Assembly: GCA_048939465.1 (NCBI GenBank)
Contig: JBHLPL010000002.1
Span: 5,608 to 37,607 of the forward strand
DNA from: Promethearchaeota archaeon
GTDB lineage: Archaea; Asgardarchaeota; Odinarchaeia; Odinarchaeales; JBHLKK01
Length of the DNA stretch: 32,000 nt
Direction of reading: 5' to 3'
Shown here: piece by piece, positions 1 to 32,000 of the stretch
Layout of the letters: every line of letters starts with the position of its first letter
How positions within the stretch are numbered: position 1 is the first letter of the stretch
Translations under genes and position numbers: made by a program
The notes under the pieces: model-generated
What the model saw: only the letters and a program-made list of their open reading frames with translations
Databases searched by the model: none
What the model was told of the DNA's origin: nothing

Positions 1-23
1 GGAGTCATTATTCTTCAACAGTA

Positions 24-1208
24 TTAAACGGCTTTTAGCGCTTTTCCAATTCTTTCGAAAGCACCTAACGCGAAATCTAAGTCTTCTCTTGTAAGACCTG
101 CATTCATTATTGTTCTTATCCTCGCTTTATCACGCGCAACCATCGGGAAGACGATGGGGGTCCCAAGGATTCCCTCCTCTGAGAGCCTATCACTAAACTT
201 GTTGGTTACATCACTTTTCCCGAGAATTACTGGCGTAATGGGGGTTTCGCTGGTTCCGGTATCAAATCCAAGCCCTTTAAGTTCTTTCTTAAAATAGTTC
301 GTATTATCCCACAGTCTTTTTAGCCACTGTGGTTCAGTTTGAACGACCTCCAAGGCAGCAATGCAAGCTCCACAAAGAGCTGGCGGCAATCCTGTAGTAA
401 GAAGGAAGGTCCTTGATTTGTTCAAAGCAAAATTCCGGAGATCTTTGCTTCCCGCAATGTATCCTCCCATGGCTCCAAAGGCCTTGGAAAATGTACCCAT
501 CTCCACATCCACTTTTTCCTCCAAATGAAAATGATCAACGATTCCCTTTCCGTTTTCTCCCAGTACACCATCCCCATGGGCGTCGTCAACGTAGGTCATT
601 GCACCATGCTCTTTGGCGAGTTCTACAATCTCATCCAAGGGGGCAATATCCCCATCCATGCTGAATACGCCGTCTGTAATCACCAGTATCCGTCTGTAAT
701 TCTTCTTTTCAACCTCAGCAAGTACCTTGCTCAGGTCTTGTGCATCACAATGCTTGTACACTGTCCTATCCGCTCTGCTCAGGCGAACGCCGTCGATTAT
801 GCTTCCATGATTCAGCTCGTCACTAACAATAATATCTCCTTTCCCCATCAGTTGAGGTATTAGACCTGAGTTTACAGTAAAACCGCTCTGATAAACGAGC
901 GAAGCTTCAGTGCCTTTAAAATCCGCGAGCTTCTCCTCAAGTTCCTCATGTACCTCCATGTTTCCAATTATCGGACGTACTGCACCCGGACCAACTCCAT
1001 ATTCTTCAATTGCTCGTAGAGCACCTTCCTTAAGTCTTGGATGATTGCTGAGATTCAGGTAATTGTTTGAGCAAAGCATCAGCATTTTTCTGCCATCCAC
1101 CGCGGGATGTGGCAGACTGGGACCCTGAAGATTTTTCATTCTCCAGTCTAGGTTCTTCTCAACCAGCTCTCTGTACTCCTCTCCTAAGAAAGATGTAGAA
1201 TCTCTCAT
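24..1208 (-). CDS. kbl: Glycine C-acetyltransferase (2-amino-3-ketobutyrate CoA ligase) / AONS family PLP enzyme
   Basis: 394 aa; motifs CSNNYLNL, SDELNHGSIIDG, DGVFSMDGD, VDDAHG, GTFSKAFG (PLP Lys); next to tdh. Confidence 0.85.
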   Translation of the reverse strand: MRDSTSFLGEEYRELVEKNLDWRMKNLQGPSLPHPAVDGRKMLMLCSNNYLNLSNHPRLKEGALRAIEEYGVGPGAVRPIIGNMEVHEELEEKLADFKGTEASLVYQSGFTVNSGLIPQLMGKGDIIVSDELNHGSIIDGVRLSRADRTVYKHCDAQDLSKVLAEVEKKNYRRILVITDGVFSMDGDIAPLDEIVELAKEHGAMTYVDDAHGDGVLGENGKGIVDHFHLEEKVDVEMGTFSKAFGAMGGYIAGSKDLRNFALNKSRTFLLTTGLPPALCGACIAALEVVQTEPQWLKRLWDNTNYFKKELKGLGFDTGTSETPITPVILGKSDVTNKFSDRLSEEGILGTPIVFPMVARDKARIRTIMNAGLTREDLDFALGAFERIGKALKAV

Positions 1209-1271
1209 TCATGAATCCTCCCATTATTCTTCTAATAGACACAGACCAGACTCTAACAGTTCAGACTTTAT

Positions 1272-1621
1272 CTATCTTCCGCAAGAAGACTTTACCCGAG
1301 AGGGCGGAGATGAATCAGATGTGTTTAGATGATTTTTCGGTAATTAAGCTTTGGTTAGGACGGTCTCAAAGAAGAGGAAGCCTGCCTAACGGCATGGGCG
1401 TAAAACTCGGTCTGGAAGAGCAGGTCTTGCGAGTATAGCCTGCTTGACAGGGCTGCCAGGCGTCTGTGGCATAGCATGGAGTTAACCAGCCCGAGGCCTG
1501 ACCTCCTGTGTATCCGTCAATTCGGAGCACGGAAACCTCCCCTCTTTGAGGCCGAAGTGTCCTCAGACGCGTAAGACAGAGAGAGGGAGGAAGCTCCTTG
1601 GGAAAGCTAGGGGGAGTTCAC
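1272..1621 (+). mobile_element. 350-bp non-autonomous IS200/IS605-like mini-element (copy C1): left-end hairpin, reRNA-like body, right end
   Basis: Preceded by TTTAT (1267-1271); degenerate left-end hairpin CTTTACCC-GAGA-GGGCGGAG (1290-1309); ends GAGGGAGGAAGCTCCTTGGGAAAGCTAGGGGGAGTTCAC, nearly identical to the end of the tnpB remnant at 31174; collinear with 2825-3175 (-). Confidence 0.75.
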
Positions 1622-1682
1622 AAATAGATTAGCCAGGCTATTGCCTCTAGGTCCTACGAATCATAAAAAAAGAGTGAGTAGC

Positions 1683-2780
1683 CTATTCCCATTTTATCTC
1701 TAAGCCCACTTTCCCTGCCTGCTTGGAAGTGAGCAGTTCCATGCCCTTATCAACATCCCTTATTGGTATTCTATGAGTGAATACCTGAGCTATCTTCTCA
1801 CGGAAGTTTGGAATCCTTAGCAATCCCTTTACCTGAAACCATGTTTCGAACATCAGTCTTCCAGTTATCCCATATATCTTTGCTGCTTTGAAAACCACCA
1901 GATTAGTAAAATCCAACTCAAAGGGACGATGATAGATCCCCAGTACGGAAGCTCTTCCCCCAGGAGTAAGTACTTCTAATCCCTGCCTCAAAGCGGAAGC
2001 TGCGCCCGACATTTCCAAGACAACATCGACTCCAACACCATCCGTTGCGTCCGTAATTACCTTGACAAGCTTGTCTCCTTCCTCCTTTGCGCTTAGAACC
2101 ATATCTGCCCCCATTTTTCTTGCCAGATCCAGCCTTATCCTATTGCTCCCACCTCCAACAGCAATGACTTGTTGGGCACCAAACGCCTTTGCAGCGGTTA
2201 TGGCCATAAGCCCAGTCGGACCAGTGCCAAAAATAGCAATATTCTTTCCAGCAATGTCCTCTACATTGCCTTTCGGAAGGAGCGTATGAACGGAATTTCC
2301 CAAGGGCTCTTGAACAGACATTAGAAATGGGTCTAATTTAGGATCATTTTTCCAAGCATTCCACTCTGGAAGAGAAAAATATTCCGCAAACACACCGTCT
2401 ATGTCAACACCAAGTATCTTCATATTTTGACAAACGTGCATCCGACCAGTCCTGCACTGATAATCCATGAAATCGACTATATGCGTTTCGGCCGATATTA
2501 GATCGCCAACCTGAAGGGATGTAACCTCCTTGCCAACTTCTACGACTTCAGCTGCGACCTCATGGCCAGGAATAAAAGGTATTCTTTTTATTCTCTGCTG
2601 TGCCCAATCATCCCATTCCCAGATATGAACATCGGTTCCGCAGATCGAAGAGGCTACTACTTTAGCGAGTACATCTCGTGATCCAATTCTTGGCATCCGC
2701 ACGTTATTGACGAGTTTAGCTCCGGGCCCTCTTTCTTTCTTCATCCAAGCATACATGGACTTACTCTCCCTAAAGCTCAT
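1683..2780 (-). CDS. tdh: L-threonine 3-dehydrogenase-like Zn-dependent MDR dehydrogenase
   Basis: 365 aa; ICGTDVH, GHE, AETHIV..YQCRTG..HVCQN, GTGPTG, GITGRLMFETW; upstream of kbl on the same strand. Confidence 0.85.
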   Translation of the reverse strand: MSFRESKSMYAWMKKERGPGAKLVNNVRMPRIGSRDVLAKVVASSICGTDVHIWEWDDWAQQRIKRIPFIPGHEVAAEVVEVGKEVTSLQVGDLISAETHIVDFMDYQCRTGRMHVCQNMKILGVDIDGVFAEYFSLPEWNAWKNDPKLDPFLMSVQEPLGNSVHTLLPKGNVEDIAGKNIAIFGTGPTGLMAITAAKAFGAQQVIAVGGGSNRIRLDLARKMGADMVLSAKEEGDKLVKVITDATDGVGVDVVLEMSGAASALRQGLEVLTPGGRASVLGIYHRPFELDFTNLVVFKAAKIYGITGRLMFETWFQVKGLLRIPNFREKIAQVFTHRIPIRDVDKGMELLTSKQAGKVGLEIKWE

Positions 2781-2824
2781 ATAAATGAACCAACAGAATG
2801 CAAACGATTCAATAACAGACAGAT

Positions 2825-3175
2825 GCAGACTAATCCCCGCTTTCGATGCAGGCTTCCTCTCTCTTTACCTCATCCGTCTGATGACACTTCGGCTTCTCAG
2901 AGGGGGTGTTCCTGTGCTTCGAATCTATGGCTGTCAAGGAGGGGGTCTCGGCGTTGGTTTACTCAAAACTGTGTCACCAGCAAGCGCAGCTTCGTATCAC
3001 GGTAGAGACCGGCAGGGTCCCCACTCTCTCGGACTGGGGGTTGTGCCCACTTCTTTGGGCAGCCTTCCTCCCTCCCGGGGAACAGTTCGCCAACCAATTA
3101 TGGCACAGTAGTATTATTTAAGATCAATGTAATTCATCTCGATCTGACAATATCTGATCTTCCTGTGGAAGAAAG
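2825..3175 (-). mobile_element. 351-bp IS200/IS605-like mini-element (copy C2), inverted homolog of C1
   Basis: 5' end CTTTCTTCCACAGGAAGA vs C1 CTATCTTCCGCAAGAAGA; internal GCCGAAGTGTCATCAGACG (2875-2893) vs C1 GCCGAAGTGTCCTCAGACG (1551-1569); collinear blocks throughout; right end more degenerate. Confidence 0.7.
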
Positions 3176-3208
3176 GAAAGACTTGGAGAGGTTGATTAGG
3201 GGGTCAAG

Positions 3209-3949
3209 ATGTTATTTACAGACATAGAAGGGAAAAGAATCCCTCTAGTATCAATAGGAACATCCCCATTCTTTGGGGCAGGGCAATTTGGCATAAAGGC
3301 GCTTTTTTGGAGACAGAAGTTCCTGCATAATCCGGAGGAAATGGCAAACCTAATGATGGATGCATATGATGCAGGAAGCAGAGGTGCACACATAATACCG
3401 CTGGGGAAGATTCCAGCGGCTGCAGGAATTGTAAAAGATCAATACTCTGAGTTCGTCGTGATCGGGAGCACTCCGCCTAATAATATCATGAAAGGAATCG
3501 AAATTCTTGAAAAGATGGATGCAAGGATCATCTTTGTACATGGGCAGATTGCGGACTTGAGAAGCAAGAATAAGCTTTCCGGTTTGCTAAGCGAGATCAG
3601 AAATGCTGGAGCCGTACCTGGGATAGCCACACATGAGCCCATAGAGACGATATCATTCATCGAGAACCAAGGACTGGATTGTCCAGCAATTCTGGTTCCC
3701 TTTAACAGCAAAGGTTACGCGATGCAAAACAAACCTCGACTTGAGAGAATGATCAATAGCTCTACCAGGTTTTTCATAGGGATGAAGGTACTCGCTGCAG
3801 GAAAAATAAGACCAAAAGCAGCATTCGAATATGTTGGAAAACACGGTAATATCTCTGCCGTGACAATAGGAATAACTACAAGTCAAGAAGCAAAAGAAAG
3901 CGTGCATTTCGCCTTGAAGTGTCTGAATTCAGGATCAAGGTTAAGGTAA
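3209..3949 (+). CDS. Conserved hypothetical protein, probable TIM-barrel / aldo-keto-reductase-like fold
   Basis: 246 aa clean ORF with SD-like GGGGG; alternating beta/alpha pattern; GMKVLAAGKIRP resembles the AKR-like C-terminal motif. Confidence 0.5.
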   Translation: MLFTDIEGKRIPLVSIGTSPFFGAGQFGIKALFWRQKFLHNPEEMANLMMDAYDAGSRGAHIIPLGKIPAAAGIVKDQYSEFVVIGSTPPNNIMKGIEILEKMDARIIFVHGQIADLRSKNKLSGLLSEIRNAGAVPGIATHEPIETISFIENQGLDCPAILVPFNSKGYAMQNKPRLERMINSSTRFFIGMKVLAAGKIRPKAAFEYVGKHGNISAVTIGITTSQEAKESVHFALKCLNSGSRLR

Positions 3950-3979
3950 TTCTGTTGCATTAAGAGTGCAACACAAAAT

Positions 3980-3994
3980 GAAAAGCTTAAAATA
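3980..3994 (+). promoter_or_regulatory. Putative BRE/TATA promoter of the rpoD operon
   Basis: GAAAAGC-TTAAAATA about 57 nt upstream of the rpoD TTG. Confidence 0.5.
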
Positions 3995-4050
3995 TGCTTC
4001 TTGCTTCTCCTTTATCCTATCACTAAAACGATGACTGTCGGTGTACAGAA

Positions 4051-4863
4051 TTGAAGATACGGATTCTTGAAAAAGACGATCAACACATCCAGTTTTACGT
4101 AGAAGGTATTGATCCAGCTTTCGCCAACTCTTTAAGGCGAATTATGATATCCGAAGTGCCGTCTATGACAATAGACGAGGTAATGATAGTCGAGAATACG
4201 TCTGCCCTGTTTGATGAAGTACTGTCGCACAGACTAGGATTAATCCCCATTGTAACCGATTTAGAGTCGTACGTACTTCCGAGTGAATGCGCATGCAACG
4301 GGTCTGGCTGTCCTCAATGCCAGGTCATACTGACCCTAAACAAAGAAGCAACAGAAGGCGGAATGACTGTCTACTCAGGAGACTTAGAATCGCAAGATCC
4401 TAAAGCGATTCCTGCAAGCGATAAGATACCAATAATCAGGCTGGCAAAAGGGCAACGACTGGTACTTGAAGCATATGCAAGGTTAGGAACCGGTCGAGAA
4501 CATGCCAAATATCAGCCAGTATCTGGCTGTTCTTACAGGTATAAGCCGATAATTGACATAGAACTGGACAAGTGTGAGGCATGTGAAGAGTGTGTCAAGT
4601 CATGCCCGAAGAATATTCTTCGTCAAGAGAATGGAACTCTCGTGTTGCACGATGCTTTAAGCTGTACTCTGTGCAAGTCATGTGTAGAATCCTGCGAATT
4701 CGATGCAATTCATATATCGTGGGATGAATCTACATTCATATTCAATGTCGAATCTACAGGAGTCTTACCACCGAGCAAGGTTGTTAAGAAATCAACCGAA
4801 ATATTGGAGAAAAAAGCAAGAGAATTCATAGAACTCGTGGGCGTAGCCAAGACGGAGAGGTGA
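4051..4863 (+). CDS. rpoD: DNA-directed RNA polymerase subunit D (Rpo3) with ferredoxin-like Fe-S insertion
   Basis: FANSLRRIMISEVP, HRLGLIP, GTGREHAKYQP, CxxCxxCxxxC twice; TTG start. Confidence 0.97.
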   Translation: MKIRILEKDDQHIQFYVEGIDPAFANSLRRIMISEVPSMTIDEVMIVENTSALFDEVLSHRLGLIPIVTDLESYVLPSECACNGSGCPQCQVILTLNKEATEGGMTVYSGDLESQDPKAIPASDKIPIIRLAKGQRLVLEAYARLGTGREHAKYQPVSGCSYRYKPIIDIELDKCEACEECVKSCPKNILRQENGTLVLHDALSCTLCKSCVESCEFDAIHISWDESTFIFNVESTGVLPPSKVVKKSTEILEKKAREFIELVGVAKTER

Positions 4864-4867
4864 GCAT

Positions 4868-5221
4868 ATGCCAAAACCTACAGGACCTACAGATCCAAAT
4901 CTGACGCATTTAATCATGAATCTGCGAAAAACCAAGAAAAGAATATGGCGGACAATAGCTGAACAGCTCCGAAAACCAAGAAGAACCAGAACAGCAGTCA
5001 ATCTGTCAAAAATCAATCGTCATACTGAGGAAGGCAATGTAGTCGTTATCCCAGGAAAGGTTTTGGGATCAGGCTTACTGAATCATAAGGTCTCCATCGC
5101 CGCACTGGTTTTCACAAAGCAGGCCAGAGAGAGAATAAAGGCCGCTGGGGGCGAATCTATTACCATAGAAGAACTAGTAAGTAGAAATCCAAATGGCTCC
5201 AGTGTTTTGATAGTGAAGTAA
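4868..5221 (+). CDS. rpl18e: 50S ribosomal protein L18e (eL18)
   Basis: PTDPNL, VNLSKINR, VVIPGKVLGSG. Confidence 0.96.
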   Translation: MPKPTGPTDPNLTHLIMNLRKTKKRIWRTIAEQLRKPRRTRTAVNLSKINRHTEEGNVVVIPGKVLGSGLLNHKVSIAALVFTKQARERIKAAGGESITIEELVSRNPNGSSVLIVK

Positions 5222-5234
5222 TGGAGGAGGACGA

Positions 5235-5681
5235 ATGGAAGGGCCCAAGATAATTGACGCTTCTGATTTGGTTCTAGGAAGACTAGCGAGCGTTGTTGCA
5301 AAACGCTTACTTGCAGGCGAGAGCATCGTGATAGTTAACGCGGAAAAGGCAGTGATAACAGGCAAAAAGACAAGCATTTTGGAGAGATACAGACAGAGAT
5401 TTGGAATTAGAACTCTTACTGCGCCTTGGAGGGGACCGCTTCATTATCGAAGGCCAGACAGATTTGTGAAAAGGACTATTAGGGGTATGCTTCCCTATAA
5501 AACCCCACGAGGAAGAAAGGCCTATAAACGTCTTCTGGTACACATAGGCATTCCAGATGGAGTTGAGGACAAAATGAAAGAAACGCTCCCTCAGGCATCT
5601 ATAGGGCGAACTAAGGGTAGGGGTATACGAGTTTACGAGTTGACCAGGGAATTAGGTTGGATTCCATCCGTGGAGGGGTAA
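5235..5681 (+). CDS. rpl13: 50S ribosomal protein L13 (uL13)
   Basis: [36 protein letters not shown]. Confidence 0.97.
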
Positions 5682-5685
5682 GAAA

Positions 5686-6090
5686 ATGACAAAAGTTCTT
5701 TTGGTTAGTGGAAAGCGGAAGACCGCGATTGCAAGAGCTACAATTCGCAAGGGCAAAGGAATGGTGCGAATAAACAATGTCCCGCTTCAGATCTATGGCT
5801 CTGAACTTGCTAGATCGAAGATTATGGAACCGCTGCTGATAGCAGGAGACGACATAACCAAGAAGATTGATATTCATGTAAGAGTCCACGGTGGAGGCTA
5901 TATGGGTCGGGCAGATGCTGTAAGAACCGCGATTGCGCGAGGACTGGAAAGCTGGTCAAAGGATGTCAAACTGAGAGAGAATTTCATTCGGTATGACAGA
6001 ACAATGCTTGTAGGCGATTCTCGAAGAACAGAACCAAAGAAATTTGGAGGACACAGCGCAAGAGCTAGAAAGCAGAAATCATATAGGTGA
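5686..6090 (+). CDS. rps9: 30S ribosomal protein S9 (uS9)
   Basis: [39 protein letters not shown]. Confidence 0.97.
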
Positions 6091-6255
6091 ACTGTCCTTA
6101 GCTTCCGCAAGGGATTTGCTCCCTCGCTCCTTGAAATGCCAACAGGTCTTCTTTCGGAGCGATGAACACTCTGTGACTGTGGTACAGCTGCGCTTTCGAT
6201 CACGCAACCTAAGAGCCTGTTACGCATATTAACTTCCTAGCTCCCAAGGTCATAG
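6087..6255 (-). mobile_element. Degenerate tnpB 3' tail plus right end (copy C4)
   Basis: Minus strand reads VNMRNRLLG (cf. INIGRRLLG at 31360) and ends GAGGGAGCAAATCCCTTGCGGAAGCTAAGGACAGTTCAC; terminal TTCAC overlaps the rps9 TGA. Confidence 0.7.
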
Positions 6256-6608
6256 ATCTTAACCTCAAAGACGAAGGGGATATTCAAACGCAATGGAATC
6301 CATCCCAACGCCTATGCCGAGGTCTTCTTGAGAAGGGCAGACGAAGCATGAATTGACGATTTCTTTTCACTTAGTTTTGGTTGGAGGTAAACTCCATTTC
6401 TTGGGGCTACTCCAGAATTGGTAATTTTCCCCTTCAAATCGCTAGGATCCTTTTTGCCTTACTTTGCGTTCAAACAGGGGCGACAAAAAGAGAAGCCTCG
6501 AAATTGAGACCGACAAAAAAGGCGCCTTAAATAAGCAATCTCTTAGGAGAATAGAAAAGCCGTACAATCATTTATTAGGATTCTTGAGGGGTCATAAATT
6601 AGTGGAGG

Positions 6609-6857
6609 ATGAAAGCATTGAAAGTTATTAGCATAAACATTCCAGAGAAATATATCTATGAGCTAGAGGAACTAGTAAGGCAGGAATTCTACTTGAGTAG
6701 AAGTGAAGCTATTAGAGCTGCAGTTAGAGATCTCCTCAAACGTGAACTCTGGATGGCCGGACAAGCGATCTTGGCAACTGCGCCAGCCCCGATTGAACGT
6801 GAGCAGACAACATCCGGCGAACAATTAATTGACGGAAAAGTTATCCTTAAAACCTAA
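6609..6857 (+). CDS. Ribbon-helix-helix (CopG/Arc/NikR-like) DNA-binding protein
   Basis: VISINIPEKYIYELEELV..YLSRSEAIRAAVRDLL; SD GGAGG. Confidence 0.85.
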   Translation: MKALKVISINIPEKYIYELEELVRQEFYLSRSEAIRAAVRDLLKRELWMAGQAILATAPAPIEREQTTSGEQLIDGKVILKT

Positions 6858-6902
6858 CGAATCGCGTTTGCCGAGTGATTCCTTTTTGATTTGTCAAGAA
6901 AA

Positions 6903-6917
6903 GAAAAATCTTTAAAA
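6903..6917 (+). promoter_or_regulatory. Putative BRE/TATA promoter of rpoN
   Basis: GAAAAATC-TTTAAAA about 50 nt upstream of the start. Confidence 0.45.
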
Positions 6918-6971
6918 GGCAGATTTGTTCATCTCCATTGACATGTTCTAATATAATGGAGAATGATTTAC

Positions 6972-7184
6972 ATGATAATCCCTGTACGTTGTTTCACCTG
7001 CGGAAAAGTCATTGGTGATAAATGGGAGGAATTCAAGAAAAGGGTAATAAAGCAAAATGAAAGACCCGACCGAGTTTTAAATGATCTGGGAATTAAACGT
7101 TACTGCTGCAGAAGAATGTTTATTTCTCACGTGACCGTGGACAAGGAAGCAAGAGAGCTGATAGATGAAATACTGAAATTTTAA
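6972..7184 (+). CDS. rpoN: DNA-directed RNA polymerase subunit N (Rpo10)
   Basis: [20 protein letters not shown]; ATG 6972 chosen over 6963 by SD spacing. Confidence 0.96.
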
Positions 7185-7230
7185 ATACTTGTTTTACAAG
7201 CTTTCTTGAGTAGCCTGGAGGTGAAAGCTA

Positions 7231-7866
7231 ATTTCAGAAACCACTCCAGAGAAAACTGAGGAAGAAGATCTTCTAGTACCCTTGGACAAGTATCTTGCCA
7301 ACGGCATTCATATCGGGACTCAAGTCAAAACAAAATCTATGAGACCATTTATTTATCGGGTCCGTCCAGATGGTCTCTATGTGCTTGACGTCAAGAAGAC
7401 TGATGAGAGAATAAGAATAGCGGCCAAATTTCTGGCCAGATATAAACCGGAAGAGATCATAGTAATATCTGCAAGGCAGTATGGCCAGAAACCAGCCGAG
7501 AAATTTTGTGAATTAACTCGGGCAACGCCCATGATTGGACGATTTATACCGGGATCACTGACTAATCCTACCTCAAAGAACTACTTAGAGCCAGGCATCA
7601 TCATGGTAACGGATCCTAGAGCAGATAATCAAGCCGTAAAGGAGGCTGTCAAAACTAGATTGCCGGTCGTCGCCCTGTGTGATACCGATAGCAGCGCGAC
7701 AAACGTCGATTTGGTTATTCCAACAAATAATAAAGGACGTAAGGCGCTCTCGGCAGTTTACTGGATTTTGGCTAGGCAACTTCTGCGGGAACGCGGAGAA
7801 ATTCCGCCTGACGCCGAGTTATCCGCTTCGATTGAGGATTTTCAGGCCCATCTAAGAAGGGCGTAG
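7231..7866 (+). CDS. rps2: 30S ribosomal protein S2 (uS2); probable ATT start
   Basis: LLVPLDKYLANGIHIGTQ, GRFIPGSLTNP, DLVIPTNNKGRKAL; conserved N-terminus lies upstream of TTG 7282; GGAGGTG is 7 nt before ATT 7231. Confidence 0.95.
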   Translation: MSETTPEKTEEEDLLVPLDKYLANGIHIGTQVKTKSMRPFIYRVRPDGLYVLDVKKTDERIRIAAKFLARYKPEEIIVISARQYGQKPAEKFCELTRATPMIGRFIPGSLTNPTSKNYLEPGIIMVTDPRADNQAVKEAVKTRLPVVALCDTDSSATNVDLVIPTNNKGRKALSAVYWILARQLLRERGEIPPDAELSASIEDFQAHLRRA

Positions 7867-7951
7867 GTTTTGGACTCCTGTCCTGACACCTAATAAAAAG
7901 GTTATTAAATCTCTTGATAGATATCCTTCTCCACCGTGAAGTGGGTGTAGA

Positions 7952-8929
7952 ATGTCAAAGATCACTTTTTCGGCCCCAGGTAAGTGCATACTAACGGGAG
8001 AACACAGCGTTGTTTACGGCACGCCCGCTATAGTCACAGCCCTTGATATACGGGCGTATTCAGCAGCAGAACCAACAAATGACGATCAGATCACCATAAC
8101 AGGATCAAATCTCGGAATTACCGGCATCTTTCCTAATTCTCTTGAGGCTACACCAGAAGTCGATTCTAAGACATTATCGGTGCTTAAACCGATTTGGACA
8201 GCTTGCTGCAAGACACTTGAGAAAAAGAACAAGAAAGTTGGACTAAAGGTTGAGGTAAATTCTGAAATACCTCTTAGTGTTGGGCTCGGGTCTTCCGCAG
8301 CCATTGCTGTCTCATCAGTAGCCGCCGTCGCCCATGCTTCAGGCATTTCGCTTACGAAAGAAGAGATATCAAGCATTGCTTTTGAGGCAGAGAAAGTAGT
8401 GCATGGAACGCCTTCTGGAGTGGACAACTCTGTTGCAACCTTTGGGGGAGTCATGATGTACGAACAAGGAGAAATTGAGTACCTAGACGTTAAGAGTCCA
8501 ATACCACTAGTGATCGGAAACACGTTAAAGGAGAGAAACACCGGAGAGTGGGTAGAAAAAGTCCGACATCGTCACGACAGACACCCCACAGTGATCGATA
8601 GTGTGATAAAGGCAATAGCCGACCTAACTAGAAAGGCAAAGATTGCAATTATAAACGGCGATTTAAGAACTCTTGGAGAATTAATGGATATTAACCAAGG
8701 ACTGCTATATTCTTTAGGGGTTTCAACAGATGACCTAGACCGGTTAATTTATGTAGCACGTAAGGCAGGAGCGCATGGGGCGAAGCTTACGGGAGCCGGC
8801 GGGGGAGGATGTATAGTCGCACTCTCTTCTCATAAGAATCAGCATGCAATTGCTGCAGCTATAGGAAAGGCAGAAGGCGAGCCCATCATAACAAAATTCT
8901 CACAACAGGGAGTTAGAATTGAGAAATAG
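7952..8929 (+). CDS. mvk: Mevalonate kinase
   Basis: APGKCILTGEHSVVYG, PLSVGLGSSAA, HGTPSGVDN, GAKLTGAGGGG. Confidence 0.95.
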   Translation: MSKITFSAPGKCILTGEHSVVYGTPAIVTALDIRAYSAAEPTNDDQITITGSNLGITGIFPNSLEATPEVDSKTLSVLKPIWTACCKTLEKKNKKVGLKVEVNSEIPLSVGLGSSAAIAVSSVAAVAHASGISLTKEEISSIAFEAEKVVHGTPSGVDNSVATFGGVMMYEQGEIEYLDVKSPIPLVIGNTLKERNTGEWVEKVRHRHDRHPTVIDSVIKAIADLTRKAKIAIINGDLRTLGELMDINQGLLYSLGVSTDDLDRLIYVARKAGAHGAKLTGAGGGGCIVALSSHKNQHAIAAAIGKAEGEPIITKFSQQGVRIEK

Positions 8930-10829
8930 ACCGATTATTCTAAAACTAGGCGGTAGTGTAATCACAAGCAAGAATGAATTATTTAAGGCAAAACCTGAAG
9001 TTGTAGACCAGATTGCCAAAGAGGTCGCGTCAGCAAAGCGTAAAAATCTGGTTATAGTCCATGGCGGCGGATCGTTTGGTCACCCCGTGGCCAAAAAATA
9101 TAAAATACATAAAGGCTTCCGCCACCCAAATCAAATAATGGGATTTTCAGAAACACACAAGGCTATGGAACAACTCAATCAAATAGTAATCGGCGCATTC
9201 CTAAGACAGAGAATCCCTGTTATTTCAATTCCTCCATCAAGCTGCGTCACCACAAACCGTGGCATAATTACAGTGTTCAACATTCCGGTAAGGGAGTACC
9301 TTAAGAAGGGCTTTATCCCCGTGATCTATGGAGATGCAGTCATAGACGAAGAATGGGGCATGGCTATCCTTTCGGGAGACCAGATTGTGAAATATCTCGC
9401 GATGCATCTAGAAGCCAGAAGAGTAATTTTCGGTGTTGATGTTAATGGAATCTTCACAGCAGACCCTAAGCAGAACCAAGATGCAAAACTCATTCGCAGG
9501 ATCACACCTAGGAATTTTGATCAGATTCTGTCCAGCTTAGAGACCAGTGATGTGGGCGATGTGACTGGTGGGATGGCGGGAAAAATGAAAGAACTCGTAG
9601 AAATAGCAAAGAGGGGCATAGAAGTAAGCATTATAAACGCTACCAAATCTAAAAATGTGGAATCCGCGTTAACAGGAAAAGATGTTTCTGGTACGCATGT
9701 TAGTGGTTGGGAACGCAAAGTGAAAAAAGCGCCAGTAGAGCCAAGAAAACTGGATCACATAAGGATGTGTTTGGAGAAATCTGTTCAAGCAAGAAATAAG
9801 ACTGCTGGACTGGAAGATGTTGAGCTAATCCATAATGCAATACCTGAAATATCAAAAAAGGATGTTAATCTTGGTGTAAACTTCCTCAATTATGATCTAG
9901 ACGCGCCAATCATTATTGCAGCAATGACTGGGGGGCATCCTGTTGCAAAAAGGATTAATGAGACATTAGCGAAGGCATCAAAAGAATTGAATATTGGATT
10001 GGGTGTTGGAAGTCAGAGAGCTGCCCTAGAAGACCCGGAGCTAGCTGATACATTCAGAGTTGTCCGTGAAGTCGCACCGGAGGCGTTCATCATAGGAAAT
10101 CTCGGTGCTCCCCAGCTCTCCAGAGGGTACGATTTAGAGGAGATAGAAAAAGCCATAAAGATGATAGACGCAAATGCAATAGCTGTGCACCTAAACACAT
10201 TGCAGGAAGCAATCCAACCGGAAGGAGAAACTGATTTTTCAGGGGTTGTTAGTGCATTTAGGAGGATTTCGGATAAGATTGATATCCCAGTAATCGCAAA
10301 AGAGACGGGTGCAGGGATAGCAAGGGAGGAAGCAGAGACTCTTGAAAAGGCTGGAGTTACTGCTATCGATGTAGGGGGTGCGGGGGGAACTAGCTGGGCG
10401 GGAGTGGAAACGCATCGGGCAGCTGAGAGCGGGGACGGGCTGAGAACTCGCATAGGAAGGACTTTCTGGGACTGGGGCATACCTACTGCAGTAAGTACAT
10501 TCGAGGTAGCTCAGTCAACAGGACTGCCAGTAATAGCTACCGGCGGAGTACGCTCAGGTCTTGACGCAGCAAAGCTAATAGCTCTGGGCGCAAGTGCCGT
10601 TGGCGTTGCCTTCCCGTTGCTCCGACCGGCTTATGGAGGGGATGTAAACGAGGTGATTAATACTCTCGATACAATGATAGAAGAACTAAGAATTACCATG
10701 CATTTGGTTGGAGCTAAGACAATCGACGAATTGAAAAGCGCAAGGGCAATTATCAGTGGAAAGACTGGTCGATGGCTTCAGCTCAGAGGCTATGAAGTTT
10801 CCGGATTCGCAAATCGAATAATAGAATAG
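8919..10829 (+). CDS. ipk-fni: Fusion of isopentenyl phosphate kinase and type 2 isopentenyl-diphosphate isomerase
   Basis: N-domain LKLGGSVIT, HGGGSFGH, SGD, DVTGGMAGK; C-domain RKLDHI, MTGG, GVGSQR, KETGAG, GGTSWA, ATGGVRSG; one 636-aa ORF. Confidence 0.9.
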   Translation: MRNRPIILKLGGSVITSKNELFKAKPEVVDQIAKEVASAKRKNLVIVHGGGSFGHPVAKKYKIHKGFRHPNQIMGFSETHKAMEQLNQIVIGAFLRQRIPVISIPPSSCVTTNRGIITVFNIPVREYLKKGFIPVIYGDAVIDEEWGMAILSGDQIVKYLAMHLEARRVIFGVDVNGIFTADPKQNQDAKLIRRITPRNFDQILSSLETSDVGDVTGGMAGKMKELVEIAKRGIEVSIINATKSKNVESALTGKDVSGTHVSGWERKVKKAPVEPRKLDHIRMCLEKSVQARNKTAGLEDVELIHNAIPEISKKDVNLGVNFLNYDLDAPIIIAAMTGGHPVAKRINETLAKASKELNIGLGVGSQRAALEDPELADTFRVVREVAPEAFIIGNLGAPQLSRGYDLEEIEKAIKMIDANAIAVHLNTLQEAIQPEGETDFSGVVSAFRRISDKIDIPVIAKETGAGIAREEAETLEKAGVTAIDVGGAGGTSWAGVETHRAAESGDGLRTRIGRTFWDWGIPTAVSTFEVAQSTGLPVIATGGVRSGLDAAKLIALGASAVGVAFPLLRPAYGGDVNEVINTLDTMIEELRITMHLVGAKTIDELKSARAIISGKTGRWLQLRGYEVSGFANRIIE

Positions 10830-10837
10830 ATAAAAAT

Positions 10838-10852
10838 CGAAAGCTTTTAAAA
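10838..10852 (+). promoter_or_regulatory. Putative BRE/TATA promoter of rpl7ae-rps28e
   Basis: CGAAAGC-TTTTAAAA in an AT-rich gap. Confidence 0.45.
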
Positions 10853-10940
10853 TTATTAAAATGTAGAAGTAAGATTATTACAGATTTCAGATTACTGCAA
10901 TGATGAATGATGAGGGTGTATCCCGAAGGAGGTGTTTCTA

Positions 10941-11312
10941 CTGTCAAAGCCTATTCATGTTCGCTTTGAAGTACCTGAGAAACTGGCAGATAAGGCATAC
11001 AAAGCAATAGAGATAGCCAGAGACACAGGAAAAATCAAAAAGGGAAGCAATGAAGCCACAAAGGCCATAGAACGAGGAACAGCGAAGCTTGTTGTAATAG
11101 CCCGAGATGTGGAGCCGCCGGAAGTTGTTGCCCACATTCCTTTTCTCTGTGAAGAGAAGAAAACTCCCTATATCTATGTGCCAAGCAAAGCGAAACTGGG
11201 GGTTGCTGCGGGAATCGACGTCGCTGCATCAGCAATAGCTATGGTTGAGACGGGAGAGGCAGAGTCTTTGATCAAGGAGATAATTAAGGAAGTCGAAGGG
11301 ATTAAGAGGTAG
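10941..11312 (+). CDS. rpl7ae: Ribosomal protein L7Ae (eL8); start CTG 10941 or GTG 10932
   Basis: [39 protein letters not shown]; the GTG at 10932 lies inside the SD GGAGGTG. Confidence 0.96.
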
Positions 11313-11319
11313 AGACTGA

Positions 11320-11535
11320 ATGGAACCAACAGAGGCAGGCATCCCAGCAGAGGTCGTCCAGATAATTGGACGTACAGGAGTTACCGGCGAGATCATTCAA
11401 GTTAGAGTGCGTGTGCTATCAGGGCAAGACAGGGGACGCATTATTACGAGGAATGTGAAAGGGCCAGTAAGGCTAGGGGATATCCTTATGCTTAGAGAGA
11501 CCGAAAGAGAAGCCAGGAAAATTAGAGCTAGATAG
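11320..11535 (+). CDS. rps28e: 30S ribosomal protein S28e
   Basis: [35 protein letters not shown]. Confidence 0.97.
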
Positions 11536-11542
11536 TCTCCTT

Positions 11543-11725
11543 CTACTTGCTTTGGTATGCTGTGGTCCACTTCAGTTTCCTTGGTTTTCTCTTCAAGGCA
11601 AGGCTATTCTTGCGGCACTTGGATGAGCAAAAGTACTTGAAACTTCCATCAGCTTGAACATACATCATGCCTGTCCCAGGTTCAATATCGTGACCACAAA
11701 ATAAACATTTTTGTACTTTTACCAT
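11543..11725 (-). CDS. rpl24e: 50S ribosomal protein L24e
   Basis: CLFCGHDIEPGTGMMYV, FCSSKC, RKPRKLKWT; ATG 11725 follows GGAG. Confidence 0.96.
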   Translation of the reverse strand: MVKVQKCLFCGHDIEPGTGMMYVQADGSFKYFCSSKCRKNSLALKRKPRKLKWTTAYQSK

Positions 11726-11827
11726 TTGCTCCACTCTCTGCCATTTTAGGTAGACGATTCTAGGACTATTTATTTGTCCTTTTAACTCTATCGGCAAAAA
11801 TCTGAAGTCTCATCTTGACCATCTCAA

Positions 11828-11860
11828 GGAGACTCCATCCGATAGGGCGGAGTAGTTTAC
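11828..11860 (+). mobile_element. Isolated IS200/IS605-like right-end hairpin
   Basis: GGAGACTCCATCC-GATA-GGGCGGAGTAGTTTAC; hairpin matches 19006-19026 and terminal GGAGTAGTTTAC matches 18746-18757; TTTAC overlaps the ndk TAA. Confidence 0.7.
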
Positions 11861-12522
11861 GTTAGAATAGACGCTACGATTGCATTAACCAGCGCCTCAA
11901 CATCCTTTGGAGAAGAGTCGAGACATTCCTTTTTCAATAATTCAACCATTTCCCTCTTTAAATGCCCAGTTCTATCTCTAGTATTTACGATTTTCCTACA
12001 GATTTCCCTAAGTTCCGATGTGTAGTTTTGCTTATTGCGACCCCACTTTGAGATATACCCATTAATTCTTTCCTTTACTAGTTCAGGATCTTCCATCTCT
12101 AAACCGGCCATATCGTGCCAGATTCCTATCTCAATTAAGGCGGTTTTTGGCGAATCAGAGGCGTGAGCGATGTTTATTCCGCCCCAGATCCCGTATTTTC
12201 CTCTTATAGTATTCGACTCGGCTTTATGGCTAAATGTGTTTCCAAGTAACCCTCTTATTCGCTGAATTGCATCAACGCCTTCGATAATCATTGCAATAAC
12301 TGGTCCAACCTTGATAAACTCAACAAGACTATGGAAAAAAGGTTTATCCTTATGAACTTCGTAGTGCTTCTCCGCAAGTTCTTTGGAAGCTTTAAGCTCC
12401 TCAAAGGCTAGGATTTTTAGATCTTCTTGACCAATTAGCTCTTCTAAAACCTTGGTCCCAATATATCTCCTCATTGTTCCATCCGGCTTGATCAAAAACA
12501 ACGTTCTTTCGACGCCACTCAT
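11857..12522 (-). CDS. ndk: Nucleoside diphosphate kinase with a C-terminal extension of about 75 aa
   Basis: ERTLFLIKPDG, HYEVHKDKPFF, TIRGKYG, NIAHASDS (phospho-His). Confidence 0.92.
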   Translation of the reverse strand: MSGVERTLFLIKPDGTMRRYIGTKVLEELIGQEDLKILAFEELKASKELAEKHYEVHKDKPFFHSLVEFIKVGPVIAMIIEGVDAIQRIRGLLGNTFSHKAESNTIRGKYGIWGGINIAHASDSPKTALIEIGIWHDMAGLEMEDPELVKERINGYISKWGRNKQNYTSELREICRKIVNTRDRTGHLKREMVELLKKECLDSSPKDVEALVNAIVASILT

Positions 12523-12796
12523 CAGAACCACCCATTGACGTGGGCTACTAGGAGTATTTGATATATATTCTTTCTTTTTGTTTCAAACCTTTTGTACCAC
12601 CTCAAGCAAATGAGAGTTCCGCATTGGATTTGGGAATGGTCTTTGTGTTGATTTCGATTGCGCTTTCAGCCTTGATACTGGTCGCTCTAAAGAGAGTAGC
12701 ATAAGTTTAATTAGGTAACGTCAAATTCGTTAATCGATATATGCTAAAAGACGACATTCTTAAAGATCCTAGACGAAAAGTGGAGGATGAACCAAC

Positions 12797-14601
12797 TTGA
12801 TAAGACAACCCATTATATCGTTCTTGGGCCACATCGATGTGGGCAAAACAAGTCTCCTAGATAAGATAAGAGGAACAGTAGTTCAGCTTCGAGAGGCAGG
12901 GGGTATAATGTAGTAGCATAGACTACTCCATGCTAGACCCAGCATATCGGAGCTAGCTTCCTGCCCACTTCCGTTATAACAGCCATAGCAAAAGATCTTC
13001 TAAATCAATTCAAGATCAAAGTTACAATACCAGGATTGCTGGTTGTTGATAGCCCTGGGCATGCAGCATTTATGAACTTGAGAAGAAGAGCCGGGAGCGT
13101 CTGTGACATCGCCATTCTTGTGATTGATGTACTGGCAGGCTTTCAGCCTCAAACACACGAGTCCGTCAACATCCTGAAGGAGAGAAATACTCCGTTCCTG
13201 GTGGCGGCAAATAAGATAGATAGGGTTCCCGGATGGAAAGACAAAGAATCAACATCGTTCTTAGAATCTGTAAAGAAACAGGAAGAGTTTGTTAGGAAGA
13301 ATCTTGATCAGAAAATATACGAAATCGTTGGGGCCTTTTCAACAATAGGTTTTGAATCTGAAAGATTTGACAGAGTGGGAGATTTTACTAAGACCATCGC
13401 CATTGTGCCTACAAGTGCAAGAACTGGAGAAGGGATTGCAGAACTCCTGATGGTAATTGCAGGACTTACCCAACAATACATGATGAAACGTTTGGAGATT
13501 TCATCTGAAGGGGGCAGAGGAACAGTTTTGGAGGTCAAGGAGGAACCGGGGCTGGGAATTACCGTTGACACTGTTATCTATGATGGAGTGATCCACAAGG
13601 GAGACACCATCGTGGTAGGGAGCTTGGGTGATCCTATTGTAACTAAGATACGGGCAGTTCTGCTGCCAAAACCCCTTGATGAGATACGCGACCCCCGCGA
13701 ACGATTTGATCCTGTAAAGGAAGTTCAAGCAGCTGCAGGTATCAAGATAGCAGCACCTGCTCTTGAAGGGGCTATTGCTGGAGCCCCTTTGATTGTCGCG
13801 AACACAGAAAAGGAGATTGAAGAAGCAAAGAACGAAATATTGAGTGAGATTGAAAAGATCAGGATATCGACAGACAAAACAGGGATAATACTTAAGGCAG
13901 ACACGCTAGGTTCTTTAGAAGCTATTCTAAAATACTTCCAGGATCAAGGGATTGCAGTCAGAATAGCCGACGTTGGGGATATTTCAAAAAGAGACATAGT
14001 TGAGGCTGAAGTCGTTAAGGAACTTGATCCGCTTTCAGCGATTGTTCTTGGATTTAATGTCAAAGTACTGCCTGATGCCAAAGAGGAATCGGTTAAACAT
14101 GAAATTCCGATACTCCAAAACAGGATAATTTACCGATTGTTTGAGGAATATGACAATTGGCTATTTGAGAGGAGGGAAGAGCGAAAGAGAGAAGCATTGA
14201 AGACAGCCGTAAAACCAGGAAAGGTAAAAATCATTCCAGAATATATTTTTCGGCAAAGTAAGCCCGCGATCGTCGGTGTTGATGTTCTTAGCGGGCAAAT
14301 AGTCTCTCGGGTCAACTTGATAAAAGAGGATGGGAGCAGAGTAGGAACAATTCTTCAGATACAGGACAAAGGAGAAGTAATTCCTATTGCCAAGGCGGGA
14401 CAAGCTGTCGCCATTTCAATCAGGGGAGCCACCGTTGGTCGACAGATAAATGAGAATGACGTTCTATATGTCGATATGCCAGAAAGAGATGTCAGACTCT
14501 TCAAAGAACGTTTCAGAGACGAACTCTCTGTGGGTGAGTTGGAAGCTTTAGATGAATTAATCGAGATAAAGAGGAAATCAGATCCTACATGGGGTGCATA
14601 A
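12797..14601 (+). CDS. infB: Translation initiation factor aIF5B (IF-2); two exons 12797-12907 and 12937-14601, 591 aa after splicing
   Basis: Exon 1 (TTG) [36 protein letters not shown] joins exon 2 [19 protein letters not shown]; the ORF track shows only the part from 13036. Confidence 0.95.
12908..12936 (+). other. 29-nt BHB-type intron in infB mRNA
   Basis: Outer helix GGG/CCC, central helix GGUA/UGCU, bulges UA^A and AG^A, inner stem UG.AGUAG/CUACU.CA; contains in-frame TAG TAG; removal restores GGI-TQHIG. Confidence 0.88.
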
Positions 14602-14704
14602 TCTCAGTTTCAACAACTTTAAAAAAGAAAAGGTATGTTATTAGAATCACTTGGATGTCTTGTAATGAGGATTGACTAGCGTAACAATGGAGGTAGGAAA
14701 TCAG

Positions 14705-15097
14705 ATGTCAGAATTCAGATTAGTAATATCTGACCCAGAAACAGGCAAAGCTATCCAAACCCCCGTGAGAGAAGCCAAAGCCAGGGTGCTCTTAGGCAAA
14801 AAAATGGGGGAGATCGTCCCGGGAGACGCTCTGGGATTACCTGGATATGAACTCAGAATAACGGGAGGAAGTGACAAAGACGGTTTTCCCATGAGACGAG
14901 GAGTGCATGGCACTGTTCGTAAGAGAATTCTTCTAAGTAGACCACCTGCCTTTAAACCCGGTAGATCTGGCGAAAGGAGAAGGAAGACTGTTCGTGGAGA
15001 CACTATTACAGACGAGACTACTCAGATAAACTTCAAGATAGTCAAAAAAGGAGCAAAGCCTGTTGAAGAGTTAATTGGGATAAAACCCGAAACTTGA
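14705..15097 (+). CDS. rps6e: 30S ribosomal protein S6e
   Basis: FRLVISDPETG, ITGGSDKDGFPMR, GERRRKTVRG; SD GGAGGT. Confidence 0.97.
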   Translation: MSEFRLVISDPETGKAIQTPVREAKARVLLGKKMGEIVPGDALGLPGYELRITGGSDKDGFPMRRGVHGTVRKRILLSRPPAFKPGRSGERRRKTVRGDTITDETTQINFKIVKKGAKPVEELIGIKPET

Positions 15098-15131
15098 TTC
15101 AGATATAATTGATGTCAAAAGGAGACAATAA

Positions 15132-16412
15132 ATGCCTAAGGCGAAAAAAATATCTGTGCCAGAAGCTGAAAAAAAGCAGTGTGAGGTAAATGTAGGGGTT
15201 GTTGGTCACGTTGATCATGGAAAAACAACGCTAGTTCAATCGATAAGCGGGGAGTGGACAGATCGTTACAGCGAGGAAATAAAGCGAGGCATATCCATAA
15301 AGCTGGGTTATGCCACCGCAGTTGTAGTTAAGTGTCCTAAATGCCCCCCGCCTCAATGTTATATGACCACTACCATGTCTGGTGGCACAACATGTCCTCA
15401 CTGCGGATCCGAGGTTGAGTTTCTTCGAAAGATTTCCTTTGTCGATGCCCCAGGACATGAAATACTTATGGCTACAGTAATTTCAGGCGCCTCATTAATG
15501 GATGGGGCGATGCTTGTTATTGCCGCTAATGAAGAGTGTCCGCAGCCTCAAACACGAGAGCACCTGGCTGCTCTGCAAATCACTGGTGTGGAAAGAATTA
15601 TAATAGTTCAGAATAAGATCGAGCTGATCTCAGAAAAAGAAGGAATCAATCATCACAAGCAGATAAAGGATTTTGTTAAGGGAACCATCGCAGAGAAAGC
15701 TCCAATAATCCCCACATCTGCGATATTTAAATCAAATATTGATTTGGTAGTTCAGGCTATTGAAGAATTTGTGCCAACACCGAAAAGACACGTAACCAAA
15801 CCACTGCAGATGTTTACGGCACGTTCATTCGATGTAAATAAACCTGGAACTACTCCAAGAAAGCTTGTTGGGGGAGTAATTGGAGGGGCGATAGTCCAAG
15901 GAAGAGTCGAGATAGGAGAGAAAATAGAAATCAAGCCAGGAATAAGGGTCGAAAAAGAGGGGGAAACAAACTACCAACCACTTGTTACAAAGGTCGTGAG
16001 TCTCAAGGCAGGAAACGCTTCCCTGAAGGAAGCTTATCCTGGTGGACTGATTGGCATAGGCACGAAAATCGATCCATCTGTTACCAAGGCAGACGGACTG
16101 GTTGGCAATGTAGCGGGAGCAAAAGGAACACTGCCTCCAGTACTTGACAAACTGACGTTCAAAGCACATTTAATGGAACGAGTCGTGGGATCGAAGGATC
16201 TTCTGAAAGTAAAAGACATAAAAGCAAAAGAGAGTCTGATGATTAATGTGGGAGCGGCAGCTACACGTGGGCACGTAATCAGTGTAAAGGGAGACAGTAT
16301 TGATGTGGAATTACGGAGACCGGTATGTGCAGATTCAGGGCAAAGAATGGCTGTGAGCAGACTTGTCAAAGGTAGATGGAGACTCATAGGCTGGGGGGAA
16401 CTGACAGCTTAG
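15132..16412 (+). CDS. eif2g: Translation initiation factor aIF2 gamma subunit
   Basis: GHVDHGKTT, RGISIKLGY, Zn ribbon, DAPGHE, QNKIE, WRLIGWG. Confidence 0.97.
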   Translation: MPKAKKISVPEAEKKQCEVNVGVVGHVDHGKTTLVQSISGEWTDRYSEEIKRGISIKLGYATAVVVKCPKCPPPQCYMTTTMSGGTTCPHCGSEVEFLRKISFVDAPGHEILMATVISGASLMDGAMLVIAANEECPQPQTREHLAALQITGVERIIIVQNKIELISEKEGINHHKQIKDFVKGTIAEKAPIIPTSAIFKSNIDLVVQAIEEFVPTPKRHVTKPLQMFTARSFDVNKPGTTPRKLVGGVIGGAIVQGRVEIGEKIEIKPGIRVEKEGETNYQPLVTKVVSLKAGNASLKEAYPGGLIGIGTKIDPSVTKADGLVGNVAGAKGTLPPVLDKLTFKAHLMERVVGSKDLLKVKDIKAKESLMINVGAAATRGHVISVKGDSIDVELRRPVCADSGQRMAVSRLVKGRWRLIGWGELTA

Positions 16413-16479
16413 AGCCTGCAGATATTTCCACGAAGAACGTTAGTCTTCGGGATCTATAAAAGACTGGAGGCGAGCAACT

Positions 16480-16905
16480 ATACTTTGTGTCTTGCTTGAT
16501 ACTAACTTCCTTATGATGTCAGGCCAATTTAAAATTAACATTTTTTCAGAGCTTGACCGCATTATACAAAGGAAATACGTCCCTGTGATTCTATCCGCTA
16601 CCGTCGAAGAGTTGTGGAAGCTTTTGGAAAATGAAAAACCTAAGATTCAGCAGCAAGCATCATTAGCCTTAAAAATGGTAGAGGGGTGCGAGGTGAGAAA
16701 GGCAGACCGTTTGCCTAATGAGAATGTAGATGATTTAATTGTGCGGTACGCTAAGGAAAGCAAATGCATAGTTTCCACAAACGACAGAGAACTCAGGAAA
16801 AAGCTACGGAGAAATCACATAGCGGTAATATATCTAAGGCAAAAGGCGTTTCTGGCTTTGGATGGGGATATTCCACAAAGCTTTAGAAGAGAGACACGTT
16901 TATAA
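16480..16905 (+). CDS. PIN-domain protein (Fcf1/Utp24-like); start ATA 16480 or TTG 16492
   Basis: LLDTNFLM, VDDLIV, VSTNDRELRKKLR; usual position after eif2g. Confidence 0.88.
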   Translation: MLCVLLDTNFLMMSGQFKINIFSELDRIIQRKYVPVILSATVEELWKLLENEKPKIQQQASLALKMVEGCEVRKADRLPNENVDDLIVRYAKESKCIVSTNDRELRKKLRRNHIAVIYLRQKAFLALDGDIPQSFRRETRL

Positions 16906-17006
16906 ATAAAAACCCCAAAAATGGCTCATTTAAATCTTGATAACTCATAAAGAACTGAAATCCCCCTAATTAGCTCAATTAGATTCTTGTGAGAGTGCGT
17001 CAACGC

Positions 17007-17609
17007 ATGTATAAGTTGATGGTTGTTAGAGACACTGTTCGTATACCTCCAAGGAGATTTAGCGAACCCATAGAGGAAGTGGCGTTAGAGATATTGCGAG
17101 AGGAGCACGAAGGAATGATGAACCCCGAATTAGGGTTCATAATAGCAGTAATTGAAGTAAAAAATACGGATGTTGGGAAGTTGGTGCCAGGAGACGGCGC
17201 TGCATTTCACGATGTAGAATTCTCAGTCTTAGTCTTCAAACCAGACTTGCACGAAGTAATTGAAGGAGAAGTAGTAGAAGTCGTTGACTTTGGCGCCTTC
17301 GTTCGCCTTGGTCCCATAGATGGGTTATGCCACGTCAGTCAAATCACTGATGATTACATAAACTATGATTCAAAAAGGTCAGCTCTCTTGGGAAAAGAAA
17401 CAGGAAGAATATTAACAATAGGCGATCGGGTTCGTGCACGAATAATTGCAATGAGTATTCGAGGAGGCGCGAGAAGCGGAAAATTAGGTCTAACAATGCG
17501 ACAGCCTTTCCTAGGAAAGTTGGAATGGATAGAGGACGATAGCAAGAAAGCAGCTGAAAAGAAGAAGGAAAAGAAGAAAGAGAAGAAAAAGGGAACCGAA
17601 AAGGCATAG
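17007..17609 (+). CDS. rpoE1: DNA-directed RNA polymerase subunit E' (Rpo7)
   Basis: RDTVRIPP, GDGAAFH, FGAFVRLGPIDGLCHVSQI, TMRQPFLGKLEWI. Confidence 0.97.
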   Translation: MYKLMVVRDTVRIPPRRFSEPIEEVALEILREEHEGMMNPELGFIIAVIEVKNTDVGKLVPGDGAAFHDVEFSVLVFKPDLHEVIEGEVVEVVDFGAFVRLGPIDGLCHVSQITDDYINYDSKRSALLGKETGRILTIGDRVRARIIAMSIRGGARSGKLGLTMRQPFLGKLEWIEDDSKKAAEKKKEKKKEKKKGTEKA

Positions 17610-17622
17610 GAAGGATGTATGG

Positions 17623-17811
17623 TTGGTTAAAGAGCGTGCATGCAGAACATGCAGGAAGATAGTATCCGGACAGCTATGTCCTCGTTGCAAGACCTATACA
17701 CTGTCTCAAGATTTTGCTGGATTAGTCATTATTCTGGATGCTGAAGGTTCACAGATTGCAGAGAAACTTAACATAATGGAGAGGGGAAAGTACGCCTTGA
17801 AGGTTCGCTAA
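17623..17811 (+). CDS. rpoE2: RpoE''/Spt4 transcription elongation factor
   Basis: RACRTCRKI..CPRC, GLVIILDAEGSQIA, GKYALKVR. Confidence 0.95.
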   Translation: MVKERACRTCRKIVSGQLCPRCKTYTLSQDFAGLVIILDAEGSQIAEKLNIMERGKYALKVR

Positions 17812-17812
17812 A

Positions 17813-18328
17813 TTGAAAGATCTGAGAATAACTCCTAAACTCCGTCGAGAATTGAAAAAGCCGCAAGGTATCTTACTAAAAGGATCTGCAGACACAAACA
17901 TACGGATAATTGAAGAACTAGTAAAATCTTCAAAACCTCCTAAACTGGTAACGGTTGGGGATGTGGTTACAAGCAATCTTACGGACGCAAACATATTGCC
18001 CGATCTATGCATCATAGATGGTAAGACCCTACGAGGCGGGTACAAGATCAAGCTTAAGACAAAGAAGAACATAAGATTGAAAAATCCCAAAGGAACTGTA
18101 AGCTCAGAGGCTTGGGAAGCAATTAGGAAGGCCATTTCCTCAGAAGTCAAGGTTGGGATAATAGTAGAGGGAGAAGAAGATCTGCTAACCATTCCAGCAG
18201 TCCTCTTGGCCCCGAATCGTGCTATTGTGATATATGGTCAGCCAGACATTGGAGTGGTGATCGTAAAGGTCGACGAGGAAAGCAAGAAACATTATCGAGA
18301 GTTAGCAGAGCAAATGGAGGAAATTTAA
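17813..18328 (+). CDS. DUF359 family GTP-dependent dephospho-CoA kinase
   Basis: ELKKPQG, VTVGDVVT, IIDGKTLR, NPKGTV, VEGEEDLL, YGQP. Confidence 0.88.
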   Translation: MKDLRITPKLRRELKKPQGILLKGSADTNIRIIEELVKSSKPPKLVTVGDVVTSNLTDANILPDLCIIDGKTLRGGYKIKLKTKKNIRLKNPKGTVSSEAWEAIRKAISSEVKVGIIVEGEEDLLTIPAVLLAPNRAIVIYGQPDIGVVIVKVDEESKKHYRELAEQMEEI

Positions 18329-18712
18329 TTGTCCATGAAAATTGACGTTATTTCGGAGAAGAAAAATCCCTTGCTAGGAAGAAACGAGATATATTTCGAA
18401 ATCTCTCATCCGAATAAAGGAAGTCCAATGAGGAAAAACATAAGGGAAAATTTGGCCTCGAGATACAAGGTGGATCTAGATTTGGTCTTCATACGTAGAC
18501 TTATGCCGGTTGCGGGAAAGCAGAAAATTAAGGGAACTGCAAGAATCTACGAAGATAAGGATCGAGCCGGACTTGTTGAAGCTAAGCACATAGTAAGCAG
18601 AAATCAGACAGAAGTAGAAGAAAAAGAGGAAGTAGAGAAGGAGAAGCCGAAGGAGAAGCCGAAGGAGAAGCCGAAGGAGAAGCCGAAGGAGAAGCCGAAG
18701 GAGAAGGGTTAG
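18329..18712 (+). CDS. rps24e: 30S ribosomal protein S24e with a (KEKP)n C-terminal tail
   Basis: KNPLLGRNE, GTARIYED, HIVSRN; conserved gene order. Confidence 0.94.
   Translation: MSMKIDVISEKKNPLLGRNEIYFEISHPNKGSPMRKNIRENLASRYKVDLDLVFIRRLMPVAGKQKIKGTARIYEDKDRAGLVEAKHIVSRNQTEVEEKEEVEKEKPKEKPKEKPKEKPKEKPKEKG
18637..18706 (+). repeat. Perfect 12-nt tandem repeat (GAAGGAGAAGCC) x5 plus a 10-nt partial copy
   Basis: Read directly; encodes KEKP repeats. Confidence 0.97.
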
Positions 18713-18745
18713 AAGAAACTTGGGGAGTAATAGGTGGTAGTTTCT

Positions 18746-19044
18746 GTAAACTACTCCTCCCTCGCAGAAGGGGCTCATGACTGTGCTTGACCGCAATTCC
18801 CTCCCGAGCTCCGGTTTCATCACAAGTCAAATCAAGGGGCGATTTGCAGCGCCCCAGCCCGGTGATCCGTGCATAGCGCCGAGCTTAAGAGTTTTCCTCG
18901 CCTATCCTCGCACGGGTCATTGACCGTTTCCGCCTCCAAGAGAGGTGTCCCTTCAGACCTATTAGTATATATAGCACAAACTCAGTTAAAGATCCCTCAA
19001 TTCCTCTCCGCCCTTTCGGACGGAGTCCCCCAGAGGTGGTTCCT
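18746..19044 (-). mobile_element. About 300-bp IS200/IS605-like mini-element (copy B)
   Basis: Left-end hairpin ACTCCGTCC-GAAA-GGGCGGAG; TATATATA spacer; right end GAGCCCCTTCTGCGAGGGAGGAGTAGTTTAC; collinear with 22841-23145 (+). Confidence 0.8.
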
Positions 19045-19242
19045 ACGAGCGTCAAAGAATATTATACGGTATCAAAGGACGGAAAAATTGCTAGATTGAA
19101 GAAGAATTGTCCCAGATGCGGACTTGGCACATTCATGGCAGAGCATTCTGATCGATGGAGTTGCGGCAAGTGTGGTTGGACTGAATTCAAGAAAGGGGAG
19201 ATTGAAGACCACGAAAAAGAGGAAAAACTAAATCAGTCTTAA
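19036..19242 (+). CDS. rps27ae: 30S ribosomal protein S27ae; start GTG 19036 or ACG 19045
   Basis: [30 protein letters not shown]. Confidence 0.95.
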
Positions 19243-19336
19243 TCCATAATAGATAGGATAGAATACATAATAGATAAGACGGATAGGGTATATTTCTTTG
19301 AAAGGCTCTGACTTCTTCCGGCACAATTCTCGGGCG

Positions 19337-19936
19337 TCAAGCAGCAGCTTTGGTTACCGGCTCGGAAACTAATTTACTCTTACGCACTTCGCATTTCCTT
19401 AACGGCATAATCTTTTTGCTTTCATTATAGATTTCAGATCCAATCTTTCCGAGCACACATTCATGTACAAATTGCTGGAAAGTCAGTTCCTTTGCCTTTC
19501 TATAAACAGTTTCTTTCATTATTTTGCGGATTCTACGCTCTTGACTGGTCTTGGCTCTATTATGCGTAAATGCTATTGTAGAGATAATTAAGCGATACCT
19601 GTCTTTGGTCATAATACTGAATCGACCGTCAATCCTGGTACTTCCTCGGCGAACTAAACTCCTGAGGTAATCCCGGGCAAAATTGTGACCTTTGAATATG
19701 GTATAAGCTGATTTATCTTTTACTTCTTTAATCTGGAAGAGAAGTTGTATGTGTCCAAGAGTCATATCGCCTGTAATATCATACAGCGTAGCCTCTACAA
19801 CTCTACCTATCAGCCTGTCAGGATCGTTTGTGACGGTTTCACCTATTTCGATGTCTCCGAGATATTTAGGCGAGTATATAGTGAACCAAGATTTAGTTCT
19901 CCATGTATCCTTGACTTTGCTTCGAGACATGGTCAT
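19337..19936 (-). CDS. rps3ae: 30S ribosomal protein S3ae (eS1)
   Basis: KVKDTWRTKSWF, FKGHNFARDYLRSLVRR, KIMPLRKCEVRK. Confidence 0.97.
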   Translation of the reverse strand: MTMSRSKVKDTWRTKSWFTIYSPKYLGDIEIGETVTNDPDRLIGRVVEATLYDITGDMTLGHIQLLFQIKEVKDKSAYTIFKGHNFARDYLRSLVRRGSTRIDGRFSIMTKDRYRLIISTIAFTHNRAKTSQERRIRKIMKETVYRKAKELTFQQFVHECVLGKIGSEIYNESKKIMPLRKCEVRKSKLVSEPVTKAAA

Positions 19937-20002
19937 TCATCTCCTTAGGAATCATGGTAGACGAAAAATCAAATAAAAACCTTTCTTAAAAGTTGACTGC
20001 TT

Positions 20003-20221
20003 TTACTTAATATCTTCCACCGATTTGATGGTGGCCAATAGACTGTCAAGTGAAGTCATGACCTTATCGATGTTTTCTTCATAATGGGCGGATATCTCAA
20101 GTTTTCTTCCAACGCACACAACTTCTACCCTGCGATCGTTTCGATAATGATGTTGCAGGCTTTTTGTGACAGCTCTAGTCCTTTTTTCGGTTGCGCAGTC
20201 CAGCGTTAGCTTTATTTTGAT
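20003..20221 (-). CDS. pcc1: KEOPS subunit Pcc1 (absent from the ORF track; no ATG/GTG/TTG start)
   Basis: Open frame IKIKLTLDCATEKRTRAVTKSLQHHYRNDRRVEVVCVGRKLEISAHYEENIDKVMTSLDSLLATIKSVEDIK*; size, pattern and position (rps15-recJ-pcc1-rps3ae) fit Pcc1. Confidence 0.75.
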   Translation of the reverse strand: MKIKLTLDCATEKRTRAVTKSLQHHYRNDRRVEVVCVGRKLEISAHYEENIDKVMTSLDSLLATIKSVEDIK

Positions 20222-21684
20222 TCCTTGCGTTTTTCGTCCCCCATTTGCTCCCTAATAATCTTTTCCAGATGAAAAACTAATTTCTCTTCACTTCCTGCGG
20301 GGATTAAAGCACCCGCAGCAGCATCGTGTCCTCCTGCTGTGGCTTCTTTTAGTTTAATCTCCTCTATAACTTGGCTTAGAGCCAATCCAAGATTAACACC
20401 GCTCTCAACTAGCTCTTCCCCTGCACGCAACGATACTTTTACACCTTCCGGGTCTGAATAGGCGAAGGAAACAATGACTTTGTCAGACTTCAATATTCGT
20501 GCGTGCAAGGCAACAGATGCAACAGTGCCAATTATTCGTTCATCAACAACATTTTCGCCATGAAAGACCTGAAGAAACTCAGTTTCCTTAACGCGACCTG
20601 GCTGTGTAAGCCATTCGATATATTTTGATATTTTCTGGCGATACTCTACAAGTAATTGCTGTGCTTCCATCAGGGCATTTACTCTGTCGCCAAGACATAT
20701 TGCCACACCCACCCCAGGATGTCTGATTCTACCACAGGCGTTCAGAAGAGAGGCAAATTCTCTGGCATCCCTCAAAGGCGTTCCTTTTTCCTCTCTGAGT
20801 AGAGTGTACACATTCCCAACAATACTCTCAGCCTTATCAGAATCTATACCTTGTTGCAACATGTACTGAATAAGGGCGCTATTCAGTTGGATTTTCTCAT
20901 CTTGTGAGAGATCAGAGAGAGTTCTCCAATGATCGTCTTCTTTCAGTTTTATTCCAGCCTTGGACAAGAACATGAAGCATCTTTCCCCGCTACCTGTCAA
21001 ACCGGGTATGAATGGATCTGTCGTGTATTGCAGTGCAACGTGAATTGGCCTGGTTTCACGTCCAAAGATGGATAAATCCTTCTCTACTCTAAGAACCCCC
21101 GATTCCACACCATCCTTGACGATGATGTCCCCATTTATGCCAAAAAAATCTCGGTGTTCTGCTTTATCCTGTATATCACCTACAGCTCCGACGACAGCGA
21201 GATGAGCAAGATCCCTATTCTCCTTGTTAATGCTTCTGGCCACGAGGTAGGAAACCCCAGCCCCGCTTACTTCCTGACCTCCGTTTATCCCGTATAAATG
21301 GGGGTTTACATGAACCAATCCCGGAAAATCACCTGCGTTCCCCATCTCATGATGATCTAGTATTATTACTGAACTTTCAGAAAGATAGTCTTTAATAGAA
21401 TTTAGCTGAGCAGAACCAAGATCGGAAAAAACATAGAAGGATCGGTTTTCGTCTGCTAGTTCCTTGATGATTTGTGGATTGATTTGCTTCACCACTCGAA
21501 TGTGAAAGGCCATACCAAGCCGTAATAATGTCAATCCAATTACTCCTGCCGCTGCTATTCCGTCTGCGTCATAGTGGGAAGTGATCCGAACTATCCCTTT
21601 TTCATCCGCCCATTCTTGGAGCTTCTCCCCAGCTCTCTTGGCAAGTTTTAGAAAGCTATCAAGATCTCTACTCACCAATCTCAA
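20212..21684 (-). CDS. recJ: DHH-family RecJ-like exonuclease (GAN / Cdc45-related)
   Basis: SHYDADG, SDLGS, LDHH, GAVGD, AREFASLLNACGR, GGHDAAAG; follows rps15. Confidence 0.9.
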   Translation of the reverse strand: MRLVSRDLDSFLKLAKRAGEKLQEWADEKGIVRITSHYDADGIAAAGVIGLTLLRLGMAFHIRVVKQINPQIIKELADENRSFYVFSDLGSAQLNSIKDYLSESSVIILDHHEMGNAGDFPGLVHVNPHLYGINGGQEVSGAGVSYLVARSINKENRDLAHLAVVGAVGDIQDKAEHRDFFGINGDIIVKDGVESGVLRVEKDLSIFGRETRPIHVALQYTTDPFIPGLTGSGERCFMFLSKAGIKLKEDDHWRTLSDLSQDEKIQLNSALIQYMLQQGIDSDKAESIVGNVYTLLREEKGTPLRDAREFASLLNACGRIRHPGVGVAICLGDRVNALMEAQQLLVEYRQKISKYIEWLTQPGRVKETEFLQVFHGENVVDERIIGTVASVALHARILKSDKVIVSFAYSDPEGVKVSLRAGEELVESGVNLGLALSQVIEEIKLKEATAGGHDAAAGALIPAGSEEKLVFHLEKIIREQMGDEKRKESK

Positions 21685-21717
21685 TCATCCGAAAATTCCT
21701 TTAAGATTCCTTAGAGC

Positions 21718-22173
21718 CTATCGTACCATCAGTACAGCCTTATCACGACTATATTTCCAATCAGAAGGAAGGATGCCCTTTTTCTTATAATACTTGGAGA
21801 GACGATGGATCTTGCTCTCTATTAGTTGTAGCCCCCGCTTTGAGTGAAGATCTTTCGGATGTTCCTCCAGATGCCTTCTCAAGTTCACAGAACTCTGCAA
21901 CAAGTCAATAAGATCTTCAGGTAATGAAGGAAGTAATTCACGTTCTTTTAGAATCTGAGTCACTGACTTACCAGCAGCCAACTTAACTAAGGGAACCCCG
22001 TATTGATCCCTCATAATATTACCTATCATTGAGGGGGGCTCCCCCGCTTTGGCCAATTTGACTACCAGAGCCTCTACTTCATCAGCGTTTCTCATAAACC
22101 ATTCAGGAGACTTTGTTCGAGGAGGTCTGGTGGATTTTGATTTCCCTTTCCTACGGGTGTGCATCCTTGCCAT
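21718..22173 (-). CDS. rps15: 30S ribosomal protein S15 (uS15)
   Basis: [40 protein letters not shown]. Confidence 0.97.
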
Positions 22174-22208
22174 ATTACTCCACCGCCAAAATCAAGATAC
22201 TTGAGGGC

Positions 22209-22222
22209 TTTTAAATTTTCTG
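22209..22222 (-). promoter_or_regulatory. Putative BRE/TATA promoter of rps15
   Basis: CAGAAAA-TTTAAAA on the minus strand about 36 nt upstream of ATG. Confidence 0.45.
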
Positions 22223-22276
22223 ATTTATGATCTACAGCCAGTTCAGTATGTTAAAACCATTAAGAAGGCTTAAACC

Positions 22277-22840
22277 TCATCGAGCCGAGAAGTTCTTCTT
22301 TAACCAATCTGCAAACTTGTACAAAACCTTCTTTCTGTGAGAAAGTTTGTTTTTTTCATCAAAACCCATTTCAGCATAGGTTCTACCGTCACCCTCCAGC
22401 GGGACAAAAATAGGATCGTATCCCCAGAGTTTACCCCGTTCTTCTTCGGAAATTGTACCTTCTACATTGGCAGAAATGCATGTAGATACTCGATCATGAG
22501 AGAAGGCGATAACTGACTTAAAGACTGCCTTCCTTGTTGCGACTCCCTCCATCAACCTTAGAATCCCCTTATTCCCTATAGTTTTGAAGACGTACGAAGA
22601 GTACGGGCCAGGAAAGCCGTTAAGTGCTTCGATAAACAGCCCGGTATCTTCCACAAAAACTGGTTTTTTGATCTTTTTAGAAACTAGAGACACACTGTAT
22701 GAGGCTATTTTCTCTAGACTTTCATGTTGAGGTTCAATCCTCTCGATATCCAGATGTTCAATCTCAAAGCCTATCTTTCCCAATATTTCAGATGCCTCTC
22801 TTATCTTATTCTTATTACTTGTAGCAAAAAGCAGCTTCAT
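22277..22840 (-). CDS. rdgB: dITP/XTP pyrophosphatase (Ham1/RdgB)
   Basis: FATSNKNK, EDTGLFIEALNGFPGPYS, WGYDPIF, KNKLSHR. Confidence 0.95.
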   Translation of the reverse strand: MKLLFATSNKNKIREASEILGKIGFEIEHLDIERIEPQHESLEKIASYSVSLVSKKIKKPVFVEDTGLFIEALNGFPGPYSSYVFKTIGNKGILRLMEGVATRKAVFKSVIAFSHDRVSTCISANVEGTISEEERGKLWGYDPIFVPLEGDGRTYAEMGFDEKNKLSHRKKVLYKFADWLKKNFSAR

Positions 22841-23145
22841 TTGATCGCCTCGAGGAAACTCCGACCAAAAGGACGGAGAGGGATTAAGGAGTCGATGAAT
22901 GCTATTGGGACATACGCACCAATAGATTTGAAGTCACACCTCTCTTCGATGTGGAAACAGCTAATGACGGATGAGGGTGGGCGCCATGGACTGATAGCCA
23001 CTGTATCGCCTGACGCTATATGCAGATTACTGGGTTCAGACGCTTTGGACTTGCTGCCAATCTGGCCTGTGATGCGACCAAAGCCCATTTGGGAATTAAG
23101 GTCCAGCATAGTCATAAACTCCTTCACTAAGATGGAGTATTTCAT
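22841..23145 (+). mobile_element. 305-bp IS200/IS605-like mini-element (copy A) inserted at the bud32/rdgB overlap
   Basis: Follows TTCAT (22836-22840) and ends in TTCAT (23141-23145); left-end hairpin ACTCCGACC-AAAA-GGACGGAG; collinear with copy B. Confidence 0.82.
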
Positions 23146-23771
23146 CTATCTTCGATATATCGTCCACGTCTCTCGACCTCCCCTATGCGAAGTATAGCAT
23201 CCTCCGCATCCTTGCCCAAGACCTCACGATAACCAGCCAAAACTGCTTCGAAAAACTCTTCAGCGTGTTGATAGTGAGTACTTTGTAAGGCACGCTGCAT
23301 AAGGTGGAGATCCACTCCTTTATGTTCAATTTCTGATGAGTGCTCACCCAATCCAAAATCTATGAAGTATATTTGCTTTTCAGAGGTCAAGATCATATTT
23401 GAGGTAGTTAAATCACCATGTATAAGTCCGTTCTTATGGAGACGTCCGATTGAGCGTCCTACACAGGTACAGACTCTTTTCTGTTCTTGTCTTGTAATTT
23501 CATTAATAACATTCTTAAGCTTCTGCCCATCAATGTATTCGTAAATGATGGTGGTTTTAGGAACATCTACTTGGCATATTGCCGGAGTGGAAACCCCAGC
23601 TTTTCTAGCACTGCTGAACATCTTGGCTTCATGAATCGTCCTGTATTGCCTGATCCTTAGATCCAGTTCAGGAATTCGATATCTCTTTGCTACCCTGCAC
23701 TTCCGTACGACAACTCTGTCGTACCACTTCTCCTTAAACAAATAAGCTTCAGCACCTTTGGCCATGAGCAA
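23142..23771 (-). CDS. bud32: KEOPS kinase Bud32 (piD261/PRPK)
   Basis: KGAEA, RTIHEAKM, IHGDLTTSNM, IDFGLG, VDLHLM, RGRY. Confidence 0.95.
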   Translation of the reverse strand: MLMAKGAEAYLFKEKWYDRVVVRKCRVAKRYRIPELDLRIRQYRTIHEAKMFSSARKAGVSTPAICQVDVPKTTIIYEYIDGQKLKNVINEITRQEQKRVCTCVGRSIGRLHKNGLIHGDLTTSNMILTSEKQIYFIDFGLGEHSSEIEHKGVDLHLMQRALQSTHYQHAEEFFEAVLAGYREVLGKDAEDAILRIGEVERRGRYIEDR

Positions 23772-23783
23772 CTTGATCCTCCC

Positions 23784-24789
23784 CTAATCTCTCCAGACAA
23801 TATCAACTTCATCGAGTCGCCATTTTGGCTTTACGCTACTATTTTTTAATTTCAAAACCTGTCCATGTTTGTACTGTAACATCCCTGTCCATGCTATCAT
23901 CGCTCCATTGTCCCCAGAGAATCTGTTCGAGACCACACGAAACTTTGCATTATGCTCCTTAGCAATGGATTTAAGCATCTCCTGCAGTCTTTTGTTTGCA
24001 GCTACACCTCCCGTTAATAGAACAGCAGGCTTTTCAGTGTGTGCGAGGGCACGCTCCGTAACTTCGGTCAACATTGAAAATGCAACTTCCTGTAAGCTGA
24101 AACAAAGATCTTCGATTCTGTTCTCATGAAGTTTGTTTGTTGCAGCAGTTAGGAGACCGGAATAGGATAAGTCCATACCTTTGACAGTGTAGGGTAAATC
24201 AATGAACCGCTTGCCTTTCTTTGCTAACCTTTCTATCTTGGGGCCACCTGGATGTTTGAGTCCTGCTGAACGCGCAAAAGCATCGAGCAAATTACCTATG
24301 GGAATATCTAGGGTTTCCCCAAACACACGATACCTACCTCCGTCATAGGCCGCGACTATGGTATTGCCACCTGAAACATACAAAGTAACCGGATCTTCCG
24401 TATTGGAAGCAAGGCGCCCTATCTCTATATGAGCGACACAGTGATTCACACCGACGAGCGGGACTTCAGTAACTAACGCCAAAGCTCGAGCAGCAACAGC
24501 AGCAGTCCTAAGACAGGGACCTTTCAGCAAACTGTTGGCAGAGTTTTAAACCGGGTCCCTGAGAGAATGCCACGAATTCAATGTCGCTCAGGCTTATCTT
24601 TGCTTCTTCTACTGCTCTTACAATAGTTTTCTCTGCAACCCGTACATGGTGTTGGGCCGCTTCTCGAGGATGGATGCCACCCGTTTCTGGTTGATACACG
24701 CTTTCAACACTCGTAAGGATTCTTCCTTCAGGCGTTACTATGCCAACACTGAACGTGTGGGCAGTTCCCTCAATACCCAAACCCACCAC
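23784..24789 (-). CDS. kae1: tRNA t6A synthase Kae1; two exons 24789-24548 and 24522-23784, 326 aa after splicing
   Basis: LGIEGTAHTFSVG, GGIHPREAAQHH, AFSQGPGL|GPCLR, VNHCVAH, VSGGNT, GGVAAN, DNGAMIA; the ORF track splits it into two frames. Confidence 0.95.
24523..24547 (-). other. 25-nt BHB-type intron in kae1 mRNA
   Basis: 8-bp outer helix CAGGGACC/GGUCCCUG, central helix CGGU/GCUG, bulges UU^A and AA^A, inner stem AAACU/AGUUU; removal restores GPGLGPCLR. Confidence 0.92.
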
Positions 24790-24856
24790 TATTAACACCT
24801 CAAGAAAGGAAGATAAATACTATGATTTAAAAAACAACTGTTTTTGGCAGTGATTT

Positions 24857-25654
24857 TCATTTTCGCAACGCTGTCACTTTCTTCATGAAGTCCTTTACCC
24901 TAACTATATCTACAGGCTCCTTAACATTATTATTTACTTTGAAGTTTGTTCCAACAATTACGCCATCCGCTAATTCCATAAATGCTTCAACATTACTGGA
25001 ATCAACACCACTACCAACCAGGATAGGAGTTTCCGGCACCGCATCTTTTACAGACTCAATATCGTCTAAATTGGGAGGTTCTCCCGTTTCCTCTCCCGTG
25101 ACAATGACAGCATCTGCTAGCCCCCGATCTACTGTTTCTCGGGCTGCTCTCTCAATAGGAATCGCGGCAACAGGCAGCGCATGCTTTACATGTATGTCCG
25201 AAAAGATGAGGACCTCAGAATTGAGGAAGGACCGATACCTGAGTGTCTTGTAGGCCGATCCCTTAATAATTCCTTGATCGGTAATATATACACCGGTAAG
25301 GATGTTGGCTCTGATGAAACACCCACCGCAAATGGTGGCAATAGATAACGCAGCAATATTATCGTTTCTCAAAACATTAACTCCAAACGGCAGAGATGTC
25401 TGATCAGCTATCTTTGAAACGATGAAGGTCATGGCAGCTACAGTTTCTATGCCAACTTGACTCGGATAATATGGTAAATCCCCAAAATTCTCAATAAGCA
25501 GCGCATCGACTCCACCGGACTCTAGAGCCTTGGCGTCTTCTAATGCTTGTCGTAATATGGTATTTATGTTAACTGTTCGAGGTGAGCCGGGCAATGGCAG
25601 AAGATGAACCATCCCAATCACAGCTTTCTTCTTTCCAAAAACACTTCTCAACAT
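24857..25654 (-). CDS. btpA: BtpA/SgcQ family TIM-barrel protein
   Basis: IGMVHLLPLPGSP, IENFGDLPY, GVNVLRND, DIHVKHA, ADAVIVTG, LVGSGV. Confidence 0.9.
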   Translation of the reverse strand: MLRSVFGKKKAVIGMVHLLPLPGSPRTVNINTILRQALEDAKALESGGVDALLIENFGDLPYYPSQVGIETVAAMTFIVSKIADQTSLPFGVNVLRNDNIAALSIATICGGCFIRANILTGVYITDQGIIKGSAYKTLRYRSFLNSEVLIFSDIHVKHALPVAAIPIERAARETVDRGLADAVIVTGEETGEPPNLDDIESVKDAVPETPILVGSGVDSSNVEAFMELADGVIVGTNFKVNNNVKEPVDIVRVKDFMKKVTALRK

Positions 25655-25820
25655 CACCAACCCTCCCAAGAAGTCTTCTGTGTCTAATCTGTATTAATTC
25701 CCTTCCTAAAAGCATGAGATCTTAACGCTCTAGATAAGCAAAGAATACCTTAAAGGACGGCTCTTATGAGAGACAAAATTGCTTCTGATTGATCAAAAAG
25801 GAGTTTTATACGAGTTTAGA

Positions 25821-26366
25821 TTAGGGGGCAGCGACATTCCTATCACACGTTGTGAAGTAGTTCTTTCCAACATGTAAGCAAAGACGAACCTTTGACAGGT
25901 CATAGACTTCTTTGAAGTAGTCTTTTGTAACGTATGCTGCAACCACCTTGCCGATCATCAGGGTATGATCTCCTGCCTCGAGACTTTTGCTAAGCTTACA
26001 TTCTATGTGGGCAATACAGTCTTTGATTATTGGAGGAGATACTTTCTTAGCACTCTGAGTCTCAAGAGAGAATTCATCGAATTTGTTATGATCTCTGCCT
26101 GAAAGCGTACCGCAGCCGAGTACCTTTTTGGCAAGTTGGAACGTAGGAACGTTCACCACAAATTCTTTTGTTTCTGAGATCAATTTATGAGAGTATCTTC
26201 CAGGACGGATACTCATGGCCAATAGTGGTGGATCCACGCTAACAGGAATAATCCATGCTATAGCAAGAACGTTTGGCCTACCGTCTTTACCCCGGCAAGA
26301 AACCAAGGTCGCATTATAGGGATGCAGCAGACGAGAATACAGCTTAAGGTCCACATCGGTTTTCAT
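25821..26366 (-). CDS. Flavin reductase-like FMN-binding protein
   Basis: LLHP..LVSC, NVLAIAW, EFVVNVP, PPIIKDCIAHIEC, GDHTLMIGKV. Confidence 0.88.
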   Translation of the reverse strand: MKTDVDLKLYSRLLHPYNATLVSCRGKDGRPNVLAIAWIIPVSVDPPLLAMSIRPGRYSHKLISETKEFVVNVPTFQLAKKVLGCGTLSGRDHNKFDEFSLETQSAKKVSPPIIKDCIAHIECKLSKSLEAGDHTLMIGKVVAAYVTKDYFKEVYDLSKVRLCLHVGKNYFTTCDRNVAAP

Positions 26367-26441
26367 TGTAAATCATCACCTCAAATATCTTTTCTTATAT
26401 GTAATTGGTTTTTTAAAAAATACTTTTCCTCGTATAAAATT

Positions 26442-27020
26442 TTACAGAGATAATTCGGATTCTTCGATTTCTTGCTCAGGTTTTATGATGCGTTCTGGCT
26501 TTAACTCTTTTGGAATAATATCGTAAATTATTAAAGCAAATGCCAAATTAATACCGCCTTGTATAAGATTGAAAAGGTCTATTAATGGAAGCAGCCCCAG
26601 AACCACAGGTTCGGGGATGCCGTAGAAGATTGGCAGTAGTATCCAATTTGCAAGATGCATACTGGCAACTCTCAATCCAACTCCTCCGATGGTTGCAACC
26701 CACGGTTTTTTGGTTAGTTTATAACTGACTGCAAATCCGATGACCGTTAACCCCTCCGCCAGCCCTTTCATCACTCCGCCTCTTATGTTCCCCCTAAACG
26801 AAATTATGAGAAATGCCAAAAGACTCGTCGAAATTCCTGAAATAAAGCCAAACAAAAGCAGAGCCAACATTATTGGTATGCCGGTTGGGTCAAAGGTGAG
26901 GTTACTAAAAAGAGGGAAAGGAATATCAGTAATCCCAACTATTGGAAATAACTCACTAAGCACTACGAGAGCCCCAAGACATGCAGTACCAGCAACCATT
27001 ATTGATGCCTTTTCTGGCAA
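26442..27020 (-). CDS. ECF transporter S component-like membrane protein
   Basis: About six hydrophobic segments; IPFPLFSNLTFDPTGIP, FNLIQG. Confidence 0.7.
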   Translation of the reverse strand: MPEKASIMVAGTACLGALVVLSELFPIVGITDIPFPLFSNLTFDPTGIPIMLALLLFGFISGISTSLLAFLIISFRGNIRGGVMKGLAEGLTVIGFAVSYKLTKKPWVATIGGVGLRVASMHLANWILLPIFYGIPEPVVLGLLPLIDLFNLIQGGINLAFALIIYDIIPKELKPERIIKPEQEIEESELSL

Positions 27021-27071
27021 AGAAATCTCCTTTTTTCTCTTAGAAAGAATTGAAGGCAGTTAAATACTCTT

Positions 27072-27305
27072 TTGAGGACTTGGGTGGTAAAGAATGTTGT
27101 TCGAAGTCATCTGAGAGTTGACTGGAGGGGCCATCCTAAGGGTTGGCGAGAAGCCAACTCCCCCCTGAAGTTGAGTTTTCAGACTCTGATGCCAACTAAA
27201 TATGGGTGGCATTGGGAAAGGCAATTGTCAGCGCTATTGAAGCAAGCTAAGTCTCAGTAAAGAGGCTCTTTCATCCACTTGACGGGGGTCTGAGTAGTTC
27301 TGTGC
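27072..27305. other. Structured intergenic segment, possibly another IS-derived or ncRNA element
   Basis: Hairpins GTTGGC-GAGAA-GCCAAC and ATGCCA..TGGCAT; right-end-like GGGGGTCTGAGTAGTTC; no clear alignment to the other copies. Confidence 0.3.
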
Positions 27306-27354
27306 ATTATACTTGGCCTCTGATAGAAGGCCTCCTGCCACAGTAGAAGGCAGC

Positions 27355-28107
27355 TTATATAGCGGGAAGGACATTCCACAGTGCCTCAAAAAAAAGATTG
27401 AACACATTTATGAACTCTTGACGACTTGTATATACTCCTATCATTTCCCAGTGCTTGGACGGGGTGGCTATTAAGACTTCAGTTCTATCTGCAGACACCA
27501 ACCATAGGTCCCTCTTATTGTATCTCCTTATCAGAGCACCAAGCCTTTTGAGCCTGGCTATAGCCTTCGCATGCGTTTTTGAATTATTCTCAATATAGGA
27601 AGCCACTCTGATGTCAGCAGTATTAGGAATACCTTCAAGCAAAGGTATCTTAATATGATGAAACTCTTGAGCAATTATTAAGACTTCACTTTTAATATTG
27701 GCGAGCATCTCTTCCGTTTTATGCGTCAGTTCCTTTTTGCCTTTAAATAGCCAGAAGAGATCTGCTTGATTTATGGGGCGTTTTTCCCGTTGGTAGTACT
27801 CGGACAGATGGTGGATCAAAGTGCTCATTTCATCTTTAAGTCTATTAACAGTCGAGGCCAATGCTCTTTCGGGATTAGTAGGACGAAACCTTCGAGGCCT
27901 GCTAGGCTGAATCTCAACTAGCTCCTTGTTGCTGAGAGATTTTATTGTATCATAAATCCTAGATTGAGGGACGTGGCACCAATTGCTTATTTCACTTGCA
28001 GTTCCTGAGCCAAGACGCAGAAGCGTAGCGTAAACTTCCGCTTCGTATTCCGTTAAGCCCAGCCTTTTGAGTCCTTTAATGATGTCTGAAGGATGTCTCT
28101 TATCCAA
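27355..28107 (-). CDS. TrmB-family transcriptional regulator
   Basis: LKRLGLTEYEAEVY..L, ASEIS...VPQSRIYDTIKSL..KELVE...PRRF.P.NP. Confidence 0.9.
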   Translation of the reverse strand: MDKRHPSDIIKGLKRLGLTEYEAEVYATLLRLGSGTASEISNWCHVPQSRIYDTIKSLSNKELVEIQPSRPRRFRPTNPERALASTVNRLKDEMSTLIHHLSEYYQREKRPINQADLFWLFKGKKELTHKTEEMLANIKSEVLIIAQEFHHIKIPLLEGIPNTADIRVASYIENNSKTHAKAIARLKRLGALIRRYNKRDLWLVSADRTEVLIATPSKHWEMIGVYTSRQEFINVFNLFFEALWNVLPAI

Positions 28108-28415
28108 GTTATCGACTCCTTTAAGGCCATCAATCAGATACCAGAGTCTACCTGATAAGCTTAATCATTTCTTTGATTTCTTTTCAGAATCCGTCAATGT
28201 TTTTCCTTGCATTCAGATCTGGTTACATTAACTATAACACGCGAAGTTCAACGGTCTGTGGTCAGAAAATAAATTTGTCAGATAAGAGGTTTTCATCATC
28301 TCTTATTTTCAGATAACCATCTTACCGTCATTCGACTTATCTAGATCGCCATGTCAAAAAAAGGTTTCTATTTGGGAAAAAGGATAGGTTTTTTGCGGGA
28401 AGAGACCAATCAGAT

Positions 28416-29759
28416 TCATTTTCCAGCTACCTGAACATCTTCAAATCTCACATAAGGCGACACACAGCTGAACGCGGTAGCTCCAGAGATTATTTCTGCC
28501 TTATTCGAAATCCCTGAGATTTTGTTGATCATTTCGAAAAAGTCTCCAGACACAAGTCCGCCTTTAACAGCGTCCCCAATTTTGCCATTCTTAATATGAA
28601 ACGCGTTTCTTATTTCAGCAGAGAATTGACCTGAAGTTGGACTGGGGTTTAGCCAGCTAAACGAGTCCAAAAGCAATCCACTCTCTGTTTCCCCTATTAA
28701 TGCTTCCAAAGATTTGTTACCTGGTAAGATTCTTAGATTGGTCGCCTGATTCTTAGGCTTCATTTTGAACTTATTCTCCACATAGTAAGCTACGAATTGC
28801 TGGCGAATCCCATTTCCCGTCGACCTCTGACCATACTGAGAACCTAGATATTCATCGTAAAGGTAATTCTTGAAAACTCCTTTTTCAATAAGTTGAGTCG
28901 TGGCTTGGGGATTTCCTTCATCATCAAAGGGTGAGGACTGCATACCATAAGGAAATAGTCCGTCATCTAATACATTTAGGATTTCAGATGCGATTCTCTC
29001 ATTTGGTTTAAACTTCGAGAAACCTTCCTTCCGAGCCAGCCCAGTTGCGTGAACACCGATTGTGGGAACTAGTCCGTCACAAACCATCGCCGGAGAGAAG
29101 ATTATGGTCATTTTTCCTGTTTCAGGCTCTACTGCACGGAGCATTGAAATTGCGTTTTTTGACCATTCACTTATAAGCTTGGGAGGAGCATCTTGAACTC
29201 TTCTTGCGTACCTCATAGTCCAGTATTCGCCGATCTTGTTTGCTTCTTTGGCTTTTATAGCTATCTCCATAAACATGTAAGTCTCGTCCTTCGTTAGATT
29301 CACACCTTGACTATTCACGATCTCAGTCGTCATATTGTAACATCTTACCTTTCCAAAGGTAACTTCAGCCCCTTTCGGAAGATCTTCTTGCATCTGAGTA
29401 GTGTATTCTTCAATCACGGCTTCCGGCTCATTCCTTATTCTTGGATCTACGATTTCAACAGATTCTGTCGGGCGTGGAACAGGAAACGAGAAGTCAGGAA
29501 CCTCATTGATCTTCGCAATATCAAGAGCGGCGTCGACAGAGCGAGCAATGGACTCTTTTTTCAAACCGTATGAAAAAGCAAGTCCAACTCCTCCTTTGTG
29601 TGCAATCCTTACAGAATAGCCCACAGGTCTGGATGAGTTAATAAGAACGGTTTTCCCCTGTCTTATATGAGCTTCGGTAATCGTGGGTCTTTGAAGAAAG
29701 ATTTCGAAATGTTCGATCTTTTTATCATGAATATCTTTCAGTATAGGTTCATAGCTCAT
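28416..29759 (-). CDS. pmbA: TldE/PmbA family protein
   Basis: 447 aa; SSPFDDEG, LIEKGVFKNYLYD, STGNG, GLVSGDF; downstream partner of tldD. Confidence 0.88.
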   Translation of the reverse strand: MSYEPILKDIHDKKIEHFEIFLQRPTITEAHIRQGKTVLINSSRPVGYSVRIAHKGGVGLAFSYGLKKESIARSVDAALDIAKINEVPDFSFPVPRPTESVEIVDPRIRNEPEAVIEEYTTQMQEDLPKGAEVTFGKVRCYNMTTEIVNSQGVNLTKDETYMFMEIAIKAKEANKIGEYWTMRYARRVQDAPPKLISEWSKNAISMLRAVEPETGKMTIIFSPAMVCDGLVPTIGVHATGLARKEGFSKFKPNERIASEILNVLDDGLFPYGMQSSPFDDEGNPQATTQLIEKGVFKNYLYDEYLGSQYGQRSTGNGIRQQFVAYYVENKFKMKPKNQATNLRILPGNKSLEALIGETESGLLLDSFSWLNPSPTSGQFSAEIRNAFHIKNGKIGDAVKGGLVSGDFFEMINKISGISNKAEIISGATAFSCVSPYVRFEDVQVAGK

Positions 29760-29762
29760 TAT

Positions 29763-31136
29763 TCACCCTCCAGAGACTATACCCTCATCTACCCTAATTG
29801 GAGGTCCGCCGGAAGTGACTCCCACAAAATCCTCGTAACCTTTCCCACAGGTTCCTGGATCAAGCCGGAAATTCTTTCCGACAGCTGAGACCTTCTTAAG
29901 TAAGTCCAACACATTTCCAGATAGTGCTGCAGCTCGCAGCAGCTGAGTAGTCTCTCCTTCTTCAATTAAGTATGCCTTCATTGAACCTACCTGTATCCCG
30001 CCTCCCAGCGGGTCTTCCATTCCATGGCTGCCCTTAACCAGATAAATGCCGTGTTTTACATCTTCTATCAGCTCTTCCCAGCTATGATCGCCTTTCTCAA
30101 AGTAAGTGTTGGACATTCGGACGTAAATCCTTCTGCTGAAATCCTGCGCTCGTCCATTTGCTGTCACTTCTGCATCCATCATAGATGCAGTCTCTCGTGT
30201 ATGTATAAAGCCCTTAAGAACACCATTCTCGACTAAGATATTCTTCCGTGATTTGACTCCTTCGTCGTCGAAGTAATACGATCCGTATGCTCCCTCGAAT
30301 GCGCTATCGTCGCTGAGAGTTACCAACTCAGAGGCTACTTCCTTTCCCAAATAGTCTGACAAAAAGGAACGATTTCTAAGGACCTGATCTGCCTCTAACC
30401 CGTGACCAAAGCTCTCATGAGCAATAAGACCTGCCATTTGTTGATCTAAAACGACTGGAAATCTGCCGCTAGGGGTAGGTTTTGCGTCTAAAAGCTGAAT
30501 AGCTCCCTCCGCAGCTTCCTTGACAGCTCTTTCCTCATCGATTGATTTCACTACCTCATACCCGCCTTGTAATCCGCGCGAAAAATAATCATGTTGTACT
30601 TTTGCTCCTTCTCTGGCAATAGCAACGATCACTAATCGGATAACAGGGATTTTTTGCTTTAGGTAACTACCCTCAGAATTGACAACCGTTTTTTCTATCA
30701 AGGAGTGAGACACGTCTGTCCTGGCAGCAATGATTTTCGGATCAAATTGTTTAGTTGAATTGAAGAGCCCTCTCACTTTGCCGAGTTTCTCTTCTATTCC
30801 GACATCTGAGAACCGTATTTTCATTGGGTATTCTTTTTTAAGAGTCCACCCTTCACAAGGCTCATACGACGTTTTGGTTGTGGGTTTGAATGAAACTAGT
30901 TTTTCGACTTCTCTCAGAACTGTTTCCTTATCTAGCTGACTTACACCGGTGGAAAGCCATTGTTCTCCCTTCAGCACTCTTATAGAAATCCCTTCTGATA
31001 TGCCACTAGATATTTCTTCTTCAGTCATGCTCTTGAAGATTGAAAGGCTGTCCCTTCTCTGATATCTTGCGTCAAAATAATCACACCTACCAGAGGCTTT
31101 ATCTATAATTAGGTCAAGCAAATCGTCTGGATTCAT
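29763..31136 (-). CDS. tldD: TldD family metalloprotease
   Basis: HESFGHGLEAD (HExxxH), FDDEG, TANGRAQ, VRMSNTY, GTCGKG..V.V.SGGP; ATG 31136 follows GAGGG. Confidence 0.92.
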   Translation of the reverse strand: MNPDDLLDLIIDKASGRCDYFDARYQRRDSLSIFKSMTEEEISSGISEGISIRVLKGEQWLSTGVSQLDKETVLREVEKLVSFKPTTKTSYEPCEGWTLKKEYPMKIRFSDVGIEEKLGKVRGLFNSTKQFDPKIIAARTDVSHSLIEKTVVNSEGSYLKQKIPVIRLVIVAIAREGAKVQHDYFSRGLQGGYEVVKSIDEERAVKEAAEGAIQLLDAKPTPSGRFPVVLDQQMAGLIAHESFGHGLEADQVLRNRSFLSDYLGKEVASELVTLSDDSAFEGAYGSYYFDDEGVKSRKNILVENGVLKGFIHTRETASMMDAEVTANGRAQDFSRRIYVRMSNTYFEKGDHSWEELIEDVKHGIYLVKGSHGMEDPLGGGIQVGSMKAYLIEEGETTQLLRAAALSGNVLDLLKKVSAVGKNFRLDPGTCGKGYEDFVGVTSGGPPIRVDEGIVSGG

Positions 31137-31173
31137 AATCTTACCCTCAGTGTCTCTAATGAACAACACCCTA

Positions 31174-31404
31174 GTGAACTACCCTCCAGCTTTCGCAAGG
31201 GGCTTCCTCCCTCGAACTCTGAATCGTTATTGGGTCTCCCTCCGGACAGGCGAACACTAGGGAGGTTTGGAGCTGGTTCACTTCCCCTATCATTGCAGCC
31301 ACAGAATGCGAAACGGCCCTGCTCCTAAGCGTATAACCTAAGAGCCTTCGACCTATATTAATTGCTCCATTCAAATCATGATTATGCTCTAAGCCACAAT
31401 CCTT
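31174..31404 (-). pseudogene. tnpB: 3' fragment of an IS200/IS605 tnpB gene plus right end (copy C3)
   Basis: KDCGLEHNHDLNGAINIGRRLLGY = end of Zn finger plus RuvC-III motif; ends GAGGGAGGAAGCCCCTTGCGAAAGCTGGAGGGTAGTTCAC. Confidence 0.85.
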
Positions 31405-31509
31405 GTTAAGAGTCTTCTTGTGAAGAATAGATATAGAAAACGAACGATTGAGTCTTTAAGGAAGTAATAAAAGTCGGTTTTGGATTCTTGATCATAAGAG
31501 GCATTCGAA

Positions 31510-32000
31510 CTACACTCTTCGGCCACGTCTTCCTCCTTTTCTCCTAGTGCCGTCATGAGGAACAGGAGTCACCTCAGAGATTCGACCAATCCTAAGACCC
31601 GCCCTAGCTAAAGCGCGTATGGCAGCTTGAGCACCCGGTCCGGGTGTTCGAGGACCACTGCCGCCGGGAGCCCTTACTCGAATATGAATGGCCTGGATTC
31701 CTCTGTCCTTTGCAGCTTGAGCTACTCTAAATGCTGCTTGCATACCTGCATAGGGAGATGACTCATCGCGGTCTGCTTTTACTATTCGGCCGCCGCTGCA
31801 ACTCGCTATGGTCTCTGCTCCTGTTAGATCAGTTATGTGAACTATAGTATTGTTATAGCTCGAGTAGATATGGGCTATGGCCCATTTTGTCCTTCTGGGC
31901 CTTTTAACAACAGGTTTCGGCGCAGCAGCTCTTCTCTTTTCCTCGGGTTTCTTTTTCTCAGGCTCCTTTCTAGTTTTTTCCTTAGCTATTTCCGCCTTGG
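31510..32000 (-). CDS. rps11: 30S ribosomal protein S11 (uS11), 5' end outside the window, Lys/Glu-rich N-terminal extension
   Basis: [65 protein letters not shown]; frame stays open to the window edge. Confidence 0.96.

Follow-up and report, generated by a model that had tools for sequence, protein, structure and literature searches.

The 32,000-nt stretch analyzed here (the window) carries, among others, genes for ribosomal proteins S9 and S24e, NDK, a Bud32-type kinase, an ADH and a TldD/PmbA protein, and between these genes lie seven copies of short repeated elements (Table 1). The first-pass annotation had listed seven ends or elements in these 32 kb, and nhmmer searches combined with a check of ends and flanks placed all 7 coordinates on or inside genuine repeat copies (31 to 326 bits, E-values from 5e-8 to 8e-98). 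Two diverged families stand behind the seven copies, famA (~350/310 nt) and famB (~300 nt). In the 1.96-Mb assembly, nhmmer found 67 famA and 57 famB matches that merge into 76 loci, and the local density of 7 copies in the window compares with 1.24 per 32 kb on average (Poisson P ~3e-4). A search among 7 genomes of the class restricted famA to three genomes of the genus. With lengths of 47 to 350 nt, the copies in the window leave no room for a transposase and contain no intact ORF. The famA copies show stops throughout all three sense frames, and the only coding trace in famB is a remnant of the tnpB tail (24 to 40 residues). No Rfam match was obtained, either in a gathering-threshold search of the window or in a permissive E-value search of five element and parent loci.

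Table 1. Repeat copies in the window, with their ends, TAM positions and HMM scores.
Copy	Coordinates	Strand	Element	Terminus	TAM position	HMM score
e1	1272..1621	+	full-length famA1 PATE, 350 nt	first base 1272	TTAT (1268-1271)	326 bits (famA top score genome-wide)
e2	2825..3175	-	degenerate famA1 PATE	right-end terminus at 2825, eroded	TTTC	181 bits
e3	6087..6340	-	shortened famA2 PATE, ~254 nt	right-end terminus at 6087	mutated	92.5 bits
e4	11814..11860	+	47-nt terminal-only famB PATE (position 11828 of the first-pass annotation is internal)		CTCAT (11809-11813)	
e5	18746..19044	-	full-length famB PATE, 299 nt	right-end terminus at 18746	CTCGT (19045-19049, complement strand)	290 bits
e6	22841..23145	+	old, degenerate famB PATE	first base 22841	TTCAT (22836-22840)	218 bits
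e7	31174..31433	-	famA2 PATE, 260 nt, deletion near left end	right-end terminus at 31174	CTAT (31434-31437, complement strand)	101 bits (HMM positions 147-352)

The copies follow a general layout. A target motif (TTAT for famA, TTCAT for famB) is followed by a left end that contains a TATA-like box together with one or two hairpins, then, in six of the seven, by a structured segment of 150 to 250 nt; all of them close with a hairpin at the right end, after which comes the terminus, GTTCAC or GTTTAC. In the family alignments, the left-end hairpin is of the type CTCCGTCC-GAAA-GGACGGAG and the right-end hairpin precedes GTAGTTTAC or GTAGTTCAC. Terminal inverted repeats are absent, the two ends not being inverted copies of each other, and palindromic hairpins lie near both ends. 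In e1, this anatomy comprises the left-end hairpins, the TATA-like sequence TTTAGAT, the scaffold and a right end closing in GTTCAC. In e4, the start and hairpin of the left end are joined to the right-end terminus GTAGTTTAC, and the scaffold is absent. The earlier observation that several terminal hairpins carry GNRA-type loops holds for the left ends of e1 (GAGA) and e5 (GAAA) and for the famA right ends (GAAA), but not for e4 (GATA) or e6 (AAAA). The left junctions TTAT:CT... and TTCAT:CT... (colons mark the element boundary) are conserved across nearly all copies, the right junctions ...GTTCAC: and ...GTTTAC: are conserved too, and the flanks are unrelated. The TAM positions of e2, e3, e5 and e7 are mutated, and e5 and e6 have degenerate TATA-like boxes.

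Four of the seven copies face the 3' end of a convergent gene (S9, NDK, S24e and Bud32), and in several cases the element abuts the gene exactly. The complement of the e3 right-end terminus, GTGAAC, supplies the TGA stop codon of the S9 gene (5686-6090) in a stop-codon check, and the Pfam match of S9 extends to the last residue of the gene product. Likewise, the complement of the e4 right end supplies the TAA stop of the NDK gene, and the e6 right-end terminus, mutated to TTTCAT, supplies in its complement the TGA stop of the Bud32-type kinase gene. Of the remaining copies, e2 occupies the spacer that separates ORF 3209 from the divergent ADH gene (start 2780), and the TldD/PmbA gene has its annotated GTG start 5 nt downstream of the right-end terminus of e7. 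The first-pass annotation had noted that the set is partly antisense to essential genes; we attribute this orientation to the target motifs, whose complements are stop codons.

Comparison with two congeners (G001 and G002) showed that neither has an element at the sites orthologous to five window copies (e1, e2, e3, e4 and e7). In both relatives, the aminotransferase and ADH genes that flank e1 have no element between them, and the spacer orthologous to that of e2 measures 19 to 34 nt and carries ATATAAAA, with TTAT in its complement at the site of e2. The empty sites of e4 are base-exact in the two genomes (...TCAT:GTTAGA... in G002 and ...TTAT:GTGAGA... in G001) and join ...T(C/T)AT straight to the right flank, indicating that insertion occurred without target duplication. 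For e5, the site is empty in G001 and the G002 counterpart falls at a contig end. Searching metagenome contigs for the empty-site junctions of e5 and e1 gave 0 exact matches each, in a collection that perhaps does not include the species. The only copy common to the congeners is e6, whose site is occupied in G001 and G002 too, with differing internal deletions of ~115 nt and ~190 nt by which the scaffold has been lost in both relatives. These differences in presence and absence reflect past mobility of the copies. We also considered that e1 and e2 might form a composite transposon carrying the ADH gene. This was rejected because in both congeners the neighbours of the ADH gene are unchanged and the elements absent.

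As the first-pass annotation had stated, the window contains neither tnpA nor a full tnpB (Pfam-based genome searches and tblastn); the only trace is the TnpB C-terminal coding remnant of 24 residues in e5 (18813-18884; tblastn). An inventory of these genes was run and compatible ones exist elsewhere in the genome, namely one intact-looking tnpA on contig C105 (PF01797, E 7.5e-37) and three full tnpB genes, on C2, C70/C55 and C105. The C2 TnpB can be aligned from end to end with ISDra2 TnpB (E 1e-60), and the TnpBs of C2 and C70/C55 have a complete RuvC D-E-D triad and the zinc-finger cysteines. In the C105 TnpB, Gly-Asp takes the position of the RuvC-II Glu of the other two, at a point where the alignment is ambiguous, and the C105 gene sits within an ordinary tnpA-tnpB element. 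On C2 and C70 the left-end module of famA and famB immediately precedes tnpB, and on C105 it stands upstream of tnpA-tnpB, so that the proposed descent of the repeats from IS200/IS605 is borne out by ends homologous to those of tnpA- and tnpB-bearing elements. At the other end, the last 161 nt of famB (positions 1-161) match C55:5721-5885, that is, the last ~49 codons of tnpB and 17 nt up to the right-end terminus; e5 aligns with this same region, and TnpB tail remnants were detected by tblastn in six famB copies, e5 among them. For famA, the search yielded no tnpB-bearing parent element: the C2 element matches only ~83 nt of the left end and 35 nt of the right end, and the promising G002 matches stop at contig ends. 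Neither tblastn with the three TnpBs nor inspection of translations revealed a TnpB-like peptide in the famA copies.

The right part of famB (e5 and e6) thus derives from the 3' end of tnpB plus the right end, has the sense orientation of tnpB and extends as far as the transposon boundary. It is the putative omegaRNA/reRNA-coding position. The famA scaffold is called an omegaRNA by analogy only, because the tnpB-bearing parent of that scaffold was not found. The claim that the copies repeatedly keep the right-end/reRNA portion is accordingly upheld for famB, with its tnpB 3' end and right end, but it misses that the left-end terminus and hairpin are present in all seven copies and that e4 has no scaffold. 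The famB right part has a predicted fold of -20.8 kcal/mol on the tnpB-sense strand versus -6.7 on the other. In the famB alignment, 91.7% of the cells are paired, a value reached by 0 of 500 shuffles, and 11 pairs have changed on both sides, although related copies can inflate these figures as well as the strand bias; G-U cells number 114 versus 25 A-C cells. With famA, the paired cells (89.7%) do not exceed the shuffle maximum (89.7%). The putative guides correspond to the right-end flanks, for instance 1622-1641 for e1 and the complement of 18726-18745 for e5. When 46 right-end flanks were searched against the genome, no further target next to a TAM emerged; the matches were partial, 14 to 18 nt long, and none had TTAT or TTCAT upstream. 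In IMG/VR, the 18-mers of four window guides had 0, 1, 3 and 0 exact matches, none of them preceded by a TAM, which by a rough estimate is chance level.

Altogether, these results make it very probable that the seven features are PATEs (palindrome-associated transposable elements), non-autonomous, gene-less deletion derivatives of IS200/IS605-type insertion sequences, belonging to two families and of mixed age. The MITE/PATE alternative that the first-pass annotation had itself named is therefore the best reading. The window copies differ in age, e2, e3, e6 and e7 being in the course of erosion and e4 a bare fused end. In the mechanism that we propose, the single Y1 transposase TnpA (C105) would move the copies in trans as single-stranded circles. 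The predicted left-end promoter of the intact e1 and e5 could transcribe the scaffold into the flank, giving an omegaRNA with this flank as its guide. A TnpB acting in trans, which for famB would be the product of the C70/C55 gene, would cut the empty donor site after excision, and recombination at the cut site would restore the element, as in the selfish retention model (Meers et al. 2023).

One alternative is that all seven copies are wholly inert relics of transposition, none movable and none yielding a working omegaRNA, and this we regard as a realistic possibility, although not the likelier course. The divergence of the copies fits it: the median pairwise identity is 57% in famA and 71% in famB with maxima of 82-86%, and because no pair exceeds 86% there is no sign of recent transposition. 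The four mutated TAM positions, the degenerate TATA-like boxes of e5 and e6, the deletion decay of e6 in all three species and the single tnpA left in the assembly point in the same direction. Against complete inertness, the family scores of e1 and e5 are the highest or close to it and no consensus helix has been lost in either, structure is retained on the sense strand, and the genome offers famB a TnpB that looks cognate and has its triad intact. Moreover, young identical copies may have been lost from view because the assembly breaks at repeats.

The scattered guide repertoire that had been proposed, taken here as a set of cassettes that the host would keep as guide RNAs for a TnpB, perhaps a nuclease-dead and TldR-like one, to regulate or protect neighbouring essential genes, appears very improbable. 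The orientation of four copies toward the 3' ends of convergent genes, the Gly-Asp of the C105 TnpB encoded beside tnpA and the retained fold of the famB scaffold could be cited for it. However, the copies are complete two-ended non-autonomous transposons at loci that are not conserved, five being missing in the congeners and the shared one decaying, with its scaffold lost in both relatives. Furthermore, the guides are local flank with no further TAM-adjacent match in the genome and chance-level viral matches, the antisense layout is explained by target motifs with stop-codon complements, the variant tnpB belongs to an ordinary element, and the alignment at its Glu position is ambiguous. A narrower version, which we consider a long shot, would have e1 and e5 transcribed from the kept left-end promoter and taken up in trans by a TnpB, which might be the C105 variant with its altered RuvC-II site. 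Apart from serving the elements' own retention, the flank guides or antisense read-through would then modulate the translation-related genes next to them. If true, an Asgard archaeon would possess a regulatory layer that is carried by transposons and relevant to the host. We see no indication of a host function of the copies. That the repeats are an independent family of structured non-coding RNA genes or REP-like repeats without transposon kinship, as their constant-length diverged copies with conserved helices and the absence of an Rfam match might suggest, is next to negligible as an explanation, being already contradicted by the homology of the ends to tnpA/tnpB-bearing elements, the tnpB 3'-end remnant in the famB right part, TAM-adjacent insertion with an exact empty site and variable occupancy between congeners.

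The PATE interpretation makes the finding real but ordinary, since this kind of element has already been described. It means that an Asgard archaeal lineage carries ~76 IS200/IS605-derived PATE loci, ~0.9% of the assembly, which should be annotated or masked lest they pass for new RNA genes. The copies are natural cases of gene-less elements that retain a TnpB guide-RNA scaffold, and they illustrate how elements can abut gene ends exactly and harmlessly when the complement of the target motif is a stop codon. Given expression data, the intact copies could be used to probe the retention of gene-less elements by TnpB in trans, an idea already in the literature.

TldR proteins are TnpB-like nuclease-dead repressors with adjacent guide RNAs, and the host use of an omegaRNA-type guide by a TnpB-family protein is what the first reading had proposed here. 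Unlike TldR systems, the present copies have no conserved locus outside a mobile element (five of seven are missing in congeners and the shared one is decaying), their guides have no distant host target, and the genome has no clearly dead, transposon-free TnpB gene. The target motif of ISDra2 is TTGAT, whereas those found here are TTAT and TTCAT, and the DNA sequences of the scaffolds are unrelated. The likeness to ISDra2 TnpB and its omegaRNA/reRNA (PDB 8H1J, 8EXA) lies in the RNA-coding position of famB, which, as in ISDra2, overlaps with the tnpB 3' end and goes no further than the right-end boundary. PATEs often encode omegaRNAs, which depend on a TnpB encoded elsewhere and acting in trans (Meers et al. 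2023, PMC10055086). The PATE-like and tnpB-only ISGst elements of Geobacillus stearothermophilus described there are likewise non-autonomous relatives of IS200/IS605 that have ends in common with tnpB elements, one candidate tnpA in trans and the same TAM logic. They are bacterial and backed by small-RNA data and assays, whereas our copies are known from sequence and are far more diverged among themselves. A further parallel lies in haloarchaea. The definition of PATEs comes from an archaeon and covers terminal-only forms of 52 bp (Dyall-Smith et al. 2011, PMC3119063). The PATEs of Haloquadratum walsbyi and other haloarchaea also lack terminal inverted repeats and target duplications, carry near-terminal palindromes of IS605-type kinship, form heterogeneous, diverged families and include some forms with a C-terminal tnpB remnant. 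Here the host is an Asgard archaeon, the end sequences and target motifs differ, and the copies show no secondary insertions by small mobile repeats. In the haloarchaeal elements, terminal-only forms of ~50 bp arise through deletion between the end hairpins (PMC3119063), and the 47-nt e4 is of the same kind.

The seven repeats of the window were analyzed by repeat finding and alignment, and all are members of related dispersed repeats. Searching the whole archaeal assembly (1.96 Mb, 152 contigs) by BLAST and iterated nhmmer, we defined two families genome-wide: famA, with copies of approximately 350 nt (subfamily A1) or 310 nt (A2), and famB, with copies of approximately 300 nt; shorter forms of 42 to 180 nt are present too. 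The families comprise 76 merged loci (17.6 kb in total), counts to be read as lower bounds, with assemblies breaking at these repeats; several famA copies of the congener G002 stop at contig ends. Seven loci lie in the window, where the genome average would give 1.24 per 32 kb (Poisson P approximately 3e-4), and among long contigs this is the stretch of highest element density. The seven positions marked in a first-pass annotation were remarkably exact, all falling on element ends or inside copies.

Coordinates of repeat copies (e1 to e7) and other features in the window
Feature	Coordinates	Strand	Description	First-pass position
e1	1272-1621	+	famA1	1272, first element base following target motif
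e2	2825-3175	-	famA1	2825, eroded terminus
e3	6087-6340	-	famA2	6087, right-end terminus
e4	11814-11860	+	famB, terminal-only, 47 nt	11828, inside element
e5	18746-19044	-	famB	18746, right-end terminus
e6	22841-23145	+	famB	22841, first element base following target motif
e7	31174-31433	-	famA2	31174, right-end terminus
Divergent promoter spacer	2781-3208		between ADH gene and ORF 3209	
Stop of S9	6087-6092		given by right-end terminus of convergent element	
Two-domain ORF	8919-10829		636 residues	
Stop of NDK	11855-11860		given by right-end terminus of convergent element	
aIF5B insert	12908-12936	+	29 nt	
S24e tandem repeat	18625-18708		3' end of gene	
Flank abutting e5	18726-18745		resembles famB right-end terminus	
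Stop of Bud32	23140-23145		given by right-end terminus of convergent element	
Kae1 (TsaD) insert	~24508-24545	-	approximately 30 nt	

The window spans positions 5608-37607 of contig C69 and holds a compact information-processing gene set: the RNA polymerase subunits RpoD and Rpo7, the ribosomal proteins L18e, L13, S9, S2, L7Ae, S6e, S24e, S3Ae, and S15, and the translation factors aIF5B and aIF2-gamma, together with NDK and Kae1/Bud32. aIF2-gamma is 88% identical to the nearest named public record, from a MAG labelled Candidatus Hodarchaeota (an Asgard label). Directly after the GHMP kinase gene, a single ORF carries two domains, one of the amino-acid-kinase family (isopentenyl phosphate kinase type) and one of the FMN-dependent dehydrogenase type (type 2 IDI-like); this is apparently a mevalonate-pathway gene fusion. 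At its 3' end, the S24e gene repeats a 12-nt unit (GAAGGAGAAGCC) approximately 6 times in tandem, which gives the protein a Lys/Glu/Pro-rich repeated tail. In the aIF5B gene, an insert containing short inverted repeats separates the conserved ...REAGGI and TQHIGAS... motifs, with a shift of reading frame across it, and looks like a tRNA-type (bulge-helix-bulge) micro-intron. The Kae1 gene consists of two overlapping frames, the first ending in ...VAFSQGPGL followed by additional residues and the second resuming at GPCLRTAAVAARALA; therefore, a short insert splits the conserved GPG-L/GPCLR motif, and this may be a second micro-intron.

The first approximately 70 nt of famA are the reverse complement of the last approximately 70 nt of the initial famB model, indicating that the two families have one end module in common. 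Because this module immediately precedes tnpB on contigs C2 and C70 and lies upstream of tnpA-tnpB on C105, it is the transposon left end. At the opposite end of famB, 161 nt match C55:5721-5885, a segment that comprises the last approximately 49 codons of tnpB plus 17 nt. The famB-parent tnpB gene is split across contig ends (G000:C70:3-926 and G000:C55:5738-6043, G000 being this genome), with an overlap of 25 identical residues, and tblastn detected a remnant of the TnpB C-terminal peptide in six famB copies, e5 among them. Judged from these matches, famB is a left end joined to the tnpB 3' end and the right end, the segment in which TnpB elements carry the omegaRNA sequence. famA and the C2 element have approximately 83 nt in common at the left end and approximately 35 nt at the right, and a parent for the 230-nt famA interior was not detected in this assembly or in 7 genomes of the class. 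The omegaRNA label is thus supported by sequence homology for famB and would extend to famA only by analogy. The minimal copy e4 is a left-end hairpin joined to a right-end terminus. The flank abutting e5 resembles a second famB right-end terminus in opposite orientation (GGTGGTAGTTTCT versus GGAGTAGTTTAC) and forms a tail-to-tail palindrome with that of e5; the partner could be left over from an older copy, or the hairpin could be due to chance.

For the right part of famB, the consensus fold comprises 32 pairs, with 91.7% of cells paired and 11 pairs altered on both sides; none of 500 shuffles reached the observed pairing or covariation score, although kinship among copies can raise such values. 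Folding energies were -20.8 kcal/mol for the sense strand versus -6.7 kcal/mol for the opposite strand, and G-U cells outnumbered A-C cells (114 versus 25, again open to inflation by kinship). These values agree with a structure that is read in the tnpB-sense orientation. Support for a famA fold was not above the shuffle control. At the left end, famA carries a nearly invariant TATA-like box (TTTAAAT) and famB a TTAAAT-like one, which is weak in e5 and e6.

In element orientation, copies are preceded by TTAT (famA) or TTCAT (famB) and finish in GTTCAC or GTTTAC, with mutually unrelated flanks. Both congeners (G001 and G002) have the empty site of e4, in which ...T(C/T)AT runs straight into the right flank; compared with it, the window is longer by exactly 47 bases and shows no duplication, an insertion pattern that, on sequence comparison, is the IS200/IS605 mode. 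The element e2 occupies a short divergent promoter spacer, which in both congeners is only approximately 20 to 35 nt plus a ATATAAAA box; e2 inserted at that box, and the ADH and ORF 3209 promoters must now lie at or inside its ends. Read as complements, the target motifs (ATAA, ATGAA) and the right-end termini (GTGAAC, GTAAAC) both hold a stop codon, and its register is the same in the two, so that insertion exactly at a stop codon does not alter the protein, as occurred with S9, NDK, and Bud32. This explains the frequent antisense placement at gene ends. Genome-wide, 12 of 46 right ends give the stop to ORFs that are 80 residues or longer.

Orthologous genes of G001 and G002 are approximately 80% identical to the window. 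The elements e1, e2, e3, and e7 are missing at the orthologous sites in both species, and e5 in G001; both carry their own copies elsewhere. Only e6 is common to all three, at the same TTCAT; approximately 115 nt of its scaffold are gone in G001 and the whole right half (approximately 190 nt) is gone in G002, which is the behaviour of neutral DNA. Median pairwise identity within the genome is 57% for famA and 71% for famB (maximum 82% to 86%), pointing to old copies.

The genome encodes one tnpA and three full tnpB genes. The C2 TnpB can be aligned with ISDra2 TnpB from one end to the other (E 1e-60), and the RuvC Asp, Glu, and Asp are present in the C2 and C70/C55 proteins. The C105 TnpB (G000:C105:1539-2837; locus L003:568-1848), encoded beside the sole tnpA, has a C-terminal extension of approximately 45 residues and Gly-Asp at the RuvC-II Glu position, where the alignment is ambiguous; from its sequence, loss of nuclease activity is possible. 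The first-pass reading of the repeats as guide-RNA cassettes called for a compatible TnpB in the genome, and famB has a cognate-looking one in its C70/C55 parent. For the further proposal of a scattered guide repertoire, a genome search with 20-nt flanks taken from 46 right ends gave only partial matches of 14 to 18 nt, all lacking a target motif (TAM), and four window guides gave 0 to 3 exact 18-mer matches to viral contigs, again always lacking a TAM. The idea of a guide set domesticated by the host has no support.

Altogether, the seven repeats are real, well delimited, and ordinary, and belong to a kind already known, the palindrome-associated transposable elements (PATEs), which were defined in an archaeon in 2011 (PMC3119063). 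PATEs often encode omegaRNAs, on which TnpB proteins from other elements must act in trans (Meers et al. 2023, PMC10055086). The window elements show every testable defining feature of PATEs, and the 47-nt e4 corresponds to the 52-bp terminal-only PATEs of Haloquadratum (PMC3119063).

Follow-up and report, generated by a model that had tools for sequence, protein, structure and literature searches.

Three genes of an Asgard archaeon, rps9, ndk and bud32, have each received a miniature element of the IS200/IS605 family precisely at the stop codon, and the last five bases of each element now provide the in-frame stop of the respective gene. All three loci lie in the window, that is, the whole 32,000-nt stretch of DNA that was analysed, and across the genome landing on stop codons is commoner than chance. 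The replacement of the host stop is a consequence of the known rules of the family rather than a new mechanism, and the complete account, which combines the IS200/IS605 target and end rule, landing on stops and retention of the harmless copies, is considered highly likely.

The reading frame of rps9 (5686..6090, plus strand), which encodes ribosomal protein S9 (Pfam PF00380, Ribosomal_S9, E 6e-38, profile positions 1-121 of 121), ends in ...TAT AGG TGA, with TGA at 6088-6090. The pentamer GTGAA at 6087-6091, which completes the final Arg codon (AGG) with its third base and adds the stop TGA, is the complement of TTCAC, the terminal pentamer (TEM) of a gene-less, PATE-like IS200/IS605 element of 254 nt on the minus strand downstream of the gene (6087..6340). 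The right end of this element (...GGACAGTTCAC, at 6087) was delineated with an iterated right-end profile and its left end (CTGCCCTTCTCAAGAAGACC..., at 6340, with the left flank TTCGT) by homology to the copies on contigs C40 and C10; a subterminal hairpin is present in its DNA fold. The C-terminus of the protein is native: it reads ...KSYR, and 12 relatives finish with SYR followed by a stop. At ndk (11857..12531, minus strand; NDK, E 2e-39), the 3′ end is ...ACG TAA, and the last codon and the stop (11857-11859) are completed by the terminal TTTAC (11856-11860) of a plus-strand element of only 47 nt (11814..11860), the target of which is CTCAT at 11809-11813. This terminal-only form consists of the start of a left end, a single hairpin, examined by DNA folding, and the tail of a right end, and about 10 similar 47-nt copies are found elsewhere in the genome. 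The third gene, a bud32-type kinase with kinase/RIO matches (23142..23771, minus strand), ends in ...AGA TGA, with the stop at 23142-23144 inside the end motif TTCAT (23141-23145) of a divergent D-family element of 305 nt (22841..23145, plus strand; nhmmer E 1e-51 to the D-family profile), which occupies the junction of bud32 with the Ham1/ITPase gene (22277..22840, minus strand). The target pentamer of this element, TTCAT (22836-22840), reads on the opposite strand as the start ATGAA of Ham1, so that the Ham1 ATG (22838-22840) adjoins the left end.

A single register, NN|R-TRA-A, is common to the three genes: the boundary falls between the second and third bases of the last sense codon, and the element supplies the third base and then the stop. 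The sequence, the open reading frames and the Pfam matches thus bear out the preliminary description, according to which the three right ends overlap convergent host genes identically. Each of the three elements is a genuine copy of a repeat family that recurs across the genome and has sharp boundaries, and the stop register is shared by 3 of the 7 element copies in the window (binomial P ~0.006 against a background of ~5.7% of non-disruptive TTYAY sites). Among the other copies, a 299-nt D-family element between S24e and S27ae (18746..19044, minus strand) has its left end next to the old S27ae start and its right end 33 nt beyond the S24e stop, with no overlap; a 350-nt E-family element (1272..1621, plus strand; target TTTAT, end TTCAC) likewise has no stop overlap, its right end lying 61 nt from the convergent ADH stop; and a further copy, known from its right end only (...GGAGGGTAGTTCAC, 31174..31213, minus strand), lies 4 nt before the start of a gene in the same orientation. 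Two ORFs of 394 and 365 aa at the start of the window were considered as TnpB candidates and rejected, given that their Pfam matches are to aminotransferase and alcohol dehydrogenase, respectively.

The elements are non-autonomous, PATE-like IS200/IS605 derivatives of 47 to ~350 nt. Genome-wide profile searches recovered ~70 right ends and ~72 left ends; the predominant target pentamers in the left flanks are TTCAT (20) and TTTAT (18), the predominant right termini are TTCAC (33) and TTTAC (20), and target and terminus (TAM/TEM) are paired as TTTAT/TTCAC in 14 cases and as TTCAT/TTTAC in 8. The empty sites of ndk, PTH2 and POR-alpha (see below) indicate insertion 3′ of a specific pentamer without target-site duplication. 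In the alignments and DNA folds, terminal inverted repeats are absent and imperfect subterminal hairpins are present at both ends: the left-end hairpin, CTCCGTCC-GAAA-GGGCGGAG, is located ~19 nt inside the element, and the right-end hairpin 7-8 nt from the end. The genome encodes one Y1 (HUH) TnpA (PF01797, E 7.5e-37; G000:C105:1180-1545), within a full-length element with ends of the same type, and TnpB genes (PF07282) on contigs C2, C105 and C70, with a remnant on C55. Full-length tnpB-bearing elements have the same ends as the mini-elements; the right end of the 220-nt family is that of the C2 element, and positions 158-300 of the D family match the region that follows the tnpB remnant on C55. 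The mini-elements keep the two hairpin ends and, in the longer forms, the omega-RNA scaffold of TnpB elements located elsewhere in the genome, and they would be mobilised in trans by the single TnpA; an Rfam scan of the window yielded no family at the gathering score.

Comparison with two congeners (G001 and G002) and three genomes of the sister genus (G003-G005) shows what the insertions replaced. Base-exact empty sites are present in congeners for ndk, PTH2 and POR-alpha; at ndk, an exact insertion of 47 nt is seen relative to G002, CTAAC|ATGAGACTTCAG, with neither duplication nor loss. The site of the rps9 element is empty in both congeners, and 2 of the 5 empty-site comparisons are inexact at the left flank, the rps9 site lacking 4 nt and the rpl14 site 20 nt. 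In all five genes tested (ndk, rps9, rpl14, PTH2 and POR-alpha), the stop of the relatives coincides with the position of the element-borne stop, and the congener empty sites place the original stop inside the target pentamer. The third base of the last sense codon is A in the relatives and G here, again in all five genes (AGA to AGG, ACA to ACG, GTA to GTG, AAA to AAG and ATA to ATG), which implies that the final C of the element took the place of the final T of the target. Thus, rps9 of the relatives ends in AGA TGA where AGG TGA stands here, and their ndk ends in ACA TGA or ACA TAA; at PTH2, the change of ATA to ATG turns the last residue from Ile into Met. The bud32-Ham1 junction is occupied in both congeners and empty in G003-G005, so that there is no empty allele within the genus and the insertion history at bud32 is one that we infer from the sister genus. 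All seven other stop-register genes tested carry Pfam domains.

The preliminary description proposed a genome-wide test of right ends for enrichment at stop codons against all TT(C/T)A(C/T) sites, and named as refutation a lack of enrichment beyond intergenic survival. The outcome is the opposite: over intergenic TTYAT/TTYAY sites, right ends show an excess at stop codons of 2.4- to 3-fold, sites at stop codons making up ~1% of all TTYAT sites. The stop register accounts for 11 of 68 right ends (16%), against 5.2-6.3% of non-disruptive TTYAT/TTYAY sites (P 0.0008-0.003), and on the convergent side for 11 of 35 (31%), against 13-14% (P 0.004-0.008), as obtained with a home-made gene caller and a null model derived from one genome. 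The distances from convergent stops to right ends form a spike at the overlap register, the rest being scattered over 1-813 nt; ~84% of the copies have no stop overlap. The two congeners together have 9 of 30 right ends in the stop register, and in another Asgard family the counts are 4 of 14 (G045) and 1 of 20 (G095); a phylum-wide pattern search with one locus per genome, which gave mostly chance matches, is left out of these counts. Further Asgard genomes, such as G018, G034, G043 and G058, are also rich in this type of right end. The further suggestion that the motif can also supply ATG or GTG holds only in part: insertions on the start side do exist (13 of 62 left flanks), but relative to TTCAT sites neither left flanks overall (12 of 73 at start codons, P 0.51) nor TTCAT left flanks (10 of 21, P 0.08) are enriched at start codons.

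These observations fit a simple scheme. The family inserts 3′ of a TAM (TTCAT or TTTAT) without duplication and ends in a look-alike TEM (TTTAC or TTCAC), and the opposite strand of both pentamers reads R-T(G/A)A-A, in which a stop codon comes after a single base. Landing on stop codons occurs because TAM and TEM are alike and each complements a stop codon. Where a convergent gene ends in NNA-TRA-A and the target lies opposite this sequence, insertion parts the gene from its stop, and the TEM restores G-TRA-A at the displaced stop, with only the third base of the last codon changed from A to G, a change that is almost always synonymous. If the pentamer also holds the ATG of the next gene (ATGA overlap), that gene retains its ATG beside the left end. 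Such copies would be kept in a compact genome, including its ribosomal operons, because both reading frames stay intact, whereas insertions into coding sequences or promoters would be lost; a selection filter of this kind probably adds to the insertion rule in producing the excess. Motif counts and congener empty sites support the proposal of the preliminary description that elements with the same motif at target and terminus can settle on gene boundaries and rebuild the stop there. Elements occupy rps9, rpl14 and the S24e/S27ae junction, with which its suggestion that stop regeneration may help elements to survive in ribosomal operons is consistent. Furthermore, because tnpB, and hence the omega-RNA, runs from the left end to the right end, the geometry entails that any guide predicted at such a site is antisense to the 3′ end of the host gene; omega-RNAs read out of the element ends would carry guides of this type.

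Several other readings of these data can be envisaged. Given that both pentamers necessarily contain an opposite-strand stop, some overlap is expected from motif coincidence and intergenic survival without any advantage of regeneration, the overlap then being simply the share of compatible TTYAT sites that are stops: 127-134 free TTYAT sites are already in the stop register, and coincidence accounts fully for the start-codon side (P 0.08). It appears very unlikely as an explanation of the stop side, however, where the observed 16% contrasts with 5-6%, and 31% with 13% among convergent ends, and where the congeners show similar or higher shares; moreover, insertion in this register falls within the coding sequence, two bases short of its end, and a strict intergenic-only filter would discard such copies. 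An excess at stops would equally result if TnpA, or access to single-stranded DNA, favoured gene ends or ATGA junctions beyond the pentamer, and some junctions have indeed been hit repeatedly, with three consecutive cases on contig C139 and the bud32-Ham1 junction occupied in three species. The latter occupation may nevertheless represent a single old insertion because the left ends are homologous. The flanks show no extended conserved context beyond the pentamer, and target choice in IS200/IS605 elements is known to consist in pairing with 4-5 bases (PMC10055086); wider targeting is deemed unlikely, and the enrichment would probably reflect selection rather than a broader preference of TnpA.

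The order of events could also be reversed, with an element landing near or in the 3′ end of a gene that later shifted to the stop of the element. In two genes the frame does continue for 4 codons into an element until it meets the stop (the offset -15 cases), but the element-free relatives stop at the identical codon position in 5 of 5 genes tested and the Pfam matches of S9, L14 and PTH2 reach the last residue, that is, the last profile position, which makes such secondary adoption extremely improbable.

The closest known systems are gene-less IS200/IS605 derivatives with omega-RNAs, among them the PATEs of Haloquadratum walsbyi, which include terminal-only 52-bp forms (PMC3119063), and the ISGst families of Geobacillus stearothermophilus, for which the TAM TTCAT/TTTAT and the TAM/TEM concept have been described (Meers et al., 2023; PMC10055086). 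As far as the pertinent passages of these two papers go, the elements described here resemble PATEs and ISGst derivatives in the absence of inverted terminal repeats, the subterminal palindromes, the lack of target duplication, the pentamer target beside the left end, the element-borne TEM, the mobilisation in trans and the existence of terminal-only forms of ~50 bp, and the targets TTCAT and TTTAT are those of ISGst5 and ISGst2. The same passages make no mention of a TAM or TEM complement that is a stop, or of copies on host stops, whereas the present empty sites and genome-wide test demonstrate stop-codon landing, in an Asgard archaeon. A literature search for stop regeneration by IS200/IS605 ends found no published statement, only an analogue, the GTAG-tagged REPs moved by RAYT (Y1) transposases, in which the tag at the terminus can also act as the stop codon of a host gene (Di Nocera et al., 2013; PMC3733652). 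In both cases repeats are mobilised by a relative of TnpA or by TnpA itself and a terminal tag serves as the stop, but the REP unit is a palindrome of 20-40 bp that carries a GTAG or CGTC tag and is associated with a domesticated RAYT; the present elements, with units of 47-350 nt, TTYAC ends, descent from TnpB elements and a retained guide-RNA scaffold, fall outside the REP/BIME definition. IStrons, which combine a group I intron with an IS605-type transposon (PMC4227781), also render gene insertion harmless, although they do so by self-splicing from RNA, in contrast to the landing on, and replacement of, a stop at the DNA level.

The replacement of the displaced stop by the element, with no change in the last codon beyond its wobble base, offers a sequence-level reason for the presence of IS200/IS605 miniatures inside the packed, essential operons of a compact archaeal genome without gene breakage. 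Annotation is affected as well: at such junctions, part of the sequence of gene ends and starts derives from the transposon, and the last residue of one protein has changed. The TnpB guides predicted at stop sites would be complementary to the 3′ ends of host genes, and a more far-reaching reading, which we regard as quite unlikely, is that the TTYAT/TTYAC pair has been shaped as a safe harbour at gene ends and ATGA junctions, with guides against the rps9 and rpl14 ends either tuning the host gene or penalising exact excision of the element, because the end of the essential gene, once restored, would be cut by TnpB. If true, this would bind transposon and host operon together in an addiction-like or regulatory manner.

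The elements also recall the mycobacterial MIRUs, mobile repeats at operon gene junctions that preserve frames and coupling and, as summarised in PMC12548453, act through an internal ORF with a -4 nt coupling to the start codon; unlike in MIRUs, it is the terminal pentamer that rebuilds the stop here, and the internal antisense ORF is not clearly selected. For a bridging internal ORF kept open by selection, the median across copies is 84 open codons against 65 in dinucleotide shuffles, a length mostly explained by base composition. In the D, E and 220-nt families, stops are unusually scarce on the antisense strand, both non-fusing antisense frames of these families end at or on the downstream ATG, and the antisense ORF of the bud32 copy comprises 102 codons, with ATGA overlaps at both ends.

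Three host genes of the Promethearchaeota archaeon genome (1.96 Mb in 152 contigs) terminate within the last bases of a repeated element: rps9 (5686-6090, plus strand), which ends TAT AGG TGA, ndk (11857-12531, minus strand), which ends ACG TAA, and a bud32-type kinase gene (23142-23771, minus strand), which ends AGA TGA. The final five bases of the respective elements, TTCAC at 6087-6091, TTTAC at 11856-11860 and TTCAT at 23141-23145, contain on the other strand the stop codon together with the third base of the last sense codon (hereinafter, the register). The coordinates and register assigned to these ends in the preliminary description proved exact when the sequence was read at all three sites, and the observation that element ends supply these stops is correct.

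BLAST and profile searches over the whole genome revealed several related element families with sharp boundaries, comprising approximately 70 right and 72 left ends. Family D (~300 nt) is flanked on the left by the target motif (TAM) TTCAT and has the right end ...GGAGTAGTTTAC; family E (~350 nt) is flanked by TTTAT and ends in ...AGTTCAC; a ~220-nt family also ends in ...AGTTCAC, identical to the right end of the element on contig C2; and a 47-nt terminal-only family has left flanks that differ between copies and right ends TTTAC or TTCAC. The copies contain subterminal hairpins, without inverted terminal repeats. The only Y1 transposase gene of the genome lies within a full-length TnpA+TnpB element (C105:997-2845), and other TnpB genes are found on contigs C2 (element 25974-27281) and C70, with a remnant on C55. 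Because the miniature elements have their ends and 3′ parts in common with the TnpA/TnpB-bearing elements, they are PATE-like non-autonomous IS200/IS605 elements, an already known kind that includes PATEs, with 52-bp terminal-only forms (PMC3119063), and gene-less omega-RNA cassettes (PMC10055086). The window harbors copies at 1272-1621 (+), 6087-6340 (-), 11814-11860 (+), 18746-19044 (-) and 22841-23145 (+), a right end at 31174 (-) and a decayed fragment near 2829-3174 (-). In four copies, two with left flanks in the window (6341-6345 and 19045-19049) and the others on contigs C25 and C10, TTCGT or CTCGT replaces TTCAT or CTCAT, a single transition, identical in all four, in the former target, which would be expected to block excision.

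Unoccupied sites were taken from two congeners (G001 and G002) and from the sister genus (G003-G006). At ndk, G002 reads CTA ACA TGA GAC TTC AG. In the source genome, CTA AC is followed by the 47-nt element and, after it, by ATGAGACTTCAG; the insertion, 3′ of CTCAT, is base-exact, with zero duplication and zero loss. For PTH2 and the POR alpha subunit, encoded on other contigs, the joined flanks reproduce the sequence of the relatives including the stop codon and, in POR alpha, also its ATGA overlap with the following gene. The stop codon position is the same in the relatives for rps9 and rpl14, where 4 and 20 nt, respectively, of the old flank beside the left end are missing, for which later small deletions are the only explanation that we can offer. 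The rpl14 stop is supplied by a 94-nt element beyond the window, in the main ribosomal operon (C69:50908-51001), which adjoins the rpl24 ATG and took the place of the native 16-nt spacer with a Shine-Dalgarno sequence seen in congeners. The bud32-Ham1 junction is occupied in all three species of the genus by elements whose left ends are homologous but whose lengths and right ends differ, each still providing a stop in this register (TGA, TGA and TAA); in the sister genus, the element is absent and the two genes are 5-7 nt apart.

For each of the five genes whose empty site was compared, the relatives have a final A in the last sense codon and the source genome has a final G (AGA/AGG, ACA/ACG, GTA/GTG, AAA/AAG and ATA/ATG), as expected if the final C of the element took the place of the final T of the target; in PTH2, the C-terminal Ile accordingly became Met. 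The Pfam match reaches the final profile position in S9, L14 and PTH2, so that these C-termini are native in length, and the other stop-register genes checked contain Pfam domains and are real genes.

The preliminary description had suggested a comparison of right ends with all TT(C/T)A(C/T) sites, and an excess at stop codons was indeed found genome-wide. Gene calls came from a simple ORF picker based on codon usage (2,065 genes, 87% coding), which overlooked rpl24e (11543-11726, minus strand; Pfam L24e, E 3e-22), located after ndk and converging on rps28e (11320-11535, plus strand). All TTYAT sites outside elements were classed by gene context: 10,623 inside genes, 2,295 intergenic and 127 complementary to the stop of a called gene in the register. 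A convergent gene is faced by 37 of 71 right ends, 11 of which supply its stop; two more such genes run four codons into the element, and the remaining stops are spread out 1 to 813 nt from the right end. Stop-register ends account for 11 of 68, against 5.2% of all non-disruptive sites (P 0.0008), and for 11 of 35, against 13% of sites with a convergent neighbor (P 0.004); with other or looser motifs, TT(C/T)A(C/T) among them, the expected share is 3.0-6.3% (P 6e-6 to 0.003), and a looser ORF criterion places 13 of 71 right ends in the register. The excess, 2.4- to 3-fold, is real but moderate.

The TAMs of Geobacillus IS200/IS605 elements, TTCAT and TTTAT, are identical to those found here; the transposon-encoded motifs (TEMs) at the right ends of those elements resemble the TAMs, and both are described as recognized through pairing with subterminal DNA guide sequences (Meers et al., PMC10055086). 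The TAM/TEM pairs here are TTTAT/TTCAC (14 elements) and TTCAT/TTTAC (eight elements), and all four motifs read on the opposite strand as a single base and then TGA or TAA. Since both motifs complement a stop, insertion at such a target exchanges stop for stop and alters only the preceding wobble base; as the complement of TTCAT also reads ATGAA, ATGA gene overlaps are natural landing sites. The gene calls contain 78 free ATGA overlaps, four elements fill an ATGA junction exactly, and 20 of 62 elements meet a boundary codon at one or both ends. At C139:2539-5570, three consecutive gene junctions are occupied by three D-family elements; the POR alpha gene has its start at the left flank of one of them, and the right end of the next supplies its stop, TAG (from TCTAC).

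An element that lands on a target complementary to the stop of a convergent gene thus replaces the displaced stop by its own end, with a change only in the wobble base; under the scenario that we favor, purifying selection would then preferentially retain such harmless copies. Alternatively, the transposase might have a wider target preference. The mechanism follows from the known target rule of the family combined, probably, with the selection filter, and the earlier proposal that a motif shared by target and terminus regenerates stops at gene boundaries is supported by both the empty sites and the genome-wide test. In G001 and G002, 9 of 30 sampled right ends are in the register, some at orthologous loci; the counts are 4 of 14 in G045, from another Asgard family, and 1 of 20 in G095, which belongs to the same family as G045. 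In these genomes, long convergent frames running up to a right end nearly always terminate at the register offset, and several Asgard genera show a strong over-representation of the right-end motif. The terminus of GTAG REPs, which are mobilized by a TnpA relative, can serve as a host stop codon (PMC3733652), and MIRUs, which act at start codons, are a looser analogue (PMC12548453); a literature search, covering its sources in part, returned no published statement of this relation for IS200/IS605 ends.

Given that tnpB runs from the left to the right end in full-length copies, an omega-RNA leaving the right end would, from the geometry, be predicted to carry a guide complementary to the final codons of rps9, ndk or bud32. 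The end motif of the bud32 copy has changed to TTCAT, which is identical to the target motif of the family, such that an active nuclease would meet motif and match at its own locus, a detail that argues against this copy still being a working guide cassette. The bud32-Ham1 element is spanned in full by an antisense ORF of 102 codons (22837-23145, minus strand), whose ATG overlaps the bud32 TGA and whose TGA overlaps the Ham1 ATG, both as ATGA; this ORF had no match in Pfam, and members of these families commonly have open frames on the antisense strand, mostly accounted for by base composition. In S27ae (19036-19242, plus strand), the native start (ATG AGT GTC AAG in G001) has become ACG, adjoining the left end of a D-family element (within 19030-19050), and the only in-frame start is GTG at 19036, inside the element, which may now supply the start codon. 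The gene for aIF5B (starting near 12797) has its reading frame broken by a 29-nt hairpin-forming insert (12909-12937, plus strand) that splits the conserved motif GGITQHIGAS (GGT ATA A / insert / CC CAG CAT ATC GGA GCT AGC), which looks like a tRNA-type (bulge-helix-bulge) micro-intron.

Follow-up and report, generated by a model that had tools for sequence, protein, structure and literature searches.

For more than 20 years, cbf5 has been the sole archaeal protein gene in the searchable literature whose coding sequence contains a tRNA-type intron, and a BHB intron of the cbf5 pre-mRNA was reportedly described by Watanabe in 2002 and by Yoshinari in 2006. Its splicing has been demonstrated by cDNA and by in vitro cleavage. 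Introns of this gene occur in Crenarchaeota (Desulfurococcales and Sulfolobales) and measure 16–44 bp, and most of them form a relaxed BHB; in BHB substrates including the cbf5 pre-mRNA, the cut falls between bulge residues 2 and 3 (Yokobori 2009, PMC2738675). Translational bypass in gene 60 of phage T4 leaves the RNA intact: within an essential gene, ribosomes pass over a short gap that contains stops and a hairpin, and they need matched take-off and landing codons to do so. The XBP1 mRNA intron, 26 nt long, is a further case of a very short interruption. The splicing proposed for the locus described below resembles that of HAC1/XBP1, where proteins alone, without a spliceosome, remove a very short frame-shifting mRNA intron and a tRNA ligase (RtcB in metazoa) then joins the exons; mRNA left unspliced yields a different or truncated product. 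HAC1/XBP1 differs in its endonuclease, IRE1, which recognizes paired stem-loops where EndA recognizes the BHB, and in being regulated by stress. For the Asgard archaea, an October 2026 preprint on introns covers tRNA genes only, and our full-text literature searches returned no report of an aIF5B intron or of BHB introns in Asgard protein genes.

In the window, by which we mean the whole 32,000-nt stretch of DNA analyzed, which comes from an Asgard archaeon, the infB gene encoding aIF5B is interrupted between REAGGI and TQHIG by 29 nt. Judging from the sequence, these nucleotides (12908–12936) are very probably a spliced archaeal BHB intron within the infB coding sequence. The features of the locus are as follows.

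12782–12786, plus strand: SD-like GGAGG, 10 nt 5' of the infB TTG start, read in the sequence.
12797–12907, plus strand: infB (aIF5B) exon 1, 37 codons, from the P-loop GHIDVGKT to REAGGI (translation; TIGR00491 positions 2–37).
12899–12901, plus strand: 5' strand GGG of the outer helix h, pairing with CCC 12938–12940 (3/3 pairs in 8/8 sequences).
12902–12905, plus strand: exon strand GGUA of the central 4-bp helix H, pairing with UGCU 12931–12934.
12906–12908, plus strand: bulge 1, UAA, with a predicted cut between A12907 and A12908.
12908–12936 (equivalently 12909–12937), plus strand: candidate 29-nt BHB intron, with UAG UAG in frame just after the 5' splice site.
12909–12930, plus strand: intron hairpin h', 12909–12916 against 12923–12930 with a 6-nt loop at 12917–12922 (7/8 pairs).
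12931–12934, plus strand: intron strand UGCU of the central helix H, pairing with GGUA 12902–12905.
12935–12937, plus strand: bulge 2, AGA, with a predicted cut between G12936 and A12937.
12937–14601, plus strand: infB exon 2, 554 codons and the stop, beginning TQHIGAS (switch I; TIGR00491 positions 38–590, E 2e-219).
12938–12940, plus strand: 3' strand CCC of the outer helix h, within the codons ACC CAG, pairing with GGG 12899–12901.

The gene spans from the TTG at 12797 to the stop at 14601 on the plus strand. REAGGI ends with AUA at 12905–12907, after which the exon-1 frame reads AUG UAG UAG, and TQHIGAS resumes from the ACC at 12937 in a different frame that stays open without a break to the stop at 14601. 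The insert adds the UAG-UAG pair and a frame shift, and a repeated A makes its boundary ambiguous by one base, such that either 12908–12936 or 12909–12937 can be removed. Translation of infB minus the 29 nt gives a 591-aa protein in which the exons adjoin at 37|38 of TIGR00491 with no residue lost or duplicated (NCBIfam profile search). The predicted spliced junction is GGGGGUAUA|ACCCAGCAU.

The junctions fold as a strict hBHBh' motif, with two 3-nt bulges on opposite strands, a 4-bp helix between them and the helices h and h' at the flanks. The outer helix is lengthened past an A.A mismatch by GC 12896–97 pairing with GC 12942–43, the pairs of helix H are G.U, G-C, U.G and A-U (two of them G.U pairs), and the h' hairpin has a single U.C mismatch, at 12911/12928. 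Applying the published cleavage rule (PMC2738675) places the cuts after A12907 and after G12936 and yields AUA|ACC. By RNAfold, the BHB conformer in this genus has a free energy of −12.5 kcal/mol versus −19.2 kcal/mol for the unconstrained minimum, a fold with a slipped register, symmetric internal loops and an extra outer helix. Relatives have 30-nt and 33-nt inserts at the same site, and the versions examined (L014 and L008) have the canonical BHB as their unconstrained energy minimum. A sequence-only reading of this DNA had reported a 29-nt insert with two stops and a frame shift, drawn an hBHBh' fold around it and placed the cuts after the second base of each bulge to give AUA|ACC and a 591-aa protein; we recovered all of this from the sequence, with every coordinate of the fold in agreement and the joined product contiguous across TIGR00491 positions 37 and 38.

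The infB insert shares with the cbf5 introns its short length, its place in the coding sequence of a conserved gene of the RNA and translation machinery, inside a key catalytic or functional motif, the BHB with a cut between bulge residues 2 and 3, a hetero-oligomeric EndA in the host and a patchy phylogenetic distribution, which implies gain and loss. It differs in lying in switch I of aIF5B in Asgard archaea rather than in cbf5 of Crenarchaeota, and in having a strict hBHBh' where most cbf5 introns have a relaxed BHB (PMC2738675). Splicing of infB is predicted, whereas that of cbf5 has experimental support, and we claim no sequence homology between the two. The likeness to tRNA introns covers the motif, the cleavage rule, the size range and the EndA and RtcB enzymes, and it extends to strand topology: in the canonical tRNA-Gly(GCC) intron of the host, as in infB, the stem is followed by the 4-bp helix, a bulge and the intron hairpin, and then come the second strand of the 4-bp helix, the other bulge and the second strand of the stem. 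Unlike a tRNA intron, the infB substrate is an mRNA without a tRNA body, and the exon halves of its motif are codons, so that the fold has to compete both with the demands of coding and with ribosomes translating the message.

We found inserts at the same switch-I site in eight infB sequences from three Asgard genera, with lengths of 29, 30 or 33 nt. The insert was 29 nt long in all three species of this genus, 33 nt in four genomes from one genus of another family and 30 nt in one genome of a third family. Their inner stems differ without sequence kinship, the h' of the relatives having 8–13 pairs versus 7/8 here, and all eight nonetheless form a strict hBHBh' in an identical register. When the eight inserts were aligned, 96.3% of cells were paired and two-sided changes occurred in 7 of 17 pairs; none of 500 shuffles equaled this score, and sliding the partner by 1–3 columns reduced pairing to 24–35%. 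Every cell of helix H was paired (100%) across the eight sequences, with exchanges between G-C and G.U and among C-G, U.G and U-A, and helix h' had two-sided changes in 6 of its 8 pairs across genera. The covariation set comprises three genera only and hence few independent events. One of the inserts (G042) starts with G, making its register unambiguous, and the cleavage rule is still satisfied. A strain variant carries the compensatory pair 12910 G>A and 12929 C>U, which keeps the base pair; these two are among the 7 differences in its 103-nt contig, all of which fall inside the intron.

The exon codons that take part in pairing were invariant, reading GGG GGY AUA|ACC C in 8/8 intron-bearing infB sequences. 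Among intron-less orthologues, GGG was used for that glycine in 0/28 and ACC for that threonine in 4/28. The fixed synonymous codons GGG GGY AUA ACC could serve as a footprint for finding such introns or their recent loss. In a single-gene tree built from the C-terminal 520 residues, the sister of this genus was another genus from its order that lacks the intron, and the other two intron-bearing genera fell in a separate clade. The topology therefore implies either at least two gains at one phosphodiester bond or one old gain followed by several losses.

Among the 370 Asgard genomes with a match, there were at least eight putative infB introns in switch I and at least four in the P-loop. The latter belong to a fourth Asgard family (L010, L012, L074 and L075), where a different, conserved 29-nt insert stands right after GHIDHGK, at ~1310–1338 and ~1481–1509. 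Its 9-bp hairpin is conserved and its BHB is of the relaxed kind, with 3/4 pairs in the central helix and an outer helix that is not clear. In another genome, the infB frame breaks 3' of TQHIGASF (L077; G313:C2, minus strand), between LNRPLNKE and IPIPGLLFIDTPGH, with stops between the two. Either a further short intron, at what would be a third site, or a frameshift introduced by sequencing could account for this break.

The genome encodes the enzymes that tRNA-type splicing would call for. Two ORFs have an EndA domain, one on contig C90 (204 aa) and the other on contig C139 (191 aa). The C90 protein is alpha-like, its nearest match being 3P1Z_B, the catalytic subunit in the heterotetrameric Aeropyrum enzyme (E 1.5e-44); the C139 protein, as read from its sequence, apparently lacks the catalytic His and resembles a structural, beta-like subunit. 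Such a pair of EndA paralogues is the rule in 41 Asgard genomes, and Asgard EndA has been assigned to the (αβ)2 type with an L1 loop conferring broad specificity (PMC5829648). We also found two RtcB genes. One of them (C31:2961–5708, minus strand) aligns to the Pfam profile as two segments (positions 1–57 and 45–426) that lie ~1.4 kb apart in one open frame of 973 codons, and it seems to carry an intein. For the infB insert itself an intein was excluded, its length not being a multiple of 3 and UAG UAG lying in frame.

We weighed the BHB intron against other accounts of the interruption, some of which also act at the level of RNA or translation. The 29 nt might leave the RNA by another route, by self-splicing as a ribozyme or through cleavage by some unknown hairpin-recognizing endonuclease, a possibility left some room by the fact that EndA is the predicted enzyme. 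However, 29 nt is far below the size of group I and group II introns, whose ribozyme core takes hundreds of nucleotides, and Rfam models matched nothing in 12700–13100 at E ≤ 1 and nothing in the whole window at their gathering scores. The geometry is moreover exactly what EndA requires, with the predicted cuts at the needed phosphodiester bonds, and we regard another excision route as very unlikely. Highly improbable, in our judgment, is translational bypass or recoding, in which ribosomes would hop over the 29 nt in the style of T4 gene 60 or shift frame. The insert is superficially similar to gene 60 in its short length, its hairpin and the in-frame stops at its start, directly behind the final sense codon, but it lacks the matched take-off and landing codons that gene 60 needs: AUA stands against UAG before the ACC here and against CAA in the 33-nt versions (g16). 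A +1 or −1 frameshift cannot work, with UAG 12934–12936 closing the exon-2 frame upstream and the exon-1 frame stopping at 12911. Bypass also does not predict a 4-bp helix, two 3-nt bulges, covariation between exon and intron or frozen synonymous sites.

Other accounts place the event in the DNA. If infB were a pseudogene, broken by a small insertion and decaying, initiation would proceed without aIF5B or by way of an unassembled copy. The gene as written is truncated after 38 codons, and one infB copy was found in a MAG that is 91% complete, which strictly leaves room for an intact second copy. Against decay, pN/pS across three species of the genus (pS 0.2–0.43) was 0.00–0.05 in exon 1 and 0.08–0.12 in exon 2; both exons are under purifying selection. 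The 591 codons are otherwise free of frame defects, each of the three congeneric MAGs yielded one copy only, and the insert has been retained at one site in three genera with changes that preserve its structure. We hold a pseudogene to be as improbable as bypass. Least probable of all, to the point of being negligible, is an artefact of assembly or sequencing, or a mobile (MITE-like) insertion in the DNA without RNA processing. The source is indeed a metagenome assembly in 152 contigs, but three species-level MAGs share the insert, and it recurs, gap-free and with strain-specific substitutions, in the contigs of independent studies; no joined, intron-less DNA form was seen among those contigs. 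Near-identical DNA occurs in sediment or mangrove samples. As for a mobile element, a blastn-short search found no second copy of the 29-mer in the genome, and the flanks of the insert have no terminal repeats and a target duplication of a single A at most.

For the BHB intron, the course of events would be the following. In the pre-mRNA, the exon segments GGG-GGUA-UA and A-CCC would pair with each other and with UGCU at the 3' end of the intron, while the intron makes its own hairpin, giving a helix, a 3-nt bulge, a 4-bp helix, a 3-nt bulge and a helix. A crenarchaeal-type two-subunit (αβ)2 EndA would cut after A12907 and after G12936. RtcB would then ligate the exons to GGU AUA|ACC CAG, restoring REAGGITQHIG and the 591-aa GTPase, and would probably circularize the 29-mer too. 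Unspliced infB RNA yields a 38-residue peptide only, and splicing would therefore be obligatory. Most likely, this is the tRNA pathway applied to an mRNA; we observed the enzymes and infer their action on this RNA.

The same genome holds further candidate introns. In kae1/tsaD, on the minus strand of the window at 24523–24547, a 25-nt insert forms a strict hBHBh' with helices ACC/GGU and CGGU/GCUG and bulges UUA and AAA, and its removal by the same cleavage rule restores FSQGPG|LGPCLRT. A 31-nt insert in pyrG (C116:17805–17835, minus strand) fits a relaxed motif, with matching outer and central helices and both bulges and a weak inner stem; removing it restores MTKYIFVVGGVMSGI|GKGATAASIGK (SGI|GKG). 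The ahcY gene (AdoHcyase) is spread over contigs C118 and C24 in three fragments, covering profile positions 1–141, 183–221 (with two stops) and, on the other contig, 223–286. ARAGORN called no tRNA gene in the window and only 25 in the genome as a whole (91% complete), most of them intron-bearing and several clearly miscalled. The low count fits heavily interrupted tRNA genes that escape standard finders.

We also estimated how often the motif arises by chance, using a minimal strict form (3+4+≥4 bp) in the shuffled genome (3.9 Mb × 69 lengths). The real genome contained 5,835 matches versus ~4,700 in the shuffles, and the chance rate of the minimal motif was ~2e-5 per fixed position and length. 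The motif by itself is thus common, and its occurrence in infB is significant because the protein alignment fixes the register. After a filter for joining of ORFs, 53 scan matches remained versus ~51 expected by chance. The scan was dropped as a genome-wide counter of introns, real ones not being separable from chance matches. It recovered kae1, but infB slipped through owing to its short first exon and the mismatched position in h'.

The sequence-only reading had taken the insert for a tRNA-type intron, and this interpretation is supported by the covariation across three genera, the purifying selection, the single copy, the contigs of DNA and the presence of EndA and RtcB. It had proposed aligning infB from relatives, which revealed the insert at the site in eight sequences of three genera with the BHB kept, and it knew of no intron in infB, in line with the searchable literature. 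Its treatment of the intron as a single oddity did not survive: other Asgard families also have an insert at this site, and further putative mRNA introns occur in the genome.

If spliced, a strict BHB intron in aIF5B would mean that tRNA-type splicing serves core mRNAs well outside the Crenarchaeota, and that production of a universal translation GTPase is tied to the tRNA-splicing enzymes. Nor does this candidate stand isolated, with covarying inserts in several Asgard families and more putative mRNA introns in the same genome. To gene callers, such genes would look truncated, split or like pseudogenes, and in Asgard MAGs this would distort annotation as well as estimates of completeness and the marker sets used in phylogenomics. 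We see an even chance that some Asgard archaea have a general layer of obligatory EndA/RtcB mRNA splicing, in which tens of genes carry BHB micro-introns of 19–33 nt, preferentially in their most conserved motifs, and in which the switch-I site of aIF5B is of great age or else has been hit repeatedly in separate Asgard lineages. If true, such a layer would mean that protein genes with interruptions, and translation that depends throughout the cell on an RNA-splicing machine, already exist in the closest archaeal relatives of eukaryotes.

Follow-up and report, generated by a model that had tools for sequence, protein, structure and literature searches.

The cbf5 pre-mRNA of Crenarchaeota carries a BHB intron (Watanabe 2002; Yoshinari 2006; Yokobori 2009, PMC2738675), and the HVO_1309 mRNA of Haloferax volcanii contains a BHB motif that is a substrate of the EndA endonuclease (Schwarz 2020, PMC7714728; review PMC10485636). 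In the searchable literature on archaeal mRNA BHB introns, only these two cases were described, and no such introns from Asgard archaea or Hodarchaeales were found. Archaeal pre-tRNA introns occupy both canonical and non-canonical positions, and Asgard tRNA genes were reported to be heavily interrupted, although mRNA introns are not mentioned in that study (bioRxiv 10.64898/2026.10.13.758758). In the unconventional cytoplasmic splicing of HAC1/XBP1, RtcB ligates the ends in metazoa (PMC8718801). In this work, a 32,000-nt window of a Promethearchaeota genome was analyzed, in which the genes of aIF5B (infB) and kae1 are each broken by a short insert. We consider it highly likely that both inserts are genuine BHB (tRNA-type) introns in protein-coding transcripts and belong to a genome-wide set.

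Like the cbf5 intron, these inserts are short, lie within coding sequence, form a (relaxed) BHB and show a patchy gain and loss among relatives; cutting by a hetero-oligomeric (αβ)2 EndA and religation of the ends are shared features as well, but here they are predicted. On the other hand, they occur in the Asgard phylum and in other genes, at 13–33 nt they are much shorter than the cbf5 introns, and compensatory change extends into synonymous codon positions. There are at least 15 per genome instead of one, and up to five in a single gene, with a 15-nt micro-exon. The cbf5 gene itself is uninterrupted here, its TruB_N match lying within an open frame of 345 aa that contains no stops, so these introns would share the mechanism of the cbf5 intron without being that intron. 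The likeness to HVO_1309 consists of an archaeal mRNA whose BHB motif is an EndA substrate, again by prediction in our case. However, HVO_1309 is a single case from a euryarchaeon with an α2 (homodimeric) TSEN (review PMC10485636), whereas the introns described here are numerous and interrupt essential genes within invariant protein motifs. The motif, the predicted enzymes, the small size range and the presence of multiple introns per gene are all shared with archaeal pre-tRNA introns, but the host is an mRNA whose reading frame demands nucleotide-exact excision. HAC1/XBP1 splicing also removes a small mRNA intron through endonuclease cuts in structured loops and changes the reading frame, yet its endonuclease is Ire1 rather than the tRNA-splicing endonuclease, and it serves one regulated target rather than a constitutive set.

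Exon 1 of aIF5B (12797–12907, + strand) has an inferred TTG start at 12797, preceded by GGAGG at 12782–12786, and carries the coding sequence of the P-loop and on to REAGGI; it shares 88.6% identity with the G003 ortholog over 35 aa. The frame 12791–12913 terminates as REAGGIM followed by a stop, and the frame from 12937 opens with TQHIGAS. Exon 2 (12937–14601, 554 codons plus stop, beginning TQHIGA) matches the Pfam profiles GTP_EFTU, IF-2 and GTP_EFTU_D4. The two pieces cover positions 4–27 and 65–185 of the GTP_EFTU profile, in the right order but not adjoining. Excision of the 29-nt insert (12908–12936), which has TAG TAG directly after the 5' cut, rebuilds aIF5B across GGI|TQHIGA. The layout of the whole motif (12896–12943; H 4/4, S=18) comes from a fixed-geometry pair count and has the support of covariation. 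It comprises an exon helix (12896–12901 with 12938–12943; GGG:CCC and 2 bp past an A-A mismatch), a central helix (12902–12905 with 12931–12934; GGTA:TGCT with two G-U pairs), 3-nt bulges taa and aga (12906–12908 and 12935–12937), and an intron hairpin (12909–12930) with a helix of 2+5 bp. Unconstrained MFE folding prefers a slightly different pairing at this site, and the outer helix is short (3 bp and 2 bp beyond the mismatch). The gene has a single genome match at E ≤ 0.001.

The kae1 gene lies on the minus strand. Its exon 1 (24548–24798) has an inferred GTG start at 24798 and ends in FSQGPG(L), and exon 2 (23784–24522, 245 codons plus stop) begins (L)GPCLRT. The frame ending at 24508 reads ...FSQGPGLKLCQQFAERSLS*, and the frame 24545–23784 contains GPCLRT. 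Excision of 25 nt (24547–24523) yields ...FSQGPGLGPCLRT... and rebuilds GPGL|GPCLR, with the Pfam TsaD profile continuing across the break from 12–61 in exon 1 to 64–264 in exon 2. The whole motif (24514–24561; H 4/4, A 6/6, B 5, S=19) was found by unconstrained MFE folding as a textbook hBHBh'. It has an 8-bp exon helix (24561–24554 with 24521–24514), a 4-bp central helix (24553–24550 with 24528–24525; CGGT:GCTG), two 3-nt bulges, tta and aaa (24549–24547 and 24524–24522), and an intron hairpin (24546–24529) with a 5-bp helix. The gene has a single genome match at E ≤ 1e-30. The original prediction that the two inserts share one architecture but no sequence, and that both interrupt highly conserved motifs with lengths not divisible by three, agrees with the present analysis, in which the architecture is hBHBh' and the motifs are invariant. 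No Rfam family at gathering scores and, by ARAGORN, no tRNA was found in the window.

Both inserts recur in other genomes. In 17 genomes, spread over four families, the kae1 insert interrupts the same codon; its lengths are 25, 28, 30, 32, 26, 14, 13 and 28–29 nt. In a 151-genome sample of the phylum, the truncated frame was found in families f1, f2, f7 and f19; in the first sample, kae1 was intact in 21 of 30 genomes. The aIF5B site is occupied in five genomes, namely G000, G001 and G002 (29 nt), G022 (33 nt) and G012 (30 nt), and is free of the intron in the close relatives G003–G006. Across the five genomes the hairpins are unrelated and the geometry is conserved; in G022 and G012 the exon helix has 6 bp and the intron helix 10 and 8 bp, respectively. 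The exons in relatives are open and conserved, with identities of 50–100% for kae1 and 44–100% for aIF5B. In nine aligned kae1 sequences, 98.6% of pair cells were paired (100% in the central helix) and both sides changed in 9 of 17 pairs; one pair joins two Gly codons at their third positions and occurs as AU, UA, GC and CG. The five aligned aIF5B sequences gave 93% paired cells, again with a fully (100%) paired central helix, and changes on both sides in 7 of 18 pairs. When the partner strand was slid, pairing was at most 51% for kae1 and 37% for aIF5B, and none of 500 shuffles reached the observed covariation score at either site, a result that is supportive rather than a probability because the sequences are related. 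The deep branches of the Kae1 protein tree were not resolved; a single intron origin gave an AU p of 0.19, and three changes were obtained on the free tree. In addition, the aIF5B P-loop of G011 and G021 is interrupted, at GKT|S/L, by another BHB-like intron of 29 nt.

In a homology census against the complete relative G003, this genome showed no fewer than 15 introns, distributed over 11 genes, both window sites included. The 13 introns beyond these two lie in nine genes whose identities Pfam confirmed, with each exon starting or ending in mid-domain: an EF-2-like gene (31 nt), gatA (32 nt), pyrG (31 nt), a class-III aminotransferase gene (30 nt), DRG (24 nt), an amidohydrolase gene (27 nt), a UPF0147 gene (31 nt), gcvPA (29 nt), and ahcY, which has five introns (28, 32, 27, 30 and 22 nt) and the 15-nt micro-exon. 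On our own BHB score scale, S ≥ 15 was reached by 14 of the 15 introns, at a random-site probability of 0.004, which falls to 3e-5 at S ≥ 18; the EF-2-like insert has a relaxed motif only (S=10, without the outer helix). The cut sites given by the geometry coincide with the junctions defined by homology, exactly so at GGI|TQHIGA and GPGL|GPCLR and likewise for the 13–33-nt inserts of relatives. Furthermore, when junction peptides of BHB candidates were compared with uninterrupted ORFs of G003, seven matches were obtained with the true geometry and one with the mirror geometry. The two window sites are therefore not the only BHB-flanked disruptions, and the original prediction that there may be many more introns is supported in silico; the typical density on which it was made conditional is not, since the window has 2 per 32 kb as compared with a genome lower bound of 15 per 1.96 Mb and is above average. 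The genome-wide scan that it proposed succeeded by the homology route but not by a reference-free one. With strict or relaxed BHB geometry and the merging of two open frames, counts equaled those of mirror-geometry decoys at every threshold (at S ≥ 17 and L ≤ 45, 145 versus 135 decoy frameshifting and 127 versus 136 decoy in-frame candidates). Such a scan only bounds the number of introns and cannot, without homology, find introns or extend the census. As it shows no excess over decoys, the genome total should be in the tens, not in the hundreds nor about 120, and is probably 20–40. The genome is a MAG that is 91% complete, in 152 contigs and with 3.8% contamination.

The machinery for such splicing is encoded in the genome. 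Two EndA paralogs (PF01974) of the (αβ)2 type and two RtcB genes (PF01139) were found, which answers the questions of EndA type and RtcB presence raised at the outset. The A. pernix chain 3P1Z_B is the nearest match of paralog 1 (204 aa; E 1.5e-44), which aligns to it without gaps through the loop region, HSPF against HAPF; paralog 2 (191 aa) has Val in place of the His of M. jannaschii EHSVY. Asgard archaea are reported to have an (αβ)2 EndA with an L1 loop, which confers broad specificity (PMC5829648). The tRNA genes are heavily interrupted, with introns in 19 of 25 according to ARAGORN. We suggest that the pre-mRNA folds locally, so that the exon sequences on either side of the insert would pair as the outer helix, and four nucleotides of the last part of exon 1 would form the central helix with four others close to the intron's 3' end. 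The remaining intron would form a hairpin, leaving two 3-nt bulges separated by four base pairs. The heterotetrameric (αβ)2 EndA would cut past the second nucleotide of each bulge, and RtcB would join the 2',3'-cyclic phosphate to the 5'-OH, restoring the reading frame and the motifs GGITQHIGA and GPGLGPCLR. Unspliced transcripts would give only truncated, inactive aIF5B and Kae1. It is thus very probable, judged from sequence, that mRNAs of this organism need the tRNA-splicing enzymes, and the central original prediction holds in silico, namely that both inserts belong to a larger number of BHB introns in protein genes, which only the tRNA-splicing machinery could remove; it is supported by the 13 further introns and by the conservation and covariation across families. 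The intron set would most likely be owed to the heavy tRNA-intron load of the lineage and its broad-specificity EndA, which together would make BHB inserts in mRNAs tolerated; the inserts would then be frozen wherever protein constraint acts on the sequence that forms the motif's exon half. The lack of a common sequence among the introns makes a recent burst of a single mobile family less likely. We infer, from the genome sequences, that cleavage and ligation occur in vivo and that the origin of the introns was neutral and non-regulatory.

Real introns could also act as a regulatory switch, in which EndA/RtcB activity gates aIF5B, Kae1 and the other hosts and couples translation capacity and t6A synthesis to tRNA processing. 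The long retention of the kae1 intron in four families and the two stop codons straight after the 5' cut in aIF5B would suit such a switch, as would an enrichment of hosts in translation- and tRNA-linked functions (aIF5B, EF-2-like, DRG, Kae1 and gatA). However, the hosts also include ordinary metabolic genes (ahcY, pyrG, gcvPA, aminotransferase and amidohydrolase), detection favors conserved genes and can account for the apparent enrichment, the aIF5B intron is absent in the close relatives, and the sequences give no pointer to condition-dependent folding. We regard a switch as unlikely.

Readings without splicing are far less probable. Were the breaks to stay in the RNA, the ribosome would have to use programmed frameshifting or bypassing (hopping), as in gene 60 of phage T4, with which both sites share a stop codon soon after the break and a hairpin in the gap. 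But the take-off and landing codons are not identical (ATA/ACC at aIF5B and TTA/GGT at kae1), and no single recoding rule accommodates gap lengths that range at one site from 13 to 33 nt together with inserts elsewhere that are in frame and contain stops. What is conserved is an EndA substrate, in which exactly 4 bp separate the two 3-nt bulges and compensatory synonymous changes maintain the helix between the exons. We consider bypassing very improbable. Slightly less credible still is an origin of the breaks in assembly or sequencing artefacts, or in decaying pseudogenes of a MAG, even though the bin is fragmented and contaminated to the extent given above and several other split alignments in the genome are N-run scaffold gaps. 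N runs are absent at both sites, the same inserts are present in separately assembled genomes, including the single-contig G003 (1,418,269 bp) and G042 (3,576,204 bp), each gene has one match with both exons conserved and free of stops, and excision always restores the frame although the insert lengths differ.

Returning to BHB introns removed by the tRNA-splicing enzymes, we tentatively hypothesize, at a little less than an even chance, that an Asgard branch, comprising the 7-genome class of this MAG and at least two further families, runs a constitutive and ancient mRNA splicing that involves tens of core genes and keeps ribosomes off unspliced transcripts. The introns would persist preferentially in invariant protein motifs because protein constraint froze the exon half of the BHB there. 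Protein-coding introns in archaea have so far been confined, in the searchable literature, to one gene (cbf5) and one haloarchaeal mRNA; what is new is one Asgard genome with at least 15, in genes of translation initiation, elongation-factor-like GTPases, t6A, CTP synthesis and the methyl cycle, and a kae1 intron that four families have retained, with compensatory changes reaching into synonymous positions. If splicing does take place, gene callers would systematically mis-annotate such genomes as carrying split or truncated core genes, and marker-gene sets and completeness estimates of Asgard MAGs would be affected. EndA and RtcB would be essential for mRNA expression, beyond tRNA maturation. 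Moreover, how a prokaryote-grade cell blocks the translation of unspliced mRNA would become directly testable, which bears on how splicing and translation were separated en route to eukaryotes. An ancient splicing layer, if true, would mean that transcription and translation are to some degree uncoupled, or that some quality control exists, in close prokaryotic relatives of eukaryotes. A point against splicing is that ribosomes would have to be held back from unspliced mRNA in a cell whose transcription and translation are presumably coupled.

Several other breaks and candidates were set aside. In G140, kae1 is broken not by an intron but by a frameshift of 1 nt that lies upstream. Junction 7-mers of BHB candidates common to G000 and G003 recovered kae1 and gcvPA only; 11 of the other 12 distinct sites are antisense shadows, each falling within a strong alignment that continues unbroken on the opposite strand, and the remaining one, on C71, is spanned by an unbroken alignment on its own strand. 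Scaffold gaps filled with N runs account for the split alignments on C20, C116 (15.3 kb) and C31. In-frame extras of 183 nt and 219 nt on C101 and C4 show no convincing BHB, and the BHB hits of a 201-nt in-frame extra on C77 (34886–34681) are weak and at chance level. Weak in-frame candidates were seen on C21, C33, C51 and C116 (12.9 kb).

The gene for aIF5B (+ strand) is broken at 12908 of the window, and kae1 (- strand) at 24547. The first open frame of aIF5B stops at 12913 and a second, 554 codons long, begins at 12937 with TQHIGASF; the upstream frame of kae1 reads through FVAFSQGPGLKLCQQFAERSLS into a stop, and its downstream frame (24545-23784) contains GPCLRTAAVAARAL. The original prediction had placed these two splits exactly to the base, and both proteins are rebuilt by deletion: removal of 12908-12936 (29 nt) restores REAGGITQHIGA in aIF5B, and removal of 24547-24523 (25 nt) restores FSQGPGLGPCLRT in kae1. 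In Pfam, the kae1 pieces match adjoining parts of one TsaD profile (12-61, then 64-264), and those of aIF5B match GTP_EFTU at 4-27 and 65-185, in the correct order although not adjoining. The window has a G+C content of about 44%, and a search of it for tRNA genes and Rfam matches returned neither. Downstream of the kae1 stop codon (23786-23784), bud32 begins in the same frame with a TTG start at 23771 (window 23142-23786, - strand); these two KEOPS genes are separate here yet in register, and are fused in many archaea.

Both inserts can be folded into the BHB (bulge-helix-bulge) structure of the tRNA-intron type, laid out as a 5' outer helix, 4-nt central strand, 3-nt bulge and inner helix, followed on the 3' side by the inner helix, 4-nt central strand, 3-nt bulge and outer helix. 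Cleavage is placed after the second bulge nucleotide, a rule taken from the 37/38 case of pre-tRNA. The kae1 site forms a textbook motif even in the unconstrained MFE structure: its exon helix has 8 bp, its central helix is CGGT:GCTG, its bulges read tta and aaa, and its intron stem has 5 bp. In aIF5B, the exon helix is GGG:CCC with 2 bp past an A-A mismatch, GGTA:TGCT forms the central helix, the bulges read taa and aga, and the stem has 2+5 bp; the unconstrained MFE favours a slightly different pairing. The BHB score S, defined as twice the number of central pairs plus the pairs within the first six positions of each flanking helix, is 19 for kae1 and 18 for aIF5B; the probability that a random site reaches this level is 3e-5 for S of at least 18 and 0.004 for S of at least 15. 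In both genes the cut sites set by the geometry are the junctions that restore the protein.

Among 30 relatives, the exon-2 frame of kae1 is truncated in nine and full-length in 21. The same codon is interrupted in all nine, by 25, 25, 25, 28, 30, 32, 26, 14 and 14 nt, with a perfect central helix each time. A 151-genome sample of the phylum brings in four genomes from family f19 (28-29 nt) and another two from f7 (14 and 13 nt), and the kae1 insert is found in 17 genomes of four families in total. Across the nine aligned sequences, 98.6% of pair cells are paired and 9 of 17 pairs show two-sided change; when the 3' partner is shifted by one, two or three columns, pairing falls to 26-51%. The third position of the QGP Gly codon pairs with that of the GPC Gly codon as A-U, U-A, G-C or C-G, and a second pair, CAG/CAA with CTG/TTG, co-changes twice. 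Such compensatory synonymous changes in the exons argue for selection on RNA pairing between two coding stretches, and only a structural RNA signal would explain this exon-exon covariation. The shortest kae1 introns, of 13 and 14 nt (loci L139, G056:C3:33600-33860, and L138, in G073), have an inner part of just 6-7 nt and are near the minimum possible size of a BHB intron. A further kae1 break, in G140 (G140:C10:76045-76305), was rejected as an intron; it is a 1-nt frameshift just upstream of RGPGLGPCLR, which is probably either genuine or an error of sequencing.

The aIF5B site GGI/TQ (a slash marks the junction) is filled in the three genomes of the genus studied here (29 nt), in G022 (33 nt) and in G012 (30 nt); it is uninterrupted in G003-G006 and G014. 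The hairpins of these introns are unrelated, but conservation extends to the bulges and the central helix, with 93% of cells paired and two-sided change in 7 of 18 pairs. The aIF5B loci of G011 and G021, whose family is without the GGI/TQ intron, carry another BHB-like intron of 29 nt at the P-loop (GKT/S or GKT/L). On the Kae1 tree, whose deep branches are unsettled, at least two changes are counted for the aIF5B intron and one to three for the kae1 intron.

Assembly artefacts or pseudogenes are a scarcely credible source of the breaks, since the inserts recur in separately assembled genomes, two of them single-contig, the exons of aIF5B and kae1 are intact and conserved, and each of the two genes has a single match in the genome under study (G000), with no further copy. 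Ribosomal bypass across the breaks is very improbable too: take-off and landing codons do not match, and bypass does not predict covariation specific to a BHB. With splicing as the preferred reading, a regulatory role of the introns is possible but unlikely; ordinary metabolic genes are among the hosts and the aIF5B intron is absent from close relatives. A recent selfish burst of one mobile element is opposed by the lack of any sequence common to the G000 introns on inspection; their dissimilarity would fit introns gained slowly and independently of one another, or old ones with freely drifting hairpins.

A census compared the open frames of the complete single-contig relative G003 with G000 by tblastn, picking collinear alignments that shift frame or enclose stops; a second route compared the junction peptides of BHB candidates with uninterrupted frames of G003, and gave seven matches with the true geometry versus one with the mirror geometry used as decoy. 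Besides aIF5B (GGI/TQHIGA) and kae1 (GPGL/GPCLR), predicted introns lie in genes for an EF-2-like GTPase (31 nt, ERG/ITIK; a relaxed motif without outer helix), gatA (32 nt, DEFAM/GSS), pyrG (31 nt, SGI/GKG), a class-III aminotransferase (30 nt), a DRG GTPase (24 nt), an amidohydrolase (27 nt), UPF0147 (31 nt) and gcvPA (29 nt, as in G003). Those of ahcY measure 28 nt (GGCEE/TTTGV), 32 nt (WDFD/NIYG), 27 nt (NTGH/FNVE; in frame, no stop), 30 nt (NLAAA/EGHPS) and 22 nt (PSE/VMDM), the last two enclosing a 15-nt micro-exon. In total, 15 introns occur in 11 genes, 14 of them with S of at least 15; Pfam confirmed the identities of the interrupted genes, and every large exon begins or ends mid-domain. 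The ahcY gene spans two contigs (G000:C118:346-509 and G000:C24:7268-7334) with an overlap of about 60 nt between their ends, just 5' of the 27-nt intron, which might reflect strain heterogeneity there. Introns of G003 were found in kae1 (28 nt), gcvPA and an actin-family gene (L016-L086, + strand near 535,632), the last a 34-nt canonical BHB insert at ERMYS/VWIGGS with S of 18; the G000 ortholog (C38:18287-19471) is uninterrupted.

Because the census requires a conserved G003 ortholog, 15 is a lower bound. A reference-free scan of G000 gave the same counts for true and mirror geometry, and therefore tens of introns at most are expected. The original prediction, that the genome may hold many more introns if this density is typical, was borne out in that 13 more were identified in nine other genes, but the density in the window (2 per 32 kb) clearly exceeds the average across the genome, which is roughly 1 per 100-130 kb. 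Within the homologous switch-I motif, a single codon separates the position of the aIF5B intron of G000 (GGI/T) from that of its EF-2-like intron (RG/IT). The 3' bulge is nearly always A, then A or G, then A (aa/a in 8 of 15, ag/a in 3 of 15) and A also predominates at the third position of the 5' bulge, a bias that may reflect a lineage-specific endonuclease preference.

In the searchable literature, coding-region BHB introns are described only for cbf5 of Crenarchaeota, and EndA processing for HVO_1309 of Haloferax; no publication of such mRNA introns in Asgard archaea was found there. The mechanism proposed for G000, whose own cbf5 is uninterrupted, is the same, but the scale (many genes, multi-intron genes, micro-exons) and the Asgard phylum are new, and conservation is deep, with codon-level covariation.

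The tRNA splicing endonuclease (EndA) and ligase (RtcB), on which the original prediction had made these genes depend, are both encoded in G000, by two PF01974 paralogs of (alpha-beta)2 type and two RtcB genes. The 204-aa EndA paralog has the A. pernix chain 3P1Z_B as its nearest match (E 1.5e-44), aligns without gaps across the loop region, with HSPF matched to HAPF, and in our reading would be the alpha subunit, which is catalytic and bears the L1/CSL loop. The 191-aa paralog most resembles the M. jannaschii enzyme and has Val at the position of the EHSVY His, as would be expected of a structural beta subunit; judged by sequence, the two would form an (alpha-beta)2 enzyme. Asgard archaea are reported to have (alpha-beta)2 EndA with an L1 loop that takes relaxed and non-canonical BHB substrates (PMC5829648). 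In the 91%-complete G000, aragorn recognized only 25 tRNA genes, of which 19 contain introns, and many others are probably too interrupted for recognition; this agrees with a 2026 preprint, silent on mRNAs, that describes a heavy load of tRNA introns in Asgard archaea (bioRxiv 10.64898/2026.10.13.758758). One RtcB gene (G000:C31:2961-5708, - strand) carries, within a 973-aa frame, an in-frame insert of 460 codons (~1380 nt), flanked by profile positions 57 and 45, which looks like an intein.

Follow-up and report, generated by a model that had tools for sequence, protein, structure and literature searches.

Results and discussion

Two related elements between genes

The window analysed here, a 32,000-nt stretch of contig JBHLPL010000002.1 from a Promethearchaeota archaeon, contains two related blocks of DNA set against gene boundaries (Table 1): element A, between a Ham1-family gene and a gene for a Bud32/RIO-like kinase, and element B, between the ribosomal protein genes rpS24e and rpS27ae. 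A and B align end to end with a mean column identity of 76%, and B is recovered by a single-sequence nhmmer search with A as the query (E = 1e-24), a likeness that chance could not produce. The initial annotation had described two diverged copies of an element of about 300 nt, laid out as left-end hairpin, short spacer, structured body and right end; both descriptions hold, the coordinates being exact to the base and the layout resolving into a left and a right hairpin that enclose first an A/T-rich box and then some 215 nt of conserved body. The accompanying statement that there is no protein gene needs qualification: a 102-codon frame is open on the minus strand of A, but it is not a conserved gene (see below). 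At the right end, the family consensus terminus GTAGTTTAC is present in B, and A has GTATTTCAT.

Table 1. Features of elements A and B and of the adjoining genes; positions are those of the window
Feature	Position	Strand	Remarks
Element A	22841-23145	+	305 nt; gene-less IS200/IS605 derivative
Target/TAM pentamer TTCAT	22836-22840	+	left flank of A
Left-end sub-terminal hairpin of A	22859-22878	+	CTCCGACC / AAAA loop / GGACGGAG; one A.A mismatch
Most conserved family block, in A	22924-22970	+	CACCTC...GATGTG hairpin, GGAAAC, then GGTTAATGACC
Putative omega-RNA scaffold region of A	22990-23145	+	homologous to the complete IS from the tnpB 3' end to the right end
Right-end sub-terminal hairpin of A	23118-23138	+	followed by mutated terminus TATTTCAT; family, TAGTTTAC
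Putative guide flank of A	23146-23165	+	placed from the right-end position; mechanism would be as in PMC10055086
Element B	18746-19044	-	299-nt copy, ends intact
Target pentamer of B, now CTCGT	19045-19049	-	CTCAT in sister species
Left-end hairpin of B	19006-19025	-	CTCCGTCC / GAAA loop / GGGCGGAG
TATA-like box of B, TCTTTAACTG	18982-18992	-	family consensus CCTTAAATAC; candidate promoter
Spacer of B, TATATATA	18966-18973	-	9-16 nt downstream of the family TATA-like box
Right-end hairpin of B	18753-18774	-	family terminus TAGTTTAC next (18746-18753)
Putative guide flank of B	18726-18745	-	placed from the right-end position
Single-hairpin 47-nt form	11814-11860		
Ham1-family gene	22277-22840	-	its ATGAA start is the TTCAT of A; Ham1 profile 1-186 aligns from residue 3
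Bud32/RIO-like kinase gene	23142-23771	-	upstream of A; stop TGA (23142-23144) within the last bases of A
rpS24e	18329-18712	+	same operon as rpS27ae, upstream of B
rpS27ae	19036-19242	+	sole copy in the genome; first in-frame start GTG (19036-19038), within the left end of B

A family within the genus

In the 1.96-Mb genome to which the window belongs (91% complete), the search for further copies that had been proposed as a check, carried out with iterated nhmmer, brings the number of full-length copies to 19 (E 1e-42 to 1e-94) and adds about 60 partial ones; both other genomes of the genus also carry copies. Elements of the family are 291-306 nt long and differ from the consensus at 25-98 positions, and there are mini-copies that consist only of positions 1-48 fused to 252-305. 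Across 30 aligned copies the right hairpin (GCTCCTTCT-GCAA-GGGAGGAGT) resembles the left one (CTCCGTCC-GAAA-GGGCGGAG) and has the same orientation; there are no inverted terminal repeats. The core of the family (positions 91-232) is found in a distant Asgard genus with an identity of 75-81%. A pattern scan of public genomes gave seven matches, among which the profile confirmed the Asgard ones only; the four bacterial matches, without profile confirmation, are at chance level (about two expected by our own estimate) and were rejected.

Relationship to a complete TnpB-bearing element

The initial annotation had likened the elements to an IS605 element from which tnpB is deleted and the promoter and reRNA scaffold are kept, and had made this depend beforehand on whether complete IS200/IS605 elements have similar ends. 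Such similarity is found: the family profile aligns with both ends of a complete element that carries tnpB, over profile positions 1-78 on the left and 151-305 on the right, the right part spanning the Zn-ribbon coding region of tnpB through to the transposon end (on contig C55, the profile match is at 5886..5724 and the PF07282 match at 6043..5867). The comparison needs one refinement: the body also retains an interior piece of the gene (about nt 724-792 of the IS, homologous to the most conserved block of A; 18914-18960 in B), and the derivative is therefore not explained by one simple deletion.

The complete element of this genome is split between contigs C70 and C55, which share an exact overlap of 77 nt; joined, they give a 1.26-kb TnpB-only IS with an intact 381-aa TnpB. 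This protein has the motifs VDLG, IEDL and NSDLNGARNI and a CxxC...CxxC Zn ribbon, matches the Pfam OrfB_IS605 and Cas12f1-like TNB families, and resembles TnpB/Cas12f chains in the PDB (E 8e-20). Contiguous, intact copies of the complete IS are present in a sister species (G001) and in a second Asgard genus. Among four complete copies, identity at third codon positions is 0.5-0.8 over the last 180 nt, whereas in the rest of tnpB it is mostly about 0.15-0.35, rising to 0.40-0.45 in three short interior stretches; the raised conservation of synonymous sites in the last 180 nt is what would be expected of an overlapping omega-RNA.

Consensus fold of the putative RNA

The RIBOSUM-scored consensus fold has 73 pairs, and 89% of them are retained across the copies compared with about 42% when partners are slid, figures to be read in the knowledge that the fold is derived from the same alignment of kin copies. 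On the sense strand G-U combinations outnumber A-C by 278 to 109. For covariation, another check proposed at the outset, double-sided changes occur at 13 body pairs, compared with 7.2 +/- 2.3 in shuffled alignments (9 of 500 shuffles reach 13), a modest excess among related copies. The single-sequence folding energies of A, B and the best copy are no better than those of shuffled sequences (z = -0.37, -1.27 and -0.35, respectively). Run over the full alignment at its default settings, RNAalifold produced a poor consensus of only -8.2 kcal/mol in which the left hairpin was misregistered, and the RIBOSUM-scored fold was used instead. Searches of Rfam gave no match in the window at the gathering score and nothing overlapping A or B up to E 10; the omega-RNA label is accordingly based on position and homology. 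Among the public sequencing runs listed as holding this DNA, there is no RNA run.

Target site, insertion history and transposase

Most copies have TTCAT or a one-base variant of it as their left flank, with the insertion lying 3' of the pentamer. The site of B is empty in the sister species, where ...GGAGGCAATCCC joins ATGAGT... directly; the uninterrupted sequence there reads ...CAATCCC|ATGAG..., and the insertion was therefore exact and made no target duplication. Presence or absence of B is readable in one sister species only. B, which differs from the family consensus at 52 positions and forms 52 of the 57 consensus pairs, the latter being the family median, is a typical family copy and a lineage-specific insertion. 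The site of A is occupied, in decayed form, in all three species of the genus. Element A itself has 97 differences from the consensus, all aligned copies but one being less diverged, and forms 41 of the 57 consensus pairs; its TATA-like box is lost and its right terminus is mutated. It is an old, genus-wide insertion that probably survives as a decaying relic.

In four DNA sequencing runs, contigs span both junctions of A and B, and no empty-site joint for either element was seen in these contigs. Two joints considered as empty sites (18801>19001 and 22966>23154) were rejected, having short sides and fitting other copies or the deleted allele of a relative.

A single Y1 transposase gene was found in this 91%-complete genome, on contig C105 (Y1_Tnp, E 7.5e-37). 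The contig also carries a tnpB and a matching left hairpin, which precedes the first Pfam-matched codon of the tnpA gene by 145 nt. The encoded TnpA resembles that of ISDra2 (E 8e-23) and keeps the context of the catalytic tyrosine (KYIE), but reads Y-F-H where the HUH motif of ISDra2 TnpA is H-V-H. Because the only Y1 TnpA found departs from the motif in this way, present-day mobility of the family is uncertain.

Origin of the elements

We consider it highly probable (about 0.88) that A and B are protein-less, non-autonomous derivatives of a TnpB-only (IS1341-type) IS200/IS605 transposon, PATE-like and equipped with an omega-RNA scaffold. Three parts of the parent are kept in each copy: the left end, which includes the sub-terminal hairpin and the TATA-like box; a small stretch from within tnpB; and the last ~155 nt, made up of the right-end hairpin and the putative omega-RNA (reRNA) scaffold, which overlaps the tnpB 3' end. 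If published IS200/IS605 biology applies, the copies would have moved as single-stranded circles through TnpA acting in trans; transcription from the left-end promoter would yield an RNA of ~220 nt that extends past the right end by 16-20 nt of flanking sequence; the TnpB of the full-length element would be loaded with this RNA; and the emptied donor site (TTCAT plus flank) would be cut, the element being restored by recombination.

The copies might instead be inert fossils, real transposon derivatives from which no omega-RNA is made or used and whose conservation reflects recent spread. The unremarkable single-sequence folds, the evident decay of A and the non-canonical HUH motif of the sole TnpA found are in keeping with this, but the retention of 89% of body pairs despite 25-98 differences from the consensus, the one-strand bias towards G-U over A-C together with the excess of double-sided changes, the similarity of the core in a distant genus, the conserved synonymous sites in the homologous stretch of tnpB, and the intact cognate TnpB in the genome all speak against it, and we judge it unlikely, if well short of negligible. 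A very improbable alternative is that the minus-strand frame of A (22837-23145) encodes a genuine 102-aa protein of which B holds a frameshifted paralogue. This frame runs from an ATG overlapping the kinase stop to a TGA overlapping the Ham1 ATG, and long antisense frames exist in many copies; against this, the frame of A matches no Pfam family, B is split between two frames, the shared hairpin is read in all three frames among partial copies, the frame differs between copies with nearly equal variability in the three codon phases (0.77, 0.73 and 0.68), the amino-acid identity of A and B is low for sequences with their nucleotide identity, and composition accounts for the openness of the frame. 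Even less credence can be given to a reading with no relation to transposition, in which the copies form a family of genes for structured non-coding RNAs or act as a cis-regulatory leader: the fold is conserved and the copies lie within operons in fixed orientation, but this reading is contradicted by the homology of both ends to tnpB elements, the specificity of the target pentamer, the exactly empty site in the sister species, the mini forms made of ends only and the lack of any Rfam match.

Docking at gene junctions

Read on the opposite strand, TTCAT is ATGAA, and eight of the 19 full-length copies in this genome lie exactly on the ATG of an open reading frame of at least 100 codons (p = 0.006 relative to the 16% of all ATGAA sites with such a frame; p = 6.5e-7 relative to the 4.4% at which, in addition, no earlier ATG exists in the frame). 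In 23 of 30 copies GAGGTG, read on the reverse complement of the left end, precedes the ATG by 5-7 nt, and the reverse complement of the right end (GTAA...) carries a stop codon for the gene upstream, so that the ends rebuild gene junctions. Removal of the element restores an ATGA stop/start overlap at five sites, that of A included; at the latter, the right terminus differs in sequence among the three species, yet each keeps a stop (TGA, TGA and TAA) at one shared codon position.

Element B has displaced the ribosome-binding site of the sole rpS27ae gene. The codon that serves as the rpS27ae ATG in the sister species is ACG in this genome (19045-19047, plus strand; also in the contigs of the four DNA runs), and rpS27ae may now start at the GTG inside the transposon end.

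Tentatively, the termini may be adapted for harmless docking at gene junctions, by way of the TTCAT target, the left-end ribosome-binding site, the right-end stop and, in B, the GTG start of rpS27ae. It is somewhat less likely that the host uses the elements as junction cassettes, in which the left end would provide a ribosome-binding site, the right end a stop, and the antisense frame a relay for ribosomes. All of the junction features above are compatible with such use, and an antisense frame of at least 85 codons is open in 20 of 30 copies compared with 11.4 +/- 2.2 in column-shuffled alignments. The enrichment on start codons could nevertheless be survivorship, insertions elsewhere in a dense genome having been lost, and the left-end bases may be kept for TnpA and target pairing. 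Moreover, although two simple nulls gave an excess of open frames (11.4 or 8.4 expected, 20 copies observed), most of this excess disappeared under a stricter null in which every copy retains its own substitution spectrum and site rates (per-copy p = 0.03-0.83; 0.09 for A), copies followed by a gene have an open frame as often as those that are not (10 of 15 copies in each case), copies differ in the frame used, and no codon periodicity is seen. Given the stricter null and the lack of a link to gene context, we dropped the claim of a ribosome-relaying frame. Small repeats compatible with gene junctions reportedly have a precedent in the mycobacterial MIRUs, operon repeats whose short frames are said to overlap the flanking stop and start codons; MIRUs are tandem, minisatellite-like bacterial units, not IS200/IS605 derivatives, and lack a guide-RNA scaffold.

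Comparison with known systems and implications

Gene-less IS200/IS605 derivatives with an omega-RNA scaffold are a kind of element already published (PMC3119063, PMC10055086, PMC10691335). PATEs were described in Haloquadratum walsbyi and other haloarchaea as core-deleted IS605/IS1341-type elements (Dyall-Smith et al. 2011, PMC3119063), defined by near-terminal palindromes, the absence of inverted terminal repeats and of target duplication, and a length without room for a transposase, with terminal-only forms of 52 bp. In the present family we find lengths of 291-306 nt, sub-terminal hairpins, an exact empty site and no Pfam domain in the frame of A. Like haloarchaeal PATEs, it is archaeal and has terminal-only forms of about 50 bp (here the 47-nt form of the window); the haloarchaeal sequences are unrelated to it, and their description, which predates omega-RNA, gives no RNA reading (PMC3119063).

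The closest likeness in mechanism would be to the PATEs of the Geobacillus stearothermophilus ISGst families, whose encoded omega-RNAs serve in trans (Meers et al. 2023, PMC10055086). Those elements, like ours, have no protein gene and share their ends with TnpB- or TnpA-bearing relatives in the same genome; they keep an omega-RNA for TnpB made elsewhere, with TnpA acting in trans (PMC10055086), as the Asgard copies may do. Unlike the G. stearothermophilus elements, the present ones have an Asgard host, a TTCAT target, an interior piece of tnpB and many copies on start codons. Stand-alone omega-RNAs of OMEGA systems, whose function in trans with compatible effectors was demonstrated (Altae-Tran et al. 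2021, summarised in PMC10691335), are likewise mobilised loci without effector or transposase in genomes that have effector-bearing loci (PMC10691335); for them use in trans is experimental, whereas for the Asgard family it is predicted.

The known picture of IS200/IS605 biology is unchanged by these results. They provide a base-level record of an omega-RNA-bearing family of mini-transposons in Asgard archaea together with its parent TnpB element, and offer candidate TAM (TTCAT), scaffold and nuclease sequences for a compact RNA-guided system. For annotators, the 300-nt 'intergenic' blocks in Asgard operons, and the small open reading frames called there, are transposon remnants. Docking at gene junctions and the start codon of rpS27ae may represent a small case of a selfish element shaping the translation signals of its host.

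A dispersed family of gene-less repeats

Elements A and B, each about 300 nt long and without a protein gene, align over their whole length, as the initial annotation had described; column identity is 76%, and the boundaries that it set for both are exact: conservation sets in immediately 3' of a TTCAT-type pentamer and ends with ...GTAGTTTAC. B was recovered in a whole-genome search with A as sole query (E = 1e-24). The further copies that the annotation had proposed to look for were found by iterated nhmmer in the same genome (1.96 Mb in 152 contigs, 91% complete, 43% G+C), of which the window is C69:5608-37607: 19 full-length copies of 291-306 nt (E 1e-42 to 1e-94), one further copy of 378 nt, and about 60 shorter matches sharing mainly the first 40-120 positions. 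One full-length copy (G000:C118:3930-3960, L003) stands directly 3' of a tRNA gene, reading ...GGTCGCAAGTTCGAGTC...GCGCCA and then a TTTAT-type flank. A more distant copy occurs in 'Candidatus Borrarchaeum yapensis', and a sampling of 70 genera of the phylum yielded related cores in two others, with 75-81% identity over positions 91-232 and in most cases no tnpB beside them. According to their labels, the DNA runs that contain the window stretch come from mangrove and sediment metagenomes.

Coordinates of the elements and associated features (window positions unless a contig or element is named)
Feature	Position	Strand	Remark
Element A	22841-23145	+	
Element B	18746-19044	-	
Ham1-family gene	22277-22840	-	flanks A
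Kinase gene	23142-23771	-	flanks A
rpS24e	18329-18712	+	flanks B
rpS27ae	19036-19242	+	flanks B
Interior-tnpB block of A	22924-22970		best-conserved block
Interior-tnpB block of B	18914-18960		best-conserved block
Interior-tnpB block of the genome's own IS (contigs C70/C55)	IS nt ~724-792		tnpB codons for ...KGTP...RWKRFMTW
47-nt minimal family form	11814-11860	+	target CTCAT 11809-11813
Second-family copy	1272 to ~1350	+	target TTTAT 1267-1271
EKPK repeats at the end of rpS24e	18640-18712	+	just before B
ACG at former ATG of rpS27ae	19045-19047	+	ATG in sister species
First in-frame start of rpS27ae, GTG 19036	19036-19038	+	within left end of B
Y1 TnpA	G000:C105:1108-1554 (L074:251-655)		

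Derivation from a TnpB-only insertion sequence

TnpB genes (PF07282) are present in the genome on contigs C2, C105, C70 and C55, together with a single Y1 transposase on C105, which has D-Y-F-H where ISDra2 TnpA has D-H-V-H (HUH motif) and retains the catalytic tyrosine context KYIE. Profile positions 1-78 of the family lie upstream of the tnpB start on C70; on C55, positions 151-305 come after the Zn-ribbon codons of tnpB and share its strand. The two contigs overlap exactly over 77 nt, giving an element of 1.26 kb, bounded by TTCAT and GTAGTTTAC, that encodes an uninterrupted TnpB of 381 aa with the RuvC motifs VDLG, IEDL and NSDLNGARNI, a CxxC...CxxC ribbon, OrfB_IS605 and Cas12f1-like TNB domains, and likeness to solved TnpB/Cas12f chains (E 8e-20). 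The same IS is contiguous in two other species of the genus (intact in G001, frameshifted in G002) and in another Asgard genus. The initial annotation had envisaged an IS605 element that lost tnpB and kept the promoter and reRNA scaffold, and the 300-nt element indeed combines the left end of the complete IS (consensus 1-88) with its right 155 nt; in addition, a piece of the tnpB interior is retained. This piece is the best-conserved block of the mini-element (consensus ~95-140), originates ~470 nt upstream of the IS right end, and matches the same part of tnpB in 4/4 complete copies (E 3e-5 to 1e-4 when 10 kb were searched), where it carries 26 additional nt within a hairpin, CACCTGC...GCAGGTG.

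Evidence for a candidate omega-RNA

Among the four complete IS copies, tnpB third-codon-position identity is mostly ~0.15-0.35, apart from three short stretches of the interior at 0.40-0.45, and climbs to 0.5-0.8 over the final 180 nt, as an overlapping functional RNA would predict; the part so conserved is the part that the mini-element retains. At the interior block third-position conservation is only mildly raised (0.35-0.45). The consensus fold of 30 copies, drawn from three species and scored with RIBOSUM, comprises 73 pairs: the hairpins of both ends, five internal helices, and, at long range, an AAAC:GUUU helix connecting the interior block, whose GGAAAC is able to pair with the terminal GUUU, with the last bases. 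Cells paired in this fold amount to 89% vs ~42% with partners slid by 1-3 columns, and G-U exceeds A-C on the sense strand (278 vs 109), the two being about equal in slid controls. Covariation was assessed on related copies with a fold derived from the alignment on which it is scored: in the body, 13 pairs have double-sided changes vs 7.2 +/- 2.3 in shuffles (9/500 reach 13), and 20 cells have such changes vs 8.7 +/- 2.7 (0/500). Neither end hairpin has an excess over shuffles, single-sequence folding z-scores are unremarkable, and no Rfam model matches the elements. A TATA-like box (CCTTAAATAC, consensus 59-68), ~25 nt ahead of the onset of strong conservation, may act as promoter. B forms 52/57 of the body and right-end pairs, the family median; A forms 41/57 and has lost the TATA-like box.

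Insertion, age and short derivatives

In sister species G001, ...GGAGGCAATCCC is joined directly to ATGAGTGTCAAG..., the start of rpS27ae, and site B of the window has 299 nt exactly between these sequences, with no duplicated bases. The preceding rpS24e ends there in tandem GAGAAGCCGAAG units; its tail in the sister species is likewise lysine/glutamate-rich, similar but not identical. A is an old insertion, because site A is occupied in all three species of the genus and has decayed in three different ways (~220 nt remain in G001; in G002, ~124 nt on the left and a handful of bases at the right end), consistent with its 97 differences from the family consensus.

Derivatives reduced to the ends occur on contigs C84 and C41 (positions 1-48 fused to 252-305), and the 47-nt form is a single hairpin with left-end leader CTTGACCATCTCAAGGAG and right-end tail TAGTTTAC; comparable forms of 52 bp, consisting of the termini alone, are known among the PATEs of Haloquadratum (PMC3119063). 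A second family shares the hairpin core but has another left arm (CTATCTTCCGCAAGAAG) and inserts after TTTAT; to it belong a tnpA+tnpB element on C105, a tnpB element on C2 and the copy beginning at window position 1272.

Elements at gene junctions

TTCAT reads ATGAA on the opposite strand, and in 8/19 copies the ATG of this motif is precisely the start of an ORF with 100 codons or more; such ORFs begin at 16% of all ATGAA sites (p = 0.006), or at 4.4% when the ATG must also be the first of its frame (p = 6.5e-7). For the Ham1 gene behind A, alignment to the Pfam model begins at residue 3. Read in reverse complement, the left end supplies GAGGTG 5-7 nt upstream of the ATG in 23/30 copies, and the right terminus (GTAA...) supplies a stop for the upstream gene at the same codon; removal of the element restores an ATGA stop/start overlap at five sites, A included, and the stop codon at site A is kept in the three species with different letters (TGA, TGA, TAA). 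Four public runs likewise have contigs with the ACG of rpS27ae, a gene that has no other copy in the genome. Much of this pattern is explained by survivorship, the genome being gene-dense; the ends may also be adapted to junctions.

On the minus strand, A contains a frame of 102 codons whose ATG overlaps the kinase stop and whose TGA overlaps the Ham1 ATG. It was rejected as a conserved gene: it matches no Pfam family, in B it is split over two frames, copies differ in the frame used, partial copies have the common hairpin in each of the three frames, the codon phases vary to a similar degree (0.77, 0.73, 0.68), and A and B share few amino acids given their nucleotide identity. Open antisense frames of at least 85 codons occur in 20/30 copies vs 11.4 or 8.4 expected under two simple nulls, an excess that is weak when the null preserves the substitution spectrum of the individual copy and the rates of its sites (p = 0.09 for A), and they show no dependence on gene context.

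Relation to known systems

The observation is real, and its first interpretation holds. A and B are PATEs under the published definition (PMC3119063); PATEs have been described whose omega-RNAs serve a TnpB in trans (PMC10055086), and trans action of stand-alone omega-RNAs has been demonstrated (PMC10691335). Accordingly, gene-less IS200/IS605 derivatives with an omega-RNA scaffold are a kind already published, and the family described here is a further member of it.

Follow-up and report, generated by a model that had tools for sequence, protein, structure and literature searches.

A PATE very probably inserted into the bud32-rdgB stop/start overlap of an Asgard archaeon, with a survey of its repeat family

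PATEs (palindrome-associated transposable elements) have been described in Haloquadratum walsbyi, where they are derived from IS1341-type (tnpB-only) IS605 elements by deletion of the core and where 52-bp terminal-only forms also occur (Dyall-Smith et al. 2011, PMC3119063). In Geobacillus stearothermophilus the elements ISGst1-5 have the target motifs (TAMs) TTCAT/TTTAT and a right-end motif (TEM) which differs at positions 3 and 5; the PATEs of Geobacillus are said often to carry omega-RNAs, the tnpB 3' end together with the right end is the region encoding TnpB guide RNAs, and a whole set of non-autonomous elements is held to be mobilised in trans by a single TnpA (Meers et al. 2023, 10.1101/2023.03.14.532601). 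For the ISC/IS605B transposons the target N|ATGA was established from filled versus empty loci (Kapitonov, Makarova and Koonin 2016, PMC4810608), a paper which makes no mention of start codons or stop/start overlaps. Here we describe an element between the bud32 and rdgB genes of an Asgard archaeon, along with the family to which it belongs.

The window, which is the whole 32,000-nucleotide stretch of DNA that was analyzed, carries on its minus strand the rdgB/Ham1 (ITPase) gene at 22277..22840 (Pfam Ham1p_like, 1e-45, residues 3-179) and a bud32-like kinase gene (Bud32/RIO-type) at 23142..23771, the latter assigned by Pfam Pkinase/RIO1 and by the junctions of relatives. The C-terminus of bud32 reads ...RGRYIEDR, and its final Arg stands at the same position as in the relatives. 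By direct reading of the minus strand, bud32 ends in ...GAA GAT AGA TGA AAT ACT... and rdgB begins in ...GAGGCG ATCAA ATG AAG CTG..., its ATG being at 22840-22838; the pentamer TTCAT is found at 22836-22840 and again at 23141-23145. An earlier note on this DNA had claimed that an element follows TTCAT and itself ends in TTCAT, which is correct for this copy, and that deletion of 22841-23145 restores an ATGA overlap of the two genes, which was borne out by direct reading: the in silico deletion joins CGAAGATAG to ATGAAGCTG, and GAT AGA TGA then overlaps ATG AAG CTG. The pre-insertion junction would thus be reconstructed as ...GAT AG|ATGAAG..., an overlap of bud32 stop and rdgB start, on the basis of the element boundaries and of outgroups which differ in the junction detail.

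The element is a 305-nt copy of a repeat that we call family 1 and occupies 22841..23145 in plus orientation, as delimited by nhmmer and MAFFT over 18 + 12 copies and by a metagenome contig with the joint 22840->23144. Its target motif TTCAT (22836..22840, plus strand) reads ATGAA on the gene strand, which is rdgB's own start codon plus AA. A subterminal hairpin of the left end, CTCCGACC-AAAA-GGACGGAG, was found at 22859..22878 (plus strand) by ssDNA folds and alignment, its family consensus being CTCCGTCC-GAAA-GGACGGAG, and the subterminal hairpin of the right end, ACTCCTTC-ACTAA-GATGGAGT, lies at 23118..23138 (plus strand; ssDNA folds). The terminal pentamer at the TEM position, 23141..23145 on the plus strand (alignment columns 307-311), is TTCAT here and TTTAC in the family consensus. 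Local G+C rises and GC skew reverses within these 305 nt relative to the flanks, and T runs on the gene strand of this copy do not exceed four bases.

Searches by BLAST and iterated nhmmer gave 18 full-length copies (about 291-305 nt) and many partial matches in the 1.96-Mb genome, and 12 further full-length copies in two congeneric species (G001 and G002); no full-length copy was found in the four genomes of the neighbouring family that were searched. The recurrence of the boundaries in other copies, on which the earlier note had made its reading depend, was found throughout, as all 30 copies start and end at the same alignment columns. Flanks are unrelated among copies and homology begins directly after TTCAT, which precedes about half of them, or after the one- or two-base variants which precede the remainder; the element opens with CTAAACCACCTCAAGGAGACTCCGTCCGAAAGG... 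and closes with ...GGGAGGAGTAGTTTAC. No target duplication was found at family-1 copies, and the bases past the right end are unrelated. In ssDNA folds, hairpins of the CTCC...GGAG type are kept across copies near both ends, at 18 nt from the left terminus and 7 nt from the right. Mean column identity in the alignment of the 30 copies (A1) is 81%. The right end is TTTAC in 24 of the 30, differing from the target TTCAT at positions 3 and 5, and a TTCAT right end is peculiar to the bud32-rdgB copy, where it amounts to two substitutions; the suggestion that the right-end cleavage motif matches the target is therefore not true of the family. The bud32-rdgB copy is the most diverged of the full-length copies (72% identity to the near-consensus C66 copy), and the conserved TTAAATA box, CACCTC and the terminal TTTAC are all altered in it.

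Some further members and relatives of the family were recorded. A second full-length family-1 copy lies in the window at 18746..19044 on the minus strand (nhmmer match C69:24353-24651); it has no long ORF at its left-end boundary and its flank is CTCGT, not TTCAT. At 11814..11860 on the plus strand (C69:17421-17467) a 47-nt terminal-only derivative follows CTCAT and consists of the left-end start and hairpin joined to the right-end tail GGAGTAGTTTAC; similar terminal-only forms are present at C138:78769-78803, C48:18927-18961, C105:1003-1035, C73:16337-16369 and C23:2007-2039. In columns 96-115 of A1 the copies C84, C139b, G2_C121 and G2_C114 have a CTCCC-TGAGA-GGGAG hairpin, which resembles the end hairpins, instead of the usual CACACCTCTCTCTGATGTGG. 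The same genome holds a second family of PATEs, about 215 nt long, at ~20 loci (for example C137:2641-2851, C39:12682-12892 and C59:249-443), with the target TTTAT or TTTAC and a right part matching the C2 tnpB element at its 3' end (C2:27187-27280), and at least one further family with the same left-end hairpin, such a left end being found at 1279-1350 of the window. A covariation of the TAM with a left-end 'guide' between TTCAT and TTTAT families (AAGGAGA versus AAGAAGA) was considered and dropped, there being counter-examples among the copies.

A parent-type tnpB-only element is obtained when contigs C70 and C55 are joined, in the order TTCAT, left end, 385-codon tnpB frame and right end. 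The sequences C70:1-95 and C55:5867-6043 overlap by 77 nt within one tnpB gene, the assembly having broken inside the parent element, and the two contigs are probably adjacent in the genome. Positions 7-69 of our element have 82% identity to the left end of this tnpB element, and positions about 144-299 (~155 nt) match its tnpB 3' end and right end; the C5 copy still encodes CPECKVCGHTPNSDLNGARN, which is the TnpB zinc finger and RuvC-III stretch. A plus-strand ORF of 157 aa (22724-23197) has no Pfam family and in part keeps to the frame of the relic TnpB C-terminus. The search for a cognate TnpA, which the earlier note had put forward as a check, gave a single intact Y1_Tnp ORF in the genome (C105:1180-1545, 126.7 bits), the putative mover of the family, which may act on family 1 in trans; several TnpB genes are also present. 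Since the ends match those of a tnpB-only IS200/IS605 element and an intact Y1 transposase is found in the genome, the 305-nt repeat is a PATE, that is a gene-less internal-deletion derivative of such an element. It is short (305 nt), the ORFs of both its strands are without a Pfam family, and codon periodicity is absent. The recurring boundaries in ~30 copies, the lack of duplication and the match of the ends to the tnpB element uphold the proposed IS200/IS605-type insertion 3' of the target.

The precision of family-1 insertion follows from filled and empty pairs at four other loci. Four G002 insertions (L150, L153, L154 and L158) have empty counterparts in this genome at ATGAA-like sites, and when the element is removed in silico the joined G002 flanks align gap-free to the empty locus. 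Loss was also seen: at C139:about 9844-9866 the element is almost wholly deleted in place, leaving a 22-nt relic (right-end tail GTAAACCGCTCC plus left-end tail) where both congeners keep a full copy. The bud32-rdgB copy itself is presumably immobile now, as judged from the mutations in its right-end motif, left end and TATA-like box.

On the minus strand an unbroken ATG-to-TGA frame of 102 aa (22837..23145) spans the element, exactly fills the gap and has ATGA overlaps at both ends, so that it may be taken for an ordinary protein gene of a bud32-X-rdgB operon, translationally coupled on both sides. We regard this as close to impossible, because the ORF has no Pfam family, its single near-identical match of 90 aa among 5.8 billion proteins probably comes from this very species, the DNA itself is repeated across the genome in copies frameshifted against one another, there is no codon periodicity, and the ORF is missing at the orthologous site in both congeners. 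It was judged not to be a conserved gene and is read as a by-product of the element.

Another reading takes the spacer as a structured RNA used by the host, such as an antisense omega-RNA-like guide aimed at the bud32 3' end with TnpB in trans, or another ncRNA. In its favour, the body shares homology with the tnpB 3' end and right end, where omega-RNAs are encoded, its G+C and GC skew are unlike those of the flanks, and several conserved stems have a few compensatory changes; the structures returned by RNAalifold for 18 and for 30 copies were of low energy and covaried weakly. We nevertheless hold it to be very improbable, as no Rfam family was found at E<=1, the fold z-scores of the whole stretch are an unremarkable -1.5 and -1.1 on the two strands, the copy in question, itself the most diverged of the full-length ones, no longer has the conserved TTAAATA box, and at the sites of G001 and G002 the body has undergone deletion or replacement. 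Judging from its homology, the body may formerly have produced omega-RNA. RNase P RNA, a candidate prompted by a GAGGAAACTCC motif and by the shift in G+C and skew, was rejected with no Rfam match at E<=1, the genome's RNase P RNA being on contig C76.

With high confidence, we consider that a PATE entered the ATGA overlap of the bud32 stop and the rdgB start. In the proposed route, a Y1 TnpA supplied in trans would carry out single-strand 'peel-and-paste' transposition, and the element would enter 3' of TTCAT on the top strand, which is directly 5' of ATGAA on the gene strand, with the cut at ...GAT AG|ATGAAG.... The rdgB gene would have retained its own ATG and lost its upstream context, and bud32 would have lost its TGA and the last base of its Arg codon. 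The right end would then complete the Arg codon and at once give a stop, and the left end would give rdgB an SD-like motif in place of the lost upstream context.

The two ends were compared with the family in this respect. Read along the gene strand, the right end is G TAA AC in the family consensus and A TGA in the bud32-rdgB copy, so an ATGA overlap in the frame xx|A TGA becomes xx|G TAA after insertion of a consensus element and has its stop in place. The two substitutions from TTTAC to TTCAT turned AGG TAA into AGA TGA, a change which is silent for bud32 and which created the ATG of the 102-aa ORF. The present stop codon of bud32, TGA at 23142..23144 on the minus strand, consists wholly of element bases (consensus copies read xxG TAA in the same register), and base 23145, the last of the Arg codon before the stop, is also element-derived; the claim that the element's end recreates the bud32 TGA is thereby confirmed. 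The left end reads GAGGTGGTTTAG|ATG on the gene strand of the family, with GAGGTG(N6) 12 nt before the target's ATG. In the bud32-rdgB copy it is GAGGCG(N5), at 22846..22851 on the minus strand and at -11 from the rdgB ATG with a spacer of 5 nt, a candidate replacement Shine-Dalgarno sequence. Among 1002 long ORFs of the genome, GAGG is most frequent at -14..-11 from the ATG and GAGGTG at -12/-11, so the left end sets an SD-like motif at the distance preferred by the host. The GAGGCG which had been pointed out 5 nt before the rdgB ATG is therefore present and well placed, and its use by ribosomes for rdgB is plausible from this spacing. The wider statement that both signals are rebuilt stands in that the ends give a stop and an SD-like motif, but this is a trait of the family and not special to this copy. 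CACCTC, the complement of the SD, is kept in 12/15 copies next to genes versus 10/15 of the other copies (p=0.68); as retention is no better beside genes, host selection on the SD motif is not supported.

Start codons and gene junctions are occupied across the family. Of the 18 copies, ten stand directly at the ATG of a gene with a Pfam domain starting near residue 1, and the genes abutted include IDH, NTP transferase, PFL, POR alpha, POR beta and an aminotransferase. Four of the 18 stand in reconstructed ATGA junctions with the upstream stop taken from the right end, namely ACL-like/IDH, ferredoxin/POR-alpha (porD/porA), POR-alpha/POR-beta (porA/porB) and bud32/rdgB. The por operon (ferredoxin, POR alpha and POR beta), outside the window at C139:3413-6473, has a PATE copy in each gene junction, right ends giving the upstream stop and left ends abutting the downstream ATG. 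The background in the genome is 7412 ATGAA sites, among which 259 are start-like and 13 free-junction-like. The start-codon excess may be largely due to loss of insertions within genes (survivorship) rather than to targeting.

Survivorship was weighed against a harmless design, in which PATE family 1 would be built 'operon-junction-safe' in translation by evolution. The target, read in reverse complement, would then be ATGAA, the most frequent start context, the left-end GAGGTG would lie at the host's SD distance, the right end would give an in-register TAA, and the body of ~300 nt would be open in the host frame. We consider such a design unlikely; if true, it would mean that the stop/start overlaps of essential operons (por, ACL/IDH and bud32/rdgB) were colonised without polar effects.

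Another proposal is co-option, in which the 102-codon ORF of the gene strand serves as a translational relay coupling bud32 and rdgB, and the ends together with a ~3n open body are adaptations to operon junctions. The consensus is open in 1 of 6 frames, the one bounded by the TAA of the right end and the TGA within the target ATGA. The gene strand has 90 open codons or more in 17/30 copies versus 3/30 for the other strand, and per-copy shuffles give P about 0.02-0.06 for many copies. Stop-creating variants are mildly rarer by occurrence in that frame (2.5% versus about 4% pooled), and junction sites are heavily occupied, with 4 occupied against 13 free. However, variability is not raised at third positions (P=0.81) and codon periodicity is lacking; distinct stop-creating variants are equally frequent (3.2% versus 3.1-4.4% in the other frames); the copies share ancestry, so these counts are not independent; and a single open frame among six is only mildly unlikely in a 300-nt consensus. 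The orthologous spacers of G001 and G002 are also without such an ORF, the genes being intact. Co-option is accordingly held to be improbable, and the locus is best read as a PATE insertion whose ends left both genes undamaged.

The age of the PATE insertion was judged from the orthologous sites of relatives, 40 of which were sampled across the phylum, and from the contigs of four metagenome runs. The bud32 and ham1 genes are adjacent in most of the sampled relatives. In the neighbouring family the gap between them is 0-11 nt with an ATGA start in frame in 3/4 genomes, and in distant relatives the two genes overlap by a clean ATGA (L041) or by GTGA (L040). In both G001 and G002 the site is occupied by element DNA, with the boundaries and orientation of the bud32-rdgB copy. 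The G002 site has an internally deleted copy of 128 nt. In a metagenome contig 22841-23143 is exactly replaced by 128 other letters (joint 22840->23144; the contigs come from independent studies). At the G001 site (L020, G001:C7:13153-13371) there is a 219-nt chimera of ~43 nt of family-1 left end with the body and right end of family 2, which suggests recombination between PATE families via the shared hairpin; as its spacer body comes from another family, this site calls for a further event, either recombination or re-insertion. The spacers of the congeners are thus not unrelated, which had been named as grounds for refutation, but element-derived, decayed or rearranged within the same boundaries.

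The empty site expected in relatives was found in neither congener, and no clean joint was found in the contigs of the four metagenome runs, contigs being prone to drop rare variants; every site seen there had the full form, the 128-nt form or a further diverged form. A Ham1 scan of the metagenome contigs for an empty site gave nothing closer than 57% identity. The flanking proteins of the three species are 82-85% identical. Since both congeners and the metagenome contigs are filled at the same boundaries, the insertion is older than these species and excision products are not expected; it probably occurred in an ancestor of this Asgard archaeal genus. Among named congeners the nearest is a 'Candidatus Hodarchaeota' MAG, and mangrove sediment is the probable source of the DNA.

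The value of the locus is that it gives a base-resolution case of an IS200/IS605 mini-element within a four-base stop/start overlap, with both housekeeping genes undamaged, and that harmless docking is general among the copies of this family in its Asgard host, two of which lie in one por operon. It raises the question of whether host translation signals have shaped the ends of the element. The 102-aa ORF does not merit annotation as a gene, and gaps of this sort in operons of these genomes are PATE candidates. An archaeal family with the TAM TTCAT, the TEM TTTAC and a putative omega-RNA body is also added to those known.

In comparison with the known systems, the family is like the Haloquadratum PATEs in being gene-less and without target duplication, in its near-terminal palindromes related to IS605-type elements of the same genome, in its origin by core deletion and in its terminal-only forms, which are 52 bp there and about 47 nt here. 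It differs from them in its Asgard host, in its target TTCAT, in the ~155 nt of tnpB 3' end and right end that are kept, and in the position of its copies, mostly on start codons or ATGA junctions, which is not described for PATEs in PMC3119063. With the Geobacillus elements it shares the target motifs TTCAT/TTTAT and a mismatch of right-end motif and target at positions 3 and 5, although TTCAT belongs to an IscB element there and to a TnpB element here, and the Geobacillus work concerns a bacterial host and includes experiments, whereas the archaeal family was studied by sequence comparison. Like ISC/IS605B it enters immediately 5' of an ATGA on one strand and leaves no duplication, the elements there being, unlike ours, full-length iscB or tnpB elements. 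The bud32-rdgB insert neatly illustrates an established class of element and does not represent a new one.

What the first reader, a model, noticed from the sequence alone, without database searches (positions are those of the whole stretch)
24514..24561. Second BHB mRNA intron, in kae1 (t6A synthase)
A 25-nt insertion (AAAACTCTGCCAACAGTTTGCTGAA, minus strand) splits the conserved GPGL-GPCLR motif and shifts the frame. It forms a textbook BHB: a perfect 8-bp exon-exon helix CAGGGACC/GGUCCCUG, a 4-bp central helix CGGU/GCUG, two 3-nt bulges and a 5-bp intron stem. Of the two removal registers that restore the protein, only one fits the BHB geometry, and it yields a 326-aa Kae1.
Basis: partly seen in the sequence, partly recalled or inferred. 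Interest (0 to 1): 0.92.

Follow-up and report, generated by a model that had tools for sequence, protein, structure and literature searches.

The report
tRNA-type mini-intron splitting Asgard kae1
The essential tRNA-modification gene kae1 of this Asgard archaeon (Odinarchaeia relative) is broken by a 25-base intron of the kind normally cut out of tRNAs, and the same intron sits at the same codon in every sampled genome of two Asgard classes, so it is very probably a real spliced intron in a protein-coding gene, a class documented in the literature for only one archaeal coding sequence (cbf5).

Summary
Observation confirmed and interpretation supported. On the minus strand, kae1 is split between GPGL and GPCLR by 25 nt (24523-24547). 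The RNA folds into a canonical helix-bulge-helix-bulge-helix motif (24514-24561). It has an 8-bp exon-exon helix, a 4-bp central helix, two 3-nt bulges and a 5-bp intron stem. Cutting after the second nucleotide of each bulge gives one in-frame 329-aa Kae1 (326 aa from a later GTG).

This is the genome's only kae1. The genome has two EndA paralogues and RtcB.

In a 400-genome survey of the phylum, same-site introns of 13-32 nt occur in all sampled members of four families with a kae1 match (own family, Odinarchaeia, two Jordiarchaeia families). They occur nowhere else. Their lengths fall in all three frame classes. Fourteen of 17 leave no start codon for the second half.

The helices covary strongly: 98% of cells pair, and one pair shows six pair types at synonymous Gly positions. 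In 91 intron-less orthologues the same positions pair at chance level.

No RNA data could be obtained, so splicing itself is inferred.

Earlier agents of this scan reported the same intron on other DNA (Odinarchaeota, 28 nt; another Asgard genome, 13 nt). I found no paper describing it.

The parts
24548..24798 (-). kae1 exon 1 (GTG start at 24798; ends ...FSQGPG + first two bases of the Leu codon)
   Evidence: ORF list and Pfam TsaD 12-62; spliced translation
24523..24547 (-). 25-nt BHB intron (AAAACTCTGCCAACAGTTTGCTGAA)
   Evidence: Removal joins GPGL to GPCLR and gives a 329-aa ORF with no internal stop.
23784..24522 (-). kae1 exon 2 including the stop codon
   Evidence: Pfam TsaD 64-264, E 6e-63
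24514..24561 (-). Whole hBHBh' motif. Outer exon-exon helix 24554-24561 with 24514-24521. Central 4-bp helix 24550-24553 with 24525-24528. 5' bulge 24547-24549 and 3' bulge 24522-24524. Inner stem 24542-24546 with 24529-24533.
   Evidence: MFE fold; RNAalifold consensus of 16 homologous sites gives the same structure; pair counts
23142..23771 (-). bud32 (KEOPS kinase partner of Kae1), 12 nt downstream of kae1; probably the same operon
   Evidence: Pfam Pkinase/RIO1; the order kae1-bud32-Ham1 is also seen in the Odinarchaeia and Jordarchaeia loci

Best explanation
The 25 nt at 24523-24547 (minus strand) are an archaeal bulge-helix-bulge intron in the kae1 pre-mRNA. After transcription, the two exon flanks pair with each other: QGP codons CAGGGACC with GPC codons GGUCCCUG. 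The last four exon-1 bases before the bulge pair with the 3' end of the intron. Together they form helix-bulge-helix-bulge-helix. The tRNA-splicing endonuclease EndA would cut after the second nucleotide of each 3-nt bulge. This genome has two paralogues, probably a catalytic alpha and a structural beta subunit of an (alpha-beta)2 enzyme. RtcB would join the exons and probably circularise the intron. The mature mRNA reads ...GGU UUA GGU CCC UGU... and encodes an intact 329-aa Kae1, the only t6A synthase catalytic subunit in the genome. Unspliced mRNA gives only a 96-aa dead-end peptide, so splicing is obligatory. The intron is old: it is fixed at the same codon throughout the Odinarchaeia-order lineage and the Jordiarchaeia, with one or two ancient gains. 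The conserved motif itself supplies 6 of the 8 outer base pairs (GGNCC twice), which may have predisposed this site. What is shown: the motif, the register, the conservation, the covariation, the single gene copy and the presence of the enzymes. What is inferred: cleavage and ligation in vivo, the EndA subunit architecture, and any regulatory role.
For: (1) The geometry is canonical, and the canonical cut sites restore GPGL|GPCLR and the frame.
(2) Pfam TsaD coverage is 12-62 plus 64-264 across the two ORFs.
(3) The genome has only one kae1, at 91% completeness. Closed relatives G003 and G040 likewise have only the split copy.
(4) In a 400-genome phylum survey, kae1 is split at this profile position only in families f1 (3/3), f2 (4/4), f7 (5/5) and f19 (5 of 5 with a match). 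About 365 other genomes have a single intact match.
(5) All 91 intron-less orthologues examined read GPG[LM]GP.L contiguously.
(6) There are 17 introns of 13, 14, 25, 26, 28, 29, 30 and 32 nt. They differ in sequence and all have the same hBHBh' layout.
(7) Covariation is strong. 98.2% of cells pair, and the covariation score is 0.507 against 0.199 in shuffles (0 of 500 reach it) and at most 0.145 in slid controls. Pair 12-56 (third positions of two Gly codons) shows UA, CG, GC, AU, UG and GU. RNAalifold independently returns the same structure.
(8) As a control, in 91 intron-less genes the same two synonymous-site pairs are complementary in 35% and 36%, which is chance level. All 8 outer pairs form in only 5 of 91.
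(9) The genome has two EndA paralogues, one with the Y...H...K catalytic pattern and one lacking the His, and two RtcB genes.
(10) The tRNA genes are intron-rich: ARAGORN calls introns in 19 of the 25 tRNAs it finds.
(11) The insertion is present unchanged in DNA contigs of four studies.
Against: There is no RNA evidence. The single-sequence fold z-score is only -1.65. Kin are not independent, so the shuffle test overstates the significance, although the slid controls and the intron-less control do not suffer from this. One or two cells per helix are mismatched in some genomes (G001 A-C, G138 A-C, G031 G-A, G139 A-A). In G139 and G140 the inner helix is reduced to 1 bp, so these depend on an endonuclease that tolerates relaxed motifs. 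The own genome is a 152-contig MAG (91% complete), so a second kae1 in the missing 9% cannot be strictly excluded for it alone.
Confidence: 0.9

Rival explanations
1. Translational recoding. The ribosome shifts frame or hops over the insert (as in T4 gene 60), so no RNA splicing is needed.
For: In the own genus the insert is 25 nt (3n+1), which taken alone could suggest a frameshift.
Against: Homologous inserts have lengths of 13-32 nt in all three frame classes. G004 has an in-frame 30-nt insert with two TAA codons. The exon-1 frame meets a stop 1-13 codons after the junction in every genome. There is no matched take-off and landing codon: UUA at the 5' side has no UUA or UUG before GGU at the 3' side. 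Covariation preserves a BHB geometry, which recoding does not require.
Confidence: 0.02
2. Broken or split gene. kae1 is a pseudogene, or the two ORFs are translated separately and assemble as a two-piece Kae1.
For: In the own genus a TTG lies 9 nt upstream of GPCLR in the exon-2 frame, so the ORF finder lists a 248-aa product.
Against: Fourteen of 17 intron-bearing genes have no ATG, GTG or TTG between the last upstream stop and GPCLR. Both halves are under strong purifying selection across two classes, and the gene tree shows normal branch lengths. kae1 is universal (14 of 14 control genomes), and no other copy exists in these genomes, two of which are closed. The break lies inside the most conserved loop. 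An error or decay would not recur at one codon with a conserved RNA structure.
Confidence: 0.03
3. Real BHB intron, but a recent mobile one. It would have been brought in horizontally with a homing-endonuclease gene, as earlier agents of this scan proposed for kae1 mini-introns at another site (TAHTFG) in DPANN and Baldrarchaeia.
For: Earlier scan notes e1-5395170 and e1-4580788. These are unchecked leads and not evidence for this locus.
Against: No homing-endonuclease gene flanks kae1 here or in the Odinarchaeia and Jordarchaeia loci. The neighbours are BtpA, bud32, Ham1, small GTPases, DUF359 and S24e. The intron is fixed in all sampled members of four families. The Kae1 tree places the carriers in two well-supported clades that match taxonomy (93/89 and 96/94), which fits vertical descent. 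The insertion site differs from the earlier notes: GPGL|GPCLR, not TAHTFG.
Confidence: 0.04

Closest known systems
cbf5 pre-mRNA BHB intron of Crenarchaeota (Aeropyrum, Sulfolobus; Watanabe 2002; Yokobori 2009, PMC2738675)
   Same: It is a short BHB intron inside the coding sequence of an RNA-modification enzyme, removed (experimentally, in cbf5) by the tRNA-splicing endonuclease. It is lineage-restricted with gains and losses. A 2020 paper still called it the only BHB intron in an archaeal coding sequence (PMC7714728).
   Different: The gene is different (kae1, not cbf5) and the phylum is different (Asgard, not Thermoproteota). cbf5 of this genome shows one uninterrupted TruB_N match. The kae1 introns go down to 13-14 nt. 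Splicing is not yet shown experimentally.
HVO_1309 5'-UTR BHB intron of Haloferax volcanii (PMC7714728)
   Same: It is an mRNA substrate of EndA with a BHB motif, confirmed in vivo and in vitro.
   Different: It lies in the 5' UTR rather than the coding sequence. Its removal does not rebuild a reading frame.
BHB introns of Asgard tRNA genes (PMC11291895; bioRxiv 10.64898/2026.10.13.758758)
   Same: The motif and presumably the enzymes are the same. The same lineages (Jordiarchaeia/Freyrarchaeaceae) are reported as extremely rich in tRNA introns, mostly with two EndA paralogues. The own genome also has intron-rich tRNAs.
   Different: The substrate is an mRNA. The outer helix is made of two exon segments that also encode the conserved QGP and GPC residues, so the structure is kept through synonymous sites.

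Membership tests
Archaeal BHB (EndA-dependent) intron | [quoted passage not shown] | tested here: met
   MFE fold. The RNAalifold consensus of 16 homologous sites is identical. 98.2% of cells are paired.
Archaeal BHB (EndA-dependent) intron | Cuts after the second nucleotide of each bulge give exons whose ligation restores the functional sequence | tested here: met
   In silico splicing gives GPGLGPCLR and a 329-aa ORF without a stop. The same holds for all 17 homologues.
Archaeal BHB (EndA-dependent) intron | Helices supported by compensatory changes | tested here: met
   Six of 14 pairs have double changes. The covariation score is 0.507 against 0.199 in shuffles and at most 0.145 in slid controls. 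Intron-less orthologues pair at chance level, 35-36%.
Archaeal BHB (EndA-dependent) intron | Splicing endonuclease and RNA ligase encoded in the genome | tested here: met
   Two PF01974 EndA paralogues (ORFs) and two PF01139 RtcB genes.
Archaeal BHB (EndA-dependent) intron | Orthologues without the insert are contiguous at the site | tested here: met
   91 intron-less kae1 genes from Asgard, Bathyarchaeia and euryarchaeal lineages.
Archaeal BHB (EndA-dependent) intron | Excision and exon ligation observed in RNA (junction reads, circular intron) or in vitro cleavage | not testable with these tools
   No RNA run was listed for this DNA. Only DNA contigs could be laid.
Programmed frameshift / translational bypass site | Constant shift size with a slippery site, or matched take-off and landing codons | tested here: not met
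   Insert lengths are 13-32 nt in all three frame classes, with in-frame stops and no matching landing codon.
Homing-endonuclease-associated mobile mini-intron (earlier scan notes) | LAGLIDADG or other homing-endonuclease gene adjacent to the interrupted gene; patchy distribution | tested here: not met
   Neighbours here and in two relatives are ordinary cellular genes. The intron is fixed in four whole families.

The most novel reading that the evidence does not exclude
kae1 is one visible piece of a genome-wide layer of obligatory, EndA/RtcB-dependent mRNA splicing in Odinarchaeia- and Jordiarchaeia-type Asgard archaea. Many core genes would be interrupted by 13-35-nt BHB micro-introns placed in their most conserved motifs. 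The candidates are kae1, aIF5B, pyrG and ahcY, plus EF-2, a DRG GTPase, a radical-SAM enzyme and others according to first-stage notes. If so, expression of translation and tRNA-modification genes depends on the tRNA-splicing machinery in the closest prokaryotic relatives of eukaryotes. I confirmed aIF5B at the fold and ORF level. pyrG and ahcY are broken in the way the notes describe. My own motif-plus-ORF scan was too noisy to count such introns.
Probability: 0.5. Interest if true: 0.9.

Novelty: new member of a known kind. Interest (0 to 1): 0.74.

Why it matters
Protein-spliced (BHB) introns inside archaeal coding sequences have been documented in the literature for one gene, cbf5, in Crenarchaeota. 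A second case would matter for several reasons.
- It is deeply conserved, in a universal and essential gene, and in Asgard archaea.
- It shows that the tRNA-splicing machinery routinely matures mRNAs in the lineage closest to eukaryotes.
- It includes 13-14-nt introns, which would make a very small natural substrate set for testing EndA specificity.
- It shows how a coding motif (GGNCC...GGNCC from GP...GP) can serve as a ready-made splice-site helix.
- It has an annotation consequence. In these genomes kae1 is otherwise called as two fragments or a pseudogene, which distorts marker-gene sets and completeness estimates that rely on universal genes.
- It ties synthesis of a tRNA-modification enzyme to tRNA-splicing capacity. 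That is a possible regulatory link, but it is speculative.

Tried and rejected
- RNA evidence: no RNA holder was listed for this DNA. Only DNA contigs could be laid.
- Genome-wide motif-plus-ORF scan: with loose thresholds the correct register gave 44 ORF-restoring hits, against 43-50 for cuts shifted by 1-2 nt. It therefore has no power to count mRNA introns. It also misses motifs with 3-bp outer helices, such as the one in aIF5B.
- A second break in kae1 of G141 is an N-run scaffold duplication. The break in G014 is a 1-nt frameshift. Neither is an intron.
- A strict BHB-like hit on the plus strand near window 29690-29760 lies between two separate TldD/PmbA genes and is not a split gene.
- Rfam finds nothing in the window. 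ARAGORN finds no tRNA in the window.
- The Kae1 tree cannot decide between one and two gains. Carriers form two clades, and a single clade is not rejected (AU p = 0.11).
- Literature searches for kae1 or Asgard mRNA BHB introns found nothing. The library lacks most subscription journals, so this is not proof of absence.
- I did not fold the spliced protein, because a spliced sequence is not a letter-for-letter product of the window.

Full report
**What is in the sequence.** On the minus strand, a 96-aa ORF (24508-24798) ends ...FSQGPGL followed by 12 unrelated residues and a stop. A 248-aa ORF (23784-24530) reads MLK-GPCLRTAAVAAR.... Pfam TsaD (the Kae1/TsaD family) matches the first ORF at profile positions 12-62 and the second at 64-264, so one gene is cut at one point. 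bud32, the KEOPS kinase partner of Kae1, follows 12 nt downstream. BtpA lies upstream. The two ORFs are separated by 25 extra nucleotides.

**The fold.** The unconstrained MFE structure of 24505-24570 has these elements:
- outer helix CAGGGACC/GGUCCCUG, 8 bp, exon with exon;
- central helix CGGU/GCUG, 4 bp;
- two 3-nt bulges, UUA and AAA, on opposite strands;
- a 5-bp intron stem with an 8-nt loop.

In archaeal pre-tRNAs the endonuclease cuts after the second nucleotide of each bulge. This is established knowledge of the BHB motif, and the motif is described the same way in the paper read. Applying that rule removes 24523-24547 and joins GGU UU|A GGU CCC UGU. The result is GPGLGPCLR and a 329-aa ORF with no internal stop. 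Shifting the cut by one base gives the identical product, because of the A/A ambiguity. The single-sequence z-score is modest (-1.65). However, only 46 sites in both strands of the 1.96-Mb genome reach this strictness.

**Genome context.** The window lies in a 152-contig MAG that is 91% complete. Its only TsaD-family matches are these two pieces. The genome has two EndA paralogues. One ORF carries the Tyr/His/Lys pattern of catalytic subunits. The other lacks the His, which fits a structural beta subunit (this is inference). The genome also has two RtcB genes. ARAGORN finds only 25 tRNAs, 19 of them with an intron call, which is typical of heavily interrupted tRNA genes.

Record titles of the nearest loci identify the relatives as Asgard archaea. 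Family f2 is Odinarchaeia, in the same order as the window's genome. Family f19 includes a MAG labelled Jordarchaeia.

**Comparative evidence.** A TsaD search of 41 and then 400 genomes of the phylum shows kae1 split at exactly profile position 62/64 in four families and nowhere else:
- the own genus, 3 of 3;
- Odinarchaeia f2, 4 of 4, one with an in-frame insert carrying two TAA codons;
- family f7, 5 of 5;
- family f19, 5 of 5 with a match.

About 365 other genomes have one intact match. Reading the DNA gives inserts of 25, 25, 25, 28, 30, 32, 26, 14, 14, 14, 13, 14, 29, 28, 29, 29 and 29 nt between GPGL and GPCLR. Their sequences are unrelated between families apart from the motif. All 91 intron-less orthologues I fetched (other Asgard classes, Bathyarchaeia, euryarchaea) read GPG[LM]GP.L contiguously.

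**Covariation.** I aligned 16 sites (A1). The proposed structure is paired in 98.2% of cells. Six of 14 pairs show double changes. The covariation score is 0.507, against 0.199 in shuffles (0 of 500 reach it) and at most 0.145 when partners are slid by 1-3 columns. RNAalifold returns the same structure without being told.

The most telling pair joins the third positions of two Gly codons (QGP and GPC). It appears as UA, CG, GC, AU, UG and GU. The Gln third position covaries with the Pro third position (GC, AU, GU). As a control, in 91 intron-less genes these same synonymous positions are complementary in 35% and 36% of genes, which is chance level, and the full 8-bp helix exists in 5 of 91. 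So selection keeps the exon-exon helix only where the insert is present. The amino-acid motif itself fixes 6 of the 8 pairs (CA.GG.CC / GG.CC.UG), which may explain why an intron could settle here.

**Rivals.**
- Frameshifting or hopping is contradicted by lengths in all three frame classes, by stops 1-13 codons after the junction, and by the absence of a landing codon.
- Separate translation of two halves is contradicted by the lack of any start codon for the second half in 14 of 17 genomes.
- An assembly error is contradicted by conservation and by identical DNA contigs in four studies.
- A homing-endonuclease-linked mobile intron was suggested by earlier scan notes for another kae1 site. 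It does not fit here. The neighbours are ordinary genes in this window and in Odinarchaeia and Jordarchaeia loci, and the intron is fixed in whole families.

**History.** A Kae1 tree (47 rows; L006 and L029 left out as badly extracted) puts the carriers in two supported clades. These are the own genus plus Odinarchaeia (93/89) and f7 plus f19 (96/94). The backbone is unresolved. Forcing one clade costs 4.9 log-likelihood units (AU p = 0.11), so one ancient gain or two gains are both possible. The 14-nt introns resemble the Odinarchaeia ones with the hairpin loop deleted (A-GC...AAGC), which hints at common descent. This is inference.

**What is known.** The literature library gave no report of a kae1 or Asgard mRNA BHB intron. 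A 2020 paper states that cbf5 of Crenarchaeota is the only BHB intron reported in an archaeal mRNA besides the Haloferax HVO_1309 5'-UTR intron described there. Asgard papers describe only tRNA introns. cbf5 of this genome is not interrupted in its TruB_N domain.

Within this scan, earlier agents reported the same intron on other DNA: Odinarchaeota at 28 nt and another Asgard genome at 13 nt. My data reproduce both, as G003 and G139.

**Context beyond the finding.** The same window holds a 29-nt BHB intron in aIF5B (12908-12936, plus strand), between REAGGI and TQHIG, with fold z = -3.8. pyrG and ahcY elsewhere in the genome are broken as first-stage notes describe. A genome-wide mRNA-splicing layer is therefore plausible but not counted, because my scan lacked specificity.

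**Verdict.** This is a real feature, and very probably (0.9) an obligatorily spliced BHB intron. It is a new member of a known but extremely small class. Direct RNA evidence is missing.

Noticed in passing
window 12908-12936 (+), motif about 12896-12943: aIF5B (infB) is interrupted by a 29-nt insert carrying UAG UAG, between REAGGI and TQHIG. It folds as a BHB: 3-bp outer helix, GGUA/UGCU central helix, bulges UAA and AGA, and an inner stem with 7 of 8 pairs (z = -3.8). The 38-aa N-terminal ORF and the 521-aa ORF match consecutive parts of GTP_EFTU.
   Followed up: partly
G000 contig C116 (L138 about 2300-2345, minus strand): pyrG: MTKYIFVVGGVMSGI is followed by a 31-nt insert and then GKG... 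in another frame. The Pfam CTP_synth_N match starts only at profile position 14. A GGGC/GCCU central helix with AUA and AAA bulges is present, but the MFE fold did not predict it.
   Followed up: partly
G000 contig C118:315-951 (L135, L137): ahcY (AdoHcyase) matches in pieces (profile 1-141, then 183-221 with TGA and TAG inside). This is compatible with the several micro-introns noted by a first-stage reader.
   Followed up: partly
whole genome G000: ARAGORN finds only 25 tRNA genes, 19 of them with an intron call of 7-58 nt. Many tRNAs are probably missed because of multiple or non-canonical introns.
   Followed up: no
G000 contig C31:2961-5708 (L126, L128): One RtcB gene is a 973-aa open frame. 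Its RtcB profile is split 1-57 and 45-426 by about 1.4 kb of in-frame sequence, probably an intein.
   Followed up: no
window 23142-24798; L032; L045: The gene order kae1-bud32-Ham1(rdgB) is shared by the Odinarchaeia and Jordarchaeia loci. In this window roughly 300 nt (22841-23145) separate bud32 from Ham1. First-stage notes flag this stretch as a small non-coding element.
   Followed up: no
G141 contig C185 (L132); G014 contig C121 (L040): Other breaks in kae1 of relatives are artefacts or simple lesions. G141 has an N-run with duplicated flanks, and G014 has a 1-nt frameshift near GLLTAT.
   Followed up: yes
kae1 motif QGPGLGPC in all archaea sampled: The codons of QGP and GPC are intrinsically complementary at 6 of 8 positions (GGNCC twice). 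The coding sequence is therefore a ready-made outer helix for a BHB intron, a possible proto-splice site.
   Followed up: partly
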